Assembly (NCBI GenBank): GCA_024226555.1
Contig: JAAELO010000822.1
Span: 62,866 to 126,865, forward strand
Direction of reading: 5' to 3'
DNA length: 64,000 nucleotides
Origin: Desulfobacterales bacterium
GTDB lineage: Bacteria; Desulfobacterota; Desulfobacteria; Desulfobacterales; JAAELO01
Of the stretch, positions 1-64,000 are shown one piece after another. Position numbers and translations under genes: made by a program. The stretch's first letter is position 1. The number at the start of each line of letters is the position of its first letter. The notes beneath the pieces are model-generated. The model had not been told where the DNA came from. It did no database searches and worked only from the letters and a program-made list of their open reading frames with translations.

Positions 1-400
1 AAAGGTCTTCATACTCTTCACCAGCAAAAATGTGAGTTGACTGAACTATTATATTTTTGTAACCCTCATCCTGTAAGTCAGCAATCGTCGCAAGAGGCCC
101 TTTAATGTAGCAGAACTGTTTTAACCCCTTTTTCTGGAAAGCTTTATCATCTCTTCTCTTGTGCCACTTCTTACGAATAATGTTAGACGTAAAAGCATGC
201 TTGATAGCAACATCACCAAACTCTTTTCTTACTTCCTTCTCAATATTAATGATTGCCTTTAGGGCATTAGGATAAGATGTTCCAAAACTTGCCAGAACTA
301 TTGCTGTTTTCTCTTTCTTTGTCTTGGCAACAAGTGTTGTAGGAATAACAAGTGATAATACCAGCGTGACTACTGCCAGTATCCGGATAAAACGTTTCAT
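1..400 (-). CDS. cbiK: Sirohydrochlorin cobaltochelatase CbiK, secreted form; 5' part only (gene runs off the window start)
   Basis: Not in the ORF track (cut by window edge). Own translation from ATG at 400-398: MKRFIRILAVVTLVLSLVIPTTLVAKTKKEKTAIVLASFGTSYPNALK...AIKHAFTSNIIRKKW...IVQSTHIFAGEEYEDL. Signal peptide followed by the SFGTSY / AFTS pattern of CbiK. AGGGAG RBS upstream, and a B12 riboswitch in the leader. Confidence 0.8.
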   Translation of the reverse strand, partial: MKRFIRILAVVTLVLSLVIPTTLVAKTKKEKTAIVLASFGTSYPNALKAIINIEKEVRKEFGDVAIKHAFTSNIIRKKWHKRRDDKAFQKKGLKQFCYIKGPLATIADLQDEGYKNIIVQSTHIFAGEEYEDL

Positions 401-451
401 ACTTCAATCTCCCTCATAAATAAATTTAATTCAAAGGTTTAAAAGAAGCAT

Positions 452-487
452 AAAAAAAGCCCTTCAAACCTTTTTAGATTGAAGAGC
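452..487 (-). terminator. Intrinsic terminator hairpin, probable expression platform of the cobalamin riboswitch
   Basis: Minus strand reads GCTCTTCAA-tctaaaaaggt-TTGAAGGGC followed by TTTTTTT. It lies between the riboswitch aptamer and the cbiK start codon. Confidence 0.6.
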
Positions 488-554
488 TGCACCCATTTTC
501 TTGGCTCTTTATAAATGTTATAATCTTTTACCTAAGATATATAACGACAACATT

Positions 555-725
555 AAGGTAGGTCTTCTGACTACCCGGTTAAGAACCTACTTTTTGCACC
601 TTCCCTTATATCTCAATTAATATAAAGTGGTATAACGCAAATTTCGTCACCGGTTACAGCGGCGGGACCGTTCCAGATTTTCACTGGGATTCCCTTTTAA
701 GCTAAACAGCACCTTAATGAGTTCA
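555..725 (-). promoter_or_regulatory. Cobalamin (B12) riboswitch
   Basis: Minus strand reads AAGGUGCUG...AAAAGGGAAUCCCAGUGAAAAUCUGGAACGGUCCCGCCGCUGUAACCGGUGACGAAA...AUACCACU...GGGAAGGUGC. This matches the conserved GGGAA / GUGAAAAUC / GGUCCCGCC-CUGUAA core and B12-box-like CCACU of the family. It sits in the 5' leader of cbiK. Confidence 0.85.
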
Positions 726-753
726 CCCTATTTAATAATATTGTTTTTTGCAA
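725..753 (-). promoter_or_regulatory. Candidate sigma70-type promoter for the riboswitch-cbiK transcript
   Basis: Minus strand has TTGCAA (753-748), a 17-nt spacer, then TAGGGT (730-725), just upstream of the riboswitch. Confidence 0.35.
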
Positions 754-1100
754 GATATTTGTTTTTTAACTGAACTATTCATCTCTATAAACCTTTGACA
801 AACTTCATTTTATAGGATTGTTTAATATTTTTTTTAAAAATTCTGAATAGAATTTGCTTTATTCCATTTTGCTTAACTCTCTTCAGGCTTTTTATCTATT
901 TCCATAAAAACGATAAACTGAGTCCGCCCAAACATATTTAGACCTTAATAAGCATTTATTAACTCGCTAATAAATTAGATATAATGATTTTTTATTGTTA
1001 AAAGACATGGAGTTATATATTCAATAGCCCTTTTTAAAAAATTCAAAATTATGATATAATATTTCATTAAGACATAACAAAATCTATTGATTTCATTATA

Positions 1101-1231
1101 GGGAATCTCTAATAATTAGAATTTTTTGATGAAAAACAAGGCATAACAAAAAAAACGGGTTATTAAAAGCTTTACTTTTATAAAGTTTACAGTTTTATTT
1201 TTGTTATATCTGTGTTTCGCAAAAAGATCAG
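1101..1231 (+). mobile_element. MITE copy (GGGAAYCTCTAATAA-TIR family), right end degenerate
   Basis: Left TIR GGGAATCTCTAATAATTAG. The interior aligns with the 30766 copy (gatgaaaaacaaggcataacaaaaaa...gtgtttcgcaaaaagatcag) plus an extra TTATAAA module. The right TIR is lost after gatcag. Confidence 0.6.
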
Positions 1232-1280
1232 GATTAACCTGCTTAAAATCAATTTTATCAATTAACTACAGGATTTCAAT

Positions 1281-3632
1281 ATGTCAGAAAAACCCACATA
1301 TGAAGAATTAGAGCTACGGATTCGTGAGTTGGAAAATGATAAATTAGAGATTAAACGTTCAAAAGATGAAATCATGAAGTTCCGTACTATTGCAGACAAA
1401 GCAGCACATGGGTACACCATTGTAGAGTTGGATGGAACCATTGTATATCTGAACGATTTTTTTGCTAAACTACATGGTTATTCTGCCAACGAGTTGATCG
1501 GAAAAAATCTGTCAGTCTTTCATAATGAAAAACAACTTGAAAACGTTCAATGTATCAATAAAAACCTTATAAATAGCAGAAATTACAGTGCATTGGAAGT
1601 CTGGCATACTCATAAGGACGGCACTGAGTTTCTAATGCTTATGAACGCGGTAGTTATCAATGATGATAATGGTGCGCCTGAATACCTGGGGGCAACAGGT
1701 ATAGATATCACAAATCGCAAGATGTCAGAGACAGCACTCTATGAAAGTCAAGCCAAACTAGTACGGTCTCAATATCTCTCCAAAATGGGCGACTTTACAT
1801 GGGAGATATCTACTGGTTTTGTTACATGGTCTGAAGGGATGCACAGGTTGTTGGGATATGATTTGAACGAAAAGATTAATTATGCGAAAGTCAATTTATC
1901 AATCCATCATCCTGACGATCTTAAAAGCGTTACTAAATGGTTAAATGACAGCATTGCTTCTGGCAATGAAGACCTTATCACAAATGAGTATCGTCTTGTT
2001 TGCAAGAATGGTGAGGTTATTGAAGTTCGTACTGTCGGACAAATTGAGTACTGTGATGGAGTTGCCGTAAAGTTGTTTGGGACATGTCAGGATATCACTG
2101 AACTTAAACAGACCGAACAGGCACTTCGCTATGAAAAAAAATTTATAAACATGGCCATTGATAGTTTGCCTGGAATCTTTTACCTCTTCACAAAAGAGGG
2201 AAAGTTTTTGAGATGGAATGATAATTTCGAAAAAGTTTCAGGATATTCTGCGTTAGAAATTAGCACAATGAAGCCACGAGATTTCTTTCCAGTTGAAGAA
2301 CATGCTATCGTTGAGGAGCGAATAAGTGAAGTATTTAAAAAGGGAAGTTCTTTTGTTGAAGCAAACTGGCTTTCTAAAAATGGAACAAAAAAACTTTATT
2401 ATTTAACAGGTGTCTGTGTGGACATTGGAAGTGCTTTATGTCAGGTTGGGATGGGTATTGATATTAGTGACCGCAAATTAGCTGAGCAAGAACGTAAAAA
2501 GTTCCAGGACCAACTTCAGCATTCACAAAAAATGGAAGCTATAGCCACATTAGCAGGTGGTATCGCACATGATTTTAACAATATGTTGGGTGTTATAACT
2601 GGAAATACCTCATTTGCACTAAGCATTCTGAGTAAAAAAGATGAACTGTTCGAGGTTCTCTCCGATATCAAAGCTTCATCAAAACAAGCGCAAACCCTTA
2701 CACATCAGCTACTTATCTTTTCTAAAGGTGGTGCACCCATAAAAAAAACAGTTGATATAAATAAATTAATAAATGAAGCATCTGTCTTTTCAATAAGAGG
2801 ATCTAAATCAAAATGTAATTTTGAATTGTCAGATGATTTATGGAGATCGGAAGTTGATGAGGGACAAATCAATCAGGTTATCGGAAATCTGATTATTAAT
2901 GCCAATCAGGCTATGCCAAATGGTGGAATTATTACCATAAAAACAGATAATATAGAGGTTTATATTGAAAGTGTACTTCCATTGTCATCTGGAAGTTTCA
3001 TCAGAATTGTAGTTGAAGACCAGGGAATTGGTATCCACAAAAAACACCTTTCAAAAATATTTGAACCATATTTTTCTACTAAACAAAAAGGAAGTGGCCT
3101 TGGACTAGCTACAACATATTCGATAATTAAGAGACATGGCGGACATATTAACGTACATTCAGAAATTGAAAAAGGGACTTATTTTAGTGTTTATCTACCG
3201 GCTTCATCAAAATGTACCAAGCCAGTTGAGGATAAAGGGGACCCTATACATGCAGGTAACGGTAAGATTCTGATAATGGACGATCAGGAATCCATTTTAA
3301 AAATGGTTGGAAGGATGTTAAATCATATGGGATATGAGACTATATTTGCTACGGACGGCACACAGGCAGTTGAACTTTTTCGTGATCATTATAAAACGAA
3401 AAACCATTTGGAACTGGTGATTCTCGATCTAACAATTCCCGGGGGTATGGGAGGATTAAAAACAATTATTGAATTATTAAAAATTGATCCCAATGTTAAA
3501 GCTGTGGTCTCAAGTGGATATTCGAATGATCAAATTATGGCAAATTATGAGGATTATGGTTTTTGCGGAATAGTTCCAAAACCTTATACTAAAGGTCAAT
3601 TAGCCGAAGTTTTAAATAGAATTCTTGCATAA
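1281..3632 (+). CDS. PAS-domain hybrid sensor histidine kinase with C-terminal receiver
   Basis: Several PAS-like blocks; H-box IAHDFNNMLGVITG; ATPase motifs NLIINANQAMP and GSGLGLATTYSIIKRHGG; receiver ILIMDDQESIL...VILDLTIPGGMGG. Confidence 0.9.
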   Translation: MSEKPTYEELELRIRELENDKLEIKRSKDEIMKFRTIADKAAHGYTIVELDGTIVYLNDFFAKLHGYSANELIGKNLSVFHNEKQLENVQCINKNLINSRNYSALEVWHTHKDGTEFLMLMNAVVINDDNGAPEYLGATGIDITNRKMSETALYESQAKLVRSQYLSKMGDFTWEISTGFVTWSEGMHRLLGYDLNEKINYAKVNLSIHHPDDLKSVTKWLNDSIASGNEDLITNEYRLVCKNGEVIEVRTVGQIEYCDGVAVKLFGTCQDITELKQTEQALRYEKKFINMAIDSLPGIFYLFTKEGKFLRWNDNFEKVSGYSALEISTMKPRDFFPVEEHAIVEERISEVFKKGSSFVEANWLSKNGTKKLYYLTGVCVDIGSALCQVGMGIDISDRKLAEQERKKFQDQLQHSQKMEAIATLAGGIAHDFNNMLGVITGNTSFALSILSKKDELFEVLSDIKASSKQAQTLTHQLLIFSKGGAPIKKTVDINKLINEASVFSIRGSKSKCNFELSDDLWRSEVDEGQINQVIGNLIINANQAMPNGGIITIKTDNIEVYIESVLPLSSGSFIRIVVEDQGIGIHKKHLSKIFEPYFSTKQKGSGLGLATTYSIIKRHGGHINVHSEIEKGTYFSVYLPASSKCTKPVEDKGDPIHAGNGKILIMDDQESILKMVGRMLNHMGYETIFATDGTQAVELFRDHYKTKNHLELVILDLTIPGGMGGLKTIIELLKIDPNVKAVVSSGYSNDQIMANYEDYGFCGIVPKPYTKGQLAEVLNRILA

Positions 3633-3699
3633 ATTGCTATTTTCAATTCAGTGTTACCTTTAACTCAAATCTACCTAAACTATAATAAAGTATACTAAA

Positions 3700-3851
3700 G
3701 GGAACCTCTGATAATTAGGTTTAAATTTAATACAGCAAATGAGCAAAGGTTACCTCAATTTTTGTCATTTTTTGCACTACTTATGTCATTGTAGCATTTT
3801 TCATTTTTAACTATCTTAAGGGAAGCTTAAGCAAAATTATTAGAGATTCCC
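3700..3851. mobile_element. MITE-family element, divergent/composite interior
   Basis: Left TIR GGGAACCTCTGATAATTAGG and right TIR AAAATTATTAGAGATTCCC. The interior contains extra TIR-like fragments (aaaggttacctc, gggaagct). Flanks are TAAA/TTTA, which is not a clean direct duplication. Confidence 0.55.
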
Positions 3852-3882
3852 TTTAACAACTTAAAAAATGGAGAAAAATTAA

Positions 3883-4587
3883 ATGACTTATATTTTTATT
3901 AAAAGATTTAAAATGGTTTATGTATGTATGTTTTTGATGGCTATATTCTTTTCGGAATCTTTGTATGCTGTAAAAACTTCAGATATAAAAACAAGAAGAA
4001 TATCCATGATATCATTCAGAAACTCAGTTCTTCTTGATATTGTTGGACCACTCACTGTATTTTCTGCTGCTAACATGTTTATATCAAAAAAATCAGGCAA
4101 TGAGGCTTATGAAATTGAAATTCTGTCTGAAAAGAAAGGGCCGGTTCGTACATTTTCAGGTATGAAAATTATATCAGATAATTCATATCTTAATCATTCA
4201 AAAAAAATCGACACTCTCTTAATTGCTGGGGGACCGGGTGTTGAAAAAGCCAGTAAAAATCAGAAATTATTAAAGTATTTGAAGAGAAAGAATAAAAAAG
4301 TCAGACGCCTGGGTTCAATATGTGGAGGGTCTCTTATTCTTGCGAAAGCAGGGCTGCTAAAAGGGAAAAAAGCTACAACACATTGGAGTGATATTGAAAA
4401 ATTAATTCAGTCATATCCAGATATTAAAGTTAAAACCGATATCAATTTCATACGTGATGGACACATTTATACATCCGGAGGTGTTATGAACGGAGTGCAG
4501 CTCGCTCTGGGCCTCGTTGAAGAGGACTATGGAATTGAAGTTGCCATGAAAGTTGCAAAGTTACTTGAAGTGATTTATGAACATTAA
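3883..4587 (+). CDS. DJ-1/PfpI family protein (GlxA N-domain / isonitrile-hydratase-like) with N-terminal hydrophobic leader
   Basis: DTLLIAGGPG, nucleophile elbow GSICGGSLILAKAGLL, ATTHW, and RDGHIYTSGGVMNGVQLALGLVEEDYG. GGAGA RBS before the ATG. No AraC HTH follows. Confidence 0.75.
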   Translation: MTYIFIKRFKMVYVCMFLMAIFFSESLYAVKTSDIKTRRISMISFRNSVLLDIVGPLTVFSAANMFISKKSGNEAYEIEILSEKKGPVRTFSGMKIISDNSYLNHSKKIDTLLIAGGPGVEKASKNQKLLKYLKRKNKKVRRLGSICGGSLILAKAGLLKGKKATTHWSDIEKLIQSYPDIKVKTDINFIRDGHIYTSGGVMNGVQLALGLVEEDYGIEVAMKVAKLLEVIYEH

Positions 4588-4614
4588 CAAATAAACACAG
4601 GATAAAATAGTAAT

Positions 4615-4637
4615 AGGAAATTTATTAGAAATTTCCT
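4615..4637. repeat. TIR-like mini-palindrome (collapsed MITE ends)
   Basis: AGGAAATTT-attag-AAATTTCCT; resembles the family TIR (ttattagaaatttcc) and directly abuts the next MITE. Confidence 0.35.
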
Positions 4638-4640
4638 ATT

Positions 4641-4801
4641 GGGAAACTCTAATAGTTAGTTTTTTGGTTGAATTACAAATTTTATAAAAGCTTCCGGTTT
4701 TATAAAACCCTCTGCTTGAGAAGTAAAGATAAGATTTTGCAACAGTTATTTTTTTCCTGTAACGCAGTAATTCTGACAAAAAGCATTTATTAGAGATTCC
4801 C
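4641..4801 (+). mobile_element. MITE copy, long variant
   Basis: TIRs GGGAAACTCTAATAGTTAG / CATTTATTAGAGATTCCC. The interior aligns to the reverse complement of the 56807 long copy, including the ttttataaaagcttccggttttataaaacc module. Confidence 0.75.
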
Positions 4802-4843
4802 TGTATTCTTATAAAATTAATAGTCCCTTAAGGACTGGTTTCT

Positions 4844-5562
4844 TTGAGGTACTGTTCGGGTTTTCAGCTTTTACGGAAACGCTTTAAACCCTTATTAAAC
4901 AATTTTGAATTTGGTAAATGCAAAGAACCAATCCGTTTGACCATTGGAGAATGGCCTCCTTATTTTTCAAAAGATTTGAAGCATAACGGAGTTGTTTCAC
5001 ATGTTGTTCAACGAGTATTTAAATTTGCTGACGTTAACGTTCAATATGGATATTCCCATGGAGAAGATCATTAATGTTAGCAAAGAAAGGAGAATGGGAT
5101 GGAACTGTGGGATGGCACAAAAACGCAAAACGAGAAAAAATATTTTATATAAGTAATCCATTATTTTACGATATCAGTGCTGTATTTCATCTAAAGAGAA
5201 AACCAATCAAATTCAAAAAACTTAAAGATTTAAAAGGACTTCGTGCTGGTCTTATTATGGGTTATGAATATAAAGTCATTGATCCTTTAGTTAAAAAAGG
5301 GATTGTTAAAGCGAGTTATGTACCAAGAGAAGAACTTGCTTTTAAGATGTTGTTAAATGAGCGATTTGATTTTTTCCCGTTAAGCCTGGATGTTGGTAAT
5401 GCAATTTTACAAAGTAAATTTACTAAAAAAGAAAGAGATCTGATTGAGCACCTGGTTGTTCCAAACAAGGCTCCTTTCACCTTATATATGCTTTATAAGA
5501 ATGAAAGAAGTAAAGTTCTTATCAAGGGATTTAATAAAGGTTTAAAAAAGTGGCGAATATGA
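4844..5562 (+). pseudogene. Family-3 periplasmic solute-binding protein, 5'-truncated and frameshifted
   Basis: ORFs 4844-5074 and 5074-5562 are one gene. Frame 1 ends ...VQYGYSHGEDH*, while the next frame reads FPWRRSLMLAKKGEWDGTVGW. One extra T in the TT at 5053-5054 would restore ...YGYFPWRRSL.... There is no signal peptide before ...KEPIRLTIGEWPPY. Confidence 0.75.
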
Positions 5563-5615
5563 CAAACTCTGGAAAAATTCCCGTAAAGGAAAATATCTTA
5601 TGGGAACCTTACTTG

Positions 5616-6911
5616 TTATTTGAAATACAATTCGTGGAACTCTTTTTCCAGATTTTCTCTGTATTCTGGTGCTGCAATATTAATAAGTTGCCTTGCGCGT
5701 TCTTTTATTGTTTTTCCATGCAGGGATGCAACTCCATATTCAGTAACAATATAATCAACATCATTTCTTGATGTGGTAACAGATTGACCTCTGTCCAGTG
5801 CTGCAACTATTCTGGAACAAGTTCCTTTTGCAGCTGTTGCCGGAAGTGCGATAATACTCCTTCCACCTTTGGAACGCTTTGCACCTCTTACAAAATCCAC
5901 CTGACCTCCTACGCCTGAATACTGGTATGGTCCAATTGAATCTGCTGAAACCTGCCCAAGCAAATCTACAGAAATAGCGGAATTGATTGAAACCAGATTA
6001 TCATTTTGTGCAATAATAAAAGGATCATTTATATAATCTACCGGGTACATCTCAATCATTGGGTTATTGTCCATCCATTGATAAAATTTTTCTGTTCCCA
6101 TGGCGAAAGTTAAAACAATTTTTGAAGGGTGAAGAGTCTTTTTCGAACTATTTATCACTCCTTTTTCCACAAGATCCATAACACCATCAGAAATCATTTC
6201 TGAGTGGATAGAAAGATCCTTTTTATCATCAAGGAATGATAAAACGGCTTCAGGAATTGCACCTATACCAATTTGAAGGCAATCTTCATCTTTAATTAGT
6301 CCGGCTGCATTATACCCTATTTTTTTCTCAACATCTCCTATAACAGGTCTTGAAACCTCTATCATTTTTCTGTTTGATGGAATTAAATGATCTATTTTAT
6401 CTATATTAATAGAATATGAACCCATTGTTCTTGGCATGTGAGGAGAAACTTCAGCTATAACCACTTTCGCAGACATAGCTGCTTCATAAGTATAGTCAAC
6501 GGATAATCCAAGACTGCAATTACCATCTTCATCAGGCAATGAAACCGATATAATAGCAACATCAACCGGAATTGATTTATCTCTGAATAGCTCAGGGACT
6601 TCGTTGAAAAAACAGCTTATAAAATCTGATCGCCCTTTGTTAATAGCATCTCTGCTGTTTTTTGTTCCAAAAAGTGAGATGTGGTGAAATGATTTTTCGA
6701 GCTCTGGTTTGCAGTATTCCAGTTTTCCAAAGGAAAGCACATGTACAATTTTAACATTTGAAAGTTCGTCAGCTCTTTTAGCAATTTCATCAAGTACAGG
6801 TTCAGGTGATGCGCAAGCATGTCCCGAAACTATTGTGTCACCGGATTTTATTAGTTTTGCTGCTTCTTCAATGTTTATACATTTTTCTTTAAATTTTTTA
6901 TCAATATTCAT
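5616..6911 (-). CDS. Acetyl-CoA hydrolase/transferase family protein (4-hydroxybutyrate / butyryl-CoA:acetate CoA-transferase-like)
   Basis: 431 aa. N-terminal ...IEEAAKLIKSGDTIVSGHACASPEPVLDEI... and C-terminal ...GQVSADSIGPYQYSGVGGQVDFVRGA...VDYIVTEYG, typical of the family. AGGAAG RBS. Confidence 0.85.
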   Translation of the reverse strand: MNIDKKFKEKCINIEEAAKLIKSGDTIVSGHACASPEPVLDEIAKRADELSNVKIVHVLSFGKLEYCKPELEKSFHHISLFGTKNSRDAINKGRSDFISCFFNEVPELFRDKSIPVDVAIISVSLPDEDGNCSLGLSVDYTYEAAMSAKVVIAEVSPHMPRTMGSYSINIDKIDHLIPSNRKMIEVSRPVIGDVEKKIGYNAAGLIKDEDCLQIGIGAIPEAVLSFLDDKKDLSIHSEMISDGVMDLVEKGVINSSKKTLHPSKIVLTFAMGTEKFYQWMDNNPMIEMYPVDYINDPFIIAQNDNLVSINSAISVDLLGQVSADSIGPYQYSGVGGQVDFVRGAKRSKGGRSIIALPATAAKGTCSRIVAALDRGQSVTTSRNDVDYIVTEYGVASLHGKTIKERARQLINIAAPEYRENLEKEFHELYFK

Positions 6912-7139
6912 TATATCTTCCTGCTTTTTAATACTTTTATAGAACCAGATCTTTAATTTTTAGAGAATATAAACAAAGTTCAGTTTTAACGTAAATACTT
7001 TAATATGTTTCCTTCTTAAAAAGATTTATCAATCGTTCCTTAAGCCCTGATAGAGCTGAAATATGATATATTTTGTTTTTTGCAGAATGTCCCCAATACA
7101 AGGAAATCAGATTCTAAATATGTTCATTTTATTTTTCAA

Positions 7140-7257
7140 AGGAAATCTCTGAAATACTTCTGGAATGGAGTTTTTTTTATAAAAAAGAGGGTCATGCCAA
7201 ACGTTGTACCATAGCATGGAATGAGTGATTACCATAAAGACAAATTTATTAGAGACT
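7140..7257. repeat. Degenerate MITE remnant
   Basis: Left end AGGAAATCTCTGAAATA and right end AATTTATTAGAGAC with decayed interior. It overlaps the spurious ORFs 7107-7295 and 7221-7424. Confidence 0.35.
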
Positions 7258-7286
7258 ATATAGTAAATCTTTATAAAAGATTCAAA

Positions 7287-7315
7287 ATAATACACTTTTG
7301 GTTCAAGTGTATTAT
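7287..7315 (-). terminator. Hairpin terminator downstream of the signalling operon
   Basis: 11-bp stem ATAATACACTT / AAGTGTATTAT with a 7-nt loop. On the minus strand it is followed by TTTGAATCTTTT, 11 nt after the stop of 7326-8330. Confidence 0.5.
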
Positions 7316-7325
7316 AAAGTTACTC

Positions 7326-8330
7326 TTATTTCCTGAGTACCTGAAGAGCTGCATCAACAACATCAGGGTCAAAATGTATATTTTTGTATTTTTGAATCTC
7401 TGCCAGAGCTGCGTTAATTCCTAAGGCAGCTCTATAAGGTCTGTGTGAACTCATAGCTTCAATCACATCGGCAACTGCAAGTATTCGGGCTTCAAGCAGG
7501 ATCTCATCCCCTTTAAGACCCTGAGGATATCCTGAGCCATCTAATCTTTCATGATGCTGATGTGCTATTTCAGCAAATGGCCATGGAGATGGAATATTTT
7601 TAAGAATATTGTAACCGATCTCCGGGTGAATTTTAAGCATGTCAAACTCAACGTCCAAAAGCTTCTTGGGTCTGTTTAATATTGCCACAGGAACGCGTAT
7701 TTTACCAATATCATGCAGGAGAGCTGCCAAACGTAAACCTTCAATATTATCTTTTGATAGCCCCATTTCAGAAGCTATATCACAAGCAAACTGTGCCACA
7801 CGTTCCTGATGCCCAGCGGTATATGGGTCACGACTTTCCACAGTCAACACCATTGCATGTATTGTTGCACCTAACATTTTTTGGATTACTTCTGTTTTCT
7901 CTTTTACCTTTTCTTCCAATATAATATTTTGTGCATTCAGTTCTTCTCTCATTTTTTTTCTTGAGAGATGTGTTTTGACCCTGGCTATAACCTCAGCAGA
8001 GTGAAACGGTTTAGTAATATAATCCACAGCACCTATTTTAAAACCCATTGTTTTATCTTCAACATCTGTCATTGCAGTTATGAATATAATTGGGATCTCC
8101 TGGGTTTCAGGGTCATCTTGTAGACGTTTACAAACTTCATATCCATCCATTTCAGGCATCTGTATATCCAGAAGAATCAAATCCGGGAGTTTTTTCTGAA
8201 CTAAATCCAGTAATTTTTGACCGCTTTTAGCTATACCCAGGATATAATCGTCTTTTAAAGTATTGATTAGGAGACTTATATTTGTAGGACTATCATCTGC
8301 AATCAATATTAAAGAGTTATCATTATTCAC
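7326..8330 (-). CDS. Response regulator with HD-GYP domain (putative c-di-GMP phosphodiesterase)
   Basis: Receiver ILIADDSPTN...LILLDIQMPEMDGYEVC. HD-GYP motifs HQERVA, LHDIGKIRVP and HHERLDGSGYPQGL. GTG start with AAGGAG RBS. Confidence 0.9.
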   Translation of the reverse strand: MNNDNSLILIADDSPTNISLLINTLKDDYILGIAKSGQKLLDLVQKKLPDLILLDIQMPEMDGYEVCKRLQDDPETQEIPIIFITAMTDVEDKTMGFKIGAVDYITKPFHSAEVIARVKTHLSRKKMREELNAQNIILEEKVKEKTEVIQKMLGATIHAMVLTVESRDPYTAGHQERVAQFACDIASEMGLSKDNIEGLRLAALLHDIGKIRVPVAILNRPKKLLDVEFDMLKIHPEIGYNILKNIPSPWPFAEIAHQHHERLDGSGYPQGLKGDEILLEARILAVADVIEAMSSHRPYRAALGINAALAEIQKYKNIHFDPDVVDAALQVLRK

Positions 8331-8408
8331 CTATTTACTCCTTATTTATTTACATATAATATAGGATTTAGGAGTTAAAATTTGTACATTTTTTTTGAAT
8401 TTCTAATA

Positions 8409-11400
8409 CTAAATACTCATTGATAATTTTTTTAGAATTTGCAAAGCTTCTTCATAATCATAATTTATTAATTTCTCTTCAAGTTCGTATATAACAGAAC
8501 TTCTAACTAATCTTTTTGTTGCTTTTAGATTATTAGAGATATCAATTGGGTTCGCTTTTTCTATAGCGTGCTCGAGTTTATTGAATACTGTCATTATTTG
8601 TTCAGAGTTCTCACCATTATTAGTTTCAAATTCGGGATTAGCTGATACATATGAAACATTTGAAATAGATTCCAGTACGATGTTAATTTCATCTATGGTT
8701 TTATTAATATGACTGGATATATTATCAATTTTAGCTTCTTTATTCTCCATAAGTTGTTTACTGCTTTTTTCCAATTTAGCAGCAGCTTTCTGTACTTTAT
8801 AAGCACCAATATTCCCACCACTGCCTTTCATATTATGAGAAAGTCTGTTCAGGGTTTTCCAGTCTTTATCTTCAAATACAGTTCTCATTTTTTTCGGTAT
8901 ATCTATACTGTTTTTAAAAAATATCTGTAAAATTTTCTTATAAAATGATTCTTCAATATCAAGAGATTTAAGTGTGTTTGATATTTTTAGGCCAGGGAGA
9001 GTTTCAGGTAAAGTGCTCTCATTATTTTTAACTTCAACAATAGTTTTTTCCTTTACTACCTCATTAACCTGTTTTTTAATTCCGGATTTCACAAACTCCC
9101 ATAAAGTTCTAAGCAGTATTTCCTGATCAATTGGTTTTGAAATATAACCATCCATACCTGCATCAAGGCATTTTTCTTTATCACCAACAATGGCATGAGC
9201 CGTCATAGCGATTATTGGCAAGGAAGTTAATTTAAGTTCATTACGAATCATTCTTGTTGCTTCATAACCATCCATTTCCGGCATTTGGATATCCATAAGA
9301 ACAGCATCAAATAATTCTTTTTGAACTGCTTCAACACCCTCTCTTCCATTATTAACAATTGTAAGATTAACACCAGCTTTATCTTCTAAAACTGCTTTAG
9401 CAATAAATTGATTTGTTTCATTATCTTCTACAAGAAGAATATCCAGGTTTTTTAGACGTTCACGATAATATTGTACATTTTCAATTTTTGGTGTTTTTTT
9501 AATAATAGTTTCTTTACCAAAAACATTCATAATAGTATTAAAAAGAGAAGATGTTTTTATTGGCTTGTACAATATTTCATTTATACCGGCCTTATATACC
9601 TCATTTTCTGTTATAATACTTCCATATGCAGTCATCATAATAATTGGAATATCAGATTTAAATTTCAATCTTACAAGTCTTGATATCTCAATTCCATCTT
9701 TTTCGGGCATCCTCCAGTCAGTGATTATCAAATCAAATTGATGCCTTTTAATTCCTTCCTTTAGTAATTCCGCTGCTTCTATTCCAGATGAAGCCTCTTT
9801 GGTTTTATATCCAAATGACTCTAATTTTTTTCTAACTATTTTTCGACTTTCAATGGAATCATCAATAACAAGAACTTTTAATGCTGAAATATCAACTGGA
9901 AACTCATATTTTTTTTCTTTCTCTTTTGACTGTTTATCCAGAGTAACAGTAAAGTAGAAAGAGCTTCCTTCATTTAGTATACTTTCAACCCAGAGTTTAC
10001 CATTCATGTTTTCAACAAGTTGTTTACTTATTGAAAGACCTAATCCTGTGCCCCCAAATTTTCTGGTTGTTGAAGCATCAGCCTGGGAAAAAGAGTCGAA
10101 AAGTTTATCCATGAATGCAGGTTTCATTCCAATTCCGTTATCTCTTATCTCAAACTTAAGTGCTATTTTTTCGTCAATATCATCTATGGATGTTATTGTA
10201 AGATTTATTGCTCCACCATCTTCAGTAAATTTAATAGCATTACTCATAAGATTATTTGTGATCTGTTGTATTCTTAATGAATCACCAATTAGTGCCATTT
10301 GTATATTTGGATCAATATCCACAAGGAATTCAATCTGTTTCTCCCTTATTTTTGGAGAAAACATATTAACAACATTATCTATCATCTCTTCAAGATCAAA
10401 AGCTTTATGTTCAATTTCAAGTTTTCCAGCTTCAATTTTTGAAAAATCAAGAATATCATTTATTATTCCAAGTAAAGTTGTGCCGGAATTCTGCACAATT
10501 TTTAAAAAATGTTTGGTTTTTGGTGTTATATCTTCATTAAGCGCTAATTCAGAAGCAGTAATGATTCCATTCATAGGAGTTCTGATTTCATGACTCATAT
10601 TAGCTAAAAATTCACTCTTAGCTTTAGTTGCTGCTTCAAGTTGAGCAGTTCGCTCTATTACTCTTTTTTCAACATCCATGTAGATCAAACTGTTTTTAAT
10701 TGGTGAGATTGCCTGCTGAACAAGAAGTTTTGCAAGATCAAGTTCATGTGGTTTATATGGAAGTCCAGTTGCTTTATCACCAAAAAAACAGATCGCCAAG
10801 ACTGTTTCTGATACACCAATAGGAAAACACAGAGTCATTTTCAACTCTGTAAGCAAACGTGAAAAAATCTCGGGTTTATTATCATTTTTCTCAAGCACTT
10901 TCTGCTCAAATAACCATTTTAATTTATCCTTTTTAACTTTGAATGTTTCTAAAATTGATGATGAAGTTACTCCGATACAATCTACTAAATGAAATTTCTC
11001 TTTATTACTGTTATGAATATAAATAGCAGCAGATTCTGCGGTTAAATATCCTGTAACGGATAGAATTAGTCTCGAAGCAACATCTTTTGGGTTTAAAGAT
11101 GCTGATAATGATTGGTTAACTTCTTCTACAGCTTTTAGTTCAAAGATAGTTTTTTCAAGTATTTTCTTATTATCCTGTTTTACTTCGAGCATCAATATAT
11201 TGTTAATTGCAATACATGCATGACCTGTTATTAACTGTAAAAAAGCAACATCCTCTACACTATATTCCAATCCTGTAATTTTAGGGCTACATGAAAGAAG
11301 TCCAAAAATTTTTGATTGATAAAACATGGGAATCAGCAGACAACAATTCAGCGCTTCCTTGATTTCATAATCCCATTTTAAACCATTTAAAACATCATCA

Positions 11401-11714
11401 TTTACATATAGAAATTTATCTTCATTCATTTCATCAAGATAAATACCAGGTATATTTATAGTTTTACTCTTTAAAACAGACTCAGTTCCTCTTACCGAGA
11501 TGATCTGAAAATTTTGTTCATTGTTTTTTTGAACAAGAAGTATCGCTGTAACATCAATTCCTTTTTGCCCCATAGATGTACGCATAATTGTATCGTATAC
11601 ATTGTCTGAAGTTCTGCAGGCAGAAAGAGATTGTGCAAATTCATTAATGGTCTCCAATGAATGAGTCTTTTTTGCCAGATCCTTTTCTAATTTTTTGGCT
11701 TTTTCATTATTCAT
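8409..11714 (-). CDS. Hybrid sensor histidine kinase (GAF-like x2, HisKA, HATPase, two receivers, Hpt)
   Basis: H-box FLANMSHEIRTPMNGI; GGTGLGLSISKQLVENMNG; receivers VLVIDD...ITDWRMPEKDG and ILLVEDN...LMDIQMPEMDG; Hpt HNMKGSGGNIG. Confidence 0.9.
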   Translation of the reverse strand: MNNEKAKKLEKDLAKKTHSLETINEFAQSLSACRTSDNVYDTIMRTSMGQKGIDVTAILLVQKNNEQNFQIISVRGTESVLKSKTINIPGIYLDEMNEDKFLYVNDDVLNGLKWDYEIKEALNCCLLIPMFYQSKIFGLLSCSPKITGLEYSVEDVAFLQLITGHACIAINNILMLEVKQDNKKILEKTIFELKAVEEVNQSLSASLNPKDVASRLILSVTGYLTAESAAIYIHNSNKEKFHLVDCIGVTSSSILETFKVKKDKLKWLFEQKVLEKNDNKPEIFSRLLTELKMTLCFPIGVSETVLAICFFGDKATGLPYKPHELDLAKLLVQQAISPIKNSLIYMDVEKRVIERTAQLEAATKAKSEFLANMSHEIRTPMNGIITASELALNEDITPKTKHFLKIVQNSGTTLLGIINDILDFSKIEAGKLEIEHKAFDLEEMIDNVVNMFSPKIREKQIEFLVDIDPNIQMALIGDSLRIQQITNNLMSNAIKFTEDGGAINLTITSIDDIDEKIALKFEIRDNGIGMKPAFMDKLFDSFSQADASTTRKFGGTGLGLSISKQLVENMNGKLWVESILNEGSSFYFTVTLDKQSKEKEKKYEFPVDISALKVLVIDDSIESRKIVRKKLESFGYKTKEASSGIEAAELLKEGIKRHQFDLIITDWRMPEKDGIEISRLVRLKFKSDIPIIMMTAYGSIITENEVYKAGINEILYKPIKTSSLFNTIMNVFGKETIIKKTPKIENVQYYRERLKNLDILLVEDNETNQFIAKAVLEDKAGVNLTIVNNGREGVEAVQKELFDAVLMDIQMPEMDGYEATRMIRNELKLTSLPIIAMTAHAIVGDKEKCLDAGMDGYISKPIDQEILLRTLWEFVKSGIKKQVNEVVKEKTIVEVKNNESTLPETLPGLKISNTLKSLDIEESFYKKILQIFFKNSIDIPKKMRTVFEDKDWKTLNRLSHNMKGSGGNIGAYKVQKAAAKLEKSSKQLMENKEAKIDNISSHINKTIDEINIVLESISNVSYVSANPEFETNNGENSEQIMTVFNKLEHAIEKANPIDISNNLKATKRLVRSSVIYELEEKLINYDYEEALQILKKLSMSI

Positions 11715-11743
11715 TACTACATAATCCAGTTCAATTTTTATAA

Positions 11744-12091
11744 TTATGAACTAAAGCATTTAAAAGCCTCGTCGAAATCAGTAAAGAATTTAAAGAAATC
11801 TTCCATATCAAGAAGATCAAAAACACGTTTCACTTTACGCGATATATTATAAAAGTATATATCACCGTCTTTCGACCTGATTGGTTTAATAACTCCAATA
11901 AAGCAACCAATACCAGCACTACTAATATAAGTTAGCTCTGATACATCCATAATAATATATGGTTTCTGGCCCTCAGAAAGTGGTTTTAAAATAGCATCAA
12001 GAGATAGTGCGGTATCCGCATTTAAAATGCCATCAAGTTTAATTATATCTATTAAATCTTTTTTTTCATGATTAATGCTTAGTGTTTTCAT
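11744..12091 (-). CDS. STAS-domain anti-sigma-factor antagonist (RsbV/SpoIIAA-like)
   Basis: 115 aa, with ...IIMDVSELTYISSAGIGCFIG... carrying the conserved phosphorylatable Ser context. Confidence 0.85.
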   Translation of the reverse strand: MKTLSINHEKKDLIDIIKLDGILNADTALSLDAILKPLSEGQKPYIIMDVSELTYISSAGIGCFIGVIKPIRSKDGDIYFYNISRKVKRVFDLLDMEDFFKFFTDFDEAFKCFSS

Positions 12092-12122
12092 TTAGCTACC
12101 TTTTTAAATGAATGTTTATACC

Positions 12123-12668
12123 TTATTTTTTAACACTTATTTTTCCGTATTTTACCATGGTAAGACAATTATGAAGACCTGGTACAACCGTATATTCAAC
12201 CTCATCCATTATTTTTTTAATGATATGAACACCAAGACCTCCTCTTGAAAGAGTGCTTAAGTATGCTTCCTTATCAACAATTGATAACTCATCAGGATTA
12301 AACGTTTGTCCTTTTTCTCCTTTATCAATTATTGTTATGGTAACTTTATCAGGTTCTAATGTAAATTTCACAATTATAACACCTGAGATATTCTCATGAT
12401 ACGAATGTACAATAATATTTGTACAGGCTTCATCCATAGCGAGACCTATATCATCAAGATCGTCTTCATCAAATGCTGGTAAAGTTGATATAACTCTTGA
12501 AGAGACCAACCTGATCAATTCAAGTTGTGAAGTATGACTGGGAAATGTAAATTTCAATGTTTCAATTTTATCAACCTTAATTTTGTCAAGGTTCACCTGG
12601 GATAAGCCCAGTTGTTCCCCTTCATCTTTCATAAAGGTCATTAATTCTTCAAGTTCTTTTTTGAGCAT
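12123..12668 (-). CDS. Anti-sigma regulatory factor, Ser/Thr protein kinase (RsbW/SpoIIAB-like)
   Basis: HATPase-type motifs DEACTNIIVHSY and GGLGVHIIKKIMDEVEY. Confidence 0.8.
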   Translation of the reverse strand: MLKKELEELMTFMKDEGEQLGLSQVNLDKIKVDKIETLKFTFPSHTSQLELIRLVSSRVISTLPAFDEDDLDDIGLAMDEACTNIIVHSYHENISGVIIVKFTLEPDKVTITIIDKGEKGQTFNPDELSIVDKEAYLSTLSRGGLGVHIIKKIMDEVEYTVVPGLHNCLTMVKYGKISVKK

Positions 12669-12687
12669 TTTTTTCTCCCTATAAAAA

Positions 12688-14151
12688 CTATACTTTTTTG
12701 AGAACGATCATTGTAATATCATCTGCCTGTTCAGCATCTCCTTTAAAAGCTATAAGTTCCTGAAATATCATTTTTTGTATAAAATTTGCTGACTTTGATC
12801 TTAATTTCAGCGTTAATTCATAAAGGCCTTTTTCTCCTAACATTTCACCTTTATCATTTTCAATATCTGTCAATCCATCAGTATAGCAGAGCAGAACATC
12901 GCCCTTTTCCATTTTATAAACACCCATTTCGATTCTTTCATCAAACAAATCAGCATGCATCTCACTAAATGGATAACCATGTTCTTTCAGAAGTGTATAA
13001 TTATTTTCAACAGCTTTTACTAATACTATAGGTTCATGACCCGCACTAATATATGAGATTGTGTTATCCTGAGTATCAAGAAGGACAAAGCTCATTGTAA
13101 GAAAATTGTTCGATTGAAACTCTCTCTTAAGACTTTTATTTAGTGAACATAATAATTCAATTGGATCTTTGATATGTTTTGATTTATCCCTAAGCAGAAC
13201 ACGGGCAATATTAGCATACATAGATGCTGAAACACCTTTACCTGATACATCACCCACAACAAGTGCCGTCCTGTTATCATCAACTTTAACAAAATCATAA
13301 AAATCGCCGCTCATTTCCCTGGCTGGATGGAGCATTGCAGCAAGTTCAAACTCTTTTAGTGTTGTGGGTGGCGGAGGTGAAAAAGACTCCTGGACAATAG
13401 CAGCTGCATTGAGTTCACCTTCGATTCTGGCCCTTTTTTCAATATCCTTTGCTGATTTCTGCAACGAACCTATCATTGTATTAATCGCTATAACAACCTG
13501 ATCAAGTTCATCATTTTTTTCTATTTTATTTTTACGCTTTAAAACCAACTCTTTATCAAGACTGAAAAAGTCTAACTCTCTGGCAAATTCTGCCATTGTG
13601 GAAAGATGCCGCGTTATTAAATAATGAATCATAAAGAGAATGAAAGCTGATACAATAAAAGTTTTTATGAACTGACTTTGGATAATTATAAACACACGTT
13701 CATTTAGTCTTTGGTAAATATATTCAAGACTTGCAACAACTTTTAATTTGCCAATATCTATTTTATTGCCATCAAGAACATATAAAAGAGGAAATTCGTG
13801 CGATAATGACCTTTCTTCTATCTCTTTTCCTTTTTTAGCAACAATTTCGCCTTTGTTTGTAACTTCAATATATGCTATTCCAGGCAGTTTAGAGATTCCC
13901 TCAAGAAGAAATTCAACCTGCTGTTGTTCCATATTCCAAACACTATATGATATCGACTGTATATAGCTAAGTCCTATTTGTGTCATTTGCACATTAACTT
14001 TTTCAACATCCTTTTCAAAGTCCAGATATAACTGAAACACCGTTGCTAAAAGAGTTATCAACGAACTGAACAGAAGAATATTAAATAGAAGTCGAATCGT
14101 TAGCGGATTCTTTTTTCTGAAGCTTATAGGATTTGACAAACTTTTAACCAT
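12688..14151 (-). CDS. Membrane sensor-HAMP-PP2C (SpoIIE/RsbU-type) phosphatase
   Basis: Two TM segments flank an about 130-aa outside domain. HAMP-like linker, then PP2C motifs SGDFYDF, VVGDVSGKGVSASM, SAGHEP and TDGLTD. Confidence 0.85.
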   Translation of the reverse strand: MVKSLSNPISFRKKNPLTIRLLFNILLFSSLITLLATVFQLYLDFEKDVEKVNVQMTQIGLSYIQSISYSVWNMEQQQVEFLLEGISKLPGIAYIEVTNKGEIVAKKGKEIEERSLSHEFPLLYVLDGNKIDIGKLKVVASLEYIYQRLNERVFIIIQSQFIKTFIVSAFILFMIHYLITRHLSTMAEFARELDFFSLDKELVLKRKNKIEKNDELDQVVIAINTMIGSLQKSAKDIEKRARIEGELNAAAIVQESFSPPPPTTLKEFELAAMLHPAREMSGDFYDFVKVDDNRTALVVGDVSGKGVSASMYANIARVLLRDKSKHIKDPIELLCSLNKSLKREFQSNNFLTMSFVLLDTQDNTISYISAGHEPIVLVKAVENNYTLLKEHGYPFSEMHADLFDERIEMGVYKMEKGDVLLCYTDGLTDIENDKGEMLGEKGLYELTLKLRSKSANFIQKMIFQELIAFKGDAEQADDITMIVLKKV

Positions 14152-14350
14152 TTATGATCCTGTCCCAGATTAACCAAAAAGATAAATAAAAGGTACAAAT
14201 TAAATAGGCGATAAGGTCAGTTAATATTTTTAAAATTTAAGGCTAAGATATGATAATTATTATCTATAATTATCATGTTTTGGCTTAAGGTGTCAATTAA
14301 CTTATCGATATGAAGATTTGTAAAAAACCATATATTAAAAACTGTTTATT

Positions 14351-14387
14351 TGACATATATGTCATTATTATAATATAATAATGACAT
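14351..14387. promoter_or_regulatory. Operator-like overlapping palindromes (three TGACAT/ATGTCA half-sites)
   Basis: TGACATATATGTCA (14351-14364) is a perfect 14-mer palindrome. ATGTCATTATTATA-A-TATAATAATGACAT (14359-14387) has perfect 14-bp arms. The site is 58-94 bp upstream of the L-serine dehydratase start. Confidence 0.4.
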
Positions 14388-14444
14388 TATAATAAATATA
14401 AACAATGTTTATTGATTTTTACATAATATATGGTGTCATAGCAA

Positions 14445-15626
14445 ATGAAATCCTTAAAAGAACTATTTAGAGTTGGGGCAGGTCCATCAAGCAGTCATAC
14501 TATGGGTCCTAAAAGAGCAGCAGAAAGATTCATAAAAGAAAACCCGGAAGCTGATATAATTGAAGTCACACTTTATGGTAGCCTTTCTGCAACTGGTAAG
14601 GGACATCTTACAGATGCAGTTTTAAAAGAGGTTATTAAAGATAAACTTAAACTTGTATGGAGTGATAAAGAACTTCCAGAACATCCAAATGGTATGGTTT
14701 TTAAAGCTCTTGGTGGAATAAATAATTCCTTATGGACTGTGTATAGTGTAGGCGGCGGTGCCCTATCTGACGAAACAAAAGAAAAAGAGATCTACAACTT
14801 ACAATCTATGACCGAAATCATGAAATATTGTATAGATCGTAAGATCTCTTTCTGGGATTATGTTGTTAAAAGCGAAGGCGATGAAATTGTTGAATTTCTA
14901 AAAAATATCTGGGCTGTAATGAAAAGTTCCCTCGAAAATGGATTAAAAAAGGAGGGGCATCTTCCTGGTGTTTTAGGACTCAAAAGAAAAGCTCTGGAAG
15001 TTTTTAACTACTATAAACGCTCAAGAAGTTTTTCCGGAACTGGAAGAATTTCAGCATATGCTCTTTCTGTTTCAGAGGAAAATGCCTCAGGTGGGATTAT
15101 TGTTACTGCTCCAACATGTGGATCATGTGGAATTGTCCCGGCAGTTCTAAAATATTCTCAGGAAAAAACCGGTTGCAGTGATGATGATGTCATAAAAGCA
15201 CTTGGAACAGCTGGACTTTTTGGTAATATTGTTAAACATAATGCATCAATTTCAGGTGCTGAAGCAGGTTGTCAGGCTGAAGTTGGAACTGCATGTGCCA
15301 TGGCAGCAGCAGCTTGTACTCAGATATTTGGCGGAACTCTAATGCAGATTGAGTATGCTGCGGAAATTGGTATGGAGCATCATCTTGGTTTAACTTGTGA
15401 TCCCGTTGCTGGTATGGTTCAAATTCCATGCATTGAAAGAAATGCTGCAGCTGCATCAAAAGCTTTATCTTCTTCCGATTTTGCATTGTCATCAAATGGA
15501 TCTCACCTAATAACCTTTGATGAAGTTGTTGAAGTTATGAGAAAAACAGGTGAAGACATGCACCATGCATATCGGGAAACTTCAATAGGTGGTCTTGCAG
15601 AAATATGGAATAAAAAAATAGCTTAA
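14445..15626 (+). CDS. sdaA: L-serine dehydratase (iron-sulfur dependent L-serine ammonia-lyase)
   Basis: N-terminus LFRVGAGPSSSHTMGP, plus the TAPTCGSCGIVPAV and GAEAGCQAEVGTACAMAAA cysteine motifs of the family. Confidence 0.85.
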   Translation: MKSLKELFRVGAGPSSSHTMGPKRAAERFIKENPEADIIEVTLYGSLSATGKGHLTDAVLKEVIKDKLKLVWSDKELPEHPNGMVFKALGGINNSLWTVYSVGGGALSDETKEKEIYNLQSMTEIMKYCIDRKISFWDYVVKSEGDEIVEFLKNIWAVMKSSLENGLKKEGHLPGVLGLKRKALEVFNYYKRSRSFSGTGRISAYALSVSEENASGGIIVTAPTCGSCGIVPAVLKYSQEKTGCSDDDVIKALGTAGLFGNIVKHNASISGAEAGCQAEVGTACAMAAAACTQIFGGTLMQIEYAAEIGMEHHLGLTCDPVAGMVQIPCIERNAAAASKALSSSDFALSSNGSHLITFDEVVEVMRKTGEDMHHAYRETSIGGLAEIWNKKIA

Positions 15627-15640
15627 AATAACTAATTTAA

Positions 15641-15767
15641 GGGAACCTCTAACAATTAATATTTTGATAAAATACAAGGCATTTCTGAAAATAACGAGCC
15701 GATTTTATTACAGTTTTTTTTAGAAATAACACAATATTTTTCAAAAGAGGAGTTATTAGAGATTCCC
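15641..15767 (+). mobile_element. MITE copy, intact short type (127 bp)
   Basis: TIRs GGGAACCTCTAACAATTA / GAGTTATTAGAGATTCCC. Flanked by TTAA at 15637-15640 and 15768-15771. Starts 15 nt after the sdaA stop. Confidence 0.85.
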
Positions 15768-15922
15768 TTAATGTATTAGAAGCTATTTCAATAAAATACT
15801 CCCTCGATAAGCCATCTAAAAAATACTAAATCAAAGCTTTTTGTAAAATTTACCAAAATTTTATGATGGCACTTCGTGTCTATTAAAGCAAAAAAATCAT
15901 AACTAAATATCTTGTTAATTCA

Positions 15923-15940
15923 AGGAAACCTCTAATAACT
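15923..15940 (+). repeat. Solo MITE left-TIR fragment
   Basis: AGGAAACCTCTAATAACT with no partner end. Confidence 0.4.
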
Positions 15941-16001
15941 CTCTATAATAGATTAACGTTTTAAAATTTAGACTGTTTATTTGTATTTAAAAATTGTATA
16001 T

Positions 16002-16018
16002 AGAGAACCTCTAAGATA
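16002..16018 (+). repeat. Solo TIR-like fragment
   Basis: AGAGAACCTCTAAGATA, 19 nt upstream of the 16037 start codon. Confidence 0.3.
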
Positions 16019-16036
16019 CAAATATTTCATAGTGAA

Positions 16037-17008
16037 ATGAATATATCAAAAATTTTGATAGGAAATTTAATGCTCAAACTAATATCGGTTGGTCTTCTTT
16101 CTGCTCTTTTTTTTAGTACAACATTCATTCTTAACAGATATATGAGCCTGGAAGGTGGCCATTGGGTCTGGTCTGCTACTCTAAGATATGCCTACATGAT
16201 TATGTTTCTTATAATCTGGATTTCGATAACAAAAGGGTTTAAGGAGATCGTAAATATATTTAAACTATTTTTCCACAATTGGACTTTTTGGACAATTACC
16301 GGAAGTATTGGTTTTGGCTTATTCTACTCTCTTTGCTGCTTTAGTGCAGACTATTCATCAGGCTGGGTTATAGCTACAACATGGCAATTAACCATAATTA
16401 TGAGTCTTTTTGTTTTGATGTTTTTTGGAAGAAAATTTCCAAAGAGAGTCTGGGTCTTTTCTTTGATAATATTTTCCGGTGTAATTATGGTAAATTTGAG
16501 TGAATTTGATACTTCTAATATAAAACACCTTCTTTTAGGTGCTCTTCCCGTTATGTTAGCAACTCTTTGTTATCCTGTTGGAAATCAACTGGTCTGGGAG
16601 GCTCAAAATGGAAATAAGAAACTACCAAAATTAAATAACCCTTTAATTCAAAATCCATTCAACAAAGTACTTTTAATGTCTCTTGGATCTGTTCCATTCT
16701 GGATATTATTACTAATAGTTACAACTCCCTCAGTCCCTTCCACTGGCCAAATTATAAACACAGCAATAGTTGCTCTCTTTTCGGGAGTTATTGCTACCAG
16801 TTTATTTTTATATGCACGTGGAAAAGCTAAGGATGCAACTGAATTAGCTGCAGTTGATTCAACTCAGTCAAGTGAAGTAATATTTGCTATGCTCGGGGAA
16901 ATGATTCTGTTAAACAGTTCAATCCCAAATTCTAATGCATTAATAGGAATAATTATTGTTTTTGCAGGATTATTACTATTTCTATTTGCAAAAAAAAATA
17001 ATTTATAA
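16037..17008 (+). CDS. Polytopic membrane protein, DMT/EmrE-like putative efflux transporter family
   Basis: About 10 predicted hydrophobic helices and no soluble domain. Family assignment is by overall resemblance only. Confidence 0.55.
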   Translation: MNISKILIGNLMLKLISVGLLSALFFSTTFILNRYMSLEGGHWVWSATLRYAYMIMFLIIWISITKGFKEIVNIFKLFFHNWTFWTITGSIGFGLFYSLCCFSADYSSGWVIATTWQLTIIMSLFVLMFFGRKFPKRVWVFSLIIFSGVIMVNLSEFDTSNIKHLLLGALPVMLATLCYPVGNQLVWEAQNGNKKLPKLNNPLIQNPFNKVLLMSLGSVPFWILLLIVTTPSVPSTGQIINTAIVALFSGVIATSLFLYARGKAKDATELAAVDSTQSSEVIFAMLGEMILLNSSIPNSNALIGIIIVFAGLLLFLFAKKNNL

Positions 17009-17755
17009 AAAACTATTATCCTTCAACCAATCAATGGTTGAATCCACTTCAAAAGTTTCTAAAGTATTAACTGCATCCGGGCAATGCTCTTCCAAAAGAG
17101 TTAAAACAAATTTCATATTAATTGTACCATTATAAAAACCAAGGTGATCATCAGAATCCCCATAGTTATTGTGGATATGAGTATATCCTACACAACTGTT
17201 TAATCCAGTTAACCAGTCCTTTATAAAAATTGAAGAGTAAGAGTTAACATGACCTATATCGAGACAAATGCTAAAAAGTTTATTATCTATGGATTTAACT
17301 AACTCTCTGAGCAGATCAAAATTATTCTCATAAACATTTTCCACATGAACTTTTATACCATCATCTTTCCCATGCAAAAATTCATTCCAGAAGCTTATTG
17401 AATTTTTGATCCATTTATCTGGAGGACATGTTTTTGGAGCATATCCGGAATGAAGAACAATGTGCTTTGCATCAAGTTCTTTCGCAACATCATATATCTG
17501 ATTAAATCTTTCCAGTGTTACTGTTCTAATTTTGTTATCCCTGCTTGCAGGTATCAGGTCATAAAAAGGTCCGTGCAAAGATATATCAGAAAAACCCTTA
17601 AGTTTCTTCTTAATCATATTTATTTCATCAGGTAAATTTTGTTTATCAAGCATTTCACCTGTTTCAAAATGTTGAATTTCAAACCCCAAATCATATTTTT
17701 TAGAATATGCAAGGGCTTGATCGAATCCACCCATATCAGAAATGTTAAATTTCAT
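17003..17755 (-). CDS. Sugar phosphate isomerase/epimerase (xylose-isomerase-like TIM barrel)
   Basis: HGPFYDL, IVLHSGY, HVENVYE and CLDIGHVN metal-ligand pattern. Confidence 0.75.
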   Translation of the reverse strand: MKFNISDMGGFDQALAYSKKYDLGFEIQHFETGEMLDKQNLPDEINMIKKKLKGFSDISLHGPFYDLIPASRDNKIRTVTLERFNQIYDVAKELDAKHIVLHSGYAPKTCPPDKWIKNSISFWNEFLHGKDDGIKVHVENVYENNFDLLRELVKSIDNKLFSICLDIGHVNSYSSIFIKDWLTGLNSCVGYTHIHNNYGDSDDHLGFYNGTINMKFVLTLLEEHCPDAVNTLETFEVDSTIDWLKDNSFL

Positions 17756-17763
17756 AAGAAATT

Positions 17764-18252
17764 CTACTTTTCATTAATTTGTTTTATTTCATCCCAAATA
17801 TCTTCACACAGATTTTCCCTATATACAGATTCTGTGAATATATTGTGTTCTTTTTTATACATTGAAAATAGTCCATTATTATTATTAGATAAGCATGATC
17901 TCATATTTGCAAGCCTGTCAGCGGCCTTTACAATTAGAGCTATTTCATTTTGTCCTTCAACATCTGCCATTTTTGCATATGTTTTTGCCTTACGTTCTTT
18001 TCTGTTTTTACCGGGCTCGTCAGTTAAAATATCAACACAATCTGCTATTAATTTACCAAACTCTTCTTCAACCTCTTCTATAGTAATTGATGTATCTTCA
18101 ACAACATCATGCAAAAATGCTATGACTGTTGCAATTTCGCCATAATCTCTGGCTATTTCAGATACTGCATCAAGGTGAGCGGAGTATGGTTTGTCACCAT
18201 ATTTTTGGTTTCCATGTGATAATATAGCAAATTTTCGTGCTTTATCTATCAT
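17764..18252 (-). CDS. HD-domain phosphohydrolase (SpoT/Mesh1-like small alarmone hydrolase candidate)
   Basis: HGNQKYGDKPYSAHLDAV...FLHDVVEDT...KAADRLANM. Confidence 0.7.
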   Translation of the reverse strand: MIDKARKFAILSHGNQKYGDKPYSAHLDAVSEIARDYGEIATVIAFLHDVVEDTSITIEEVEEEFGKLIADCVDILTDEPGKNRKERKAKTYAKMADVEGQNEIALIVKAADRLANMRSCLSNNNNGLFSMYKKEHNIFTESVYRENLCEDIWDEIKQINEK

Positions 18253-18285
18253 ATCTCCTTTTTCAAATATGTACAGTATCAGATT

Positions 18286-18738
18286 CTAGTTTCCCCAATT
18301 TTGTATCTCAATTATGTTTCCCTCAGGGTCTGTCATATAAACCAATGTAAGGAGACCAACCCCTTCAATCTCTTTTTTAACTACTTCACCCAATTGTTTT
18401 CCACCATGTATCAGTGCTTTTTCATAAATCAAATCAACATCATCAACATGGAAAGCGATGTGCCCATAACCTTCCCTGTTTGATTTAGGTGTTGGTTTTT
18501 CAGCAATCTCATCATATTGTAATATTTCAAGGGTTGGGCCATCATCTCCATGGCCTGGAAGTCTTAAGTGTATTCCTTTTAAAGATGCGTTTTTTACGCC
18601 AGTACATTTTGAAAGCCAATCTCCTGTAAAATCTCTTTCAGGAGGAACGCGTTTACAGTTAAATACATCCTGATAGAATTTGACTAATTTTTGCCAGTCT
18701 TTACTAATAATGTTTGTGTGGGTATATCTTATTGACAA
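18286..18738 (-). CDS. VOC/glyoxalase family protein
   Basis: 150 aa with HIAFHVDDVD and TDPEGNIIEI. TTG start. Confidence 0.75.
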   Translation of the reverse strand: MSIRYTHTNIISKDWQKLVKFYQDVFNCKRVPPERDFTGDWLSKCTGVKNASLKGIHLRLPGHGDDGPTLEILQYDEIAEKPTPKSNREGYGHIAFHVDDVDLIYEKALIHGGKQLGEVVKKEIEGVGLLTLVYMTDPEGNIIEIQNWGN

Positions 18739-18767
18739 TTATGACCTCGATAATCTATTTGTAAAAA

Positions 18768-19394
18768 TTATATCTTTCTGGCAGAAATAAAAATATCTTT
18801 TGTTAACGAACCGTCCTCTTCCTCATAATCTTCTTTTGTGATTTCAACTGTAAGAATCAGATTGTCAGAAAGAAGTTTTCTTACTTTGCCTGGATCGTAA
18901 TAGTTAAAATAAATTTCGCCATCTGAAAAGCTCGTTGTTTCAAGGCCTGACTTTTCTCCCTCCATAAAACTCAGGTACAAAGTTCCATTTTTTTTGAGGA
19001 TTTTTGAAATTGATTTAATTAATTTTTCAGTCTCTTCATCAGTCAAATGCACTATGCAAAAGGATGCGATTACAACATCATATTGTTTATCAAGATCAAT
19101 ATCTCTGATATCCTGAACTATAAACTCACAATCAGGTACATTCTTTTTTGCAATTGCAACCATTTCAGAAGACAGGTCTAAGCCTGTTATCTTGTGAGTT
19201 TGGTCATCTTCATAGATAATTTTGGCGTTATTTCCCGGACCACACCCAATATCTAAAATTTCTGCATATTTATATATATATTTTTCATTAAAAATCTGAA
19301 TTTTATCTTTATAAGATTTGAAATCCATAAATTTTTCTTCATATTTTTCAGCATTTTTGTTGTATGAGTCTATTGTAATATCTGAGTTATTCAC
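18768..19394 (-). CDS. Class I SAM-dependent methyltransferase
   Basis: Motif I ILDIGCGPGNNA, then post-I GLDLS and DVVIASFCIVHL. GTG start. Confidence 0.85.
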   Translation of the reverse strand: MNNSDITIDSYNKNAEKYEEKFMDFKSYKDKIQIFNEKYIYKYAEILDIGCGPGNNAKIIYEDDQTHKITGLDLSSEMVAIAKKNVPDCEFIVQDIRDIDLDKQYDVVIASFCIVHLTDEETEKLIKSISKILKKNGTLYLSFMEGEKSGLETTSFSDGEIYFNYYDPGKVRKLLSDNLILTVEITKEDYEEEDGSLTKDIFISARKI

Positions 19395-19511
19395 TATTTC
19401 AACCCTTTATATTATTATATTTAAAAAATAATAGAAAACTACATTGAATTATAATATCTAACACTTAATACCTTAAAAATCAAAATTTCATGGATATTTG
19501 GGGGGATAAGA

Positions 19512-19552
19512 ACAAAAAAAAATGTGCTTCTAATAGACTTAGAAGCACATTT
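19512..19552 (-). terminator. Rho-independent terminator of the HesB-like gene
   Basis: Perfect 14-bp stem AAATGTGCTTCTAA / TTAGAAGCACATTT with a 5-nt loop. On the minus strand it is followed by a T7 tract. Confidence 0.7.
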
Positions 19553-19574
19553 ATATTTTTAACTAAATTTAAAT

Positions 19575-19877
19575 TTAACCACAACCATGTTCACCACAAC
19601 CTGAACATCCTGTAGATTGTAGAGAGGAATCAATTTGAAATCCATTTTCGTTAAAGTCCACTTGAACTGGCTTAATCTCATCAATTAAACCCTCTTCAAC
19701 AAGATATATTATTGAATCAAATTCAAAAGCCTTATCATCTTTTTTCTCTTCATCAATTGCCATTGCAACCTGAGGTCCGCCACAGCCCTGTGTTATAAAA
19801 ATCCTTATGGGTTTCTTCTCATTCTCTTCAAAAAATTTTGCAACCTCTTTCTGGGCTTTTTCTGTAACATTTAACAT
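19575..19877 (-). CDS. HesB/IscA-like Fe-S carrier-like protein with Cys-rich C-terminus
   Basis: 100 aa; ...IRIFITQGCGGPQVAMAID... and C-terminal CSGCGEHGCG. Assignment by resemblance only. Confidence 0.5.
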   Translation of the reverse strand: MLNVTEKAQKEVAKFFEENEKKPIRIFITQGCGGPQVAMAIDEEKKDDKAFEFDSIIYLVEEGLIDEIKPVQVDFNENGFQIDSSLQSTGCSGCGEHGCG

Positions 19878-20016
19878 ATATTTTCTCCTTAATCTCTTTA
19901 AAGCTTTAAAAAGTAATCTGTAACTAAAATTTAATGTAATCTTTTGAGTACATATGTCAAATCGATATTACAAATTACAATTTCTCATTATATTGGGCAT
20001 TTATATAGTTTTAAAT

Positions 20017-20856
20017 TTAATATTCTTTTGGTGTTATGTTCACTTCATCAAGTGTAAAAACCGGACCATCCTTACAAACTAATTCTTTCCCTATATTACA
20101 CCTTCCACACAAACCGATGCCACATTTCATTCTGTTTTCAAGAGATAAAATAATTTGGTCATTTTTGTATCCCAGTTTTTCAAGAACAGGCAGTGTAAAA
20201 CGGATCATAACAGGAGGGCCGCAAACAATTGCATAGGTATCACTATCGGCATTTGGGGCTTTCTGCTCGGTTATTGCAGGAGTAAATCCTACATTATATT
20301 CCCAGCCAGGAGCTTCAGTATCTATAGTAAGGATATTAATGTCATCACGTTTTTCCCACTCAATCAATTCTTCTTTATAAAGAAGCATACCAGGAGTTCT
20401 GGCTCCGTAGACCACATCAATATTTCCATAGTTCCCACGGTTTTTTGGATCAAGCATATATACAATTGATGACCTTAGAGTTGTAAAAGCAAAACCTCCT
20501 CCAACAATCAGGATATTTTTTCCTTTCAGGGTTTCCCAGGGATACCAGTTACCTAAAGGTCCCCTAATACCCATAACATCACCAATATTCGTGTTGTGTA
20601 GGTGTGATGTTACAACACCAGCCTTAAAAACTGTAAACATTACAAAACCTTTTTCAACTGGAGATGATGCTATCCCTATTGGAATTTCTCCTTTTCCGGG
20701 TATTGACAGTTCAGCAAACTGACCAGCTTTATATTTAAACTTTTCTTCATCCTCTTCATTTAAAAAAACAAATTTAAATGTTTTAAGACTCTTATCCTCG
20801 GTAGCAACCTGAATATCATCGATACGCACGGGATATGGCAGATATGGATTTTCCAT
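20017..20856 (-). CDS. FAD/NAD(P)-binding oxidoreductase with C-terminal [2Fe-2S] (FlxA / AsrB / sulfide-dehydrogenase-type)
   Basis: RPxS-like FAD motif context, NAD fold ILIVGGGFAFTTL, and C-terminal CGIGLCGRCNIG...CKDGPVF. Confidence 0.8.
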   Translation of the reverse strand: MENPYLPYPVRIDDIQVATEDKSLKTFKFVFLNEEDEEKFKYKAGQFAELSIPGKGEIPIGIASSPVEKGFVMFTVFKAGVVTSHLHNTNIGDVMGIRGPLGNWYPWETLKGKNILIVGGGFAFTTLRSSIVYMLDPKNRGNYGNIDVVYGARTPGMLLYKEELIEWEKRDDINILTIDTEAPGWEYNVGFTPAITEQKAPNADSDTYAIVCGPPVMIRFTLPVLEKLGYKNDQIILSLENRMKCGIGLCGRCNIGKELVCKDGPVFTLDEVNITPKEY

Positions 20857-20868
20857 TTTTTTTCTCTC

Positions 20869-21892
20869 CTATTCTACAGGCATATAACTATTCATTTTGT
20901 CACAAACCTTGCGTATATCAATATTTACCGGGCACTGGCGAACACATCGCCCGCATCCTACACACATAGTTCCTTTTTCATATTTATCTACAAAATACTT
21001 TAGTTTATGCATAAAACGTTGTCTGACCCTGTGTGTTTTTGTTCCTCTTGGATTATGACCAGTAGTGTGCATTGTAAAAAGTGGGAACATACAGCTATCC
21101 CAGTTTTTCATACGAACCTTTACCATCTTTAATTTCATCTGAAATGTCGAAGCACCAGCATGTTGGACAGGCAAAAGTGCAGGTTCCACAGTTCAGGCAC
21201 GCAAATGAAACATCTTCCCAAAAGGGAGCATTATATAAATCCAGAGTATCAAATTGAGAAAGTTGATCAGTTTGAAGTTTTGATATGATTTTTGCCTCTG
21301 CAGTTTTTTTAAATGAATTAAATATTTCAATGTCACCTTTTTTATTCCAACCTGCTGATTCAAAGAGTTTTTCACCCTTTTCTGTTACTAATTTTGCAGT
21401 AAAACCCTCTTCTGTCTCAACAAGCAAGGCATCAAGCCCTTCTTCATTATAAGGCCCAGATCCGGTTGAAAGACAAAAACATTTATCATCCGGTTTATCA
21501 CAGGCAAAGCCTATAAAAGTTGTAGCATTATATGAATTTAACCAGTAAGGATCTTTGTACAGCTCTGTGTCAAAGTTCATTTTTACGAGTTCAAGAGATT
21601 TTGCATCACAGGGTCTGATCCCGAATATTACCCGGGGAGAGTAGTCCTTTTCAACCTCTTTCATGATATTGTCGTTAGTAGAATATGACATCATGACTTC
21701 AGACTGGGGAAAAGCTATTGATTTAGGCGATAGTTTTGTGTTTAAAAAACTAAAATCCGGAAGCGTACCTTTTTCAAGCTCCTCGAAATTGTATGAATCA
21801 TCTCTTTTTACCGGCCCCGATACTTTATATAAGCTCTTCAGATCTTCTACCCCGGAGGCCCATTTATCTTTATCTATTTTTATTATTTCCAT
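20869..21892 (-). pseudogene. FlxB/AsrA-like 4Fe-4S protein, interrupted by a frameshift
   Basis: ORFs 21095-21892 (...CLNCGTCTFACPTCWCFDISDEIKDGKG...) and 20869-21189 (...VRMKNWDSCMFP...CVGCGRCVRQCP) overlap in different frames. Together they give one about 345-aa protein. The shift is near 21110-21125 (aaaGGttcgt). Confidence 0.7.
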
Positions 21893-21906
21893 GGTAAATC
21901 CTTTGT

Positions 21907-22760
21907 CTATTTAATAAAATCTTCCGGGTCGTTCAATTTAAATGAATCAAGAGGAGGACGCTGTTCAAGAGAAAGTCCCGTTTCCCATCCAAACTGTTCA
22001 AAACACTCTTTATCCAGCTTTTTGGTAAAATATCTGACCCTGATATTCTGTGGGCAGGCTGCTTCACAAGCGCCACAGTCAGTACATCTTCCTGCACAGT
22101 GATATGATCTTAAGATATGATAGGTTCGAATATCAACCGAACCATTACTTTTCCCACCCACTGAGGTTTTGATTCATCCACAAAACATGTTGGACAGTAA
22201 CACAGAGGGCATGCATTTCTACAGGCATAACATCTTGTACAGGGTTTGAGTAGTTTCTCAAAAAACTCCCATTTATCCTGGGGTTCCATAGCTTCAATTT
22301 CACGAATATCTTCATAACGATCCACATCCTTGTCCTCTTCAACAAGGTCTGCGCAAAGTTCATCATAAATCACAGGATTTTTGTATTTACAGGTTTTACA
22401 ATTATTTGCCAGTTCGTTTGTACTATTCTGAGAATGCATCCCTTTGCATGGAACACCTATAATGTATAACTGCTCCCTTTTAATTTTATTCTCAATTATA
22501 AGGTTATTAATGTTTCTTGAATCACAACCTTTTGCAATGATACCAATTTTTTCCTCTTTACGGTTAACAAGATATGTCGCAAGGTTTATCCTGCAATTAT
22601 TATCCCAAACAAGATCATCAACTTCATAATTGTTTCTGATCATGCAGGGTTCATTTTTACCGTCCACACTTCCAGACCTGTAACCTATTAAAATTTCTAC
22701 AGTACCATCATTTGTTAGCCTTTTAGATATTTCCTTAATCTTCTCTATATATAAATCCAT
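21907..22760 (-). pseudogene. FlxC-like 4Fe-4S protein, interrupted by a frameshift
   Basis: ORFs 22110-22760 (...CTRCYACRNACPLCYCPTCFVDESKPQWVGK) and 21907-22161 (SNGSVDIRTYHILRSYHCAGRCTDCGACEAACPQN) overlap in different frames. A fifth A in the A4 run at 22149-22152 would restore ...WVGKSNGS.... Confidence 0.65.
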
Positions 22761-22763
22761 ATT

Positions 22764-23192
22764 TTAAACCTCAGCACAGCTTTTGATCAGATACTTTGCA
22801 GGACCTAATTTTGTTACTTCTTCAATTACTTCCTTAGCAACATCTGCAAACTTTACTCCTTCAGCAGAAGATATCCATGAAAAATTTAGCCTTCCAGGCT
22901 CGATTCCATTAAATTCCAACAATTGCTTTATTAAAGTAAATTTTCTTCTGGCATAATAGTTACCTTCAATATAGTGGCAGTCACCAGGATGACATCCTGA
23001 TATCCATACCCCATCAGCTCCTTTTCTCAATGAAGCAAGTATCATTTTGGGAGATATTCTACCTGAACATGGAACTCTTATAACCCGCATATTTGGGGGA
23101 TATTGAAACCTGCTTACACCAGCAAGATCCGCTGCACCGTAGCTACACCAATTACATAAAAAGGTGATAATTTTTGGTTCAAAACTACTCAT
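22764..23192 (-). CDS. mvhD: MvhD-type (methyl-viologen-reducing hydrogenase delta / FlxD-like) subunit
   Basis: FLCNWCSYGAADLAG, RVPCSGR and GCHPGDCHY, the classic MvhD cysteine pattern. Confidence 0.9.
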   Translation of the reverse strand: MSSFEPKIITFLCNWCSYGAADLAGVSRFQYPPNMRVIRVPCSGRISPKMILASLRKGADGVWISGCHPGDCHYIEGNYYARRKFTLIKQLLEFNGIEPGRLNFSWISSAEGVKFADVAKEVIEEVTKLGPAKYLIKSCAEV

Positions 23193-23263
23193 AATCTTCT
23201 ATTTCTCCTATATAAAATATACCCGGACTGTATCCCGGTTTATATTTCTTAATTTGTGATTTT

Positions 23264-23281
23264 TAGTTATTAGAGGGTTCC
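23264..23281. repeat. Solo MITE right-TIR fragment
   Basis: AGTTATTAGAGGGTTCC, immediately next to the intact copy at 23286. Confidence 0.5.
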
Positions 23282-23285
23282 TTTA

Positions 23286-23415
23286 GGGAGTCTCTAATAA
23301 CTGTTCTTTTGGCGAAATACGGCTTTATTTCCAAAAAATAACTGTAATAAAATCGGCTCGTTATTTTTTGTCAAACCTTGTATTTCATCCAAAATTCTAA
23401 TTATTAGAGGTTCCT
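23286..23415 (-). mobile_element. MITE copy, intact short type, inside the hdrA-mvhD spacer
   Basis: The reverse complement aligns end-to-end with the 41456 copy. Flanked by TTTA at 23282-23285 and 23416-23419; the right-hand duplication contains the hdrA stop codon (TAA on the minus strand, 23419-23417). Confidence 0.85.
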
Positions 23416-23416
23416 T

Positions 23417-26400
23417 TTATACATTTTCAATCATCTCCATAATTTGAAATTCCTCAAATCCTCTTAAATATATTGCTCCTGATCTACAGGAAGCAGCACA
23501 AGCACCGCACCCCTTACATAACAATGGATTTATCTCTGATAATCCTTCAAAGTTCCCCTCTGTTATAAAATCGGGAGCATTGTAAGGACAGATTTCAATA
23601 CAACTTCCGCATGAAGAGCAATATGATGAATTAACCTTAGCTGTTGTTCCAATAGTATTAATTGTTTTCCTTGATAATAACCTGGTTGCACTCGATGCTG
23701 CAGCCTGAGCCTGTGCAATAGATTCATCAATAGGTTTCGGGTAATGTGCTAATCCACACAGAAATACGCCATCTGTTGCAAAATCTGAAGGGGCCAATTT
23801 TACATGGGCTTCAGCAAAAAATCCCTCATCATTAACAGGTATCTTGAAAAACTTTCCAAGCTTGTCATTATTATTTGGAGCTATGGCTGATGCCAAAGTA
23901 ATAAGATCGGTTTGAATATTTAACTTTCTTTGAAGAACATGATCTGTGACGACTACTGATAAAATATCCTTTTCTTTTTTCACAACAGGTTTATCATTAA
24001 TGCCGTACCTGATAAATACTATGCCTTTTTCCCTGGCCTCTTTATATAGATTCTCTTTCTCTCCATATGTTCTGATATCCCTGTAAAGTACAAAAATCTT
24101 CATCCCTGGATTTTTTTCTTTTAAAGAAAGAGCAGATAGTACCGAATGGGAACAACATATTCTTGAGCAGAATGGCCTTTCATTGTTCCTTGATCCAACA
24201 CACTGTATAAATACAGCTACTTTAGATTCAGCAAGAAAAGGGGCATTCTCTTTAAATTTCTGATCAAGTTCCAGACCTGTTAGAATTCTGTCATCTTCAC
24301 CATACAAATATTCATTGGGTTTATATTCTAAAGCCCCTGTTGCTATAATTGTCACGCCATGTTGAATAGATTTTTTGTTTCCATTAGTATCGATTGTTGA
24401 AGTAAAATTACCAACAAAACCATCAACATTTTTAAGTTCAGCTCCTGTAAGAATCTCAATATTATTATCTTCATATACTGAATCTTTCATTTGATCCAAA
24501 TGTAACGCCACATCCTGACCATTTGCTGTTTTGTGAATCAAATTTGCATTTCCACCAAGGTTTTCTGATTTTTCAAGAAGAGTTACTTTGTATCCCTGTT
24601 CTGAAAGTGCTTTTGCAGATGTTATTCCGGAGATACCACCTCCAATAACAAGAGCATCCTGATGGATCTCAAGAACTTCCTCCTTAAGAGGTTCAAGCTG
24701 GGCCACCTTTGCAACTGCCATTCTGACAAGATCTTTCGATTTTTGAGTAGCTTCTGCAGGAAAATCTTTATGAACCCAGGAACCATGGTTTCTTATATTA
24801 ACCATTTCAAAAAGATACTTATTCAAACTGGCTTCTACCAAAGTTTCCTGAAAAAGAGGGTCGTGGGTTCTTGGTGTACAGGCTGCAACAACTATACGAT
24901 TAAGACCTTTTTCCCTGATCTGAGTGGATATTAATTCCTGAGTATCCTGTGAGCAGGAGTAAAGATTATCTTCAACATATTCAACAAAAGGAAGATCTTT
25001 TGCGAAATCTCTAACTGCTGCAACATCAATAACACTGCTTATATTAATACCACAATGACAAACAAAAACACCTATTCGTGGTCTATCACCTCTTATATCT
25101 ATCTCTTCAGGGATTAACATTTTTTTTGTTAATGTATTACGTGTAGATGAAAGGGCTGAACCGGATACAAGAGCTGCTGCACCTGCTTCAATTACAGTTT
25201 GTGGAATATCTTTAGGCCCCTGTAAAGCCCCGCAAACATATATACCCTTGCGTGATGTTGAAACAGGATTAAAAGTATCTGTTTTAACAAAATTCCCATC
25301 TGTAAGTTCAATTTCCAGTTTTTTAGTCAAATCTCTGGTTTCAGCATCAATCTCGATTCCCACAGAAAGAACAATTATATCGTAATTGTCACGGACAACC
25401 ACACCTTTTGCTTCATCAAAATAGTCTATGACCGTTCCTTTTTCACCTTCAGAAAAAACTGAGTGAACACGGCATCTGACAAATTTTATCCCATATTTAT
25501 CTTTTGCTTCATTATAACAATTTTCAAAGCCTTTTCCATGGGTTCTCATATCCATATAGAAAATTGTACATTCAAGGGATGGGTCGTGTTCTTTTGCTAT
25601 GATCGCCTGTTTAATAGCGTACATGCAACAAACAGCAGAGCAGTGTGAGTTATTGCAATTATTGATATCTCTTGATCCCACACACTGAAACCATGCTACT
25701 TTATCAGGTTCTTTATGATCTGATGGTCTTATTAAATGCCCCTGATTAGGACCTGATGCTGATAACAATCTCTCAAACTCAAGTGATGTTACAACATCCG
25801 GATTATTGTCATAAGCATAATATGGATTTCCTGAAGGGTCATGAGCCTTGAATCCTGGGGCTAATATTATAGATCCCACATTCAGATCATGGGTTTTATC
25901 AGTATCATCGAACAAAATAGCATCAGCAGGACATTCTTTTTCACAATTCCCGCACTTATCTTTTGTTAACTTTATGCAATTAGCCGGGTCAATGCTGTAT
26001 TTAAGAGGCACAGCCTGTGGATATAAAGCATAAATAGCTTTTCGTTTTACCAGTTTTTCGTTATAAACATCTTCTACTTTTTTGGGACATTTCTCGGTAC
26101 AGGCACCGCATGCAATACATTTTTCCATATCAACATATCTGGCTTTTTCAAAAACTGTGACCTCAAAGTTACCAGGTTCCCCATTAACTTCTGTTATTTC
26201 TGAAAGGGTCAGTAACTCAATGTTTATATGCCTTCCAAGTTCAACAAGCTTAGGAGACATTATACACATTGAGCAATCATTTGTTGGGAAAGTTTTATCG
26301 AGTTGAGCCATTTTTCCCCCAATTGAAGGGGATTTTTCTACCATGTATACATAATAACCGGAATTAGCAAGATCAAGAGCGGACTGGATGCCTCCAATTC

Positions 26401-26446
26401 CACCTCCAACAATCATTACAGATCCGATAGTTTCTTTGCTGGACAT
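23417..26446 (-). CDS. hdrA: Large HdrA-like heterodisulfide reductase subunit A family protein (two FAD modules, multiple 4Fe-4S)
   Basis: VMIVGGGIGGIQSALDLANSGYYVYMVEKSPSIGGKMAQLDKTFPTNDCSMCI, a second VIGGGISGITSAKAL...GGNA, and several CxxCxxCxxxCP clusters. Confidence 0.9.
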   Translation of the reverse strand: MSSKETIGSVMIVGGGIGGIQSALDLANSGYYVYMVEKSPSIGGKMAQLDKTFPTNDCSMCIMSPKLVELGRHINIELLTLSEITEVNGEPGNFEVTVFEKARYVDMEKCIACGACTEKCPKKVEDVYNEKLVKRKAIYALYPQAVPLKYSIDPANCIKLTKDKCGNCEKECPADAILFDDTDKTHDLNVGSIILAPGFKAHDPSGNPYYAYDNNPDVVTSLEFERLLSASGPNQGHLIRPSDHKEPDKVAWFQCVGSRDINNCNNSHCSAVCCMYAIKQAIIAKEHDPSLECTIFYMDMRTHGKGFENCYNEAKDKYGIKFVRCRVHSVFSEGEKGTVIDYFDEAKGVVVRDNYDIIVLSVGIEIDAETRDLTKKLEIELTDGNFVKTDTFNPVSTSRKGIYVCGALQGPKDIPQTVIEAGAAALVSGSALSSTRNTLTKKMLIPEEIDIRGDRPRIGVFVCHCGINISSVIDVAAVRDFAKDLPFVEYVEDNLYSCSQDTQELISTQIREKGLNRIVVAACTPRTHDPLFQETLVEASLNKYLFEMVNIRNHGSWVHKDFPAEATQKSKDLVRMAVAKVAQLEPLKEEVLEIHQDALVIGGGISGITSAKALSEQGYKVTLLEKSENLGGNANLIHKTANGQDVALHLDQMKDSVYEDNNIEILTGAELKNVDGFVGNFTSTIDTNGNKKSIQHGVTIIATGALEYKPNEYLYGEDDRILTGLELDQKFKENAPFLAESKVAVFIQCVGSRNNERPFCSRICCSHSVLSALSLKEKNPGMKIFVLYRDIRTYGEKENLYKEAREKGIVFIRYGINDKPVVKKEKDILSVVVTDHVLQRKLNIQTDLITLASAIAPNNNDKLGKFFKIPVNDEGFFAEAHVKLAPSDFATDGVFLCGLAHYPKPIDESIAQAQAAASSATRLLSRKTINTIGTTAKVNSSYCSSCGSCIEICPYNAPDFITEGNFEGLSEINPLLCKGCGACAASCRSGAIYLRGFEEFQIMEMIENV

Positions 26447-26493
26447 AATTTCTTCCTTTAAATACTTAAATAAATTTTCTTTACTGAAATCAG

Positions 26494-27774
26494 CTACAGA
26501 CCGTACTCAGCAAGATCAGGCCCAAGATAAGTTCGTTCCTCCTCACCAAGGACACCCATTGAAAGGCAAATCAGTGTCCATAAATGGACTGTGTAATATC
26601 CTCCCTCATGAATATGTGCCAGATCCTCAATCTGAGCATGGCAGTTATGACAAGGTGTGATAACATATGGAGCTTTAGTTGCCTTTATCTGATCATATTT
26701 GATTTTTCCGTAGATCTGACGAGGCTCTGTATATCCAGCCTGAAGTGCACCTCCTCCACCTCCACAACAGAAATTATTGGATTTGTTTGGATACATCTCC
26801 ACAAGATTATCATCCCCAACAACTTTTTTAATAACATACCTAAGATCATCAGCCATTTTATCGCCCAATGATTTTCTGATAATGTTACATGGGTCCTGAA
26901 CAGTGAATTTAATGTTATCTGTATTCCAATCTGAATTCACAGGAAGTTTTCCCTCTTTTATCCATTTCGCATAATATTCAATTATGCTTTTGAATTCGAA
27001 ATTGTGAGGGATATTAAATTTTTGTAAACCCTGCCAAACAGCGAAGAATGAGTGACCACATTCAGTATTGATGAATACTTTGCAACCAAGCTCATCTATT
27101 TTTTTTACCTGGGCACGTATAATTTTTTCCCATGCATCATCATCAGCAAGAAACATACAATAGTTCTCACCACCCCACATATCAGAGTAATATGTCCAGT
27201 CAGCTCCTGCCATGTGTAAAATTTTCCACAAAGGAAGTAGTTCATCTGGCTCAGTTACAGGTTCACGAGAATTCTGATTTAATGCAAAAAAAGCTCCTTC
27301 TCTGTCAATATCTGCTTTTAGTGCTTGAAATCCATTCTGCTCTCTGCACTCTTCTGCAAGATCATCAACAGTAAACTGAAAATCCTCTAATGGAACTCCC
27401 ATAGCACCACCTCTTGAACTAACATGATGGTCACATGAGCCTAAAATACCTTTCGGTCTCTCTTCTCTTGGCCACTGTGTTCTTAGCTGATAGATAAAAA
27501 GTGGAATATTAATCTCCATTGGGCAGACTTCCATACATCTCTTACACATAGTACAAATCCAGGTCCATGGATGCTTAAGAATATCTTCATCAAGACCTAA
27601 AACTGCCATCCTGATGAATTTTCTCGGATCCATGTCCATGATCCCGGTTGCCGGACAACCACTTGCACATGTAGCACAAGTAAGGCACAGATCAAGATTT
27701 CCTTTTGGAACCAGTTCCTTAACCATTTTCTTTACTTTTGATTCATTTGAAGTAATGTCTAAGATCTTTGTCAT
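26494..27774 (-). CDS. HdrD-like Fe-S/CCG-domain protein (fused HdrC+HdrB-type)
   Basis: N-terminal CLTCATCASGCP and CTMCKRCMEVCP. C-terminal CCG-type motifs NTECGHSF, NNFCCGGGGG and TPCHNCHAQ. Confidence 0.85.
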   Translation of the reverse strand: MTKILDITSNESKVKKMVKELVPKGNLDLCLTCATCASGCPATGIMDMDPRKFIRMAVLGLDEDILKHPWTWICTMCKRCMEVCPMEINIPLFIYQLRTQWPREERPKGILGSCDHHVSSRGGAMGVPLEDFQFTVDDLAEECREQNGFQALKADIDREGAFFALNQNSREPVTEPDELLPLWKILHMAGADWTYYSDMWGGENYCMFLADDDAWEKIIRAQVKKIDELGCKVFINTECGHSFFAVWQGLQKFNIPHNFEFKSIIEYYAKWIKEGKLPVNSDWNTDNIKFTVQDPCNIIRKSLGDKMADDLRYVIKKVVGDDNLVEMYPNKSNNFCCGGGGGALQAGYTEPRQIYGKIKYDQIKATKAPYVITPCHNCHAQIEDLAHIHEGGYYTVHLWTLICLSMGVLGEEERTYLGPDLAEYGL

Positions 27775-27802
27775 TATATTATTCCTATAATAAACGGTTA
27801 AA

Positions 27803-27827
27803 GGGTATCTCTAATAATCAGAGGTCC
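27803..27827. repeat. TIR-like mini-palindrome
   Basis: GGGTATCTCTAATAATCAGAGGTCC, 29 nt upstream of the hdrD-like start codon. Confidence 0.35.
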
Positions 27828-28171
27828 TTTGAATAGGCTGTAGATAAAAGTTTTGTGAAAATCCAAGGTGGGGATGCAAATTTATTAGGTATTTTTATTT
27901 TTTTTAACCGTAAGAATGCTGATGCCCACCCGGGACTCATTATTCTTACCTCAACCATATCCAGTTAAAAAAAACACCTGCCAATTGCTCCTGTAAATTT
28001 GTTTTTAATGAATTTCTATATAGTTAATACAAATGTGTCAAATTGATATTCCAAATGATCATTTTTTTGAATATTGAGTAATTATATAAAGGAAATATAC
28101 ATCTATTGACAAAAAGCATGTTTATATCCTAAAAGTTATAATTTCATTTTCACAACGAAAGAGATTAACAA

Positions 28172-28789
28172 ATGATCACAGAAAAAAGTGTTAGCCTTAC
28201 AGTTTTATTGCCGGCAGGACAACTTCCTTTAGACGTTATGGAAACAGCACATCATCTTGCAAAGAAGCATGGGTTTGGTATTTACCTTTCTACTGCCCAG
28301 AATCTTCGTTTGATCAATGTTCCGGAATCTGATGTAGAGACAGTGAAAACAACTTTGAAGAAATTGGATGTTGAATTCAAAGCACCGGGTAAATTTCCCC
28401 TCCCAAGGGTGTGTGTAGGAAAAGGACATTGTAATCTTGGTATTACTGATACCGATGCACTAAGTCACAAAATTCTTGATAAATTTTCAGGCCGGAAGAA
28501 AACTAAGGCAAAGTTCAAGATTGCAATAGCAGCCTGCGCCTGCTGCTGCTCCAACCCTAAAACCACCGATATTGGTATTATAAGCACACGTAACGGCTAT
28601 CAACTGTTCGCAGGTGGCAAGGGCGGTTTGTCTCCTAAAGTAGGCCGTAGATTTGCAAAAAATGCAGATGATAGCAAGATCCTGGAATGTATAGAAACTC
28701 TGGTCGATTATCATGATAAAAAAACAAAAAAGAAACAACGGATGTACAAACTTATTGATGCTCCTGACTTTCCTCTGACTGTGCTATAA
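28172..28789 (+). CDS. Small nitrite/sulfite-reductase-domain protein (siroheme/[4Fe-4S]-type motif)
   Basis: 205 aa. Ferredoxin-like half domain (LSTAQNLRLINV), then CVGKGHCNLGITDTDAL (C-x5-C) and KFKIAIAACACCCSNPKTTDIGI. Confidence 0.65.
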   Translation: MITEKSVSLTVLLPAGQLPLDVMETAHHLAKKHGFGIYLSTAQNLRLINVPESDVETVKTTLKKLDVEFKAPGKFPLPRVCVGKGHCNLGITDTDALSHKILDKFSGRKKTKAKFKIAIAACACCCSNPKTTDIGIISTRNGYQLFAGGKGGLSPKVGRRFAKNADDSKILECIETLVDYHDKKTKKKQRMYKLIDAPDFPLTVL

Positions 28790-28823
28790 AAAAAACATAA
28801 ACTTAAAGAAATTTGATCAATAA

Positions 28824-28861
28824 AAAAGGTAGCATAGTTTCTTGCTACCTTTTATTTTTTT
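28824..28861 (+). terminator. Rho-independent terminator
   Basis: AAAAGGTAGCA-tagtttct-TGCTACCTTTT followed by ATTTTTTT, 35 nt after the stop at 28789. Confidence 0.7.
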
Positions 28862-28865
28862 ACAA

Positions 28866-28995
28866 TTCTGATTCGTTTATAAAACGCTTAATTTATAAAC
28901 ATTTACAACAGTTCTTTTTTTTGAATAAATCTGTTTTTCTGTCTTTTCGAACAACTTAAGTAGTCCCGGTCAAAAAGCAATTATTAGAAATTTCC
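28866..28995 (+). mobile_element. MITE copy, long type, 5'-truncated
   Basis: Aligns to the reverse complement of the 56807 copy from ...ctgattcgtttataaaa... to the right TIR CAATTATTAGAAATTTCC. The left TIR is absent. Confidence 0.6.
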
Positions 28996-29022
28996 GCTAT
29001 TTTTTTTCTTAAAATTAGAGAT

Positions 29023-29967
29023 ATGATTAGAAAACAATATAAAAACGTTAAGAAATGTCTTAAAAAAAGTCGTCTTGTAAACTATTTTACATTAGGTAAA
29101 TATAGTTTTTCTCCATATGTTGCCTGTGAACATGGTTGCTTATATTGTGATGGAAGATCTGAAAAATATTTTGTTTCAGGTGATTTTGAGAAAGATATTA
29201 TCATCAGACCAAATCTTCCCGATCTACTGGGAAGTGAATTAAAAAAAATCAGGGAACCAGGTCTTATCTCTATTGGTTCAGGTGTGAGTGATCCTTATCA
29301 GTCAGTTGAAAAAGGTGAAGCTATTATGACAAAGTGCCTTAAACGAATTAGAGATAATAGTCGTCTGGGTGTTTCTGTGATGACAAAATCAAATCTGATA
29401 CTAAGGGATATTGATATATGTGAAAAGATTCATGAAAAATCAGGTGTTATATTAATGGTTTCTTTAACTTCTCTTGATGAGAATATAAGACAAATTTTAG
29501 AACCTTCAGCACCTTCTTTTAGTGAAAGAGTGGAGCTTTTGAGAGAGTTTAAGAGTCGTGGAATGTATACAGGAGTTTTAGCCCTTCCTCTAATTTATGG
29601 AATAACGGACAACTTTAAACAATTAGAGTCATTATATGAAGTTTTAAAAGAAATTGATGTGAGACATGTCTACATACCTGATTCAGAAACGTATGTCTTC
29701 ACAAGAGCAACAAAGATTATTGGTTTCTATTCACTGTATGAAAATATATTAGCAGCGATATTCGTTTTACCTGAATTTCAGGGAAAAGGTATAGGATCAC
29801 AACTGATTGAGCATACCAAGACTCAGCGTAACCAGATAGAGCTTTCAGTTTATAAAGATAATGAATATAGTTACAATTTTTACAAATCACACGATTTTAA
29901 GTTTATTTGTGAACAACAGGATGAACATACCGGGTTCATGGAAATAACAATGGGCTGGAGTAAATAA
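29023..29967 (+). CDS. Chimeric ORF: radical-SAM protein (C-terminally truncated) fused in frame to the C-terminal two-thirds of a GNAT acetyltransferase
   Basis: Residues 1 to about 212 have CEHGCLYCDG (CX3CX2C) and an elongated radical-SAM barrel pattern. From about residue 215: ...YVFTRATKIIGFYSLYENILAAIFVLPEFQGKGIGSQLIEH...LSVYKDNEYSYNFYKSHDF, which is GNAT motifs A/B without the GNAT N-terminus. Confidence 0.65.
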   Translation: MIRKQYKNVKKCLKKSRLVNYFTLGKYSFSPYVACEHGCLYCDGRSEKYFVSGDFEKDIIIRPNLPDLLGSELKKIREPGLISIGSGVSDPYQSVEKGEAIMTKCLKRIRDNSRLGVSVMTKSNLILRDIDICEKIHEKSGVILMVSLTSLDENIRQILEPSAPSFSERVELLREFKSRGMYTGVLALPLIYGITDNFKQLESLYEVLKEIDVRHVYIPDSETYVFTRATKIIGFYSLYENILAAIFVLPEFQGKGIGSQLIEHTKTQRNQIELSVYKDNEYSYNFYKSHDFKFICEQQDEHTGFMEITMGWSK

Positions 29968-30033
29968 TAATCTGTTATAAAGATTTTACAGGCTACAAAG
30001 ATGTAAATAAAATCCAAAAAAGGGGATAATAAA

Positions 30034-30714
30034 ATGGCAGATGATTACTATATTGATTTAGAAAAAATAACCCTTGATGATTATAACGAGAGGTTAGAAA
30101 AAACGTATATTGTGAAAAGCCGAAAAATCCTGAAAGAGAACACCTGCGAAAAATTTAAGATTTTGAAGGATTACGGTATAAAAAATCTTCAGGATTGTCT
30201 TTCAATATTGAAAACAAAAGATAATGTGAAAGAGTTTGCAGAAAAATCTGGTCTATCAGAAGAATACCTGACAATCCTGAAACGAGAGATCAATAGTTTT
30301 AAACCTAATCCTTTAAATTTTAATAAGATCCCGGACATTACTTCTGCTATTTTGAAGAAGCTTGAAAAAATGGGAATTAAAAACACCAGAAAACTTTTTA
30401 ATAAAATTAAAACAAAAGAAGATAGAAAAGAGTTTTCAGAGCAATCTGGTATTTCTGTTGAAGATCTTTTGGAACTGGTAAAGCTGACTGATTTGTCACG
30501 AGTTAAATGGATAGGTCCGATATTTAGCAGATTATTTTATGAATCTGGTGTTGATACAGTAAATAAAATGACGAAAGCAGAGCCTAAAGAGTTATTTATA
30601 AAATTAATAGAGATCAATAAAAAGAATAACTATACAAAAGCTAATTTCACAGAAAATGATGTAATGCTATGTATTGATGTTTCAAAGGATGTTCCTCAGG
30701 CAATTGAGTATTAG
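30034..30714 (+). CDS. Hypothetical protein with tandem helix-hairpin-helix-like repeats (DUF4332-like)
   Basis: Repeated ...KIPDITSAILKKLEKMGIKNTRKL... and ...LSRVKWIGPIFSRLFYESGVDTVNKM... units. Family assignment by resemblance only. Confidence 0.45.
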   Translation: MADDYYIDLEKITLDDYNERLEKTYIVKSRKILKENTCEKFKILKDYGIKNLQDCLSILKTKDNVKEFAEKSGLSEEYLTILKREINSFKPNPLNFNKIPDITSAILKKLEKMGIKNTRKLFNKIKTKEDRKEFSEQSGISVEDLLELVKLTDLSRVKWIGPIFSRLFYESGVDTVNKMTKAEPKELFIKLIEINKKNNYTKANFTENDVMLCIDVSKDVPQAIEY

Positions 30715-30765
30715 ACTCCTATAAGGAAAAGATATGGCTAAAGGGAATAAATATTTATTATTTAT

Positions 30766-30895
30766 GGGAACCTCTAATAATTAGAATTTTTGATGAAAAA
30801 CAAGGCATAACAAAAAATAACGGGTTGATTTTACTACAGTTTTATTTTTGTTATAACGATGTGTTTCGCAAAAAGATCAGTTATTAGAGATTCCC
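30766..30895 (+). mobile_element. MITE copy, intact short type (130 bp)
   Basis: TIRs GGGAACCTCTAATAATTAG / CAGTTATTAGAGATTCCC. TTAT direct repeats at 30762-30765 and 30896-30899. Confidence 0.9.
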
Positions 30896-30997
30896 TTATG
30901 ATAAATTCATAAAAGGTTAAGAAAGCTTAATTTTATAAAGGGTTGTATTTTCACCATTTCTAATCTATCAGGATAATCGTTTTTTAAATTATTACCT

Positions 30998-31015
30998 GGT
31001 CAGTTCAGGTCAGTT
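30998..31015 (+). promoter_or_regulatory. Tandem GGTCAGTT direct repeat (candidate LytTR-type site)
   Basis: GGTCAGTTcaGGTCAGTT, about 150 bp upstream of the first gene of the cluster that ends with the LytS/LytTR pair. The spacing is not the classical 12-13 nt. Confidence 0.2.
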
Positions 31016-31166
31016 TTTCATCATTTTAACAATATCTGTTATATTTTATTATAGTTTTGTTCTATATTAATTTATCATTTAAAAAGCTGTTTTTTATATT
31101 TATAAAATCATATTTACAGTATATTGACTGATGTTTTATTAATCATGATCTTTATGGAGTTTTTTA

Positions 31167-32180
31167 TTGCAATATCTTTTCAGAAATATAATTTTAATTT
31201 TCTTTTTTTTCATAGCTTCCCAAAACGGTTTTGCTGAGAATCTTCTTGAAGATGATTTTTTCAACGGTTTTTCAGCTAAGTTTGAACTTTGTACTTTGGG
31301 AATAGCAACCAATAGCAATATAATACCTTTTACGGCTGATGATTATGAAGAGAGGAAAAACAATAACCAGAATATTTCATCCCTGACAAAAAACAGCCAT
31401 TTTGTTTTTGCTGGTTCCAGTGATCTGCTTTTCAATATAGAATATACTTTTGAATCAGGAACAGTTTTATATTTAGGTACACCATTCTATGATGATGCAA
31501 GAGATGGGGTTACATTTGGTGTTGAAAAAGAGTATGACAACTTCATATCTGATTTTGCCTTTTTTGCAAATGGAAATGAAGTATGGAAAAACCCGTATCT
31601 TACAAACACAGACCGTACTGTTACTGATGAATTCAACATTGGATTTGTTTATAAATTAATAGAAATTTACCAAACAGGTTTTTCCACGAGCTTCAAATCA
31701 AAATACAGGTATATTGAAGATGATGATATTGGAAAAGAAGAGATTGATTTAAAAAGAGATGGATTTATTCATACAATCAAGTTTGACTATGATCATCAAT
31801 TTAATACTGACGATGAAGAACCTCCAAATAATATAGTCTACAGTTTAACCTACAATCATGCTGATATGGAAGGTGAGAGTAATAGTTATTATAGTCTTCT
31901 GTTTGGGTTGAAGGGAACATATTGGTATGAGGATATATCTGTTGGTTTGATGACTAATATTGAAGGCAGAAAATACAAAAAAAGTAATCCGATTTTCAAT
32001 ATAAAAAAAGATGAAAATATACTGACAAATGGAGTTATGATCACATTTAACAACCTTGGTAAGAGCGGTAACTGGTATCTAAGAGGTGGTTTTTCGGTTG
32101 TAAATGTTTTTTCAAATATAGATTTTTATGAATCAGATAGTTTAATGTGCCTTGCTTCAATTGGCTATAATTTTCAATAA
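31167..32180 (+). CDS. Putative outer-membrane beta-barrel protein
   Basis: Signal peptide ...FFFFIASQNGFA, alternating amphipathic strands, Y/G/N/D-rich, and C-terminal ...ASIGYNFQ. TTG start with GGAG RBS 7 nt upstream. Confidence 0.5.
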   Translation: MQYLFRNIILIFFFFIASQNGFAENLLEDDFFNGFSAKFELCTLGIATNSNIIPFTADDYEERKNNNQNISSLTKNSHFVFAGSSDLLFNIEYTFESGTVLYLGTPFYDDARDGVTFGVEKEYDNFISDFAFFANGNEVWKNPYLTNTDRTVTDEFNIGFVYKLIEIYQTGFSTSFKSKYRYIEDDDIGKEEIDLKRDGFIHTIKFDYDHQFNTDDEEPPNNIVYSLTYNHADMEGESNSYYSLLFGLKGTYWYEDISVGLMTNIEGRKYKKSNPIFNIKKDENILTNGVMITFNNLGKSGNWYLRGGFSVVNVFSNIDFYESDSLMCLASIGYNFQ

Positions 32181-32191
32181 CCCGGTAGATA

Positions 32192-32788
32192 ATGTTTAAT
32201 AAGTTAATAATAATACTATTTACATCTGTTTTTATACTTATGGAATTGTGTGTAAATAGTTTTCCATTAGAAAATAAAGTGATTTATGCCGGTATTTTTC
32301 CTGATAATAATCCCTTTTCCATACCTTCCTCAAGTAAGAAAAGATATAGAAAATCCAGAAATAAGAGGCGGTTAACTACAAATAATTTAAGAAAGAGTAG
32401 TAAATATATTAAAATAGTAGAAAACTTAAAGAAAATTATCTCAGCAAAGAAAAAAGAAAATCCATACTCAGAAATTCTTACATATTGGCAAATTGGAGAA
32501 ACAGTCGCTAAAGTAACTTCAGACAGAGAAAAAAGTAAAGAATTTAATAAAAAGCTATTCAAACTTTTATCTTTTGACTGTAAAATTTCATTGGATAGTA
32601 TTTATAATTCTGTAAAATTCTACCGGGTTTTTCCAATTCTCTCTGATGTATCCCCAAACCTTACCTGGAAACATTATATTAATTTGATAACAATAGACAA
32701 TGAAAAAATAAGAAACAGTTTTCATAAACTATCAGTTGATAAAAAACTATCAGTTAGTGAACTTAAAAAGCTTATTAAGCAAAAATAA
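32192..32788 (+). CDS. Hypothetical protein: N-terminal hydrophobic leader, basic linker, YhcG (DUF1016) N-terminal-like domain, no nuclease domain
   Basis: ...ILTYWQIGETVA...LFKLLSFDCKISLDSIYNSVKFYRVFP...NLTWKHYINLITIDNEKIRNSF...LSVSELKKLI follows the YWxIG / LS / FY / LSWSHy / WSvReL pattern of YhcG N-domains. Confidence 0.5.
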   Translation: MFNKLIIILFTSVFILMELCVNSFPLENKVIYAGIFPDNNPFSIPSSSKKRYRKSRNKRRLTTNNLRKSSKYIKIVENLKKIISAKKKENPYSEILTYWQIGETVAKVTSDREKSKEFNKKLFKLLSFDCKISLDSIYNSVKFYRVFPILSDVSPNLTWKHYINLITIDNEKIRNSFHKLSVDKKLSVSELKKLIKQK

Positions 32789-32790
32789 AT

Positions 32791-34659
32791 ATGAAAATAA
32801 AACAAATAATCCTTATTACTATTCTCATTATTTTGGGACTTTCATTCAATGTTAAAGCACAGGAAGAGTCTTTTGAGCCCGTTTTAGTTGGAATTGAAAA
32901 TATTTATTATCATGCTGGAAAACTTAAATATTTTGATAAAAAAACAGCCGCTGTTACAAATGAAATACTCTCATCTAACAGTTGGAAACCCTTAGTAAAA
33001 TTCAATAAAAAAGAGCTAACCTCCAAAAATGAGATATGGATAAAAGTTTTACTACCCCGGGAAAAATATTTAAACAGAGCCATTTCTATCCGATCATTTT
33101 TGAACAGCTATGAAGTATATTTAAATGATAAAATAGGTGAGCATAGTATAGAAGTGGAAGAGTCTGATTTTCGATATTATAACAATCATATAATATCTAT
33201 TCCTGAAAGAGCTATAGAAAATGTATTAACATTAAGAATATTCTATAATATCCCTGCTAATTTTGGAAAAATCTACAACATAATGGTTGGTGAAAAAGAG
33301 GATCTTTATCAGGATATTATTGATGAACAAAATGTTTTTTTTAAAGATATAATTAACGAAATGTTTTTAGGTTTTGTACTTATAGTATTTGGCGTAGTTT
33401 CACTCTTTATATTTTTAATGCGATTTAAAAACAAGGATTATCCTTTTTTAACATTTGGATTTTTCGCATTTTTAGCAGGTGTTAGATATCTTTGTGGAAT
33501 TCGCTTGCTTTTCTTTTTTAATATATCTCCAATAACATTTCTACTTATAGAAAATTTATCATTCTTGCTTATTCCTGTTACGCTTTTTGCCTTTGTTGAA
33601 CAGATCTTTACATCAAATCGAAACAGAATCATCAGGGTAATCTGGCAAAGTCACTTATTAATCGCACTAATAGCTTTTTTTCTTATAATTAACAATATAA
33701 ACTACGAACCATATGTTATAACGATATTATTTATAAGCTCAATAGTATGCTTCTATGTAATATATAAGTCTAAGAAAGATGTTTCTTTAAATATAAGAAC
33801 ACCTTTTCTAGCTTTTTTAACTATGTTAATAGGTCTTATCATTAACCAGATTTCTGAATCATTTTTTCAATTTTCCCCTATTAATATTATTGTTCAAAAT
33901 ATATTTAACAGAAATATTGATATTTTTGGTTGGGGAATATTAGGTTTAACCTTTGCTCTTTGCTATATTTTAATTAAACACTACACAATACTAATAAAAA
34001 ATATGCAGAAAGTGTCAATTGAGCTTGTAAAAAACAGATCTGAGATTTTAAAACTGAGTCAGGCAAAACTTGAATCCCAGTTCGATGCTCTAAAAAACCA
34101 GTTAAACCCTCACTTTCTTTTTAATAATTTCAGTACTCTAATATCTATAATAGAAGAAAATAGTACTAAAGCTGTAGATTTCGTACAAGAGTTAGCAAAT
34201 GTATACAGATATATTTTAAAAACAAGAATACAGGAACATGTATATCTAAGTACTGAAGTTGAGTTTGTTTATTCCTACGAGTTTCTTATGAAGCAGCGTT
34301 TTGGTGATAATATAAAATTAAATGTGAATGTTTCTGAAGAATATTTAACCTTGAAAATACCACCATTTAGTCTTCAGCTTTTAATAGAAAATGCCATAAA
34401 GCATAATGTTATTTCCATAAAAAAACCTCTTACAATAGATATTTTTGTGGAATATGAATATATTATTGTAAAAAATAACCTTCAAAAGAAAAATGTTATT
34501 GAAAGGTCAACCAATATAGGCCTTTCAAATATCGTTGAAAGATATAAATACTTCACTAAAAGAGAGGTGTTTATTGTACCTGATGAAAAAAACTTCACAG
34601 TAAAACTTCCCCTGTTAAAAAGAAAGGAGTGGTTAAATAATGAAATTAGTAATAATTGA
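32791..34659 (+). CDS. LytS/YehU-type sensor histidine kinase with extracellular domain and 7-TM module
   Basis: Signal peptide, about 170-aa outside domain, multiple TM helices, then LNPHFLFNNFSTLISII (His_kinase/LytS H-box) and IENAIKHN. Confidence 0.85.
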   Translation: MKIKQIILITILIILGLSFNVKAQEESFEPVLVGIENIYYHAGKLKYFDKKTAAVTNEILSSNSWKPLVKFNKKELTSKNEIWIKVLLPREKYLNRAISIRSFLNSYEVYLNDKIGEHSIEVEESDFRYYNNHIISIPERAIENVLTLRIFYNIPANFGKIYNIMVGEKEDLYQDIIDEQNVFFKDIINEMFLGFVLIVFGVVSLFIFLMRFKNKDYPFLTFGFFAFLAGVRYLCGIRLLFFFNISPITFLLIENLSFLLIPVTLFAFVEQIFTSNRNRIIRVIWQSHLLIALIAFFLIINNINYEPYVITILFISSIVCFYVIYKSKKDVSLNIRTPFLAFLTMLIGLIINQISESFFQFSPINIIVQNIFNRNIDIFGWGILGLTFALCYILIKHYTILIKNMQKVSIELVKNRSEILKLSQAKLESQFDALKNQLNPHFLFNNFSTLISIIEENSTKAVDFVQELANVYRYILKTRIQEHVYLSTEVEFVYSYEFLMKQRFGDNIKLNVNVSEEYLTLKIPPFSLQLLIENAIKHNVISIKKPLTIDIFVEYEYIIVKNNLQKKNVIERSTNIGLSNIVERYKYFTKREVFIVPDEKNFTVKLPLLKRKEWLNNEISNN

Positions 34660-35404
34660 AGATGAACAGGCTGCATCAAAAAGACTTAAAAAGATGATTA
34701 ACAAATTAGATCCTGCTTTTGATATTGAAATAATATTAGACAGCGTTGAGGATAGTGTTAACTGGTTAAACAGTAATGAAGACCCTGATCTTATAATTGT
34801 TGATATACATCTTTCAGATGGACTTTGTTTTGAAATATTTGAAAAAGTTACAACTGAATGCCCTGTTATATTTACAACTGCATATGATGAGTATGCTGTA
34901 GAAGCATTCAAGTTGAATAGTATTGATTATCTTTTGAAGCCTATTGAAGAAAAAAAGTTAGATAAAAGTCTGATAAAATTTAGAAAACTTAAAGAAAAAT
35001 ATGGGAAGGGCAGAACAGAAAAACTTGAAGATTTGTTAAGGCACTTTCAATCAAGTCAGGATTATAAATCAAGATTTCTTGTTAAATCAGGGCAGTCCTT
35101 TAGAGCTATATCAATTACAAATATCTCCTATTTTTTTATTGAAAGTCAGATTGTCTTCTTGATAACAGACGAAAAAAGAAAATTTATCGTTGAACATAGT
35201 CTTGATGAACTTGAAAAACTACTAAATCCAGAAAATTTTTTCAGAATAAACAGACAGATGATATTATCTTTAAAGTGCATTACTTCGATTAATCAATATT
35301 TCAATAGTAGACTAAAACTGACACTTACACCAGATTATGATGAAAATGAGGTGCTTGTAAGCAGGATGAAAGTTTCAGAATTTAAAAGATGGTTGGATAA
35401 ATAG
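34640..35404 (+). CDS. LytTR-family response regulator
   Basis: Receiver MKLVIIEDE...LIIVDIHLSDG...FTTAYDEYA...DYLLKP. C-terminal LytTR block (...SYFFIESQIVFLITDEKRKFIVEHSLDELE...FFRINRQ). Overlaps the kinase gene by 20 nt. Confidence 0.9.
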   Translation: MKLVIIEDEQAASKRLKKMINKLDPAFDIEIILDSVEDSVNWLNSNEDPDLIIVDIHLSDGLCFEIFEKVTTECPVIFTTAYDEYAVEAFKLNSIDYLLKPIEEKKLDKSLIKFRKLKEKYGKGRTEKLEDLLRHFQSSQDYKSRFLVKSGQSFRAISITNISYFFIESQIVFLITDEKRKFIVEHSLDELEKLLNPENFFRINRQMILSLKCITSINQYFNSRLKLTLTPDYDENEVLVSRMKVSEFKRWLDK

Positions 35405-35418
35405 TTTGAAAGTTTATT

Positions 35419-35499
35419 GGGAAGTTCTAATAACTACATTTTTATAAAACTAAAAGCTTTTATAATCTGTATTTCAATCAAAATTATTAGAGGTTACCC
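35419..35499 (-). mobile_element. MITE copy, 81-bp deletion variant
   Basis: TIRs GGGAAGTTCTAATAACT / AATTATTAGAGGTTACCC enclose only one TTTTATAAA module and the ctgtatttcaatcaaaa block. Flanks are TATT/TATA. Confidence 0.75.
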
Positions 35500-35542
35500 T
35501 ATAAATTACTATAAACAAAATCATTAACAAATAGAGCAAGTT

Positions 35543-36112
35543 ATGTTAGAACATTCCTTAATTATTAAGCCTATAATGAAGAGTGAAGGAATGAGTAAAA
35601 AAAAAATTAGAAAACTAAAAGGGGACGAGGATCTTTTTGATATATTCGGTTGTGATGATGATATTAATGAAGATGAAGATATATCAAAGGATGTGTTATT
35701 AAACAAACACGGTGTTCCTGTACTAAATAATGATATAGGAAAGCTTAAAGGTAAAAATCATAATACACTTTTGAGAGAAAAAGGACTGTATAAAAAAACT
35801 GGAAAAAAACAGACAGTAGACAAAAAAATCAAAAATTATCCAGCACCTGAATTAGACCTGGATCTACACGGATTCACAGCAATTGAAGCTGAGTTAAGTG
35901 CAGATTCGTTCATAAGATCTGCACTTCAAAAAGGATGTCTAACATTAAGAATTATCGTAGGTAAAGGCACCCACTCTGAATTTGGTGCTGTTTTACCTGA
36001 CGCAATTGAAGATTTGATTCTTAAACTTAAAAAAGAAAAAGTCGTTCTCTCATATCGATGGGAAAAAAAAATTAAAAGAAAAAGTGGAGCAATTATAGTA
36101 TATCTACCATGA
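35543..36112 (+). CDS. Smr (small MutS-related) domain protein
   Basis: C-terminal LDLHGFTAIEAE...LRIIVGKGTHS...LPDAIEDLI. The true start may be an internal Met (35576 or 35591). Confidence 0.8.
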   Translation: MLEHSLIIKPIMKSEGMSKKKIRKLKGDEDLFDIFGCDDDINEDEDISKDVLLNKHGVPVLNNDIGKLKGKNHNTLLREKGLYKKTGKKQTVDKKIKNYPAPELDLDLHGFTAIEAELSADSFIRSALQKGCLTLRIIVGKGTHSEFGAVLPDAIEDLILKLKKEKVVLSYRWEKKIKRKSGAIIVYLP

Positions 36113-36520
36113 TTACATCTCACCTGTTCCTGATGTATTACACTCATCTTTCAGATTTAAAGGAATTTGAATCTCTTTATCATATTTAAAGTATCGACCT
36201 GTTATGAAGTCAACAGCAAATGAAGGCCACAGCAAAAAATTTACCCAAAATGATTTAGTTATTGTCTTATTAATATCAAAAGAAGCAACATCGTAACAAT
36301 CATCGCTTACTTTGATTGTAACACCTTTATAGGACGATACCGCTTTTATAGTTGTTGGAATTCTCGTTACATATGAACCTTTTGGTCCAATGACCTCAAC
36401 TTTAATATTCTCAAAACCTTTTTGAGTTGTTAAATTTATATCCTGAGGAGAGCTATTAACAAGAGTACTACAGCCGCAAATGAAGAATAACAAAATTAAA
36501 ACAGATATTAAGCGAATCAT
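36113..36520 (-). CDS. Hypothetical lipoprotein
   Basis: Lipobox LFFICGC. Its stop abuts the Smr stop with zero spacing (convergent genes). Confidence 0.6.
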   Translation of the reverse strand: MIRLISVLILLFFICGCSTLVNSSPQDINLTTQKGFENIKVEVIGPKGSYVTRIPTTIKAVSSYKGVTIKVSDDCYDVASFDINKTITKSFWVNFLLWPSFAVDFITGRYFKYDKEIQIPLNLKDECNTSGTGEM

Positions 36521-36732
36521 ATTCCCTATCCTCTATTTAAAATTTGAAATGCATTTAGAAATTTTGAATTATTATAGATTAATTAAATATCATTTTCAAG
36601 ATATTCAATCGTCGTTAGAGGTTTTGGATTGAAATAATATAAAAAATTAAATAGATGAGCTACTTAAATAGACACTTTTTGTAGAAAAACAATTGACTAA
36701 TTAGGATGCATTAAAAAATTGTATTAAAAAAC

Positions 36733-36770
36733 AAAAAACCCGTCATCATTTAAATGATGACGGGTTTGTT
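36733..36770 (-). terminator. Strong palindromic terminator (bidirectional shape)
   Basis: Perfect 26-nt palindrome CCCGTCATCATTT/AAATGATGACGGG (36739-36764). It is flanked by A6 on the plus strand, which is a T6 tract for the minus-strand gene 36799-37485. Confidence 0.75.
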
Positions 36771-36798
36771 CTTATACAAAATCTATATGATAATACTA

Positions 36799-37485
36799 TT
36801 ATTTTTCAGCTTTAGGTGCTTCAGCTAAAAGAGCTTTCATATCACCACCAATAGTTGCTAATTCAGCTAATATAGCTGCTTCATTACTTGAAACGCTTTT
36901 AGTCTTAATAATAACTTTTTCTACAAGACCAGTTTTAACGTTGTAAAGTCCACAAGTAATTCTTAATTTTTTTGAATAACCAAAAGAATACCAATTTCCA
37001 TATCCATCAACATTAATAACTGCAACATATTTTGGCTTGAATTTTAGCTTAAGCTGTTTAGATGCAAGAGAGATTATCTTTGCAGTAGCATCGATAATCT
37101 TTGGTAGCTCTGAAGACCCATGGTAACCAACATCTTTTTTGAAATCATAAGTTTTATGAAAAGAAACCATATGATACATACCACGTGCCATTCTCCATGA
37201 CATGCTACCCATACCCATTTTTTCAAGAACAGGCTGAAGAGGCTGAAGAGAAACTCCCTGCTTTCCGAAAGCTGCTACAAATCCACCAAGTAGTGCTGCT
37301 GATTGTGCTAACTTATCTCCAGGTAGTCCCCATGTAGATGCAGGCATAATTACGATTTTATCTTTTGTAAAGTTTGGCAGATCAGCGTCTGTTCTGATGT
37401 GTTGCTTTACTCCACCACATCCTGTAAGTCCAACAACAACCATAAATATCACTAATGCCATTGCTAATTTTAACGTTTTTTTCAT
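36799..37485 (-). CDS. Hypothetical lipoprotein
   Basis: Signal peptide with lipobox VGLTGCGG; no recognisable domain. Confidence 0.6.
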   Translation of the reverse strand: MKKTLKLAMALVIFMVVVGLTGCGGVKQHIRTDADLPNFTKDKIVIMPASTWGLPGDKLAQSAALLGGFVAAFGKQGVSLQPLQPVLEKMGMGSMSWRMARGMYHMVSFHKTYDFKKDVGYHGSSELPKIIDATAKIISLASKQLKLKFKPKYVAVINVDGYGNWYSFGYSKKLRITCGLYNVKTGLVEKVIIKTKSVSSNEAAILAELATIGGDMKALLAEAPKAEK

Positions 37486-37512
37486 GTTTTCTCCCCTACA
37501 TTTTATTATTCA

Positions 37513-37605
37513 TTAACTATTAACTTATCCGAATATTAATAGTTAACTTTAAAATACATGTCAACAAAATTAATTGTCAAATGTAATGAACAGTACATTT
37601 GACAA
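37513..37605. promoter_or_regulatory. Two AT-rich inverted repeats in the lipoprotein promoter region
   Basis: TTAACTATTAA-12 nt-TTAATAGTTAA (37513-37546) and TTGTCAAATGTA-8 nt-TACATTTGACAA (37574-37605). Confidence 0.3.
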
Positions 37606-37853
37606 CAAAATACATTTTCAGAAAAGATAAAAATAATTATTTTTGTATTGAACAGTTTGGATTGCAAATGGGAGCTTTAGCGGGTTTTATTGTACTGAAA
37701 ATTATCATATGTATTTTATTTTACATAGCTGTGATCTATTTCATATGAAGTGCTATGTAATTGTGCATGAAAATGATAGCTGGTATTTGTTGTTATTTAA
37801 GTTGGTTATATTTTTTTATTTACGTTTATTTTAAAATCATTCAATTTCTTTTA

Positions 37854-40589
37854 TCATTCAATAATCATTTCCATCTCAACCTCAATCTCTTCTGCGGAAC
37901 TATCTTTTTTATTATCCAGTTGAATTTCTTTTACAGTACATTTTGATTTGTTAGTTTCTATTGTTATTTCTGAATTTGTACCGGCTATAAAAGTTCCTTC
38001 ATTAAGATGTTTTCCAACATTTACAATTGCAATTCCTGGGTTTTCCGATATCCACTTTTCAAGTTCAGCCAGCTCCTTAAGACCTTCATCAATTTTAGCT
38101 TTTAATTCCCCCAGGGGTTTACTCATTTCAGCAACTTTCACAATTGGCTTATCCTGGTCCTTTAAAATACTTTTAATCCTTTGATCCATTTTCTTTATTT
38201 TATCAACACAGGTTTTTAAAATAGCTTCCTGTGTAACTAATTTATCTTTTTGACCTGAACCCTCAAATTGTTTTATTTTAGTTCGTGACTCTTTTTCATC
38301 TTCAAGATTTTTATTTTGCTTCTTAGTTAAAGCAATAATATCATTATGGTACGCCTTAAGCTCATCATTATGGCTTTTAATATCATTCATACACTGTTCA
38401 TATTTTTCTCTGTTATCAAGATCTGCTTTTCTTAAACTCTGAATTTCTTTATCGATATGATCAATTCTACCAACAGCTAATCTGCAAGGTTTTGAGTGGT
38501 TTGTACCTATTTCATTAGCTGTAATACCCTTTCTTGCAACTATCTGACAATTAGAAATCTGTCCTCTTTCAACTGAAACTGTACCACTGGTAGATATTTT
38601 TGAATCTATCAGTTGCTTATTTACGATTACATTACCAAGAGCATTAATGGAAGCATCACTTATAAAATTAGCAATTACAGAACCTTTTGTAATGATTGTC
38701 CCTCCTATAATACCATTTTTGATAGTGACATCTCCTGTTGCTGATATAATTCCACCTTCAACATCACTCACTTCGATATTAACACCTTTTACTTTAAATC
38801 CACTCAGGATCTTACCTGGAATCTTAATATTTCCATTGAATTTGACGTGACCTGTGCTGTAATCAACATCACCCTTGATCTCATGTTGCTCGTAAATTTC
38901 TATTTTTCCTACAACAAGAGTTGGTTGTCCATTCACCTTAGCATATAATTTGAGGTTATCACTTGAAAAATAGGTCCCGGTTCCACCCCCTAATTTTTCA
39001 TCCGTAACAACTTCCACGGGAATTGCTTGCCCAAAAATATCTTTACCAGGAATTCCTTTTTTTAGGGGGAACTTTTCAGCTATCAAATCATCTTTTTTTA
39101 CCTGGGGAACTTCACCACGATCTCTGAAATCTATCATACCAAAAGAATCCACTTTACCAGCATCTAAAAACTCCTCCTGAAAATAGGTTTTAATTATAGC
39201 ATTTTTTCCAGGTATTGCTGGAGTACCTGTGGCAATCAATATTTTTTTTTCATCATATGGATCTTTATTTATTTGTTGCCTGATGGTTTTATCGTCTACT
39301 AAACCATTTTTAACCAAACCATCTATTATAAGTCTTTCAATTTGTTCATATTTAACTGTATCCTTAATATCACGCGATGGAATTTCAGGAATATGTAAGT
39401 ATGCTTTAACTCTGTCATTGGAGAAAATTAATTCAGGTTTTTTTATTATTCTAATCTCTTCTTCAATAGCATCCTTTTTCTCAACATCAGGTTTTGTTTT
39501 TTTAGGTATATCATTTTTATCAGGATTTAATTTCTTCTCAATTTTCTGTTGTTCCTCTTCAGAAATCTTCTTACTTTCAGATTTAAGTTTTTTTTCTATT
39601 TCAGCAATTTGATTGTTATTAAGAATTGATTTTTCACCTAAAATGTCATTAATTTTTTGAATTTTTTTGTTTTTGGTAAAAGACTGGAGTTGTTTTTTTA
39701 AAGCATTTTCTATATCAGCTTTTTCAAAAGTTCCATTTTGAAGAAGAGTTTGTGCAATATACTTATCTTTTTTTCGTATCTCTTTAAACAACAAAACTTT
39801 ATTGTGAAGATCTATAATATCTTTGTTAAGAAGTTTTTTCTCAACAAGGTAATCTTCAAATGTAATATTTACTCCTTGTTTTTGCAACTTCTTCATTTCA
39901 GTTAAAGAATTATCAAGTTCTTTTTTTGTTAATATCTTCTGTTTCATTGCAAATTCATATATAGATGCTGTATTGATTGAAGAAGTATCTGATTGCACTT
40001 CATTGGATTTGTCTTTACTTGAATCAACTTTACTCAGAGGTACTGCTTTATTTTCAATAAACTTTAAAACTTGTTCATAATCACTTCTTTCATTTTGAAT
40101 CTCTAAAATCGCTAAGTGTTGTCTTTTTGTTATAGCTTCATCATTAATAAGTATTTTACCTAAACTAACTATATTTCCCTTCTCTTTTTCTGCCTGTTGA
40201 AACTGTAATCCATTTTCAACATCCTTTTTCGTAACAAAATTTTTACCCTTAGCAATTTCACCATACTCTTTGTCATATTTATCTATGGATTTATATATTT
40301 CCAGGATTTTATCTGAGGAGACCCCTCCTTTATTAATAAGTATCTCTTCTATTGTTATATCAATTTCTTTAGACCTCATTCGATCTACATAAAATATTAT
40401 TTTGCTTAGTATTGGCTCCTTAATAAGTTTTTTGGAAAGAAGAATTTCTGCGATAAAAGGTAATTTATTTCTATTTTTTATTGAAACTTTGAAGGTTAGA
40501 TCGCATTTTTTGCATTTAAGTGATTTTCCTATTACATCATCATTAGCTTTATATTTTGCTATGCAATATGGACAGTAGGTAACAATCAT
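37854..40589 (-). CDS. Zinc-ribbon / T2SSE_N (MshEN)-like repeats / coiled coil / FapA (DUF342) beta-helix protein
   Basis: N-terminal CPYCIAKYKAN...LKCKKCDLTF (MJ0042-type ribbon). Repeated about 24-aa helical motifs. K/E-rich linker. The C-terminal half has the DUF342 pattern (...GTPAIPGKNA..., repetitive G-x-I/V turns GNIKIPGKILSGFKVKGVNIEVSDVEGGIISATGDVTIKNGIIGG), then a coiled coil. AAGGAG RBS. Confidence 0.8.
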   Translation of the reverse strand: MIVTYCPYCIAKYKANDDVIGKSLKCKKCDLTFKVSIKNRNKLPFIAEILLSKKLIKEPILSKIIFYVDRMRSKEIDITIEEILINKGGVSSDKILEIYKSIDKYDKEYGEIAKGKNFVTKKDVENGLQFQQAEKEKGNIVSLGKILINDEAITKRQHLAILEIQNERSDYEQVLKFIENKAVPLSKVDSSKDKSNEVQSDTSSINTASIYEFAMKQKILTKKELDNSLTEMKKLQKQGVNITFEDYLVEKKLLNKDIIDLHNKVLLFKEIRKKDKYIAQTLLQNGTFEKADIENALKKQLQSFTKNKKIQKINDILGEKSILNNNQIAEIEKKLKSESKKISEEEQQKIEKKLNPDKNDIPKKTKPDVEKKDAIEEEIRIIKKPELIFSNDRVKAYLHIPEIPSRDIKDTVKYEQIERLIIDGLVKNGLVDDKTIRQQINKDPYDEKKILIATGTPAIPGKNAIIKTYFQEEFLDAGKVDSFGMIDFRDRGEVPQVKKDDLIAEKFPLKKGIPGKDIFGQAIPVEVVTDEKLGGGTGTYFSSDNLKLYAKVNGQPTLVVGKIEIYEQHEIKGDVDYSTGHVKFNGNIKIPGKILSGFKVKGVNIEVSDVEGGIISATGDVTIKNGIIGGTIITKGSVIANFISDASINALGNVIVNKQLIDSKISTSGTVSVERGQISNCQIVARKGITANEIGTNHSKPCRLAVGRIDHIDKEIQSLRKADLDNREKYEQCMNDIKSHNDELKAYHNDIIALTKKQNKNLEDEKESRTKIKQFEGSGQKDKLVTQEAILKTCVDKIKKMDQRIKSILKDQDKPIVKVAEMSKPLGELKAKIDEGLKELAELEKWISENPGIAIVNVGKHLNEGTFIAGTNSEITIETNKSKCTVKEIQLDNKKDSSAEEIEVEMEMIIE

Positions 40590-40807
40590 CTACAGGAAAC
40601 TCCTTAAGAATAATAGAAACATTTAGTTATATTGTTATAGAATAGATCATATTAAAGTGTTTTGCAACTTAATGTACCACTCATTTAAGGCTATTAACAT
40701 AAAAAAGCATTTTTTTTTATAGATCAAATATTATCTTGTAAGTACTATAAATATATTTTATTTTATGCGAAATATTTTAGCTTCTCAAATTTAAAAGTGA
40801 GTAAATA

Positions 40808-41416
40808 ATGAAATTTGAATATTTAATCTTTATCATATTCTTAGGTTTCCAAATTACATCTGCCCAGAGTTTTAAAGTGAAATGGGTTAATGATGGTGAC
40901 ACAATAATATTAACAAATAAGAAAAAAATAAGATATATTGGAATAAATACACCTGAAGTTGATCATGGTAATATAAAATCTGAACCATTTGCACATGTTG
41001 CAAAAAAAGCAAATGTAAATATGGTTATGAAAAGTTTCATAAATTTAAAGTATGATTTTGAAAAAAAGGATAGATATGGGAGAATTCTTGCCTACGTTTT
41101 TTTAAAAGACGGGAATTTTGTAAATGCCGAATTAATAAAAAAGGGTTTGGCTCACTGTCTTACAATAAAACCAAATATTAAATACAAAGAATTGTTTTTA
41201 AGACTTCAAAGGACAGCAATGGATAAAAAAATTGGAATTTGGAGAGATTTCAAAAACATAAAGAACAGATACATTGGAAATAAAAATTCTTTTAGGTTTC
41301 ATAAGGCAACTTGCAAAAATGGAAATAAAACAAGTCTAAGAAATATAATTAATTTTTCATCAAGATTTGAGTCTTTCTATGAAGGTTATGCCCCTTGTAA
41401 AAAATGTAATCCCTAA
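40808..41416 (+). CDS. Secreted thermonuclease (SNase-like) with C-terminal Ada-type zinc-binding motif
   Basis: Signal peptide; VNDGDTIIL...IRYIGINTPE...DRYGRILAYVF; C-terminal FHKATCKNG...GYAPCKKCNP. Confidence 0.85.
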   Translation: MKFEYLIFIIFLGFQITSAQSFKVKWVNDGDTIILTNKKKIRYIGINTPEVDHGNIKSEPFAHVAKKANVNMVMKSFINLKYDFEKKDRYGRILAYVFLKDGNFVNAELIKKGLAHCLTIKPNIKYKELFLRLQRTAMDKKIGIWRDFKNIKNRYIGNKNSFRFHKATCKNGNKTSLRNIINFSSRFESFYEGYAPCKKCNP

Positions 41417-41455
41417 ATAATATTTATTATTAAGATAAAACCTAAATACACTATA

Positions 41456-41584
41456 GGGAACCTCTAATAATTAAAATTTTGGATGAAATACAAGGTATTT
41501 CTAAAAATAATGAGCCGACTTTATTACAGTTTTTTTTAGAAATAACAAAGTATTTCGGCAAAAGAGGAGTTATTAGAGGTTCCC
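41456..41584 (+). mobile_element. MITE copy, intact short type (129 bp)
   Basis: TIRs GGGAACCTCTAATAATTA / GAGTTATTAGAGGTTCCC. TATA direct repeats at 41452-41455 and 41585-41588. Confidence 0.9.
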
Positions 41585-41792
41585 TATAACCATAAGTATC
41601 AATAATATTGAGATATCTTCCAAAAAATTTTCGAAAAAAAAATTAATAATTGTTAATTTTCTACATATTTTTCCTTTTTATCCGATTTAAAGAATGTTAT
41701 GAATTTTTAATCGTTAATTTAATAAATTATAAGATTTATACTAATGCAGATTGAGATTTTTTAATAATTATCTCCAAATTACAGGGGAAATA

Positions 41793-44700
41793 ATGAGTCT
41801 AAAGATCAAATTTTTCATACCTGTTTTTTTGCTTATTTCACTGGTGATGGCAATCACTATTATCTTTTCTCATAACGGTACTAAACATACAATAGAATCA
41901 CTTTTGTATAAACAGATTGAACTACAGGCTGATACTACTGAAACCTTAGTCTCCTCCTGGATAAAAAGAAACAGAGTCGATATTGAAATCATGGCAAGAA
42001 AAAGTGAGATCAAAGCTCTTTTCGATAAGAAAATATCTAAAAAACAATATAAAATAGTTCTGGAAAATCTTAATAGTGTTGTAAGAGCTCACAACACATA
42101 TGAACTCATTGGTATTTTTGATACTAAAGGTGATCAGGTATTAACAACTATGAAAAATTCTGCCTCTGTTAATACTTTTGACAGAGCTTATTTCAAGAAA
42201 ACACTAACCGGGTATACTGTGGTATCAGATATAATTTACAGCAAATACACAAAAAATCCTGTGTTTGTAATATCAGCACCTATATATTCAAATAATGAAA
42301 TAAAAGGGACCTTAATTGGTGTTATTAAAATTGCCAATTTTATAAAAACTTTTATTGATAAAGTGAAAATTGGAAAACTTGGTAAATCTTATATTTTCGA
42401 TAGTAATGGCTTGACTCTGTCATTTAAAGACAAATCAAAACTTATTGATATAAATAATCCTGAAACCGGATTTTCAGGAATAATGAAAAATCATAGTTTT
42501 GGTGTTTTTAAGTGTAAGCACAATAACGATGGTAAAATTGTAGTCCTGAAAAAAGTAAGTGATCTTGGTTGGATAATTGCTATCTCTGCTGTGGAAAGTG
42601 ATTTTTTTAAAGCTTTAAATCACCACAGGGAGTTTATTATAGTTCTCTCTTTTTGGATGGCAGTTATTCTTGGTGCTGGTATTTGGTTCATGATTTTAAG
42701 ATTTGTGATTAAACCAATCGGAACAATCGTAACACATATTAGAGGAATTGATGTTGATAAGGACACTCTTAAAAAAGAAATTCCTGTTAAATCAAACGAT
42801 GAAGTTGGTGAGCTTACAAAAACTTTAAATCATATGGCACTGAAACTAAACCAGAGCATGTTTAATCTGAAAAACGAAGTTCAGGAAAAAAAACTTGCAG
42901 AAGAAGCACTGATGGCAGAAAGAGATAACTCCTCAAATATTATATATAACTCTCCTAATATTATTTGCGAAATCGCTCCCGATGGTTCAACCATATTCAT
43001 TAATCCAACAGGTTTAAGGTTAACAGGTTATAGTAAGAAAGAGATATTAGGAAGAAACTGGTGGCAAATATTAGGTTCCAAAAATGAAGTAAAGAAATTT
43101 GAAAATCTCTTAAAACTTCTTGAGAAACAAAATATTAATGATTACGAAATGGCTATAACATCCAGGAATGGATCTATTCACACACTCTCATGGACATACA
43201 TCAAGAAATTTAATGAAGCCGGAGAATTTACTAGTACAATTGGAATTGGTAATGATATTTCCAGAAGAAAAATTGTAGAAAAACAGCTTAAAAAAGCTCA
43301 TAGTGAAATGGAAAAAAGAGTTCATGAGCGTACAAGAGAACTTGTACTGGCAAATGAGGCTGCATCAGAATCAGCAAATGCAAAAAGTGAGTTCCTTGCA
43401 AATATGAGCCATGAGATCAGAACACCGATGAATGCAATTATTGGTATGTGTGATCTTGTTTTAGATACAAACCTTTCGAAAAAACAGAACAATTTTATTA
43501 AAATTATCAGATCTTCATCCAGATCCCTTCTTGAACTGATTAACGATATTTTAGATTTCTCAAAAATTGATGCAGGAAAACTTGTTTTTGAAAATTTAAA
43601 ATTTAATCTAAGAGATATTATCGAAGAAGTTACTGATATGTATCTTGATAAAAGCCTTGAGAAAGATATTGAACTAATAGTTGATATAGATCCGGATGTG
43701 CCCAGAGAGGTTACAACTGATCCCCTGAGACTTAGGCAAATTCTTGTAAATTTGATTACCAATGCATTTAAATTTACATCGGAGGGAGAAATTTGTATTT
43801 CCGTCAGGAAGAATTTTGTTAAAGACAATAATGCTGAAATTGAGTTTTGTGTTCGTGACACTGGTATTGGTATTAAAGAGGAACTTTCTAATAAACTTTT
43901 TGATGTTTTTGCACAAGCAGATGGTTCAACTACAAGAGAATACGGTGGCACTGGTTTAGGTCTTGCTATATGCAAGAAGATTGTTGATCAGATGGATGGT
44001 AAAATATGGATATTAAGTGAATTTGGTGTTGGAAGTTCCTTCTATTTTACAGTAAACCTTGAAGTTGTGAATAGTATAAGAGTTAATAAAAATAAGGCAC
44101 CTCACGAACTAGAGAAATTGAAAGTTTTAATAGTGGAAGATAATCCTTCGACAATGTTAGTCTTAAAAAGGTTTATTGAATCTTTTGGTTTCAAGGCAGC
44201 AATGGCCACTAATGGTGAAAATGCTATTGAGATGTTTAAAAAATCACCGGATGGTGAATATGGCCTTATTCTTATGGATGTTAAACTACCAGGAATTGAT
44301 GGTATTTCAACCTCAAAAATAATAAAACGTACAAACAGAGAAATAATACCTCCAATTATCGCTATAAGTAACTTAGGTAATAATATAGAAAATGCTAAAC
44401 AGGTTGGTATCGACAGTTATATGATTAAACCAATTAAACAATCACTGCTATTTGACACAATTATGCAGAATTTAGGTTATCCCACGAACTCGGTTCCTAA
44501 AAAGAAACCTGATCTGTTCTCATCGGGTGAATTTAATAATACAAAGATTTTACTGGTTGAAGACAATGCAATCAACCAAATGGTAGCATGTGAAATACTT
44601 CTTTCAGCTGGAATATCTGTGGACAAAGCTGCAACCGGGCTTCAGGCCATTGAAATGGTTCAGGAGCACAGAGATTATAATGCAATACTTATGGATATTC

Positions 44701-45551
44701 AAATGCCAGAGATGGATGGTATTGAAGCTACCAAAATTATAAAAAAGAAAATGAATATAAAAAATATTCCCATAATTGCTATGACAGCTCATGCAATGTA
44801 CGGAGACAAGGAAAGGTGCTTTGAGGCAGGGATGGACGATTATGTTCCGAAGCCAATAGATCAGAAAGAGTTGTTTAAAGCTTTGCGAAAAAATATTTTC
44901 AAATTTGAAGTAGAATATGAAATTGAAAATGAAACAGAAGATCATGAACAAAATAAGTTACCCGGACTTAATGTAAAAGAGGGTGTTTTAAGGTTAGGTG
45001 GAAATCAGGAAATTTATAGTGAAATAGTTAATGAATTTTGTAAGACATTTAACAATTTTGCAAAAGATTTTGAATCTTTTTTATCCAAAGAGTCGTATAG
45101 TGATGCCAAAATGCAGGCACATTCATTAAAAGGAGCGGCTGGTAATATATCTGCTGATGGACTATATTATACAGCAAAATTACTTGAAAAAGCATGCATG
45201 AAAGAGGATAAAGATCATCTTTTTAATATTTTACCTGAGATAGAAGAACATATAAATGAAATTAAAAGTTCAAGTAAACTTATTAAAACAAATAAAAAAA
45301 ATGGATCTCTGAAAAGTGAAAAAATTGAAATTTTTGATATTGTTAAGAATTTGTCCAAAAGCCTTGATGATTCAGATCCGATTGAATCAGAGGTTTATCT
45401 AAATAAATTTAAAACATATGTTTTACATAATATATATGATACTAATTTACTTCTAATAGAAAAGAAACTTGTTTCATCTGTAACAAATTATGATTATGAT
45501 AGTGCTAAAAATCATTTGAATAATTTTTCAAAAGTCCTAAAGAGTTCCTGA
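41793..45551 (+). CDS. Hybrid sensor histidine kinase (Cache-like periplasmic domain, HAMP, PAS, HisKA, HATPase, two receivers, Hpt)
   Basis: Start moved to the ATG at 41793 (AGGGGAAATA RBS; the track starts at an upstream TTG). FLANMSHEIRTPMNAI; GGTGLGLAICKKIVDQMDG; VLIVEDN...LMDVKLPGIDG; ILLVEDN...LMDIQMPEMDG; Hpt HSLKGAAGNI. Confidence 0.9.
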   Translation: MSLKIKFFIPVFLLISLVMAITIIFSHNGTKHTIESLLYKQIELQADTTETLVSSWIKRNRVDIEIMARKSEIKALFDKKISKKQYKIVLENLNSVVRAHNTYELIGIFDTKGDQVLTTMKNSASVNTFDRAYFKKTLTGYTVVSDIIYSKYTKNPVFVISAPIYSNNEIKGTLIGVIKIANFIKTFIDKVKIGKLGKSYIFDSNGLTLSFKDKSKLIDINNPETGFSGIMKNHSFGVFKCKHNNDGKIVVLKKVSDLGWIIAISAVESDFFKALNHHREFIIVLSFWMAVILGAGIWFMILRFVIKPIGTIVTHIRGIDVDKDTLKKEIPVKSNDEVGELTKTLNHMALKLNQSMFNLKNEVQEKKLAEEALMAERDNSSNIIYNSPNIICEIAPDGSTIFINPTGLRLTGYSKKEILGRNWWQILGSKNEVKKFENLLKLLEKQNINDYEMAITSRNGSIHTLSWTYIKKFNEAGEFTSTIGIGNDISRRKIVEKQLKKAHSEMEKRVHERTRELVLANEAASESANAKSEFLANMSHEIRTPMNAIIGMCDLVLDTNLSKKQNNFIKIIRSSSRSLLELINDILDFSKIDAGKLVFENLKFNLRDIIEEVTDMYLDKSLEKDIELIVDIDPDVPREVTTDPLRLRQILVNLITNAFKFTSEGEICISVRKNFVKDNNAEIEFCVRDTGIGIKEELSNKLFDVFAQADGSTTREYGGTGLGLAICKKIVDQMDGKIWILSEFGVGSSFYFTVNLEVVNSIRVNKNKAPHELEKLKVLIVEDNPSTMLVLKRFIESFGFKAAMATNGENAIEMFKKSPDGEYGLILMDVKLPGIDGISTSKIIKRTNREIIPPIIAISNLGNNIENAKQVGIDSYMIKPIKQSLLFDTIMQNLGYPTNSVPKKKPDLFSSGEFNNTKILLVEDNAINQMVACEILLSAGISVDKAATGLQAIEMVQEHRDYNAILMDIQMPEMDGIEATKIIKKKMNIKNIPIIAMTAHAMYGDKERCFEAGMDDYVPKPIDQKELFKALRKNIFKFEVEYEIENETEDHEQNKLPGLNVKEGVLRLGGNQEIYSEIVNEFCKTFNNFAKDFESFLSKESYSDAKMQAHSLKGAAGNISADGLYYTAKLLEKACMKEDKDHLFNILPEIEEHINEIKSSSKLIKTNKKNGSLKSEKIEIFDIVKNLSKSLDDSDPIESEVYLNKFKTYVLHNIYDTNLLLIEKKLVSSVTNYDYDSAKNHLNNFSKVLKSS

Positions 45552-45556
45552 TTTAT

Positions 45557-46141
45557 ATGAATAAAACCTTCAAACAGAAATCAAAAACATTTGTTTTAAG
45601 ATGTTACTGGGATCTCTGGAATAGTGAAAAATCAGCAAATGCATACAAATCATTGTTTGAAATGGGTTTTACAGATCAAACAATGCAGGATTTTGCAATC
45701 GGATGGAATTCAAAAAATGTTCGTAAACCCTATAGTTCTTTTGGGCTATCAGGTGGAAAATTTGAAATTCCAAAGGGTATAGTTTTTCCCTATTTAATTG
45801 ATAAAGAAGTGCATGGTTTCAAAATATTCTCATTGTCTTTTGATGAAATCTTTAAAATGCTCCATGGTTCATACCTTCCTATTATTTTTGATACAGGGAA
45901 AAGCATTACTGTTATTGTACAAAATGAGATAACAGGTATTTTAATATCCCAGGTATTCAAAAACAAAGTTAATGTTATTATTACAGGTCTTGAGATAAAT
46001 GATAAAATTGAAGGTCTGATTAAAAGATCTGATTCAATAATAGTAGAGAATATTCATACAGACCTGATTCCACGGGATAAAACGAATTTTTATATATATA
46101 ATAGTTTTGAAAGTCTGGTAGAATTGCTGAAATCTTTTTAA
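45557..46141 (+). CDS. Hypothetical protein (weak DnaG-linker/Toprim-like resemblance)
   Basis: Starts 5 nt after the kinase stop. ...AYKSLFEMGFTDQTMQDFAIGWN...PKGIVFPYLIDKEVHGFKIF... then ...ITVIVQNEITGILISQ...VNVIITG. The resemblance is weak and unverified. Confidence 0.4.
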   Translation: MNKTFKQKSKTFVLRCYWDLWNSEKSANAYKSLFEMGFTDQTMQDFAIGWNSKNVRKPYSSFGLSGGKFEIPKGIVFPYLIDKEVHGFKIFSLSFDEIFKMLHGSYLPIIFDTGKSITVIVQNEITGILISQVFKNKVNVIITGLEINDKIEGLIKRSDSIIVENIHTDLIPRDKTNFYIYNSFESLVELLKSF

Positions 46142-46283
46142 ATCAAATGTTTTGCTGAAAAAAAAGGATTAAAAGTTATCACAGTTACCATCGTTTACAA
46201 CATTGCAATTATTTTAAATATTAATCATTATTGTTTTTAGATGAAATAACTCAAATTCAATTTTCTATTCTCTTAAAAACGGT

Positions 46284-46298
46284 TTATTTAAGGTTCCC
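46284..46298. repeat. Possible solo right-TIR fragment
   Basis: TTATTTAAGGTTCCC. Confidence 0.25.
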
Positions 46299-46407
46299 TT
46301 GAGCTACCATAATTCAATTATAATTACCTCCATTCATCAATGTGATTGAACAGTGTTTTCCCAATAAGAAAAAAAGAGGAAAAACCTTCTTGACAAAGAT
46401 CAAAAAA

Positions 46408-46436
46408 TTGAGATAACGTTAACGTCAACTTATAAA
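46408..46436 (+). promoter_or_regulatory. Candidate sigma70 promoter with a palindromic operator in the spacer
   Basis: TTGAGA (46408-46413), 17-nt spacer, TATAAA (46431-46436). The spacer contains the perfect palindrome ACGTTAACGT (46416-46425). About 265 nt upstream of the acyl-CoA synthetase ATG. Confidence 0.4.
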
Positions 46437-46701
46437 TATATTTTTTCAGATTAAATTTTTAATGTTTTTTATATAAATAATATCAGGGACTTGAATTAAT
46501 TCATCTTCCTATATTTGGCTGATTGTCCATTGTTTTTGTTTGATCAAATAGCGACTGAGCGCTCGGTTGCTAATTTAATAAACTGGAGTTATCAGTGCTT
46601 TTTGCTGATTTTGTAATAAATTATTTTTGCTTTTCAAAAATTATTATTAACCAGGTTCAAGACATTTAGTATTGAACTCATCTCATTAAAGCGGAGGGGT
46701 A

Positions 46702-48321
46702 ATGAGCCAGAATTTTAACATGACTGATTATGACAAAGAGTATAGCGAATTTAAATGGGATATTCCCGAAAAATTTAACTTTGCTGGTGATGTAATTGAC
46801 AAATGGGCAAAAGATCCCAACAAACTCGCAATACAATGGGTTGATGACGATGGTAATGAAAAAACAAGAACCTTTACAGAACTATCATCAATATCCAAAA
46901 AAGTTTGTAATGCTTTTACAAGAATGGGGATTAAAAGAGGTGATGTATTAATAATAATGCTTGGTAGAGAAGTTGAATGGTGGGAAATATTCACAGCATG
47001 CGTAAGAATGGGTGTTGTAATATCACCAGGTACTACTCAGCTTACTTCTAAAGATATTAAATACAGAATGAACTATTCAAAATCAGTTTGTTTCATAACT
47101 GATAAAGATAATGCTCCAAAACTTGAAGAAGTAGAGAGTGATTGTGAACTATTAAGAACTAAAATAATTATTGGTTCAAAAAGAGATGGATGGTTAAATT
47201 ACGATGATGAAATAGCTAAAGAAAATGATTCTTTTGAAACCGCTGATACAAGACATGATGAAGAATCAATGGTCTACTTTACATCAGGAACCACCGGTAA
47301 TCCAAAAATGACCTTACACACTCATTCATATGGCCTTGCTCATCAAACAACAGGTAAATACTGGCTTGACCATAAACCTGAAGATCTTCACTGGAATGTT
47401 AGTGATAATGGCTGGGCCAAAGCCGCATGGAGTAGTTATTTTGGACCATGGAATATGGGAGCTGCACTATTCATTCATTGCTCACCCGTATTTACACCTG
47501 AAAAAACCCTTGAACTTCTTCAAAAATACCCAATAACAACAATGTGCGGTGCACCAACAATTTACAGACTTCTTGTCCTTCAGGACCTATCAAAATATTC
47601 ATTTCCTGAACTTCGTCATTGTGTTGGAGCTGGTGAACCTCTTAACCCTGAGGTTATTGAGATCTGGAAAAAAGCTACCGATACGATTATTCGTGATGGA
47701 TATGGACAAACTGAAAGTGTTCTCCTTTGTGGAAGTTATCTTTGCATTGAACCAAGATTTGGTTCAATGGGTAAACCTTCACCTGGTGTAGACCTCCAGA
47801 TTATCGATAATGATGGTAATATTTGTCCTCCTGATACTGAAGGTGATATCGCTATCAATGTAAAAGTTAAACCTGCTGGTCTTTTTAAAGAATACTGGAA
47901 TGAACCTGAAAAAACTGCTTCATGCTACAATGGGGATTGGTATTTAACCGGAGACAGAGCAACCCGTGATAGTGATGGATATTTCTGGTTTGTTGGTCGA
48001 TCTGATGATGTTATTCTTAGTTCAGGATATAGAATAGGGCCTTTTGAGGTAGAAAGTGCACTTATTGAGCATGAGTCAGTTGCAGAATCTGCGGTTGTTT
48101 CAAGTCCGGATGAGAAACGTGGTGAAATCGTTAAAGCCTTTATTGTTCTAGCTCCTGGTTTTACAGCTGGAGATGATCTAAAAAAGGAGATTCAGGACCA
48201 TGTTAAAAAAGTTACAGCTCCATATAAATACCCAAGAGCTATAGATTTTGTTACTGAACTTCCAAAAACAGTAAGTGGTAAAATAAGACGAGTTGAATTA
48301 AGAGATGCAGAATGGAAATAG
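46702..48321 (+). CDS. AMP-forming (medium-chain) acyl-CoA synthetase
   Basis: YFTSGTTGNPKM, DGYGQTES, YLTGDRATRDSDGYFWFVGRSDDVI and PKTVSGKIRR. Confidence 0.9.
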   Translation: MSQNFNMTDYDKEYSEFKWDIPEKFNFAGDVIDKWAKDPNKLAIQWVDDDGNEKTRTFTELSSISKKVCNAFTRMGIKRGDVLIIMLGREVEWWEIFTACVRMGVVISPGTTQLTSKDIKYRMNYSKSVCFITDKDNAPKLEEVESDCELLRTKIIIGSKRDGWLNYDDEIAKENDSFETADTRHDEESMVYFTSGTTGNPKMTLHTHSYGLAHQTTGKYWLDHKPEDLHWNVSDNGWAKAAWSSYFGPWNMGAALFIHCSPVFTPEKTLELLQKYPITTMCGAPTIYRLLVLQDLSKYSFPELRHCVGAGEPLNPEVIEIWKKATDTIIRDGYGQTESVLLCGSYLCIEPRFGSMGKPSPGVDLQIIDNDGNICPPDTEGDIAINVKVKPAGLFKEYWNEPEKTASCYNGDWYLTGDRATRDSDGYFWFVGRSDDVILSSGYRIGPFEVESALIEHESVAESAVVSSPDEKRGEIVKAFIVLAPGFTAGDDLKKEIQDHVKKVTAPYKYPRAIDFVTELPKTVSGKIRRVELRDAEWK

Positions 48322-48336
48322 CATAATATAATTAAA

Positions 48337-48371
48337 AAGAAGCAGTATGGTTTTGAATCATACTGCTTCTT
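48337..48371. terminator. Perfect 13-bp hairpin after the acyl-CoA synthetase gene
   Basis: AAGAAGCAGTATG-gttttgaat-CATACTGCTTCTT. The T-tract lies on the opposite strand (the plus strand continues AAAAG), so terminator function for the plus-strand gene is uncertain. Confidence 0.45.
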
Positions 48372-48484
48372 AAAAGACCTCTTTGACATCTTATCTTACC
48401 TAAAAATCATAAAGTATCGTTTTTTTCAAAACTATCCTGTAGCAAATAATTAGAGTGATAATTTTGGAAAAACCAGATACTTAA

Positions 48485-48643
48485 GGGGTAACTCTAATTA
48501 TTAGAATTTTGGATGAAAATACAAGGCTTGACCAAAAATAACGAACCGATTCGGTTATAAAACGTTTTTCTTTATAGCCATTACAGCAGTTTTTTTGGTA
48601 ATAAAGAAGTATTTAGCCAAAAGACAAGTTATTAGAGATTCAC
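48485..48643 (+). mobile_element. MITE copy with internal module insertion (159 bp)
   Basis: TIRs GGGGTAACTCTAATTATTAG / AAGTTATTAGAGATTCAC. TTAA direct repeats at 48481-48484 and 48644-48647. Extra ggttataaaacgtttttctttatagcc module. Confidence 0.8.
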
Positions 48644-48679
48644 TTAAATTATAATTTTTTTTATATAGAGGAATAAACT

Positions 48680-49855
48680 ATGAAAGAAGCCGTAATAGTA
48701 AGTGCTGCAAGAACTCCATTAGGAAGTTTTGGTGGTTCATTAAGCACAATAGCTGCAACAAAATTAGGTGGTATTGTTATAGAAGAAGTTATTAAAAGAG
48801 CTGGAATAAATAAAGAGGAAGTTAATGAATGTATAATGGGTATGGTTCTACCATGTGGTAGTGGACAGAATCCTGCCAAACAAGCTGTTGTAAAAGCAGA
48901 TATGCCTTGGGAAGTTGAAGCAGTTACCGTTAATAAAGTTTGTGGATCTGCTCTTAAAGCAATTATGTTAGCAGCACAGGCTATTCAGTGTGGTGATGCA
49001 GATGTTGTCGTTGCTGGTGGTATGGAAAATATGAGTAAGACACCATATTTTATGGAGAAGGCTCGTTTTGGTTTCAGAATGGGACCTGGAAAAATTGAAG
49101 ATCATATGATTCATGATGGCTTGTGGGATATTGTAAATGATTTTCATATGGGAATGTCTAATGAATTATGTTCTGAAAAATGGGAGATGGACAGAGAATC
49201 CCAGGACAGATTTGCTGCTGAATCATACAGAAGAGCCCTTTCTGCAATTAAAGACGGAAAGTTTAAAGACCAGATAGTACCTGTTGAAATTCCACAAAGA
49301 AAAGGTGACCCTGTAGTCTTTAGTGAAGATGAATGTCCTAAGGATACATCTTATGAGCAATTTGCAAAAATGCGACCTGCTTTTAAAAAGGATGGAGTTG
49401 GAACTGCGGGAAATGCTTCTATAATAAGTGATGGGGCTGCAGCAGTTCTGATTATGTCCAGAGAAAAAGCTGAGGAATTAAATTGTGAGATTATGGCTAC
49501 CATAGGTTCGCAATGTTCTTACGGCATAGATATGAAGCATGTACTTATGGCTCCAATTTATTCAATTCCAAAATGTCTTAAAAAAGAAGGTCTTGAAATA
49601 TCCGATGTAGATCTTTTTGAGATTAATGAAGCTTTTAGTGGTACTTCTGTTGGTATTAACAAAGTTCTAAAACTTGATCCTGATAAAGTTAATGTTAATG
49701 GTGGCAGTGTAGCTTTAGGTCATCCTATCGGTGCTTCTGGATGCAGAGTTCTTATAACTCTTCTTTATGAAATGATAAGGCAGAATAAAAAAACAGGTCT
49801 TGCTTCACTTTGTTTAGGTGGTGGTGAAGCTGTTTCTTTAATTATAAAAAGATAA
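48680..49855 (+). CDS. Acetyl-CoA C-acetyltransferase (thiolase)
   Basis: VNKVCGSALKA (active Cys), NASIISDGAAA, GHPIGASG, and CLGGGEAVSLII. Confidence 0.95.
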   Translation: MKEAVIVSAARTPLGSFGGSLSTIAATKLGGIVIEEVIKRAGINKEEVNECIMGMVLPCGSGQNPAKQAVVKADMPWEVEAVTVNKVCGSALKAIMLAAQAIQCGDADVVVAGGMENMSKTPYFMEKARFGFRMGPGKIEDHMIHDGLWDIVNDFHMGMSNELCSEKWEMDRESQDRFAAESYRRALSAIKDGKFKDQIVPVEIPQRKGDPVVFSEDECPKDTSYEQFAKMRPAFKKDGVGTAGNASIISDGAAAVLIMSREKAEELNCEIMATIGSQCSYGIDMKHVLMAPIYSIPKCLKKEGLEISDVDLFEINEAFSGTSVGINKVLKLDPDKVNVNGGSVALGHPIGASGCRVLITLLYEMIRQNKKTGLASLCLGGGEAVSLIIKR

Positions 49856-49887
49856 TTAATATTTAAATATACGGAGTTTAATCAGTC

Positions 49888-50736
49888 ATGGATATTAAAA
49901 CGTTTGGTGTTATTGGATCAGGTCAGATGGGAAATGGAATAGCACAAGTTGCTGCAATGAGTGGGCTTGATGTTATTATGAGTGATATAAGTCTGGACTT
50001 TGCTGAAAAAGGTCTTGCAACAATATCTAAAAATCTTGATAGAAATGTTTCTAAAGGTAAGATGACGGAGGATGAAAAAAACACTATTTTAACCAGAGTT
50101 TCAGTAACATCTGATCTTAATGATATGTCAGGAGTAGATTTTCTGGTTGAAGCTGCAGTTGAAAGAGAGGATCTTAAGTTCCAGATATTCAGAGATCTTG
50201 ATGAAATATGCCCTGATCATGTTATTCTTTCAACAAATACATCTTCTATTCCTATTGGAAGGATAGGTGCACAAACAAAAAGGCCTGGGAAGGTAATTGG
50301 TATGCACTTTATGAATCCTGTTCCAGTGATGAAACTTTGTGAAGTTATTAGAGGTCTTGCAACATCTGACGAAACTTTTAAAGTTACTATGGATCTTTGC
50401 GAAAAATTCAATAAAACTTCAGCGGTATCAAACGATTACCCTGGTTTTATTGCGAACAGAATATTGATGCCAATGATTAATGAAGCTATATTCTGTGTTT
50501 TCCAGAACGTAGGATCACCCGAAGATATAGATACAGTAATGAAACTTGGTATGAATCATCCAATGGGCCCTCTTGCTCTTGCGGATTTAATAGGATTAGA
50601 TACATGCCTTGCTATTATGGAAACACTTCATGATGGTTTTAAAGACTCAAAATACAGAGCATGTCCACTTTTAAGGCAATATGTTGAAGCTGGCTGGTTA
50701 GGAAGAAAGTCGGGCAGAGGTTTCTACAAATATTAG
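49888..50736 (+). CDS. hbd: 3-hydroxybutyryl-CoA dehydrogenase
   Basis: GVIGSGQMGNGIAQV NAD fold, SNTSS, HFMNPVPVMKL, and GFIANRIL. Confidence 0.95.
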   Translation: MDIKTFGVIGSGQMGNGIAQVAAMSGLDVIMSDISLDFAEKGLATISKNLDRNVSKGKMTEDEKNTILTRVSVTSDLNDMSGVDFLVEAAVEREDLKFQIFRDLDEICPDHVILSTNTSSIPIGRIGAQTKRPGKVIGMHFMNPVPVMKLCEVIRGLATSDETFKVTMDLCEKFNKTSAVSNDYPGFIANRILMPMINEAIFCVFQNVGSPEDIDTVMKLGMNHPMGPLALADLIGLDTCLAIMETLHDGFKDSKYRACPLLRQYVEAGWLGRKSGRGFYKY

Positions 50737-50752
50737 AGAGTCTCTGATAATC
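50731..50752. repeat. TIR-like mini-palindrome overlapping the hbd stop
   Basis: TATTAGAGAGTCTCTGATAATC; could be a collapsed element or chance. Confidence 0.25.
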
Positions 50753-50821
50753 TCTTTTTGGAGAAATTTCTGTGTTATCTCAAACAATTACTATTTGTAA
50801 TATATTAAGAGGAATTTAAAA

Positions 50822-51979
50822 ATGTCTTTTCTACTTACAAAAGAACAGCTAATGATCCAGAAAATGGCAAGGGAGTTTGCCAGAAAGGATCTTGCACCAA
50901 AAGCTGCAGAAAGAGATCTTAATCACGAATTTCCAGGTGATAGTCTTGCTAAAATGGGAGAGCTGGGATTTATGGGAATGCTTGTTTCTGAAGAGTATGG
51001 TGGAGATAACTTAGGTACGATTGCATACTCATTGGCATTAACTGAAATAGCTGCTGCATGTGCTTCAACTGCAGTAGTGATGTCAGTTCATAACTCAATA
51101 TGTTGTGGAAGTATAGAAAAATATGGATCAGATCAGCAGAAAGAAGAATTCTTAAAGCCGATGGCAACTGGAGAAATTATTGGAGCATTTGCATTAACTG
51201 AGCCAGAAGCTGGTTCAGATCCACAGGCAATGGCTTGCACGGCTGAAAAAGATGGTGATGATTATATCATTAACGGAACAAAACGTTTTATCACAACAGG
51301 AAAAAATTCTGGTGTGACAATTCTTCTGGCAAGAACTGAGCCTACAGGCAGCAAAGGTATTAGTGCATTTTTAATAACCCATGGTATGGATGGTTTTGAA
51401 GTTGGTAGAGTGGAAGATAAAATGGGGCAGTGTGCATCAGATACTACAGATCTGCTTTTTAACAATTGCCGTGTTCCTTCTTCGAGAATGTTAGGTAAAG
51501 AGGGAGAAGGTTTTACCATCGCTATGAGTGGCCTTGATGCAGGTAGAATTGGTATCGCATCACTTTCACTTGGTATTGCAAATGCAGCTATGGAAGAATC
51601 AATTAAATATGGAAAGCAAAGAGAACAGTTTGGACAAAAGATAACAGACTTTCAGGGTTTAAGATGGATGATTGCAGATATGGCTATGGATATTGAAGCT
51701 GCAAGACTCATGGTTTTAAATGCAGCGGATATAAAAGAGCGTGGTGAAAACTGTACCCAGGCAGCTTCAATGGCTAAGTGTTTTGCATCAGAGATGGCTC
51801 AAAGAGTAACAGGAACAGCGATTCAATTACATGGTGGCTATGGTTATATTAAAGAATACCCAGTGGAAAGATTCTATAGAGATGCAAGAATTACAACAAT
51901 CTATGAAGGTACAAACCAGATTCAGAGAGTTGTTATTTCAAATGAGATATTAAAAGATAAAAAGAAGAAAAAAAAATAG
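50822..51979 (+). CDS. Acyl-CoA dehydrogenase (butyryl-CoA dehydrogenase-like) with unusual poly-Lys tail
   Basis: GAFALTEPEAGSD, RWMIADMA, QLHGGYGY, and YEGTNQIQR. Ends ...ILKDKKKKKK*. Confidence 0.95.
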   Translation: MSFLLTKEQLMIQKMAREFARKDLAPKAAERDLNHEFPGDSLAKMGELGFMGMLVSEEYGGDNLGTIAYSLALTEIAAACASTAVVMSVHNSICCGSIEKYGSDQQKEEFLKPMATGEIIGAFALTEPEAGSDPQAMACTAEKDGDDYIINGTKRFITTGKNSGVTILLARTEPTGSKGISAFLITHGMDGFEVGRVEDKMGQCASDTTDLLFNNCRVPSSRMLGKEGEGFTIAMSGLDAGRIGIASLSLGIANAAMEESIKYGKQREQFGQKITDFQGLRWMIADMAMDIEAARLMVLNAADIKERGENCTQAASMAKCFASEMAQRVTGTAIQLHGGYGYIKEYPVERFYRDARITTIYEGTNQIQRVVISNEILKDKKKKKK

Positions 51980-52491
51980 TGGAACTAAAAGAGAAAATAA
52001 AAGATTCAGCAAAGTTGAACTTTAAATCAGGCTTAAACTGTGCTGAATCTGTTTTTAAAGCAATACTGGATAATCTTGAGCATGATTTTCCTGAAGAAAC
52101 CGTAGCCCTTGCAACTGGTTTTGGTGGAGGATTTGGTTTAACAGGGAACAATTGTGGTGCTTTAGCAGGTGGAATAATGGCAATTGGGCTTATTCATGGA
52201 CGGAAAAATCCGCTTGATGGAGAGTTTAAAGACAGGGTTGATAAACTTTATGGCAATCCTGGTTTATATAGGTTCTTTAATGGGCTTCCCAATAAATTCA
52301 TAGAAAAATATGGATCAATCAATTGCTACAAACTTAATGAAGATTATAATGAATGGTTTGATAGGGACAGATTCAAAAATTGTATGAGTATTGTTATAGA
52401 AACAACTGAAATGGCAGTCGATTTTATTTTTGAAGGTCAAAAAAATGGTTACAGCCAACCGTTTGGAAAAAATATGGCTGGAAAATCATAG
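51979..52491 (+). CDS. C_GCAxxG_C_C family redox protein
   Basis: GLNCAESVFKA and GNNCGALAGG motifs. The GTG start overlaps the TAG stop of the previous gene by 1 nt. Confidence 0.85.
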   Translation: MELKEKIKDSAKLNFKSGLNCAESVFKAILDNLEHDFPEETVALATGFGGGFGLTGNNCGALAGGIMAIGLIHGRKNPLDGEFKDRVDKLYGNPGLYRFFNGLPNKFIEKYGSINCYKLNEDYNEWFDRDRFKNCMSIVIETTEMAVDFIFEGQKNGYSQPFGKNMAGKS

Positions 52492-52662
52492 TTACAGATA
52501 ATAGTAAAAAATATTTTTAATTTCTATACCTTCCTCAGGTTAAATTATAAATATGTCAGTTCACAAATTTTAATAATCATTTCAGCTTAATTCAAATTGT
52601 CTATTCTTTGGATAAAATTCTAATTTCAACGTTGAATAAAATTTTCATGGTTACATTTGGAA

Positions 52663-52677
52663 TTTTTAGAGATTCCC
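52663..52677. repeat. Solo MITE right-TIR fragment
   Basis: TTTTTAGAGATTCCC followed by TAAA. Confidence 0.4.
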
Positions 52678-52974
52678 TAAAATAAACGTAAATATTAAAC
52701 TATGATATATGGCAGATATTTAACAACTGTATAATGACACAGGTACAACTGTTAATAATAACAGAAATAAATAACGATGTTAATGTGAAATATTTAATAG
52801 AAGTCTTTTACACTATTTGGCATAAATCTTGAGATAGTTCAGAAAATAACGGAACTTTCTTTTCAAATTATTAGGTAGAACCGTTTACAATAATAATTAA
52901 AAATATAGAAATATATTAATGAGAAACAGACATAAAAAATTAGGTTTAAGTACTTGAAGGGCAGTTTTAATATA

Positions 52975-54852
52975 ATGAATTTTTTTAAAAAAACTATAAC
53001 AGCTTTATTATCATATAATGTAATACTTAAATACATGCTGCTATTTTTACAAATTGGATTTTTGTTCAGAGTAATTTTAATCATCAATTTTATTGATAAC
53101 CCTGGCCAATCAGTTCTTTATAGTTTGTTGTATGGTTTAAGGATGGATATAATAGTGTTTTCTTCATTTGCCATTATTATTTCCATTTTATATTCATTGA
53201 ATTTATTGTTCATTACAAGAACGTTATTAACTTCTTTTTTCTTTATTTATTTATTAATTGAAATTGCTACAATAAATTATATGGGGAAATTTTTTTCACG
53301 ACCAAACTATCTGTTTATAGAACATTTAAGTTCTTATACAGAAATGGTTAGTATGTTGTGGAAATTATATAAAATTCATTTAATAGTTTTGGTTCCTATA
53401 CTTATCTTTTTTACATATAATCTATCAAAATTGATTAAAAATAGCTTAAAAGAATACAATTTAAAATACAAAATATTAGCTCTTCCATTAGTAATGTTAT
53501 TTCTAATGATCGGTGCAAGATCTTCTTTTGATTCATCAACTCCAAATCAGGGGTATTATACTTTTTCAAGTTCAAATATAAAAAATGAGATTGCAAATAA
53601 CTCGATATTTTCAATACTTTATGCAACATATTTATTAAAAAAAGAAAAATTTTATGAATATGGAGAAATTTCTTCGGAAAAAGCCATTGCAAATATTAAC
53701 AAAATTAATGATTTTTCAACTTTTGATCAAAACAGTTTGTTGAGATTCCAAAAATCAACATACTCAGAAAAAAAGAATATCATTCTGATAATTCTTGAGA
53801 GTTTTGGCAATGATCATGTAGGTTATTTAGGTGGTACGAATACTACTCCAAATCTGGATTCACTTACAAATGAGTCACTATATTTTACAAACTTATATGC
53901 AACTGGAGCAAGGACTTCATGGGGACTATCATCAATTCTTACTTCTCTTTATCCTATCCCGTCACGAGAGTATATAAAAGCTGCTAAATCGCAAAAAGAG
54001 TTTTATACAATTGCTAAAACCTTAAAAAAGCATGGTTATGAAAATACATTTATTTTCCCTGGAGATGCTGACTTTGACAATATGCGTGGTTTTTTTCTTT
54101 CAAATGGTTATGATAAAGTTCTTGGAAAAGAGAACTTCAATAGAACAAAACACCTCAAATATACATGGGGATATTGTGATGAAGCACTTTATGAAAAAGC
54201 GATAGATCAGATTGAAAAATATAAAGATAAAGACAAACCTTTTTTTCTAACAATGCTAACTATCTCTAGTCACGAACCATTTGATTATCCAAAAGGCAGA
54301 GTTAAGCCATATAAAAATGCAAAATTAGAAGGTTTTGCCAACTCTATTAAATATGCTGATCACTCACTTGGAAAATTTATTGTAGAATTGAAAAAAAAAG
54401 GATTAATGGAAAATACTGTAGTTGCTATAATAGCAGATCATTGTAATGATGCTAATGGAGAGTTTGATGTGCCAATAAACAGATATAAGATTCCAGCATT
54501 AATATTATCTGAAGATTTTAAGAAAAAAAGGGGTGTAAAGTATAACAAAATTGCATCCCAGATAGATTTTGCACCAACTATTTTAGATGTTGCTGGGGTC
54601 AGTGATTATATTCCAACAGTTGGTAGTTCAATTTTACAGAACCAAAGAAATTCGGCTATTCTTTTAGCAAAAAGGAAGAATTTTGCATATTTGCTTCAGG
54701 ATAGTTTTATTGTTTATACTGGTGATTCAAATATTCAAACCTACAATTACAAATTCAAGAAAATAAAAAACATTAATAAAGATGTAATTAATGGTTTGTC
54801 ATATATATATGGTAGTAAATATCTATATGATAATAAAATTCTGTATAATTAA
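52975..54852 (+). CDS. LTA-synthase / phosphoglycerol-transferase family sulfatase-fold membrane enzyme
   Basis: Start moved to the ATG at 52975 (MNFFKK...). Five N-terminal TM helices, then ILESFG, GARTSWG (nucleophile Thr context), SSHEPF and ADHC. Confidence 0.8.
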   Translation: MNFFKKTITALLSYNVILKYMLLFLQIGFLFRVILIINFIDNPGQSVLYSLLYGLRMDIIVFSSFAIIISILYSLNLLFITRTLLTSFFFIYLLIEIATINYMGKFFSRPNYLFIEHLSSYTEMVSMLWKLYKIHLIVLVPILIFFTYNLSKLIKNSLKEYNLKYKILALPLVMLFLMIGARSSFDSSTPNQGYYTFSSSNIKNEIANNSIFSILYATYLLKKEKFYEYGEISSEKAIANINKINDFSTFDQNSLLRFQKSTYSEKKNIILIILESFGNDHVGYLGGTNTTPNLDSLTNESLYFTNLYATGARTSWGLSSILTSLYPIPSREYIKAAKSQKEFYTIAKTLKKHGYENTFIFPGDADFDNMRGFFLSNGYDKVLGKENFNRTKHLKYTWGYCDEALYEKAIDQIEKYKDKDKPFFLTMLTISSHEPFDYPKGRVKPYKNAKLEGFANSIKYADHSLGKFIVELKKKGLMENTVVAIIADHCNDANGEFDVPINRYKIPALILSEDFKKKRGVKYNKIASQIDFAPTILDVAGVSDYIPTVGSSILQNQRNSAILLAKRKNFAYLLQDSFIVYTGDSNIQTYNYKFKKIKNINKDVINGLSYIYGSKYLYDNKILYN

Positions 54853-54857
54853 ATATA

Positions 54858-54940
54858 GGGAACCTCTATTAACATTTTTTTATAAAACTTTGAGATTTTT
54901 AATCTGTATATTAAGCAGGTTTCAATCGATTAGAGGTTTA
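54858..54940 (-). mobile_element. MITE copy, short deletion variant with eroded right end
   Basis: Left TIR GGGAACCTCTATTAAC; interior as in the 35419 variant; right end ...CAATCGATTAGAGGTTT. Starts 6 nt after the stop at 54852. Confidence 0.55.
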
Positions 54941-54958
54941 TATTACAAAATCTTATAT

Positions 54959-55317
54959 GGGAATCCTTAATAATTGCCTTTTGATAGAACGACTTAAGTT
55001 GTTTTAAAAGAAATAAAAACAAAACAACGGAGTATATTTCAAAAATAAAACTGTAAACTTTATAGAGGGAAACTCTAATAATTGGAGTTTTGTCTCAAAT
55101 ACAAGGCATGATAAAAAAATTGCCTACGCTTTAAAGGTGATTCCTTTTTCGAAAAACGCAGTATTTGATCAAAAGAGCAGTTATTTAGAGATTCCCTAGA
55201 ATAAAAACTTTTTATAAACGAAACGGCTCATTATTTTTCTTATGAAGAGATTTTATAAATCAAAAGGCTTTTATAAACGTTGTATTTAAATCATAATTCT
55301 AATTATTAGAGGTTTCC
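54959..55317 (-). mobile_element. MITE copy, long type, carrying a nested short-type insertion
   Basis: TIRs GGGAATCCTTAATAATT / CTAATTATTAGAGGTTTCC. It aligns with the 56807 copy on both sides of the 55067-55196 insert. Confidence 0.75.
55067..55196 (+). mobile_element. MITE copy, intact short type, nested inside the 54959-55317 element
   Basis: TIRs GGGAAACTCTAATAATTGG / CAGTTATTTAGAGATTCCC. TAGA direct repeats at 55063-55066 and 55197-55200. Confidence 0.9.
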
Positions 55318-55491
55318 AATCTAAAAAGTTGATAAAATCTTTAATTCATATTACTTTATTGTAATTATTCATGAATGCTTTGCCCTGATTTTTTAACGGT
55401 AGGTAAGATTCATAAAATTATTAATTGCCTAAAATTTAAAAATGTGGTTTTTATGGTCACTCTATAGAAAACTTTAAATAAAGAGGTTCAA

Positions 55492-55956
55492 TTGGATTTA
55501 AAATTAATTTTTCAGAATCAGATTTTAATTTGTGCTGCTGCAAGCTGGGTTTTTGCTCAATCATTAAAAATTTTCATAATACTATTTAAACGTCACAACT
55601 ATGAGACAAAAGATCTTATAATTCATGCTGTTTTTGGGACAGGTGGAATGCCATCAAGTCATACAGCGACAGTTACAGCAATAACTCTGTCAATTGGTTT
55701 TAAAGAGGGATTTAATACCGGACTTTTTGCTCTGTCAGTAATTTTTCTTTTAATAGTTTTTAGAGATGCAACAGGTGTAAGGTTAGCATCTGGACAGCAA
55801 GCAATTACTATTAATAGAATTTTAGATGAGATTAAAATTGAAGATCAGGATAAGGTTAAAAAAATTAAGGAAGTTAAAGGACACACTCTATTAGAAGGAT
55901 TAGTTGGAAGCTTTATCGGAATAATCGTATCCCTTGCCTTCTGTTTTGCTATATAG
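55492..55956 (+). CDS. Divergent PAP2 (acid phosphatase/vanadium-haloperoxidase-related, DUF212) membrane protein
   Basis: GGMPSSHTATVTA and FRDATGVR motifs. TTG start with AGAGG RBS. Confidence 0.85.
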   Translation: MDLKLIFQNQILICAAASWVFAQSLKIFIILFKRHNYETKDLIIHAVFGTGGMPSSHTATVTAITLSIGFKEGFNTGLFALSVIFLLIVFRDATGVRLASGQQAITINRILDEIKIEDQDKVKKIKEVKGHTLLEGLVGSFIGIIVSLAFCFAI

Positions 55957-56023
55957 CGATAATTAGTTTTTTCCTTTTCAAAAAACAAATTCATACTTTG
56001 GATTTTATAATTAAATATTAATA

Positions 56024-56042
56024 GGCAGTCCTTGTGACTGCC
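56024..56042. terminator. Short hairpin between convergent genes
   Basis: GGCAGTC-cttgt-GACTGCC followed by TTTTAT. Confidence 0.4.
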
Positions 56043-56044
56043 TT

Positions 56045-56731
56045 TTATATTTCAAAGTTAAAACCTTTCTTAACTTTTTCTTTGTAAGCTTTTTTATCAA
56101 ATTCGTAAAGTCTTGCTGCTCTGTGTGAAACATCCTTTTCTATCTCATCTAGTTCTTTCAAAATAGCCATACCCATGATTTTTTTTCGAATATTTCTTTT
56201 ATCAAGCTTTCTGTCCAGTATCTTTTCATATAGTTGTTGTAACATTCTAAGTGGGAATTTTTTAGGAAGAAGTTCAAACCCTATTGGTTGATATCTTATT
56301 TTCCCCTTAAGTCTCTCATCAGCTACGTTTAATATCATCTCATGATCAAAAGCAAGTTCAGGAATATCATTTGGTTCAAACCATGCTGCATTTCTTGCAT
56401 CGGTTGAAGCTCTGAGGTTATGTTCTGAAAGATTAACAAGTCCATAAAAGGAAACAGAAATAACCTGTTCCCTTGGATCTCTGTCTGGTTCACTAAAAGT
56501 ATAGAGTTGTTCTAAAAAGATGTCTTTTAAACCAGTCTCTTCAAAAAGTTCACGCCTTGCAGTTTCTTCAAGGCTTTCACCTATTTTTGTAAATCCTCCG
56601 GGAAGAGCCCATTTTTCCTTAAATGGTTCGAGATCTCTTTGAATTAGAAGAATTTTTAAATCCTCAGTATCCAGACCAAAAATAACGCAATCAACTGCTA
56701 CTGCGGGTCTTTCATATTTATATGTAAACAT
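56045..56731 (-). CDS. Nudix hydrolase domain fused to NrtR-type winged-helix (Nudix-related transcriptional regulator)
   Basis: Nudix box [23 protein letters not shown]. The C-terminal about 80 aa (...[22 protein letters not shown]...) resembles the NrtR DNA-binding domain. Confidence 0.75.
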
Positions 56732-56806
56732 TTGGTAACTCCTAATAGTGTCTGATTAACACATAGATAGTGTGGTCCAAACACAATGTCAAGGGGATTT
56801 TGTTAT

Positions 56807-56997
56807 GGGAATCTCTAATAACTGTCCTTTGACCGAACTACTGGCTTTCTTCGAAATAAAAAACTGTAAACTTTATAAAATAAACCTTTTTATAAACGAA
56901 TCAGCTCGTTATTTATTTCTCAAACAGAGGTTTTATAAAACTGAAAGCTTTTATAAACGCTGTATTTCAATCAAAATCCTAATTATTAGAGTTCCCC
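56807..56997 (-). mobile_element. MITE copy, intact long type (191 bp, two TTTTATAAA modules)
   Basis: TIRs GGGAATCTCTAATAACT / CTAATTATTAGAGTTCCCC. TTAT at 56803-56806 and 56998-57001. Ends 4 nt from the stop codon of 57002-58357. Confidence 0.85.
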
Positions 56998-57001
56998 TTA
57001 T

Positions 57002-58357
57002 TTAACTTTTAAAGGATTGCAGACCTTCACCAAGTTTTAAAGGGTCACCAGTTGGTATTAGTTCAACAAGCTCAGGTAATTGCTCTATTGAAAGACCTAT
57101 TTCATTAAACTTTTTTTCGATATCATCTGTGTGGATAGTTCCAATATTGATTCCAGCATTGAACCTGGTCATAATAAGGTCAGAGATATACAATATATTA
57201 ACAAGATCTTTACTATCTTTAAATGCATTTTCAGGATAGTGATGATATCTGATTGAGTCTGTTAATAGCTTGGAAAAGTTCCATTTTTCAGCCAGTTTCT
57301 CACCCACCTGAACATGAGTTATACCAAATAGTTCCTTCTCCATTGTTAGTATATTTTTATCTTTTTGAAGTTCTCTGTAAAAAAAAGGTTTAACATCTTT
57401 TGCATATTGATCCAGAACAACAATACCAATATCATGAATCAAACCAGCTGTATACCCAATTCCAGAGGGAACAGTTTTGGTTTTAATAGCAATCATCTCA
57501 GCTATAGCAGCAGACCCAATAGCATGATGGAAAAGACCTCCTTTGCATAATGAATAACCTGAGGAACTTTGAGAGAAATATTGTTTTACAGAGTTTGTTA
57601 TTACAACTTTAACCAACTGATTTAAACCAAGAACGATAATAGCATCATCAATAGATTCGATTTTTCTTCTTATTGAAAAATAACTGGAGTTACAGAGTTT
57701 AAGAATTTTGGCAGATATGACCTGATCTTGTCTAACTTCGGATGCAATTTTCTTTATGTCATAAACTTCATCATTTAAAAGTCTCAATATTTTTAACGCT
57801 ACCTGTGGAATTGGTTGTAGTTTATCCACAGCTTTTAAGATCTCTTTTTGTCCAGGAGTTTTAAATGAATGTTCTTTCTTATCGTCATAACTTAATGGTT
57901 TTATGGTGCATATAAAATTTTTAAGATTAAGCTCCAGGCAACATGAAAAAAACCCCCCTGTTTCGGAATATTCAATTTTAATACCCTTTTTTCTTAGAAT
58001 CGAGTTTGCAACTTCAGCGGTTCTTCCTCCAATATCCAAAACCATATCCTGTTCACTAACAGGACCTACTAAGGCTCCACCAGCAATATATGCCGTCATA
58101 TTTTCAATTTCAGCTCCAAGATTAATCATTTTATCTATGAAAATTGGTATACCTGTAGATGCATATTTTTCCGGATAATCTGTTGAAAGTTTTGAAACCG
58201 GCTCTGAGAGTAAGATGTGAATTAATCCACCGATTTTATTTTTTCTGTCAAATATAACAATACCAAGACATGTCCCTAAAAAGGCCTGTAAAATTGATGT
58301 TTTTTCTTGTTCAATTGCATAATTTCCAGATGTTACATGTATTGTCCTAATAGGCAT
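57002..58357 (-). CDS. CheD (chemoreceptor glutamine deamidase)-HDOD fusion protein
   Basis: N-terminal FLGTCLGIVIFD...IGGLIHILLSEP...EKYASTG...AYIAGGA...DIGGRT...SETGG follows the CheD pattern with its Cys/His. The C-terminal about 270 aa has HDOD features (...PQVALKILRLLNDE...LCNSSYF..., GLIHDIG). Confidence 0.8.
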   Translation of the reverse strand: MPIRTIHVTSGNYAIEQEKTSILQAFLGTCLGIVIFDRKNKIGGLIHILLSEPVSKLSTDYPEKYASTGIPIFIDKMINLGAEIENMTAYIAGGALVGPVSEQDMVLDIGGRTAEVANSILRKKGIKIEYSETGGFFSCCLELNLKNFICTIKPLSYDDKKEHSFKTPGQKEILKAVDKLQPIPQVALKILRLLNDEVYDIKKIASEVRQDQVISAKILKLCNSSYFSIRRKIESIDDAIIVLGLNQLVKVVITNSVKQYFSQSSSGYSLCKGGLFHHAIGSAAIAEMIAIKTKTVPSGIGYTAGLIHDIGIVVLDQYAKDVKPFFYRELQKDKNILTMEKELFGITHVQVGEKLAEKWNFSKLLTDSIRYHHYPENAFKDSKDLVNILYISDLIMTRFNAGINIGTIHTDDIEKKFNEIGLSIEQLPELVELIPTGDPLKLGEGLQSFKS

Positions 58358-58610
58358 AGTGGTCCCTTTGTAATAAATCTTAGATAAATCAGGTATTTTA
58401 TAACATTACAAGAAAAGATTTGAACTATAATACAGATCACATTTTGAAAGAAATTCCTGAAAAATGATTTCATTATACATGTAGATCTTATCAAAGAAAA
58501 CTCATTCTTTTTGATTTTTATACATAACCCTTTTCTTTCTTTATTAAGAAACTTCATAATGTTAATAAGATAGCTTAATATTATAATAATTCGAATAAGG
58601 CTTTTCAAAG

Positions 58611-61487
58611 ATGGATACAAATAAAGATATAGTTACCGATTATGTTGAAGCATTGAAAAAATTTGAAAGGCTTGAAAATGATATTGTAATTCATAAAGTA
58701 ATCAATGGACAGAAACCAAAATACGCTTCACCTGATAAACCATTTCATCCTGAGGTTGAAAAGATACTGAAACATGCAGGAATTGATAAACTATATCAGC
58801 ATCAGATAGATGCTATCAACAATATAAGAGATGGTAAAAACACGGTTATTGCAACTCCAACTGCAAGTGGTAAAACATTTATATATAACATACCCGTTTT
58901 TGAGAGTATATTTAAAGATAAAAAGACTAAAGCTCTCTATCTTTTTCCTTTAAAAGCACTTGCACAGGATCAGTTAAAAACAATTAAGGATTTAACAAGT
59001 ATTTTTGTAAAGGAGAAAAAACCCACTGCAGGAATTTATGATGGTGATACAAAACCCTATCAAAAATCAAAGATAAGGAAAAATCCACCAAACATAGTTC
59101 TTACAAATCCTGATATGTTACATCTTTCAATTCTTCCTTATCATAATACATGGAAAGAGTTTTTAAAAAAACTTAAGTATATTGTTGTTGATGAGATTCA
59201 CACATATAGAGGTGTTATGGGATCTCACATTTCATGGGTTTTCAAAAGATTGATAAGAATTTGTGAATATTACGGTGCAAAGCCAGTTTTTATCTTTTGT
59301 TCGGCAACAATCAAAAATCCGGGAGAGTTATCTCAAAACCTTACAGGAATTCCCTCAACAGTCATCAATAAAAGTACAGAAAAGAGAAGCAAAAAAAATT
59401 TTATTTTTATTAATGGAAACGGGATGACCTCTAAAGTTGCTATATTGTTACTACATGCAGCTCTTCACAGGAATATGAAAACGATTGTATATTCACAGTC
59501 AAGAAAAATGACTGAGCTGATATCTATTTGGGCAGCAAGTAAAACAAAAAAATTTAAAAAAAGAATCAGTTCATATAGAGCTGGCCTGCTTCCTGAGGAA
59601 AGACGAAAGGTTGAAGAAAAGCTTTCAAAAGGGGAATTACTTGCTGTTGTCACAACAAGTGCACTTGAATTAGGAATAGATATAGGAGCTCTGGATCTAT
59701 GTATTCTGGTTGGGTACCCTGGAACAGTAATGGCAACAATGCAAAGAGCAGGAAGAGTTGGACGGGCTGGCAAAGATTCAATAGTTATCTTAATAGGGCA
59801 CGAAGATGCTCTGGATCAATATTTTATGAATAACCCTGAGTCTTTTTTCAAAATGGATGCAGAATCTGCTGTGATAAACCCATATAATAGTGAAATAATG
59901 TCAAAACATCTTGAGTGTGCTGCATCGGAGATACCTCTAAACATAAATGAGAATTTTTTAAATGATGATTCTATAAAAAGATGTGTGAATAGACTGATCA
60001 ACAAAATTAAACTTGTTCAAAGTGAATCAGGTGTAACTTTTTTCCCTAATGGTCTGAAATTTCCACAAAGAAAGGTAAATCTTCGTGGAACAGGCTCAAC
60101 AATGCAAATTGTTAATGTTAACACTGGTAAGAGTATTGGTGATATTGATTATTTAAGATCATTTAAGGAAACCCATCCGGGCGCTGTATACCTTCACAGA
60201 GGTAAATCTTTTATTATAAGAGAGTTTAGTCCTGAGATAGCACTTATTTCAGCTGAACCTGCCAAATCAAATTATTATACTAAGGTTAGAAGTAATAAGG
60301 ATACTGAAATAATAAGCATAAAAAGACGTAAAAAAGTTGGAAATACTGAAGTTTTTCATGGGATGATAAATGTAACCGAAGAGATAACAGGATATGAACG
60401 TATATCCTTAAAGGGATATGGTAAAAAAACAATTATTCCGTTAGATATGCCGGAACTTACATTTGAAACTGAAGGGATGTGGTTTGTTATTCCGGACCAT
60501 ATTCATGAAACGTCTGAGAAATTAATGGAGCACTTTATGGGAGGAATACATGCATTTGAACATGCTGCCATAGGTATTCTTCCTCTGATGATAATGACAG
60601 ATAGAAATGATTTAGGTGGGATATCTATTCCATTTCACCCCCAGGTTGGTCATGCGGCAGTATTTATTTACGATGGTGTTCCAGGTGGTATTGGTCTTAC
60701 AGCAAGTGGTTTTGATAAAGCTTTTGAACTCCTTGAAAAGACACTTCAATCAATAAATACCTGTAAATGTGAGCATGGTTGTCCTGCATGTGTGCATTCA
60801 CCGAAATGTGGTTCCGGAAACAGACCAATTGATAAATATTCTGCTGTTAGTATTATTGAGAGGCTTTTGAATAAAGATGAGAAAAAATTCCTGAAAACAA
60901 ATATTGTAAAATTTGTTGAGAAGAAAAAGAAAGAAGATGAAATAGTTAAAAAACCTGATAGTTATGGAGTACTTGATCTCGAAACAAAAAGGTCAGCTGA
61001 GGAGGTTATGGGCTGGCACAGAGCATATCTAATGGGGATTAGTTGTTTGGTGCTTTACGATTCAAGGGATGACAAGTACCATGAGTATACGATGGACAAT
61101 ATTGATGAACTTACTGGTCATTTAGAGGAGTTGGATCTTATTATTGGTTTTAATATTATAAGATTTGACTACCTTGTACTTTCAGGGGTTCTGGACTATA
61201 ATTTCAATAAATTACCAACACTCGATCTTCTTGAAAAAGTTCATAAAAGATTGGGTTACAGATTGTCCCTTGATCATCTTGCAAACCTTAATCTTGGAGA
61301 GGAAAAAACTGCTGATGGACTCCAGGCTCTTAAATGGTGGAAAGAGGGGAAAATAAGAAAAATTATTGATTACTGCATAAAAGATGTTGAGATAACAAAA
61401 AAAATCTACCTCAAAGGAAGAGACGATGGCTTTCTATTCTTTAAGAACAAAGCAGATATGAAAGTTAGATTTCCTGTAAAGTGGTAA
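58611..61487 (+). CDS. MrfA/YprA-like DEXH helicase with DUF1998 zinc domain, fused to a C-terminal DEDD-type (YprB/MrfB-like) exonuclease domain
   Basis: Helicase motifs ATPTASGKT, VVDEIH, SAT and QRAGRVGR. DUF1998-type CKCEHGCPACVHSPKCGSGN. The last about 190 aa read VLDLET...IIGFNIIRFDYLVL...IIDYCIKDVE (Exo I/II/III-like). Confidence 0.85.
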   Translation: MDTNKDIVTDYVEALKKFERLENDIVIHKVINGQKPKYASPDKPFHPEVEKILKHAGIDKLYQHQIDAINNIRDGKNTVIATPTASGKTFIYNIPVFESIFKDKKTKALYLFPLKALAQDQLKTIKDLTSIFVKEKKPTAGIYDGDTKPYQKSKIRKNPPNIVLTNPDMLHLSILPYHNTWKEFLKKLKYIVVDEIHTYRGVMGSHISWVFKRLIRICEYYGAKPVFIFCSATIKNPGELSQNLTGIPSTVINKSTEKRSKKNFIFINGNGMTSKVAILLLHAALHRNMKTIVYSQSRKMTELISIWAASKTKKFKKRISSYRAGLLPEERRKVEEKLSKGELLAVVTTSALELGIDIGALDLCILVGYPGTVMATMQRAGRVGRAGKDSIVILIGHEDALDQYFMNNPESFFKMDAESAVINPYNSEIMSKHLECAASEIPLNINENFLNDDSIKRCVNRLINKIKLVQSESGVTFFPNGLKFPQRKVNLRGTGSTMQIVNVNTGKSIGDIDYLRSFKETHPGAVYLHRGKSFIIREFSPEIALISAEPAKSNYYTKVRSNKDTEIISIKRRKKVGNTEVFHGMINVTEEITGYERISLKGYGKKTIIPLDMPELTFETEGMWFVIPDHIHETSEKLMEHFMGGIHAFEHAAIGILPLMIMTDRNDLGGISIPFHPQVGHAAVFIYDGVPGGIGLTASGFDKAFELLEKTLQSINTCKCEHGCPACVHSPKCGSGNRPIDKYSAVSIIERLLNKDEKKFLKTNIVKFVEKKKKEDEIVKKPDSYGVLDLETKRSAEEVMGWHRAYLMGISCLVLYDSRDDKYHEYTMDNIDELTGHLEELDLIIGFNIIRFDYLVLSGVLDYNFNKLPTLDLLEKVHKRLGYRLSLDHLANLNLGEEKTADGLQALKWWKEGKIRKIIDYCIKDVEITKKIYLKGRDDGFLFFKNKADMKVRFPVKW

Positions 61488-61499
61488 AGGATATGAAAA

Positions 61500-62162
61500 A
61501 TGTGTGGAAGGTTTGCTTTTTACAGTACTATTGCTGCAATAAATAAAAGTATCAATATAAAAGTTATCACCTGCTCAGTTGAATCTTCATATAATATAGC
61601 ACCACTTAGTGAAGTTTTAACTGTGATCAGAGATGGTGATCTGAAACTCGGAAAACTGAAATGGGGTTTTGTTCCATCATTTGCAAAAGATACTAAATTA
61701 GCATCAAAAATGATCAATGCCAGATTTGAAACCATATCTGAAAAACCGAGCTTTAAAAGATCATACAGTAAAAAAAGATGCATTATTCTGGCAAATGGTT
61801 TTTATGAATGGCGCAAGGAGAAAGATGGAAAACAACCATACTACATCTATATCCCAACAAGAGAAATTTTAACATTTGCAGGAATATTTGAGATCTGGAA
61901 TAAAAAATACAAATCCTGTGCAATTATCACCAAAGATTCATCATCAGATATATCTAAAATACACCCGCGAATGCCAGTTGTTTTAAAAGAGAATGCTTTT
62001 ATGGACTGGCTTGATAAAGATATTACTGATAAAGATGCTTTAAATGAAATTATTCAGGAAAACTGTGAGGATAGTTTCAGCTTCCACAAGGTTTCAAAAG
62101 ATGTAAACTATACTCAGAAAAATTCAAAAAAATGTATATCTGTTTTAACCGAATCTCTCTGA
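61500..62162 (+). CDS. SOS-response-associated peptidase (SRAP; YedK/HMCES family)
   Basis: Starts MCGRF (catalytic Cys2), with YNIAP, MINARFET and FYEW motifs. Begins 12 nt after the helicase stop. Confidence 0.9.
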   Translation: MCGRFAFYSTIAAINKSINIKVITCSVESSYNIAPLSEVLTVIRDGDLKLGKLKWGFVPSFAKDTKLASKMINARFETISEKPSFKRSYSKKRCIILANGFYEWRKEKDGKQPYYIYIPTREILTFAGIFEIWNKKYKSCAIITKDSSSDISKIHPRMPVVLKENAFMDWLDKDITDKDALNEIIQENCEDSFSFHKVSKDVNYTQKNSKKCISVLTESL

Positions 62163-62282
62163 AAAAATGTAATAGGAGAATGTAATTTATCAGGTTGTCC
62201 CCCCTGAAAAATTGTTACTTTGGAGAGTTCATGGGTATAAAAAGATAGAGAAAGACTTTTCCTCTTCAATGTCCCGATTTTT

Positions 62283-62333
62283 TTATTGTGAAGCTTGCGT
62301 TTAATACCCGCTTGCGGCGGGGTTTTTTATTTG
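62283..62333 (+). repeat. Repeat A: about 50-bp element ending in a GC-rich hairpin plus T-tract
   Basis: TTATTgtgAAGCTTGcgtttaataCCCgCTTGCGGCGgggTTTTTTATTTg; an inverted partner lies at 63652-63702. Confidence 0.5.
62307..62329 (+). terminator. Rho-independent terminator of the helicase-SRAP unit
   Basis: CCCGC-ttgcg-GCGGG followed by GTTTTTTAT. It is a GC-rich island in AT-rich DNA, 145 nt after the SRAP stop. Confidence 0.6.
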
Positions 62334-62359
62334 AAGACGCTTGATACAGTTACTTTTCC

Positions 62360-63212
62360 CTATTTTTTTATCAATTTATCAGGTAGAGCGTAATATTTAT
62401 CATGAATTTTCTGCATTATCTTTGATTCTCGGATTTTAGCCATCTTATCCCAGATTTTATTTGCAAGATCAGGATGTTTCTTTATAAATTGATGTGAAAA
62501 CATTAAATAGTAGGGTTTCATAACAAATGGTGGTTCTAATTTTACTATGTTTTTATATTTATGGTTATTTTTAATAGTAAAATCAATTTTTTTAGGATGA
62601 TCTGTAATAACGTAAAATCGTCTTGCCAATAGTTTATTCAAATTATTAATTGAGGTTGTCGCACCATCATCAACAAGAAATCCACGTTTTTTGAGTTCAC
62701 CTACTGACGAATACCCTAAAATAGCGCCAATACGTCCTTTTAGGTTTGTGAATTTTTTACCATCCCATTGAACTGAAGAACCTAACATTTTGTAAAAGGC
62801 ATAGGAGTTAATTGTAATTCTTCGCTTTGGATCTGCCTTTCCGTTTTTCATAGGATAAACGCCATATTTCAATCGTCCTTTTTTGAAACTGGAGGTAAAA
62901 GCTCCTTGTCTTTCATTTTTTAAGTTGGTCAAGACACCTTCTCCAGTTAGTTCGATAATAATTTAATTTAATTTGTGGTATTTCTTCGTCGACTAATTGC
63001 AGTAACTCTATAGTAACTCCGGGCTTTTCCCAGTTAAATTTAGTTCCATTCCCAATTAATAAAGGGAAATTGTGAGAATTTCCAGTAGTCAATTTTAAAA
63101 CAATAGGGCTTTCAGCTAGAAGTTGATTTTTATTTCCTAATAAAAAAATCATTATAATGATAAATAAATGAAATAAATTTTGTCTTACCGCATTTTTAAA
63201 AAATATTTTCAT
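62360..63212 (-). pseudogene. Family-3 periplasmic solute-binding protein, frameshifted
   Basis: ORFs 62913-63212 (signal peptide ...RTNWRRCLDQLKK*) and 62360-62932 (...NLKNERQGAFTSSFKKGR...) are one gene. The minus-strand A6 run (plus-strand T-run 62916-62921) has one base too many; A5 would give ...CLDQLKNERQGAF.... Confidence 0.75.
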
Positions 63213-63245
63213 GTTTTCTATCCTTTAATTGTTTTTATACTATAG

Positions 63246-63373
63246 GGGAATCTCTAATAACTGATCTTTTGGCGAAATACTTTGTTATTTCCAAAAATAA
63301 CTGTAATAAAATCGGTCGTTAATTTTTGAAAAACCTTGTATTTCATTCAAAATTCTAATTATTAGAGGTTCCC
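63246..63373 (-). mobile_element. MITE copy, intact short type (128 bp), in the 5' leader of the broken SBP gene
   Basis: TIRs GGGAATCTCTAATAACTG / CTAATTATTAGAGGTTCCC. ATAG direct repeats at 63242-63245 and 63374-63377. Confidence 0.9.
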
Positions 63374-63403
63374 ATAGGTAATAAATGGATTGAGTTATAC
63401 GAT

Positions 63404-63434
63404 ATTATAAACATCTACTCATATCACATGTCAA
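63404..63434 (-). promoter_or_regulatory. Candidate promoter for the SBP gene, upstream of the MITE
   Basis: Minus strand has TTGACA (63434-63429), a 19-nt spacer, then TATAAT (63409-63404). The spacer is longer than optimal. Confidence 0.35.
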
Positions 63435-63568
63435 TTAAATTTGTAGGATCTGGCTGCCTTAAAAACAATAAGTGATATTTTTTTTTTGCTCTCCTCAATG
63501 TTGAAAATTTTAAATAAATAGAATCCCAGGGCAATCCAATGGTTCTTATTTAATACATCTGCGATGAA

Positions 63569-63599
63569 CAAGTCTGATGCAGAAAAAGCATCAGACTTG
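63569..63599. other. Perfect 12-bp stem-loop of unknown function
   Basis: CAAGTCTGATGC-agaaaaa-GCATCAGACTTG; no adjacent T-tract on either strand. Confidence 0.4.
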
Positions 63600-63651
63600 A
63601 AATTGCTCATCCATTCACTGTTAAACCCATGTTGTTATGCTTTCGACTGCA

Positions 63652-63702
63652 TAAATAAAAAAACGCCGCAAGTGGGATTTTACACACCAAGCTTTGTAAT
63701 AA
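63652..63702 (-). repeat. Repeat B: inverted partner of repeat A
   Basis: The minus strand reads TTATTacaAAGCTTGgtgtgtaaaatCCCaCTTGCGGCGTTTTTTTATTTa. It shares the exact 9-mer CTTGCGGCG and flanking blocks with 62283-62333. Confidence 0.45.
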
Positions 63703-63793
63703 ATTATATTATCTTTAGTAATTCCTACAAAATAATTTGCGAAAGAAGATATCTTATTCTAATGTAATTTATAAAGAATTTAGGGAGTTGCTC

Positions 63794-64000
63794 ATGTATA
63801 AACTGATATTTTTAAATATTTTCCTGCTTTTATTAATCCTGTCATGCAACACAGGTGATCAGGTTGATAGTAATATAAAAACAGTTAATGGTGTAAATGA
63901 TAAAGAGGTTTTAATTGGTTCCTCACTGCCTCTCGGAGGTCACGCCAGTTATTTGGGAACCCAGATTAAAAATGGAGCTCTATCATATATAAATAAAATC
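63794..64000 (+). CDS. Lipoprotein, branched-chain-amino-acid-type ABC substrate-binding protein (LivK-like); 5' part only
   Basis: Not in the ORF track (open at window end). ATG at 63794 after an AGGGAG RBS: MYKLIFLNIFLLLLILSCNTGDQ...KEVLIGSSLPLGGHASYLGTQIKNGALSYINKI. Has a lipobox and the typical N-terminal LxxSGxxAxxG pattern. Confidence 0.7.
   Translation, partial: MYKLIFLNIFLLLLILSCNTGDQVDSNIKTVNGVNDKEVLIGSSLPLGGHASYLGTQIKNGALSYINKI

Follow-up and report, generated by a model that had tools for sequence, protein, structure and literature searches.

The window analysed here, a 64-kb stretch of Desulfobacterales DNA, raises the question of what the small palindromic repeats are that recur between its genes. 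They comprise about two dozen small non-coding MITE copies and fragments, whose ends match a widespread IS5-type insertion sequence (IS), and represent a well-documented case of a known element type rather than new biology. The 17-bp end of the element, GGGAAYCTCTAATAAYT, is matched 29 times in the window at two or fewer mismatches, against 0.12 matches expected from shuffles, and this number was reached in none of 100 shuffles of the window. The enrichment bears out the terminal inverted repeats (TIRs) described in the initial annotation and, together with six intact copies found at the positions given, establishes the repeat family as real. Its estimate of one copy or fragment per 2.5–3 kb also holds, with about 24 sites in 64 kb, every one of them intergenic. 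The statement that the family fills the intergenic DNA was too strong, since coverage amounts to 2.6 of 10.8 kb (24%). The claimed lack of coding capacity is confirmed by a longest stop-free stretch of 43 aa, and no copy matched an Rfam family.

The six intact copies are 127–130 bp long and each is flanked by 4-bp direct repeats, exactly as first described. Plus-strand copies lie at 15641–15767 (127 bp, flanked by TTAA, 14 bp past the stop codon of an L-serine ammonia-lyase gene; profile E = 6e-32, hairpin z = -6.8), 30766–30895 (130 bp, TTAT; E = 3e-34, hairpin fold), 41456–41584 (129 bp, TATA; found by profile, with the best hairpin of all at -46.8 kcal/mol) and 55067–55196 (130 bp, TAGA; found by profile and nested in another element). 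Minus-strand copies are located at 23286–23415 (130 bp, TTTA; E = 5e-37, hairpin fold), where the duplication overlaps the stop codon of an HdrA-like gene at a gap of 1 bp, and at 63246–63373 (128 bp, ATAG; found by profile). With a profile built from these six copies, E-values lie between 1e-30 and 1e-37 for one strand and between 1e-6 and 1e-8 for the opposite strand, which indicates that the MITE is near-palindromic yet directional. Identity between copies ranges from 69 to 92% (mean 81%), with no pair above 92%.

Profile or TIR searches also recovered the variants reported previously. A composite at 54959–55317 (minus strand) consists of a long-variant outer MITE and the nested copy 55067–55196, and its flanks, ATAT and AATC, provide no clean duplication. 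The 191-bp long variant at 56807–56997 (minus strand, TTAT, found by profile) carries internal TTTTATAAA palindromes, and 4 bp separate its end from a stop codon. The plus-strand copy at 48485–48643 (TTAA, E = 3e-23), which has about 30 bp inserted internally, is situated between co-directional acyl-CoA synthetase and thiolase genes. Further plus-strand variants are a 161-bp long form at 4641–4801 (E = 7e-14) with non-matching 4-bp flanks, a copy at 1101–1231 (TIR match, profile E = 9e-15) with an internal insertion and a missing or degenerate right end, a TIR pair 152 bp apart at 3700–3851 with a largely unrelated interior and the flanks TAAA and TTTA, which are not a direct repeat, and a 5'-truncated long variant at 28866–28995 retaining only the right TIR and seen in both searches. 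TIR searches, without assigning an orientation, found an internally deleted 81-bp copy with both TIRs at 35419–35499, 14 bp past a stop codon, and a short 83-bp variant at 54858–54940, 5 bp past a stop codon, the right end of which is in better condition in a sister MAG.

Most of the proposed solo ends were found at three or fewer mismatches: 4615–4637 (a collapsed mini-palindrome or solo end), 15923–15940 (plus strand, one mismatch), 23264–23281 (minus strand, two mismatches, separated by 4 bp from the intact copy 23286–23415), 27803–27827 (plus strand, two mismatches, a solo end or mini-palindrome in a divergent promoter region) and 52663–52677 (minus strand, one mismatch), all seen in the TIR search, as well as 50731–50752, which belongs to a minus-strand fragment of one end plus about 40 bp (50731–50793, found by profile) overlapping a stop codon. 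The supposed solo end at 46284–46298 is in fact the right end of a larger, heavily decayed plus-strand copy at about 46124–46298. The plus-strand site 16002–16018, read from the sequence, has five mismatches to the TIR and is a weak, probable end remnant. A claimed degenerate copy at 7140–7257 and a claimed solo end at 36604–36625 (TTAGAGGTTTT) show short resemblances to the element end only and remain unconfirmed; the former was detected neither by profile nor by TIR search, and the latter was missed by the profile and by a TIR search at four or fewer mismatches.

The 4-bp target-site duplications (TSDs) reported for the window are confirmed there and recur in the same TIR family in other genomes. 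In a set of 50 TIR pairs that covers the window and other genomes of at least six phyla, the 4-mer flanks are identical in 30, TTAA being the commonest. Flank agreement per position is 39–42 of 50 in the 4-bp register versus about 9–27 of 50 in other registers, in none of which these pairs gave a duplication signal.

Full-length IS copies of 1.27–1.32 kb combining the ends of the MITE, 4-bp duplications and an IS5-family DDE transposase were found at about 64 metagenome loci, in one deltaproteobacterial MAG and in one Desulfobacterales MAG. The metagenome loci belong to a set of 80 that encode relatives of the transposase at 66–93% identity; about 64 of these have both ends, spaced 1274–1317 bp. 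The 1279-bp element at L023:4831–6109 has MITE-type ends, a TTAA duplication and a 337-aa transposase, which matches NF033581 (IS5 family) with 291 bits at a cut-off of 140 as well as the Pfam domains DUF772 and DDE_Tnp_1. A 1289-bp copy, likewise flanked by TTAA, is located at L176:9896–11184 in the Desulfobacterales MAG. In the metagenome loci, the ends are GGGTTCCTCTAAAAATT (IRL) and GGG[A/C]ACCTCTAA[T/A]AATT (IRR). The 17-bp MITE end is identical, at zero mismatches, to the right end of L092, L095, L096, L102, L103, L108, L110 and L112, and in L159 the match of the right end extends over MITE positions 1–53. The guess of an IS5-group relationship is thereby supported, and the best explanation of the family is that it is a non-autonomous IS5-derived transposon, which we consider highly probable. 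The similarity of the closest full-length IS to the MITE is limited to about 53 nt at one end, and the direct parent of the MITE was not among the full-length elements recovered. Searches with tblastn detected no IS5-family transposase in about 100 kb, comprising the window and some 50 kb more from the sister MAG and relatives, so that a transposase partner in this genome is unproven. With the L023 transposase as query, tblastn matched only L023 itself, L039 (a partial IS5-type gene adjoining the motif) and L053 (a weak, distant match about 3.8 kb from the motif).

A cognate DDE transposase (DUF772 plus DDE_Tnp_1; NCBIfam transpos_IS5_4) would act in trans from a full-length copy, binding the 17-bp ends together with about 10–35 bp of subterminal sequence. 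It would excise the MITE and insert it at AT-rich 4-bp targets (TTAA > ATAA > TTAT), and repair of the staggered cut would duplicate 4 bp. Cut-and-paste chemistry is general for IS5-family DDE enzymes and probably applies to the MITE. Presumably, transposases of the L023/L159-type clade moved the copies, and a partner IS probably exists or existed in this genome. As the right end of the parent IS is recognisable in both halves, the MITE has the appearance of two such ends fused in head-to-head orientation. Such an origin would account for its single long hairpin.

A different TTAA-targeting transposase, IS1380/piggyBac-like or of another IS5-related subgroup, would require the resemblance to L023/L159-type ends to be convergent. 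TTAA with a 4-bp duplication is a hallmark of piggyBac-type elements too, and the host partner was not found. However, the presence of the unaltered 17-bp MITE end on the right side of many L023-type copies, the extension of this similarity to 53 nt in L159, the same 4-bp TSDs in L023-type copies and the finding of no non-IS5 transposase type adjoining the motif in 76 genome loci render this origin very improbable. Even more remote is the idea that the repeats are no transposons at all, i.e. that they are REP/BIME- or attC-like palindromes spread by recombination or by a RAYT or integrase, or chance similarity of AT-rich DNA. Like attC sites and REPs they are palindromic, intergenic and often situated just past stop codons. 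The exact 4-bp direct repeats flanking them are, however, variable in sequence, and the TSD statistics effectively refute this reading; moreover, nested and gene-splitting insertions exist, the same ends occur on full-length IS copies, the ends GGGAAC...GTTCCC, read from the sequence, are incompatible with RYYYAAC/GTTRRRY, the core of attC sites, and chance is excluded by the TIR enrichment.

Among known systems, the full-length elements with MITE ends are close to the IS5 group of the IS5 family (type E. coli IS5/InsH): their DUF772 plus DDE_Tnp_1 transposase passes the NCBIfam IS5-family model, they are of similar size (about 1.3 kb; E. coli IS5 has 1195 bp), make 4-bp duplications at T/A-rich tetramers and have, with the IS5 end GGAAGGTGCGAAYAAG, the loose pattern GGAA...T.C..AATAA in common. 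Their transposase, however, has an identity of just 26.6% to InsH and of less than 60% to every plasmid-borne IS5-family gene. In contrast to IS5, the MITE family has a distinct end sequence, favours TTAA, ATAA and TTAT targets, and is present in the window as non-autonomous derivatives only. Bacterial MITEs are typically AT-rich, intergenic elements of 50–400 bp with TIRs, TSDs and high copy number, which form stable hairpins and also occur as truncated copies or size variants (PMC10969869, PMC3184786). Nezha of cyanobacteria, Chunjie of Geobacter, MITEAba12 and the P. gingivalis MITEs have the same general traits as the window MITEs but differ from them in the IS of origin and in the sequence of the TIRs. 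The one other MITE described from deltaproteobacteria, Chunjie, is ruled out as their identity by its 21-bp TIRs and 9-bp direct repeats (PMC3184786), and a literature search yielded no paper with the TIR of the window elements. The label "Correia-like" is apt for the shape, as the Correia elements (CREE) of Neisseria are also small, near-palindromic, very abundant and intergenic, with TIRs and a long hairpin, but does not extend to sequence, in which there is no similarity. Correia elements have a TA duplication, 26-bp TIRs and known promoter, IHF and RNase III features, whereas the window MITEs make 4-bp duplications and show no promoter or terminator enrichment in a region with many copies.

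Every intact copy folds as a single long hairpin of -32 to -47 kcal/mol, with z = -4.7 to -8.8 relative to dinucleotide shuffles, in agreement with the fold proposed initially. Hairpins of Correia, ERIC and RUP-type elements offer parallels for exaptation, and many copies could likewise have been kept as 3'-end stabilisers of transcripts, processing sites or attenuators/terminators. Apart from the strong folds, this is suggested by 7 of 15 independent elements that end no more than 15 bp past the stop codon of the gene upstream, where random placement inside each element's own intergenic region would give 2.0 (P about 0.0008). Moreover, all ten orientable copies of the window share the orientation of the genes next to them, and compensatory change in the hairpin is modest, with eight double-change pairs keeping the internal stems paired versus 4.2 ± 1.3 in shuffles (1/500), a count covering only eight sequences. 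Such retention is nevertheless unlikely. The stop-codon bias fits equally well with a preference for TTAA/TAAA/ATAA targets, stop codons supplying TAA, or with purifying selection that removes insertions from other places; the orientation rule fails in four of six extra copies from relatives; and covariation among eight sequences can come from template switching within palindromes. In a MITE-rich region, neither terminator-like sites (10 versus 6.3 ± 2.5) nor promoter-like sites (95 versus 84 ± 11) are enriched, the MITE hairpins are not followed by a U-tract, and many copies are visibly decaying.

Copies also exist beyond the window, as in the sister MAG (L080: 1684–1813, 5960–6087, 6381–6509 and 7022–7183). 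Both presence/absence differences and old insertions common to relatives were encountered. Several decayed copies occupy orthologous sites in relatives at about 80–95% identity: the remnant at 46124–46298 has a better-preserved ortholog at L083:4016–4148 (94.5% identical relative), the site of the fragment 50731–50793 holds a 126-bp copy in L082 (1738–1863; about 80% identical), and L081 (97% identity) has a copy at the site of 56807–56997, the sister MAG counterpart of which carries an extra 74-bp insert within the right TIR. In L078 (about 75% identical), the intergenic region matching 48485–48643 holds a copy in opposite orientation, and the region matching 41456–41584 holds none, its intergenic DNA being too diverged to align. 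In view of the 69–92% identity between copies, the many truncated or solo ends and the decayed orthologs, this Desulfobacterales MAG carries an old family, most of which is in decay. Given the same divergence and the insertions common to relatives, mobility may by now have been lost in most or all copies.

It is a serious possibility, to which we give somewhat less than even weight, that the lineage no longer has the cognate transposase and all copies are immobile relics, changing only by decay, deletion and recombination. The absence of a transposase from the 100 kb sampled, the lack of closely similar copies, the numerous solo ends and truncated copies and the shared decayed insertions fit such a history. 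So does the composite 54952–55318, which is missing from the 99.8%-identical sister MAG (L077): this only true strain-level empty site reads ATAT.TATC against ATAT/AATC, has several nearby substitutions, fails to give back one copy of the 4-mer and may have arisen by deletion. In a comparison with a paralog, the nested copy 55067–55196 aligns best to an uninterrupted element when one TAGA is kept (84 versus 73 and 75), and only then is the junction ungapped. Against complete fossilization, short-read MAGs commonly miss IS copies, so the absence in 100 kb says little, and two sister-MAG copies suggest fairly recent events. With the reservation that strain-level differences rest on MAG assemblies, which can misjoin at repeats, the family has moved since close strains diverged. 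Mobility is supported by the nested copy, by a gene-splitting copy in the sister MAG and by presence/absence differences between strains, among them that of the composite 54952–55318. The intact copy 63246–63373 lies within a 1.58-kb segment in place of which L081 (97% identical) has 52 bp. In the 99.8%-identical sister MAG, one copy sits exactly at a synteny break, and another splits a recognisable DHCW-cupin gene with intact halves. Rejoined, these match NF038084 over positions 1–106 of 106 with 172 bits; in-silico excision of the MITE, however, leaves a frame discrepancy of 1 nt, located in an A-run.

The window is AT-rich (28–37% G+C), and its genes encode hybrid histidine kinases, an HdrA-like protein and beta-oxidation enzymes. 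In this DNA the 17-bp end GGGAAYCTCTAATAAYT occurs 29 times with up to two mismatches, compared with 0.12 expected matches, which confirms the terminal inverted repeats (TIRs) described in the initial annotation. Six intact copies of 127–130 bp were located at 15641–15767, 23286–23415, 30766–30895, 41456–41584, 55067–55196 and 63246–63373, with direct flanks of TTAA, TTTA, TTAT, TATA, TAGA and ATAG, respectively. A profile built from these six recovers the previously noted variants, which measure 81–359 bp; three supposed fragments (7140–7257, 36604–36625 and 16002–16018) are weak or undetected in profile and TIR searches. About 24 sites are distributed over the 64 kb. All copies are intergenic and take up 24% of the intergenic DNA (2.6 of 10.8 kb), and a family that makes up about a quarter of this DNA is relevant for annotating the uncultured Desulfobacterales lineage. 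As initially proposed, the elements lack coding capacity, the longest stop-free stretch being 43 aa, and contain no transposase gene.

Every copy folds into a single long hairpin (z = −4.7 to −8.8), the terminal helix of which is 98% paired across copies. The elements are near-palindromic yet directional, since the profile gives every copy E values of 1e-30 to 1e-37 on one strand but much poorer ones, 1e-6 to 1e-8, on the other. At least two size classes can be distinguished, the 127–130-bp form and longer mosaics with additional TTTTATAAA palindromes. In the long variants the latter appear as paired G-N-TTTTATAAA-M palindromes (window 4680–4709, 55267–55278, 56929–56958 and similar; seven matches versus 0.48 expected), which may represent a second, tinier inserted module. 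At the gathering threshold, no Rfam family matched any copy. The sole Rfam match in the window is a full-length cobalamin riboswitch (RF00174, 540–731, minus strand, 103.6 bits), situated just upstream of the copy at 1101 and on the opposite strand. A further side observation concerns a 314-aa ORF (29023–29967) with a radical-SAM family match over residues 26–204 and a GNAT acetyltransferase match over residues 212–313. It could represent a fused gene or a pair with a frameshift, and its exact sequence is absent from the protein collection.

The length of the target-site duplication (TSD) was determined from 50 TIR pairs spaced 40–400 bp apart, pooled from the window and other genomes. Identical flanking 4-mers were found in 30 pairs, and the agreement per position amounts to 39–42 of 50 in the 4-bp register, compared with roughly 9–27 of 50 in registers of 2, 3, 5, 6 and 7 bp. 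The duplication is exactly 4 bp long, as had been read from the individual copies. The 30 duplicated sequences are AT-rich, the most frequent being TTAA (7), ATAA (5) and TTAT (4). Short, present in multiple copies, bounded by TIRs and flanked by a TSD of fixed length, the elements show the defining features of MITEs.

A full-length insertion sequence with the same ends was found at L023:4831–6109, one of the genome loci with the 17-mer, in which a TIR pair 1279 bp apart, flanked by a TTAA duplication, encloses a 337-aa ORF. The encoded protein contains the Pfam domains DUF772 (PF05598) and DDE_Tnp_1 (PF01609) and matches the NCBIfam model of the IS5 family (NF033581) with 291 bits, well over the cut-off of 140. 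Scanning metagenomes with this transposase yielded 80 loci of 66–93% identity, about 64 of which have both ends at a distance of 1274–1317 bp. The left end of the full-length IS reads GGGTTCCTCTAAAAATT and the right end GGG[A/C]ACCTCTAA[T/A]AATT; eight metagenome loci carry a right end without mismatch to the MITE end. Duplications of 4 bp are seen at many of the metagenome loci, and those of full-length copies comprise TTAA, TTTA, TAAA, ATAA, TAGA, TTAT, ATAT and TTGA. The MITE profile aligns with IS right ends over 20–53 nt, most extensively in locus L159, where ...TTTTGAATGAAAACCAAGGT in the IS corresponds to ...TTTTGAATGAAATACAAGGT in the MITE within a subterminal stretch of 53 nt. The palindromic shape of the MITE would be explained by the resemblance of both of its halves to the IS right end. 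At L159:1469–2608, the copy whose end is closest to that of the MITE lies directly upstream of an ORF predicted from its sequence to encode a tyrosine recombinase (phage-integrase-like).

The transposase clade comprises at least 7,914 clusters (90% identity) at E ≤ 1e-60, designated 'IS5 family transposase' wherever named. One member, 1289 bp long and flanked by a TTAA duplication, resides in another Desulfobacterales MAG (L176:9896–11184). A tblastn search with the IS5-type transposase returned no hit in the window, which agrees with the initial annotation, and none in the additional DNA of the sister MAG and relatives; full-length partners are known from L023, about 64 metagenome loci and L176, and none from the sampled DNA of this organism. 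Ends shared with an IS that encodes an IS5-type transposase, in combination with the T/A-rich 4-bp duplication, bear out the assignment to the IS5 group, which had originally been offered as a guess. Putatively, an IS5-type transposase would mobilize the MITE in trans. Both the observation made in the initial annotation and its interpretation as a non-autonomous transposon family are right.

Among known systems, IS5 of E. coli is a distant relative: its transposase InsH is 26.6% identical to the L023-type transposase, and its ends read GGAAGGTGCGAAYAAG. Correia elements of Neisseria (CREE) have a 26-bp TIR consensus and duplicate TA. The label 'Correia-like' is therefore apt for the shape of the window elements, but not for the 4-bp duplication or for the TIR, which is unrelated in sequence. 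REP/BIME elements, which are RAYT-associated GC-rich palindromes of 20–40 nt without TSDs, were ruled out, as the elements are about 128 bp long, AT-rich and flanked by TSDs. Integron attC sites (RYYYAAC ... GTTRRRY) were likewise rejected, since the ends read GGGAAC...GTTCCC and TSDs are present; moreover, instead of one site per cassette beside an integrase, both orientations occur among syntenic housekeeping genes. Chunjie, a MITE of Geobacter, possesses 21-bp TIRs and 9-bp direct repeats (PMC3184786), and these differences exclude it as the same family. In the searchable literature the TIR sequence gave only chance matches in unrelated papers, and a large MITE survey (PMC11602168) holds nothing specific on IS5 or the 17-bp motif.

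An exact-match scan of 596 Gb, with one genome per species, detected the 17-mer in at least 76 genome loci. Since the degenerate 17-mer is estimated to arise by chance about 280 times in 596 Gb, only paired ends were taken as evidence. Among the matches listed, a second end faces the first at a distance of no more than 400 bp in about 38 loci, and the 4-bp flanks match in 23 of these. According to record titles, the hosts of paired ends are Syntrophaceae and other Deltaproteobacteria, Methylobacter/Crenothrix/Methyloglobulus, Planctomycetaceae, Ruminococcaceae/Clostridiales, Spirochaetota and Nitrospirae. The interiors of these elements are unrelated to the MITE of the window, and searching the 76 listed loci with the MITE profile gave no complete copy, indicating that MITE interiors are lineage-specific. 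Small elements delimited by this 17-bp end and flanked by TSDs occur in Thermodesulfobacteriota, Gammaproteobacteria, Planctomycetota, Bacillota, Spirochaetota and Nitrospirota. As their interiors are unrelated across these phyla, MITEs appear to originate recurrently from a single, very widespread IS5 subgroup. With a profile of the 17-bp end, annotation pipelines could detect such elements across phyla. In viral contigs, ten contain the 17-mer and none a facing pair; these occurrences may be due to chance. In the Planctomycetaceae MAG Cd354_bin63, about eight units of 113 and 142 bp, each beginning with the same TIR on the same strand, form a tandem array (L065:3583–4480), a minisatellite from one MITE end, and many contigs of this MAG end inside the element of the array.

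Full-length copies share 69–92% pairwise identity (mean 81%), and several sites are common to relatives of about 80–95% nucleotide identity. The end at 46284–46298, initially regarded as stand-alone, is an element end but part of a larger decayed copy (46124–46298), which occupies the same site as L083:4016–4148; the decayed copy 50737–50793 likewise corresponds to L082:1738–1863. Copy 56807–56997 is conserved in the 97%-identical relative L081, and the more distant relative L078 carries a copy of opposite orientation in the intergenic region corresponding to 48485–48643. Given this divergence and the shared sites, the family is old in the lineage; its turnover is ongoing at a low rate, or was until recently.

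Evidence for movement comes from a nested copy, a split gene and differences between strains; presence/absence polymorphism exists. Copy 55067–55196 is nested within a longer element, and alignment of the site with the uninterrupted paralogue 56807–56997 scores 84 if one TAGA is kept, 73 with none and 75 with both; the best alignment is free of gaps at the junction. In the sister MAG (GCA_024224625.1), which is 99.8% identical over about 50 kb, a copy with TAAA flanks (L080:6381–6509) splits a gene. When rejoined, the two halves cover the whole DHCW-cupin model (1–106 of 106, 172 bits); after in silico excision of the copy together with 4 bp, the reading frame is off by 1 nt within an A-run. 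The composite element 54952–55318 is missing from the sister MAG, where the empty site lacks a clean single 4-mer and several of the adjacent 20 nt are different. The anticipated restoration of one 4-mer at empty sites is favored by the paralogue, but not matched cleanly by the sister-MAG site or by the cupin excision, which is off by 1 nt. For copy 41456–41584 no empty site can be defined in the ~75%-identical L078, as the intergenic DNA is unalignable. The family accounts for strain-level differences in the form of the nested insertion, the split cupin gene and a copy at a synteny break, and such repeats can break up or mis-join MAG assemblies.

The latter copy (L080:7022–7183) is found in the sister MAG only, and its right end coincides exactly with the end of synteny at window position 29984, which suggests a MITE-associated rearrangement or a repeat-induced misjoin. 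A sister-MAG contig lacks, at L079:15737, a 6-kb segment (window 20186–26237) that comprises the MITE at 23286 and most of the gene for a 1009-aa HdrA-like protein. The junction shows a 4-bp CAAG microhomology, and the difference is due either to a genuine deletion or to faulty assembly. In L081, 1.58 kb (window 62149–63728) including the MITE at 63246 and a 190-aa ORF (62360–62932, minus strand) without NCBIfam match are replaced by 52 unrelated bp (L081:894–946). Finally, the sister-MAG orthologue of copy 56807–56997 harbors a 74-bp insert in its right TIR (L077:19929–20002), located between ...ATTATTAG and AGTTCCCC and bordered on each side by TTAG; no second occurrence of the insert was detected in the DNA examined.

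Seven of 15 independent elements lie within 15 bp after the preceding stop codon, compared with 2.0 expected for random placement within the same intergenic region (P about 0.0008); no placement bias was seen with respect to start codons. This clustering could reflect a function, but is explained equally well if insertion favors tetramers containing TAA or if copies at other positions are selected against. Within two internal stems, eight pairs show double substitutions that keep pairing, compared with 4.2 ± 1.3 in shuffles, and 90% of cells are paired, compared with 44–58% if the partner column is shifted by 1–3 positions; both values derive from eight sequences only. A scan for promoter-like and terminator-like sites showed no enrichment in a MITE-rich region. 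It seems rather unlikely that unrelated MITE families in at least six bacterial phyla go back independently to one IS5 subgroup, whose end GGGNNCCTCTAAWAATT is almost invariant and whose transposases form at least 7,900 clusters, and that, in addition, selection has preserved the Desulfobacterales hairpins as 3′-end RNA elements shortly after stop codons, with compensatory changes maintaining their pairing. The findings leave the current understanding of how MITEs work unchanged; only the reuse of the IS end across phyla, the stop-codon-proximal placement and the hairpin covariation might repay further work.

All ten orientable copies of the window point in the same direction as the flanking genes (seven on the plus strand among plus-strand genes, three on the minus strand among minus-strand genes). 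Including relatives, about 12 of 16 copies follow this rule, and the orientation bias is suggestive only, since four of the six additional copies break it. Around a divergent intergenic region of 397 bp at ~27.8–28.2 kb, the GC skew changes from negative to positive and the gene orientation from minus to plus, a strand switch that could be replication-related or just a matter of operon layout.

Follow-up and report, generated by a model that had tools for sequence, protein, structure and literature searches.

The intergenic pile-up and copies A to D

We analysed a stretch of 64,000 nucleotides (the window), which is part of a 137-kb contig in an uncultured Desulfobacterales MAG. In the window, a 640-bp gap lies between the stop codon (54852) of a gene of the LTA-synthase/sulfatase family (52954-54852, plus strand; the database call starts at 53353 and comprises 499 aa) and the start (55492) of a divergent PAP2 (DUF212) gene (55492-55956, plus strand). 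An earlier note on this DNA had placed three members of one repeat family in this gap and a fourth, uninterrupted member downstream. The presence of the three members, the identities of the neighbouring genes and the coordinates of all four copies, here called A to D, were confirmed.

For comparison we used a sister MAG (GCA_024224625.1; loci L001, L064, L065 and L066), which was 99.75-99.9% identical to the window over approximately 48 kb, and a third assembly (GCA_024449855.1; 94-97% identity), of which locus L041 was approximately 97% identical and locus L063, the outgroup at the pile-up, approximately 95% identical. Further, a JGI contig (L042) with approximately 80% identity was included. 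All genomes compared were MAGs.

Copy A (54858-54938, plus strand) is an internally deleted mini member of 81 bp located 5 bp past the stop codon of the LTA-synthase-family gene. It is flanked by a duplication of TATA at 54854-54857 and 54939-54942, and is orthologous in L001 (100% identity) and L063 (94%). The comparison with L001 and L063 revealed an orthologue with a canonical left terminal inverted repeat (TIR), GGGAACCTCTAATAACTG, and copy A aligned with the 80-bp copy at 35419-35498. Both observations indicate that copy A is a true family member despite its internal deletion.

The long copy B (54959-55317, plus strand) spans 359 bp including the nested copy C. Its left arm (54959-55066) begins with a TIR, GGGAATCCTTAATAATTG, that contains two mismatches, and ends with the first copy of TAGA (55063-55066); its best other match was L057:71-165 (90.5% identity). 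The right arm (55201-55317) ends with a TIR whose reverse complement is GGAAACCTCTAATAATTAG, and was 82% identical to positions 56876-56991 of copy D. The two TIRs of B thus carry 2+2 mismatches, and B lacks a target duplication, with ATAT at its left and AATC at its right. Between the arms lies copy C (55067-55196, minus strand), a 130-bp short element in inverted orientation relative to B, with the TIRs GGGAAACTCTAATAATTG and GGGAATCTCTAAATAACTG. C matched the family profile with an E value of 1.4e-30, and its best match elsewhere was L046:2599-2726 (84%). Copy D (56807-56997, plus strand), which served as the reference for B, is an uninterrupted long copy of 191 bp located 1.5 kb downstream of the pile-up, where it abuts the stop codon of a CheD/HDOD gene. 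TTAT is duplicated at 56803-56806 and 56998-57001, and the orthologue of D in L041 was 98.4% identical.

Copy C is bounded by a perfect 4-bp direct repeat, TAGA, at 55063-55066 and 55197-55200, the two copies of the target-site duplication of C. When C and one TAGA were removed from B, the restored 225 bp aligned end to end with D, as had been claimed earlier (155/187 identities, 83%). The alignment score was 186, compared with 19.5 +/- 6.3 (maximum 40) in 300 shuffles. The alignment crossed the junction unbroken (...AAACTGTAAACTTTATAGAATAAAAACTTTTTATAAACGAA... in restored B versus ...AAACTGTAAACTTTATAAAAT-AAACCTTTTTATAAACGAA... in D), and the junction falls in an optional block, module 2 (CTGTAAACTTTATARAATAAA..TTTTATAAACG). 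When 13 long and medium copies from the window and metagenome contigs were aligned, the sequence was continuous across this junction in D and its L041 orthologue, in L053:352-573 and in the 158-bp copy with module 2 at 48486-48643 (minus strand), a third independent witness. Non-adjacent flanks of 55067-55196 in other long copies, which the earlier note had named as a refutation, were thus not observed in this alignment.

The perfect TAGA repeat and the colinearity of the restored sequence with three independent long copies, together with the 4-bp duplications that are the rule in the family and the fit of the C site to the target consensus (see below), support the view that an existing family member received C by transposition with a duplication of 4 bp, as the earlier note had proposed. 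This is a clean, internally controlled MITE-into-MITE insertion in a bacterium. At the pile-up locus itself, internal evidence suggests that B was inserted first and C second.

The window derives from a MAG, and repeats would be a classic cause of misjoins, so that the arrangement might be an artefact of metagenome assembly in the window contig. However, B and C each differ by more than 10-15% from every other copy compared, leaving no long identical repeat for a misjoin; at the junctions of C, a consensus target is duplicated perfectly and in the manner typical of the family; and two other assemblies show the same order of sequence in both flanks. We therefore consider a misassembly extremely unlikely.

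A separate insert was observed in the D orthologue of the sister MAG. Within its right TIR (corresponding to window 56988/56989), L001 contains 73-75 bp (5499-5573) that form two small hairpins with an AG repeat at the borders, and that neither the window nor the outgroup L041 contains. No other copy was found in the sequences compared and there was no Rfam match. A MITE has thus received a small insert here as well, one unrelated to copy C.

Ends, sizes and target sites of the family

The family is characterized by the TIR GGGAAYCTCTAATAAYT of approximately 15-18 bp, a second inverted subterminal motif (GAAMTAC/GTATTTC) and an AT-rich body. The 15-nt TIR core GGGAAYCTCTAATAA, allowing up to 3 mismatches, occurred 40 times in the window compared with 7.1 +/- 2.7 times in shuffled sequences. 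It was located at both ends of the copies, and the TIR columns were nearly invariant among 14 aligned copies. Using a profile built from six short copies, followed by later profiles, with a cut-off of E<0.01, we detected 13 loci; with A added and C counted apart from B, the window contains 15 copies. They total 2085 bp, accounting for 3.3% of the window and for 18% of the DNA between its genes. All copies are intergenic and none overlaps an ORF of at least 120 aa. A single ORF runs across a family copy (56772-57005, over D), and it had no Pfam match.

The copies range from 76 to 225 bp in length and fall into modular classes of approximately 80, 128, 160 and 190-225 bp. A backbone of approximately 128 bp with up to three optional blocks yields copies of 150-225 bp, and A and 35419-35498 are deletion derivatives of approximately 80 bp. 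Copy C belongs to a core subfamily, beta, together with L046, L051, L055 and L061, and the other short copies of the window belong to subfamily alpha.

Among the other copies in the window, five short copies possess a target duplication: 15641-15767 (minus strand, TTAA), 23286-23415 (plus strand, TTTA), 30766-30895 (minus strand, TTAT; shared with L065), 41456-41584 (minus strand, TATA; shared with L064/L065) and 63246-63373 (plus strand, ATAG). The copies at 1101-1231 (minus strand, truncated at one end) and 3700-3851 (minus strand, 152 bp) are both shared with L066. A 21-bp remnant consisting of a TIR only (4616-4636) ends exactly 4 bp (TATT) before the 161-bp copy at 4641-4801 (minus strand), and a truncated right-end remnant (23255-23281) ends exactly 4 bp (TTTA) before the short copy at 23286. 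Further, there is a degenerate copy at 28868-28995 (minus strand), the 80-bp mini copy at 35419-35498 (plus strand), which has the same type of deletion as A, and a half-copy remnant at 50736-50790 (plus strand) directly after the stop codon of a 3-hydroxyacyl-CoA dehydrogenase gene. At the position of this half-copy, the relative with approximately 80% identity has a fuller copy (L042 1711-1863).

The copy at 63246-63373 lies in a segment of 1.58 kb (62149-63728) that is replaced by 51 unrelated bp in L041 (97%). Besides this MITE, the segment holds a split ORF resembling a solute-binding protein gene (62360-63212, minus strand).

Module 3 of the long copies (..AGAGRTTTTATAAA..CTTTTATAAACG), present at 55240-55279 and 56920-56959, resembles a decayed TIR end plus a second copy of the tail of module 2. 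Module 3 was 65-73% identical to the junction between the end of C and B, and the long variants may be scars of earlier nesting.

Perfect 4-bp direct repeats were located exactly at the ends of 17 of 35 independent full copies from the window and the fetched loci. A chance 4-bp match at this base composition is expected in approximately 0.6% of copies by our estimate. The duplications varied in sequence (TTAA, TTTA, TTAT, TATA, TAGA, ATAG, TAAT, TATG, TCAA, TCTT, ATAA and TAAA). When the 17 empty sites were rebuilt and oriented by the element, T was present at position -4 in 15/17, A at position 4 of the duplication in 15/17 and A at position +7 in 14/17, giving a roughly palindromic consensus, T-N3-TNNA-N3-A. 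The site of C in B matched all four informative positions of this consensus. The family thus exhibits the small size without coding capacity, the conserved TIRs, the duplications of constant length and variable sequence, and the filled and empty sites that characterize MITEs.

We folded three short full-length copies including C, and each formed a full-length hairpin (-35 to -38 kcal/mol, z -4.7 to -6.0; copy C, -38 kcal/mol, z -4.7). The 81-bp copy A formed no full-length hairpin (z -1.6), and the consensus fold retained only the TIR stem and the subterminal GAAMTAC/GTATTTC stem. Such stable hairpins, and the strictly intergenic location of the elements, often directly past stop codons, would also be expected of a structural repeat maintained by selection (a REP/BIME-like repeat, a terminator or a small-RNA hairpin), in which case the apparent nest would be a recombination mosaic. 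However, only 2/20 pairs covaried (covariation term -0.12), so that covariation provides no argument for a selected hairpin; an Rfam 15 search of 54800-57100 detected no match at E<=1; and terminator-like sites were not located inside the elements. Further, variable 4-bp direct repeats flank 17 copies, and REP elements are not known to make target duplications; filled and empty sites exist; and in a mosaic, colinearity with three copies would not be expected to resume precisely at a 4-bp repeat. A selected structural repeat is thus a very unlikely explanation. REP/BIME elements, which are mobilised by RAYT, are imperfect palindromes of 20-40 nt without TIRs or target duplication. The elements described here are 80-225 bp long with TIRs and duplications, and an assignment to REP/BIME was rejected accordingly.

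The family was sought elsewhere by several routes. A 24-mer, GGAAYCTCTAATAATTARRATTTT, located the family in the metagenome JQIA01, where 18 contigs matched, and in two further metagenomes. When plasmids were searched by BLAST with the consensus of the family, only insignificant matches of 24-31 nt appeared. A scan of the genome collection with an 18-mer TIR pattern, which was too short, returned 38 loci that were all chance matches, none of them recognised by the family HMM, and a scan of viral contigs returned one chance match without similarity to the window. A full-text literature search found neither the TIR sequence nor a MITE in Desulfobacterales, and exact look-ups of four proteins (a NUDIX, a FapA, an HdrA-like and an SRAP protein) gave no match. 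The family is previously undescribed, but it is an ordinary kind of bacterial MITE.

One of the two matches outside JQIA01 is a 286-kb contig (L050, Ga0136654_1000001) with 54% G+C. It contains a related AT-rich family copy (5471-5611) with a perfect right TIR in a far more G+C-rich genome. Horizontal spread of the family or its transposase could have caused this.

Filled and empty sites and the age of the B+C allele

The B+C site is filled in the window and empty in both L001 (approximately 99.8% identity) and the outgroup L063, and both of these possess copy A. Relatives with the long element but without the insert, which the earlier note had suggested looking for, were sought; B without C is absent from L001 and L063, as both lack B+C altogether. 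The empty site reads ...TATTA(C/G)AAAATTATATT^ATCTAAAAAG and the filled site in the window reads ...TATTACAAAATCTTATAT[B+C]AATCTAAAAAG. A simple insertion with a 4-bp duplication into the empty site does not produce the junctions of B, for which an extra CT and a changed base are required. Similarly, neither precise excision nor deletion between direct repeats fits as the link between the filled and empty sites.

The 22-bp spacer between A and B exhibited approximately 5 differences from L001, whereas there were 2 SNPs in 3.8 kb and 1 SNP in 1.7 kb of the flanks. The core of the spacer, TATTACAAAAT, is common to the window and L063, indicating that the filled allele derives from the same locus. 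Differences from the sister MAG were clustered elsewhere as well, with 18 in 148-451, 6 in 48267-48338 and 4 in 51004-51032 over a background of approximately 0.05%, and a further cluster at 41356-41395, in addition to that at 54939-54946; several clusters adjoin MITE copies. This pattern fits short recombination imports or a strain-mixed MAG consensus. The degenerate ends of B and its lack of a target duplication suggest that the B+C allele is old, an age that would have allowed these ends and the duplication to decay and C to insert. Further, the missing duplication and the differences in the spacer make the allele look recombined in rather than fresh. We therefore lean, by a small measure, towards an old allele that moved into the window strain, or was replaced in the sister, by short-tract homologous recombination. 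A strain-mixed MAG consensus would yield the same pattern of filled and empty sites and SNPs.

On a strictly clonal tree, gain would be most parsimonious, as the site is empty in both relatives including the outgroup, and two fresh sequential insertions, B and then C, could have occurred in the window strain after its split from the sister MAG. However, the flank divergence is only approximately 0.05-0.15%, so that a fresh B should retain its duplication and a close source copy. B has no such duplication; the closest other match to one of its arms had 90% identity over a length of 95 bp, and the identity to D was 83%. Several additional changes in the 22-bp spacer would be needed at the same time, and two events in one 280-bp gap are improbable while 12 other sites remained unchanged. 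Two fresh insertions are thus unlikely.

B and C occur together or are missing together, and they might have arrived as one unit of 359 bp via the outer ends of B, the nest having formed elsewhere. Such a move would be mechanistically possible if the outer TIRs suffice. However, no 4-bp duplication surrounds B, the left TIR of B has two mismatches in the conserved core, and no second composite resembling B+C was found in any sequence compared. Moreover, a clean insertion leaves unexplained why the left-hand spacer of B, an orthologue of the spacer of the sister, has diverged from it. We judge a composite move to be quite unlikely, and return to the old, recombined allele as the preferred reading.

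The earlier note had also concluded that the family was mobile in this lineage. The present results bear this out, with the qualification that most copies appear to be old and fixed. Twelve other family sites were identical between the window and the sister MAG, among them 1101, 3700, 4641, 30766, 35419, 41456, 48486, the remnants at 50736 and 52663, A and D. Some copies are common to the relatives with approximately 95% identity, and one remnant is apparently orthologous in the relative with approximately 80% identity. The sites shared with the sister, the presence of D in L041 and the orthologue of 50736 in L042 argue that the bulk of the family is old and has become fixed. Further, the correspondence of the half-copy at 50736 to a fuller copy in L042 suggests that the family predates the split from this relative.

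More recent change is indicated by B+C itself and by observations in the sister MAG. Window and sister synteny ends at approximately 29984, just past the stop codon of the ORF at 29023-29967, and a long family copy without duplication (L065 5173-5334) is located exactly at this break. L065 4111-5345 contains a second three-copy pile-up (copies within 4111-5334), in which this long copy is preceded by the two other copies and by different genes. One of its copies (4532-4660, target duplication TAAA) apparently lies, by eye, inside a cupin-like ORF; the ORF reconstructed with the copy removed was 1 nt out of frame, and this is a weak hint only.

Mobilisation and relation to known elements

The window has 46 non-spurious ORFs with a minimum length of 120 aa, and a Pfam scan of 44 of them (all except 26494-27774 and 28172-28789) detected no transposase domain. 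A transposase was likewise missing from the genes listed for L064-L066 and from 20 metagenome loci, and the segment at 62149-63728 contains the broken solute-binding-like gene and no transposase. TIR pairs separated by 0.7-3 kb in all loci compared enclosed ordinary genes and no transposase, and approximately 250 kb of DNA compared yielded no autonomous element with matching ends. The lack of a transposase in the scanned ORFs, the sister contigs and the metagenome loci suggests that the elements are non-autonomous.

TIRs, a symmetric target and duplications that are constant in length (4 bp) but variable in sequence are the marks of a DDE transposase dimer that makes a 4-bp staggered cut. On this basis we propose the following mechanism. 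The AT-rich body would allow the whole element to form a hairpin, and a transposase encoded outside the window would bind both element ends. Integration would then proceed through a staggered cut of 4 bp at T-N3-TNNA-N3-A targets, which are AT-rich and roughly palindromic, and 4 bp would thereby be duplicated. C itself integrated at TAGA in the interior of the older B and split it into two arms, as the alignments above show. The B+C allele, probably old, would have reached the window strain or been lost from the sister by short-tract homologous recombination. Insertions would persist only between genes, and copies would consequently pile up in the same few gaps, in or beside each other. The enzyme may be a DDE-type transposase of a 4-bp-duplication family, IS5-group or IS701-like; this assignment is a guess from the duplication length and the start of the TIR. 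Taken as a whole, the explanation comprising insertion of C into B, a transposase acting in trans and an old recombined allele is very probable.

IS5-group and IS701 elements (ISfinder table) generate 4-bp duplications, possess GG ends and use AT-rich, TA-containing targets of the YTAR type. The family shares the 4-bp duplication with these groups, and probably also the GG ends and the preference for AT-rich targets. YTAR fits only the TTAA type of target, and TATA, TTAT, TAGA, TCAA and ATAA do not conform, so that the family was not filed with either group.

The family resembles known bacterial MITEs such as Nezha of Anabaena/Nostoc, Correia/NEMIS of Neisseria and RUP of S. pneumoniae in its size range (80-230 bp) and non-coding nature, and likewise in TIRs, a duplication of fixed length, many diverged intergenic copies and a capacity to form hairpins. 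It differs from the described bacterial MITEs in the TIR sequence, and no partner IS was found in the sequences compared. Correia/IS630-type MITEs and RUP duplicate TA. The duplications of the present family are 4 bp long and some lack TA (TCAA, TCTT), and we rejected a relationship to Correia/IS630-type elements. The mobility of Nezha was argued from filled and empty sites in close relatives (PMC3184786), and the same argument applies here.

The best-described MITE of the former Deltaproteobacteria is Chunjie of Geobacter uraniireducens, which is AT-rich and 178-235 bp long with conserved TIRs and stable hairpins (PMC3184786, PMC10969869). The present family is similar in AT-richness, variable size, TIRs and hairpins. 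Chunjie possesses TIRs of 21 bp and direct repeats of 9 bp (PMC3184786), and the TIRs of approximately 15-18 bp with a different sequence and the 4-bp repeats identify the present family as a different one; the transposase of Chunjie is presumably different as well.

Nested MITEs have been mentioned for Epichloe (PMC3227409) and in connection with MITE-Tracker (PMC6171319). In plants and fungi, a MITE within a MITE with an intact duplication is used in the same way, as a proof of transposition and a read-out of the target, but the hosts are eukaryotes with thousands of copies. A literature search of limited reach found no description of a nested MITE in bacteria.

In the window, the family has a density of approximately 230 copies per Mb, which is above the maximum MITE density of 123 per Mb in a census (PMC11602168), although our value comes from one window only. 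The copies fill 18% of the intergenic DNA and none of the coding DNA, so that one nest per 15 copies is about the expectation for random intergenic insertion and unremarkable in itself. The full copies at 4641 and 23286 each follow a truncated older copy at a distance of exactly 4 bp, and at 23286 the intervening 4 bp (TTTA) are the target duplication of that copy. Under uniform intergenic insertion, two or more such abutments have a probability of approximately 0.001 (two cases in one window), which hints at re-use of targets or insertion beside existing ends. The nest, the two 4-bp abutments and the three-copy pile-ups in two gaps raise the speculative and rather doubtful possibility that the transposase preferentially integrates into or exactly beside existing copies, producing a dense, self-targeting family. 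If so, the modular long variants would be built by repeated nesting and deletion, and the driving transposase would be one not yet tied to any described MITE. The case is mildly unusual, and only in its local density and exact 4-bp abutments.

These results define a repeat family in uncultured Desulfobacterales by its ends, duplication length, extended target and size classes; existing knowledge of how MITEs work is unchanged. The family can serve as a marker for binning and strain typing, and it probably gives rise to contig breaks and rearrangements in these MAGs; in one case, synteny ends exactly at a copy. Further, the set of TIRs can be used to trace the partner transposase.

The sole Rfam match in the window was a cobalamin riboswitch (RF00174, 103.6 bits) at 540-731 on the minus strand, upstream of a cobalamin uptake and biosynthesis cluster visible in L066.

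Follow-up and report, generated by a model that had tools for sequence, protein, structure and literature searches.

A MrfA-type helicase fused to a DEDDy exonuclease and its SRAP neighbour in a Desulfobacterales genome

Described helicase-exonuclease pairs and SRAP neighbourhoods

In Bacillus subtilis, the repair helicase MrfA (YprA) and the exonuclease MrfB (YprB) are two interacting proteins of mitomycin-C excision repair (for the function of the pair see 10.1101/426304, and for the mechanism of MrfA see PMC7797055). MrfB is a DEDDh exonuclease with His258 as the fifth catalytic residue (PMC11194089). The TPR domain of B. subtilis MrfB is missing in the homolog of P. aeruginosa (10.1101/426304), and hence it is not universal in the MrfB family. 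The mitomycin C specificity of B. subtilis MrfAB is not transferable between distant species, and cross-species complementation with distant homologs failed (10.1101/426304).

Fusions of the two activities have been recorded in the legend of Fig. 6A of Burby & Simmons and in a 2025 preprint on the YprA family (10.1101/2025.09.15.676423), while Majorek 2014 grouped PF13482 proteins of this kind in the 'DEAD-DEAH helicase + T7 polymerase' cluster F.14. A helicase and a DEDD exonuclease also share a single polypeptide in WRN and S. aureus DinG (PMC12345164). However, these two proteins belong to other helicase families and carry the exonuclease at the N-terminus, and are analogous only. For SRAP proteins, the published gene neighbourhoods include UmuCD, ImuA-ImuB-DnaE2, DinB, Ku/ligase and an SF1 RecD-like helicase, but not a YprA-type helicase (PMC3765255). 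The supplements of the YprA preprint contain no SRAP, YedK or PF02586 terms.

The fusion protein and the SRAP protein

We analysed a window of 64,000 nucleotides (the whole stretch of DNA under study) from a Desulfobacterales MAG. The two open reading frames reported in an earlier sequence-only reading, of 958 and 220 aa and separated by 12 nt, were recovered at the same positions. The features of the locus are as follows.

58535..58561, + strand: conserved upstream block, candidate promoter or operator (conservation with L081 and L082)
58611..61487, + strand: gene for the 958-aa fusion of a MrfA-type helicase and a DEDDy exonuclease (open reading frame, Pfam domain set, phmmer, Foldseek)
58797..59771, + strand: SF2 DExH helicase core, with RecA1 at aa 63-236 and RecA2 at aa 284-387 (Pfam)
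59874..60092, + strand: winged-helix domain, aa 422-494 (Pfam WHD_HRQ1, 1.1e-08)
60555..60794, + strand: MrfA Zn-binding (MZB/DUF1998) module with C718, C720, C724 and C727 (Pfam MZB, 1.5e-21)
60882..60944, + strand: Lys/Glu-rich flexible linker, aa 758-778 (AF2 pLDDT, variable length among homologs)
60963..61484, + strand: DEDDy 3'-5' exonuclease domain, aa 785-958 (PF13482, AF2, Foldseek)
61488..61499, + strand: 12-nt intergenic gap between fusion and SRAP genes, with an AAGGA ribosome-binding motif (direct reading of the sequence)
61500..62162, + strand: SRAP gene (YedK/HMCES family), 220 aa (Pfam SRAP, 2.8e-65)
62307..62329, + strand: intrinsic-terminator-like hairpin and T-run, putative in function (consensus scan, sequence)

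The large protein is a helicase of the MrfA/YprA (DUF1998) family, with intact DExH motifs and a four-Cys Zn module. B. subtilis MrfA/YprA matches its first ~730 aa along the full length (phmmer against PDB 6ZNP: E=1e-138, with aa 23-730 paired with 20-732 of 6ZNP), and 6ZNP was also the best Foldseek match (E=3.7e-67, 33% identity). The two proteins are collinear over ~710 residues, comprising the DExH core, the WH and OB-CON domains and the four-Cys MZB. Besides WHD_HRQ1 and MZB (PF09369), Pfam identified DEAD (4.3e-32) and Helicase_C (1.5e-17). Motif I (TPTASGKT, 82-89), motif II (DEIH, 194-197) and motif VI (QRAGRVGR, 378-385) are all present. In an alignment of 23 homologs, GKT, DEIH, SAT and QRAGRVGR were invariant, as were the four cysteines of CKCEHGCPAC (718-727) in the homolog alignment. 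NCBI lists an identical protein from a Desulfobacterales MAG under the annotation DEAD/DEAH box helicase. Pfam, the structural alignment and the motifs thus agree with the helicase and DUF1998 assignments that had been made from the sequence alone.

The C-terminal domain is a DEDDy exonuclease of the RNase-H fold with complete catalytic residues. PF13482 (RNase_H_2), which has a cutoff of 22 bits, matched at 26 bits with the full-length protein and at 30.3 bits when the 175-aa domain was scanned on its own; profile matches far above chance level were thereby obtained for all five proposed families (DEAD, Helicase_C, MZB, RNase_H_2 and SRAP). The segments VLDLET (787-792), GFNIIRFD (846-853) and DYCIKDVE (920-927), from which an exonuclease with a Y-x3-D signature had been proposed, supply Exo I (D789/E791), Exo II (N848..D853) and Exo III (Y921-x3-D925). 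D789, E791, D853, Y921 and D925 were invariant across fused and stand-alone relatives (alignments A1, A2 and A5 for the acidic four), and the invariant Tyr921, four residues ahead of D925, identifies the domain as DEDDy.

The AF2 model of the domain shows a DEDD exonuclease fold with a mean pLDDT of 91, and Foldseek matched it best to proofreading exonuclease domains, namely those of PolB, T7 pol and Pol II. The best PDB sequence match of the exonuclease profile was the exonuclease domain of T7 DNA polymerase, as the grouping in cluster F.14 predicts. Phage-type proteins contain this exonuclease family as well, joined there to Siphovirus Gp157. The linker has a pLDDT <50 in the AF2 model of the whole protein (pTM 0.52), and its length differs among homologs in the alignment. 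The confidence values suggest an exonuclease that is held by a tether and not confidently placed on the helicase; on docking itself, this model with its disordered linker was uninformative.

Like the partner of MrfA in B. subtilis, the fused domain belongs to PF13482 and is of the metal-dependent DEDD 3'-5' exonuclease type. It keeps the four acidic metal ligands (D789, E791, D853 and D925), in line with the conservation of putative catalytic residues that Burby & Simmons used as a criterion. [quoted passage not shown] Pfam found no TPR match in the fusion, whose last residue (W958) is also that of the exonuclease domain, and a profile-to-sequence search revealed no similarity of the exonuclease profile to the MrfB sequence 8UN9.

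Hence, the fused exonuclease belongs to a DEDDy, T7/phage-like branch of PF13482 and is not the Bacillus DEDDh+TPR MrfB, to which it is not demonstrably orthologous. Because it is nearer to the T7/phage-type DEDDy domains, the analogy with MrfB concerns fold and architecture only, and the name 'MrfAB fusion' may overstate orthology. The original description as a MrfA-MrfB fusion therefore holds for the MrfA helicase and for the DEDD class of the exonuclease, whereas its identity as MrfB is not supported. Nor is the fusion undescribed. Its architecture, in which a PF13482 exonuclease follows a YprA-type helicase at the C-terminus, is the same as in the earlier-noted fusions and cluster F.14, and the 958-aa protein is an ordinary member of a known family. 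The fused enzymes merit biochemical characterisation of their own.

The downstream gene encodes an intact SRAP protein of the E. coli YedK / human HMCES family. The protein starts with MCGRF, and Pfam SRAP (PF02586) gave a full-length match over aa 1-203. Cys2, Asn73, Glu103 (in GFYEW) and His155 (in IHPRMP) are intact, and the catalytic residues are invariant in the alignment. These four residues are equivalent to the catalytic Cys2, Asn75, Glu105 and His160 of YedK.

Transcription signals and linkage across genomes

The fusion and SRAP genes are probably on one transcript, in agreement with the sequence-only reading. The AAGGA in the 12-nt gap resembles a Shine-Dalgarno motif, and this spacing and ribosome-binding site suggest real co-expression; moreover, a consensus scan found no terminator-like site between the two genes. 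A hairpin (CCCGCTTGCGGCGGG, 62307-62321) followed by a T-run is indeed present 145 nt past the SRAP stop codon, but the scan found three terminator-like sites in the region where 1.8 were expected, so that on its own the hairpin is a mere consensus match. Rfam and tRNA scans of the locus gave no matches.

A check for an upstream SOS/LexA-type box (58358-58610) had been suggested as well. None of 13 known LexA box consensus patterns occurred in 58358-58625, although this set may not cover the LexA motif of Desulfobacterales. An inverted-repeat search upstream of the fusion gave only two weak AT-rich pairs. Across the upstream regions of 67 fusion genes, common palindromes were not enriched over shuffled controls, and no shared operator was found. 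The block at 58535..58561 (TTCTTTATTAAGAA..CATAATG), which includes TTCTT-N4-AAGAA and lies ~50-75 nt 5' of the start codon, is the one upstream part shared with L081 and L082, two relatives of 73% identity, and matches no known LexA box.

The fusion is common and vertically inherited in Desulfobacterota, and is widespread in Desulfobacterales and Desulfovibrionales, where hundreds of species have full-length copies. Among the matches listed, at least 120 full-length homologs had the same domain set. In GTDB species representatives, 595 stretches encode fusion relatives, and the best 80 of these 595 are all full length. Their flanks are varied and of a housekeeping type, with genes for a sigma-54 regulator, CNNM, EF-P, arginase, cytochrome c and a CheX-like protein, among others. 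The fusion is a single-gene unit without a conserved partner. A 'variable repair-partner slot' 3' of the fusion was considered and rejected, as sequence inspection of 37 candidate same-strand downstream ORFs at other fusions revealed cytochromes c, CheX-like proteins, transporters, a sirtuin, DapF, an antitoxin and spurious ORFs, but no DNA-repair gene.

Linkage with SRAP was not recurrent, an outcome that the sequence-only reading had itself named as counting against its proposal. No SRAP gene was present within 6 kb of the fusion at any of the best 80 of the 595 loci, 68 of which had at least 1 kb of downstream flank; a positive control was detected. None of the five closest fusion homologs had an adjacent SRAP gene either (0/5; P0004, P0005 and P0006 are without SRAP). 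Relatives with 76-77% identity to the fusion carry a GYF_2 gene in place of SRAP, and nucleotide similarity to the closest relatives ends exactly at the fusion stop codon. Conversely, neither a YprA helicase nor this exonuclease was encoded within 5 kb of SRAP at 80 SRAP loci (50 with at least 1 kb of upstream flank). A 63%-identical SRAP gene from a sibling sample is preceded by 147 nt of non-coding sequence, with no fusion end.

Only two lineages had the pair. One is the species of the window itself (L086, a 6.9-kb contig), and the other is diverged and narrow, represented by the two assemblies L084 and L171. In this second lineage, the C-terminus of the fusion is followed after 123 nt by SRAP (57% identity), with ~57-61% protein identity for the pair. 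The gene 3' of the pair differs from that in the window, and this, together with the same gene order, hints at selective retention. However, the L084 fusion is interrupted by an in-frame stop codon, and the third Cys of its Zn ligands is no longer present. Outside these two lineages, the nearest SRAP homologs do not exceed 47% identity and are spread over many phyla. A horizontal-transfer signature was rejected for SRAP, since its composition matches the genome and its GC and GC3 are no different from those of its neighbours. The SRAP adjacency is thus a lineage-specific gene arrangement and not an obligate three-activity module, and as a general system it finds no support in the comparison of genomes.

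Explanations for the locus

Our preferred explanation, to which we assign a probability of approximately 0.7, is a chromosomal housekeeping repair helicase of the MrfA family with a tethered DEDDy exonuclease, next to an independent, lineage-specific SRAP neighbour. By analogy with MrfA/MrfB of B. subtilis and SftH of M. smegmatis, the helicase part would translocate 3'-to-5' on ssDNA and peel off the damaged strand, which the tethered exonuclease could then degrade from its 3' end. The outcome would be a UvrABC-independent excision route. SRAP would act independently by shielding abasic sites, with Cys2 predicted to become crosslinked to AP sites of ssDNA through a thiazolidine. This explanation carries little discovery weight, as the fusion is already in the literature and common in sulfate-reducing Desulfobacterota.

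The sequence-only reading had combined helicase, exonuclease and SRAP into a dedicated module for adducts, crosslinks or AP sites. In such a module, SRAP might shield AP sites on ssDNA exposed by the helicase, or the helicase-exonuclease might remove SRAP-DNA crosslinks. The 12-nt gap with its ribosome-binding site, the single terminator downstream and the gene order kept in the second lineage despite a different downstream flank are all consistent with this proposal. Published analogies exist in the SRAP operons with an SF1 RecD-like helicase (PMC3765255) and in the damage-induced mycobacterial operon of Lhr, likewise a 3'-5' SF2 helicase, and Nei2, a ssDNA AP-lyase (PMC11323726). The latter is an analogy only, as Lhr is from another helicase family and the AP-site chemistry is that of a lyase, in contrast to the covalent shield of SRAP. 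We consider a dedicated module unlikely, given the missing linkage at the surveyed fusion and SRAP loci, the close fusion relatives without SRAP, the sibling-sample SRAP without fusion, the damaged fusion of L084 and the failure to find an SOS box.

A true operon with coupled function restricted to a narrow Desulfobacterales lineage, in which the helicase-exonuclease unfolds or excises SRAP-DNA crosslinks or SRAP caps AP sites on ssDNA produced by the helicase, is improbable. If true, bacteria would have their own equivalent of helicase-assisted HMCES crosslink resolution, and the adjacency in two lineages offers a cheap, testable lead on the resolution of SRAP-DNA crosslinks in bacteria.

At the other extreme, the adjacency may be meaningless, with SRAP inserted by chance behind a well-expressed gene and products that never meet. 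The rarity of the pair, its absence (loss) in the nearest relatives and the distant, scattered SRAP homologs speak for such an insertion. Conversely, the 12-nt gap and ribosome-binding site make a lack of co-expression unlikely, the order persists in the second lineage, and the composition of SRAP is fully ameliorated, so that we regard this alternative as rather improbable. Chance adjacency is largely compatible with our preferred explanation of a housekeeping helicase beside an independent SRAP, and differs from it only over co-expression.

[quoted passage not shown]

A helicase-exonuclease fusion of a common kind

The sequence-only reading had described a MrfA/YprA-type helicase fused to an exonuclease and followed by a gene of the SRAP (YedK/HMCES) family. 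Both genes were found exactly at the positions it claimed, and all peptide motifs that it quoted are present. The Pfam check that it had proposed matched DEAD, Helicase_C, WHD_HRQ1, MZB and RNase_H_2 in the fusion.

Features of the gene pair (coordinates in nt) and Pfam domains of the fusion (in aa)
58611..61487, forward strand: fusion gene, ORF of 958 aa
12 nt after the TAA stop of the fusion, forward strand: intergenic gap reading AGGATATGAAAA, with an AAGGA ribosome-binding motif
61500..62162, forward strand: SRAP gene, ORF of 220 aa, starting MCGRF
62307-62329, forward strand: G+C-rich hairpin followed by a T-run, terminator-like
aa 63-236: DEAD
aa 284-387: Helicase_C
aa 422-494: WHD_HRQ1
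aa 649-728: MZB, the MrfA Zn-binding domain
aa 834-933: RNase_H_2/PF13482, 26 bits against a cutoff of 22

Residues 23-730 of the fusion are collinear (E=1e-138) with residues 20-732 of B. subtilis MrfA/YprA as crystallised in 6ZNP, which was also by far the top PDB match of the full-length AlphaFold model (pLDDT 79.9; E=3.7e-67, 33% identity). Furthermore, motifs I, II (DEIH), III and VI were invariant in an alignment of 23 homologs, as were the four cysteines of the Zn module. Hence, the helicase part is a bona fide member of the MrfA family. The NCBIfam model TIGR03817 scored 694 bits over aa 43-754, which falls short of its equivalog cutoff (874).

The fusion is not new as an architecture; it adds a member to a kind that is known and common. 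Helicase-linked PF13482 domains were already clustered by Majorek et al. (2014). At least 120 full-length homologs (940-1029 aa, 49-77% identity) were among the matches listed in a protein search, and the Pfam set was repeated in nearly all of them. A scan in which each GTDB species was represented by one genome gave at least 595 matches. The best 80 were all full-length fusions from Desulfobacterales and Desulfovibrionales, with Desulfobacter, Halodesulfovibrio, Salidesulfovibrio and Desulfovibrio caledoniensis as cultured carriers. In NCBI, the identical protein pair occurs in Desulfobacterales MAGs under consecutive accessions (MCP3926928/29 and MCP4161078/79), labelled only 'DEAD/DEAH box helicase' and 'SOS response-associated peptidase'.

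The C-terminal exonuclease and its proposed action

Modelled alone (aa 775-958, 15 homologs in the alignment), the exonuclease gave a confident structure (pLDDT 91, pTM 0.87). Its best PDB matches (E 3e-6 to 1e-4) were 3'-5' proofreading domains, namely those of B-family polymerases, T7 DNA polymerase and E. coli Pol II; Manthei et al. give the same structural neighbours for MrfB (PMC11194089). Residues D789/E791 (Exo I), N848..D853 (Exo II) and Y921-x3-D925 (Exo III) were invariant among the fusions, and likewise in 15 stand-alone relatives (175-200 aa, 34-43% identity). These features predict that the C-terminal domain is an active exonuclease of the DEDDy type; the DEDDy-like assignment made from sequence thus held, with PF13482 above its cutoff and a DEDD fold in the model. 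Because the linker (aa 758-778) was disordered and the full-length pTM was just 0.52, the exonuclease is modelled as tethered to the helicase, not confidently docked.

In contrast, B. subtilis MrfB is of the DEDDh type (His258); it also differs from the fusion's exonuclease in its extended N-terminus and in the TPR domain at its C-terminus (PMC11194089). MrfB (8UN9) was not retrieved at E<=10 when all PDB sequences were searched once with the single sequence and twice with profiles; the best match was the exonuclease domain of T7 polymerase (E=0.0067). These results fit the split of PF13482 by Majorek et al. (2014) into a COG3359 cluster (YprB type), 'frequently followed by TPR', and another one in which DEAD/DEAH-box helicases stand with T7 polymerases. 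When 1.84 billion representatives were searched with the profile, the domain turned up in 3,574 clusters (454 at E<=1e-30), among them stand-alone proteins, Siphovirus Gp157 fusions and the C-terminal ends of helicases of ~920-1180 aa. As seen with proteins P0353 and P0362 from this search, the DEDDy domain family (E~1e-50 to the profile) is fused N-terminally to a Siphovirus Gp157 domain; it also forms stand-alone proteins of 175-200 aa. These occurrences suggest that the helicase-fused exonuclease is part of a phage/T7-like lineage rather than of the Bacillus MrfB lineage.

Our best reading, with a probability of roughly 0.7, is by analogy that the fusion is a single-polypeptide version of the MrfA-type excision activity. 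As in MrfA structures (PMC7797055) and SftH, the DExH motor would translocate 3'-5' on ssDNA under an OB-CON-MZB canopy and displace the damaged strand. The flexibly tethered DEDDy nuclease would then digest this strand from its 3' end, as suggested by MrfB (PMC11194089) and the intact two-metal site. The SRAP protein, whose catalytic residues are all intact, would act independently through Cys2 as a shield of AP sites in ssDNA. MrfAB function itself was not transferable between distant species (10.1101/426304).

Linkage of the fusion to SRAP

Six-frame ORFs were scanned up to ±6 kb around the best 80 of the at least 595 GTDB loci, 68 of which had at least 1 kb downstream. SRAP was absent from all 80 at E<=10, while the scan did recover the SRAP of the window, which served as positive control. 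Instead of SRAP, a GYF_2-domain gene lies downstream in the two closest homologs of the fusion (77% and 76% identity); their nucleotide similarity to the window begins ~75 nt before the ATG and ends exactly at the fusion stop codon. Neither was SRAP found beside three homologs with 57-59% identity (P0004, P0005, P0006), and neighbour clustering of fusion loci gave no conserved partner of any kind. Relatives of the window's SRAP were few (100%, 57% and, as a partial match, 63% identity, then at most 47% from many phyla). Among 80 metagenomic SRAP loci with 32-47% identity, 50 of them with at least 1 kb upstream, none had a YprA-type helicase or the fusion's exonuclease within 5 kb.

The one exception was a second lineage, represented by two assemblies (L084, GCA_024449935.1; L171, GCA_024449685.1), in which a 57%-identical SRAP lies 123 nt behind the C-terminus of a fusion (61% identity in the exonuclease region). 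In L084 (2-799), an in-frame stop codon interrupts the fusion shortly ahead of the Zn module, and GWLAC replaces GCPAC so that the third Zn ligand is lost; this copy may be a decaying gene or pseudogene, or poorly sequenced. On contig L167 (148-820), from a sample related to that of the 76% homolog, the 63%-identical SRAP is frameshifted into two parts and lies behind 147 nt of non-coding DNA with no fusion end; it could be a pseudogene or reflect a low-quality assembly. Hence, only two lineages out of the roughly 75 examined have the pair, and the nearest relatives have not retained it. Neither an SRAP neighbourhood survey, in which the neighbours are UmuCD, ImuAB-DnaE2, DinB, Ku/ligase and an SF1 RecD-like helicase, nor a YprA survey with its supplements describes such a pair.

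The sequence-only interpretation is partly supported: the MrfA-type helicase fused to a DEDDy exonuclease stands, whereas the helicase-exonuclease-SRAP unit fails on recurrence. A true three-activity module is in line with the tight spacing, the pair in the second lineage and the analogous mycobacterial Lhr-Nei2 operon (PMC11323726), but given the failed recurrence it is unlikely, a low-probability, lineage-specific lead. Slightly less likely still is an adjacency by pure chance without co-expression; the 12-nt gap and the single terminator downstream indicate that SRAP is probably co-transcribed with the fusion in the window's lineage. That the fusion is a YprA-type defence system is very improbable; PADLOC models matched the generic helicase core only, and defence genes and mobile genes were absent from the 64-kb window.

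Upstream region and surroundings

The suggested SOS/LexA-type box did not materialise, as none of 13 known consensus patterns of LexA boxes matched in 58358-58625; the 64-kb window also has no lexA gene. Only two weak, AT-rich inverted repeats occur upstream, and no palindrome was enriched upstream of 67 fusion genes. Upstream conservation with L081 and L082, the 73%-identical relatives, is limited to a single sequence, which may be a promoter or operator of the fusion gene.

Conserved upstream block
58535-58561: TTCTTTATTAAGAA-N5-CATAATG, holding the small palindrome TTCTT-N4-AAGAA

The surroundings are an ordinary Desulfobacterales chromosome, with hybrid sensor kinases, beta-oxidation genes, Hdr-like redox proteins, NrtR and a CheD-HDOD protein. 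The GC content of SRAP (0.318) matches that of the window (0.322). The divergent upstream neighbour (57002-58357, reverse strand; 451 aa) combines a CheD chemoreceptor-deamidase (aa 58-153) with HDOD/HD (aa 181-388), an unusual signalling architecture that is not conserved beside the fusion in other genomes. Convergent with SRAP are two overlapping ORFs of 190 and 99 aa (62360-63212, reverse strand) without Pfam or PADLOC matches. In the corresponding region of L086, a MAG contig ~99% identical to the window, gene calling gave one 216-aa product; a frameshift difference is possible, because the 6.8-kb alignment of the two contigs has 9 gap openings.

A dispersed intergenic repeat (~130-170 nt, 70-91% identity between copies) is present in at least 12 copies in the window, which often end ..TTATTAGAGATTCCCT. 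At 54958-55319 the window has ~360 nt of this repeat that L086 lacks; hence, the repeat is polymorphic, and it looks MITE- or REP-like.

Copies of the dispersed repeat
1074-1152, 4649-4802, 15638-15776, 23286-23414, 28868-28929, 30753-30899
35440-35484, 41451-41588, 48486-48654, 55067-55318, 56804-57019, 63210-63377

Finally, a cobalamin riboswitch (RF00174) lies at 540-731 on the reverse strand, matching the full-length model with 103.6 bits against a gathering score of 31.5.
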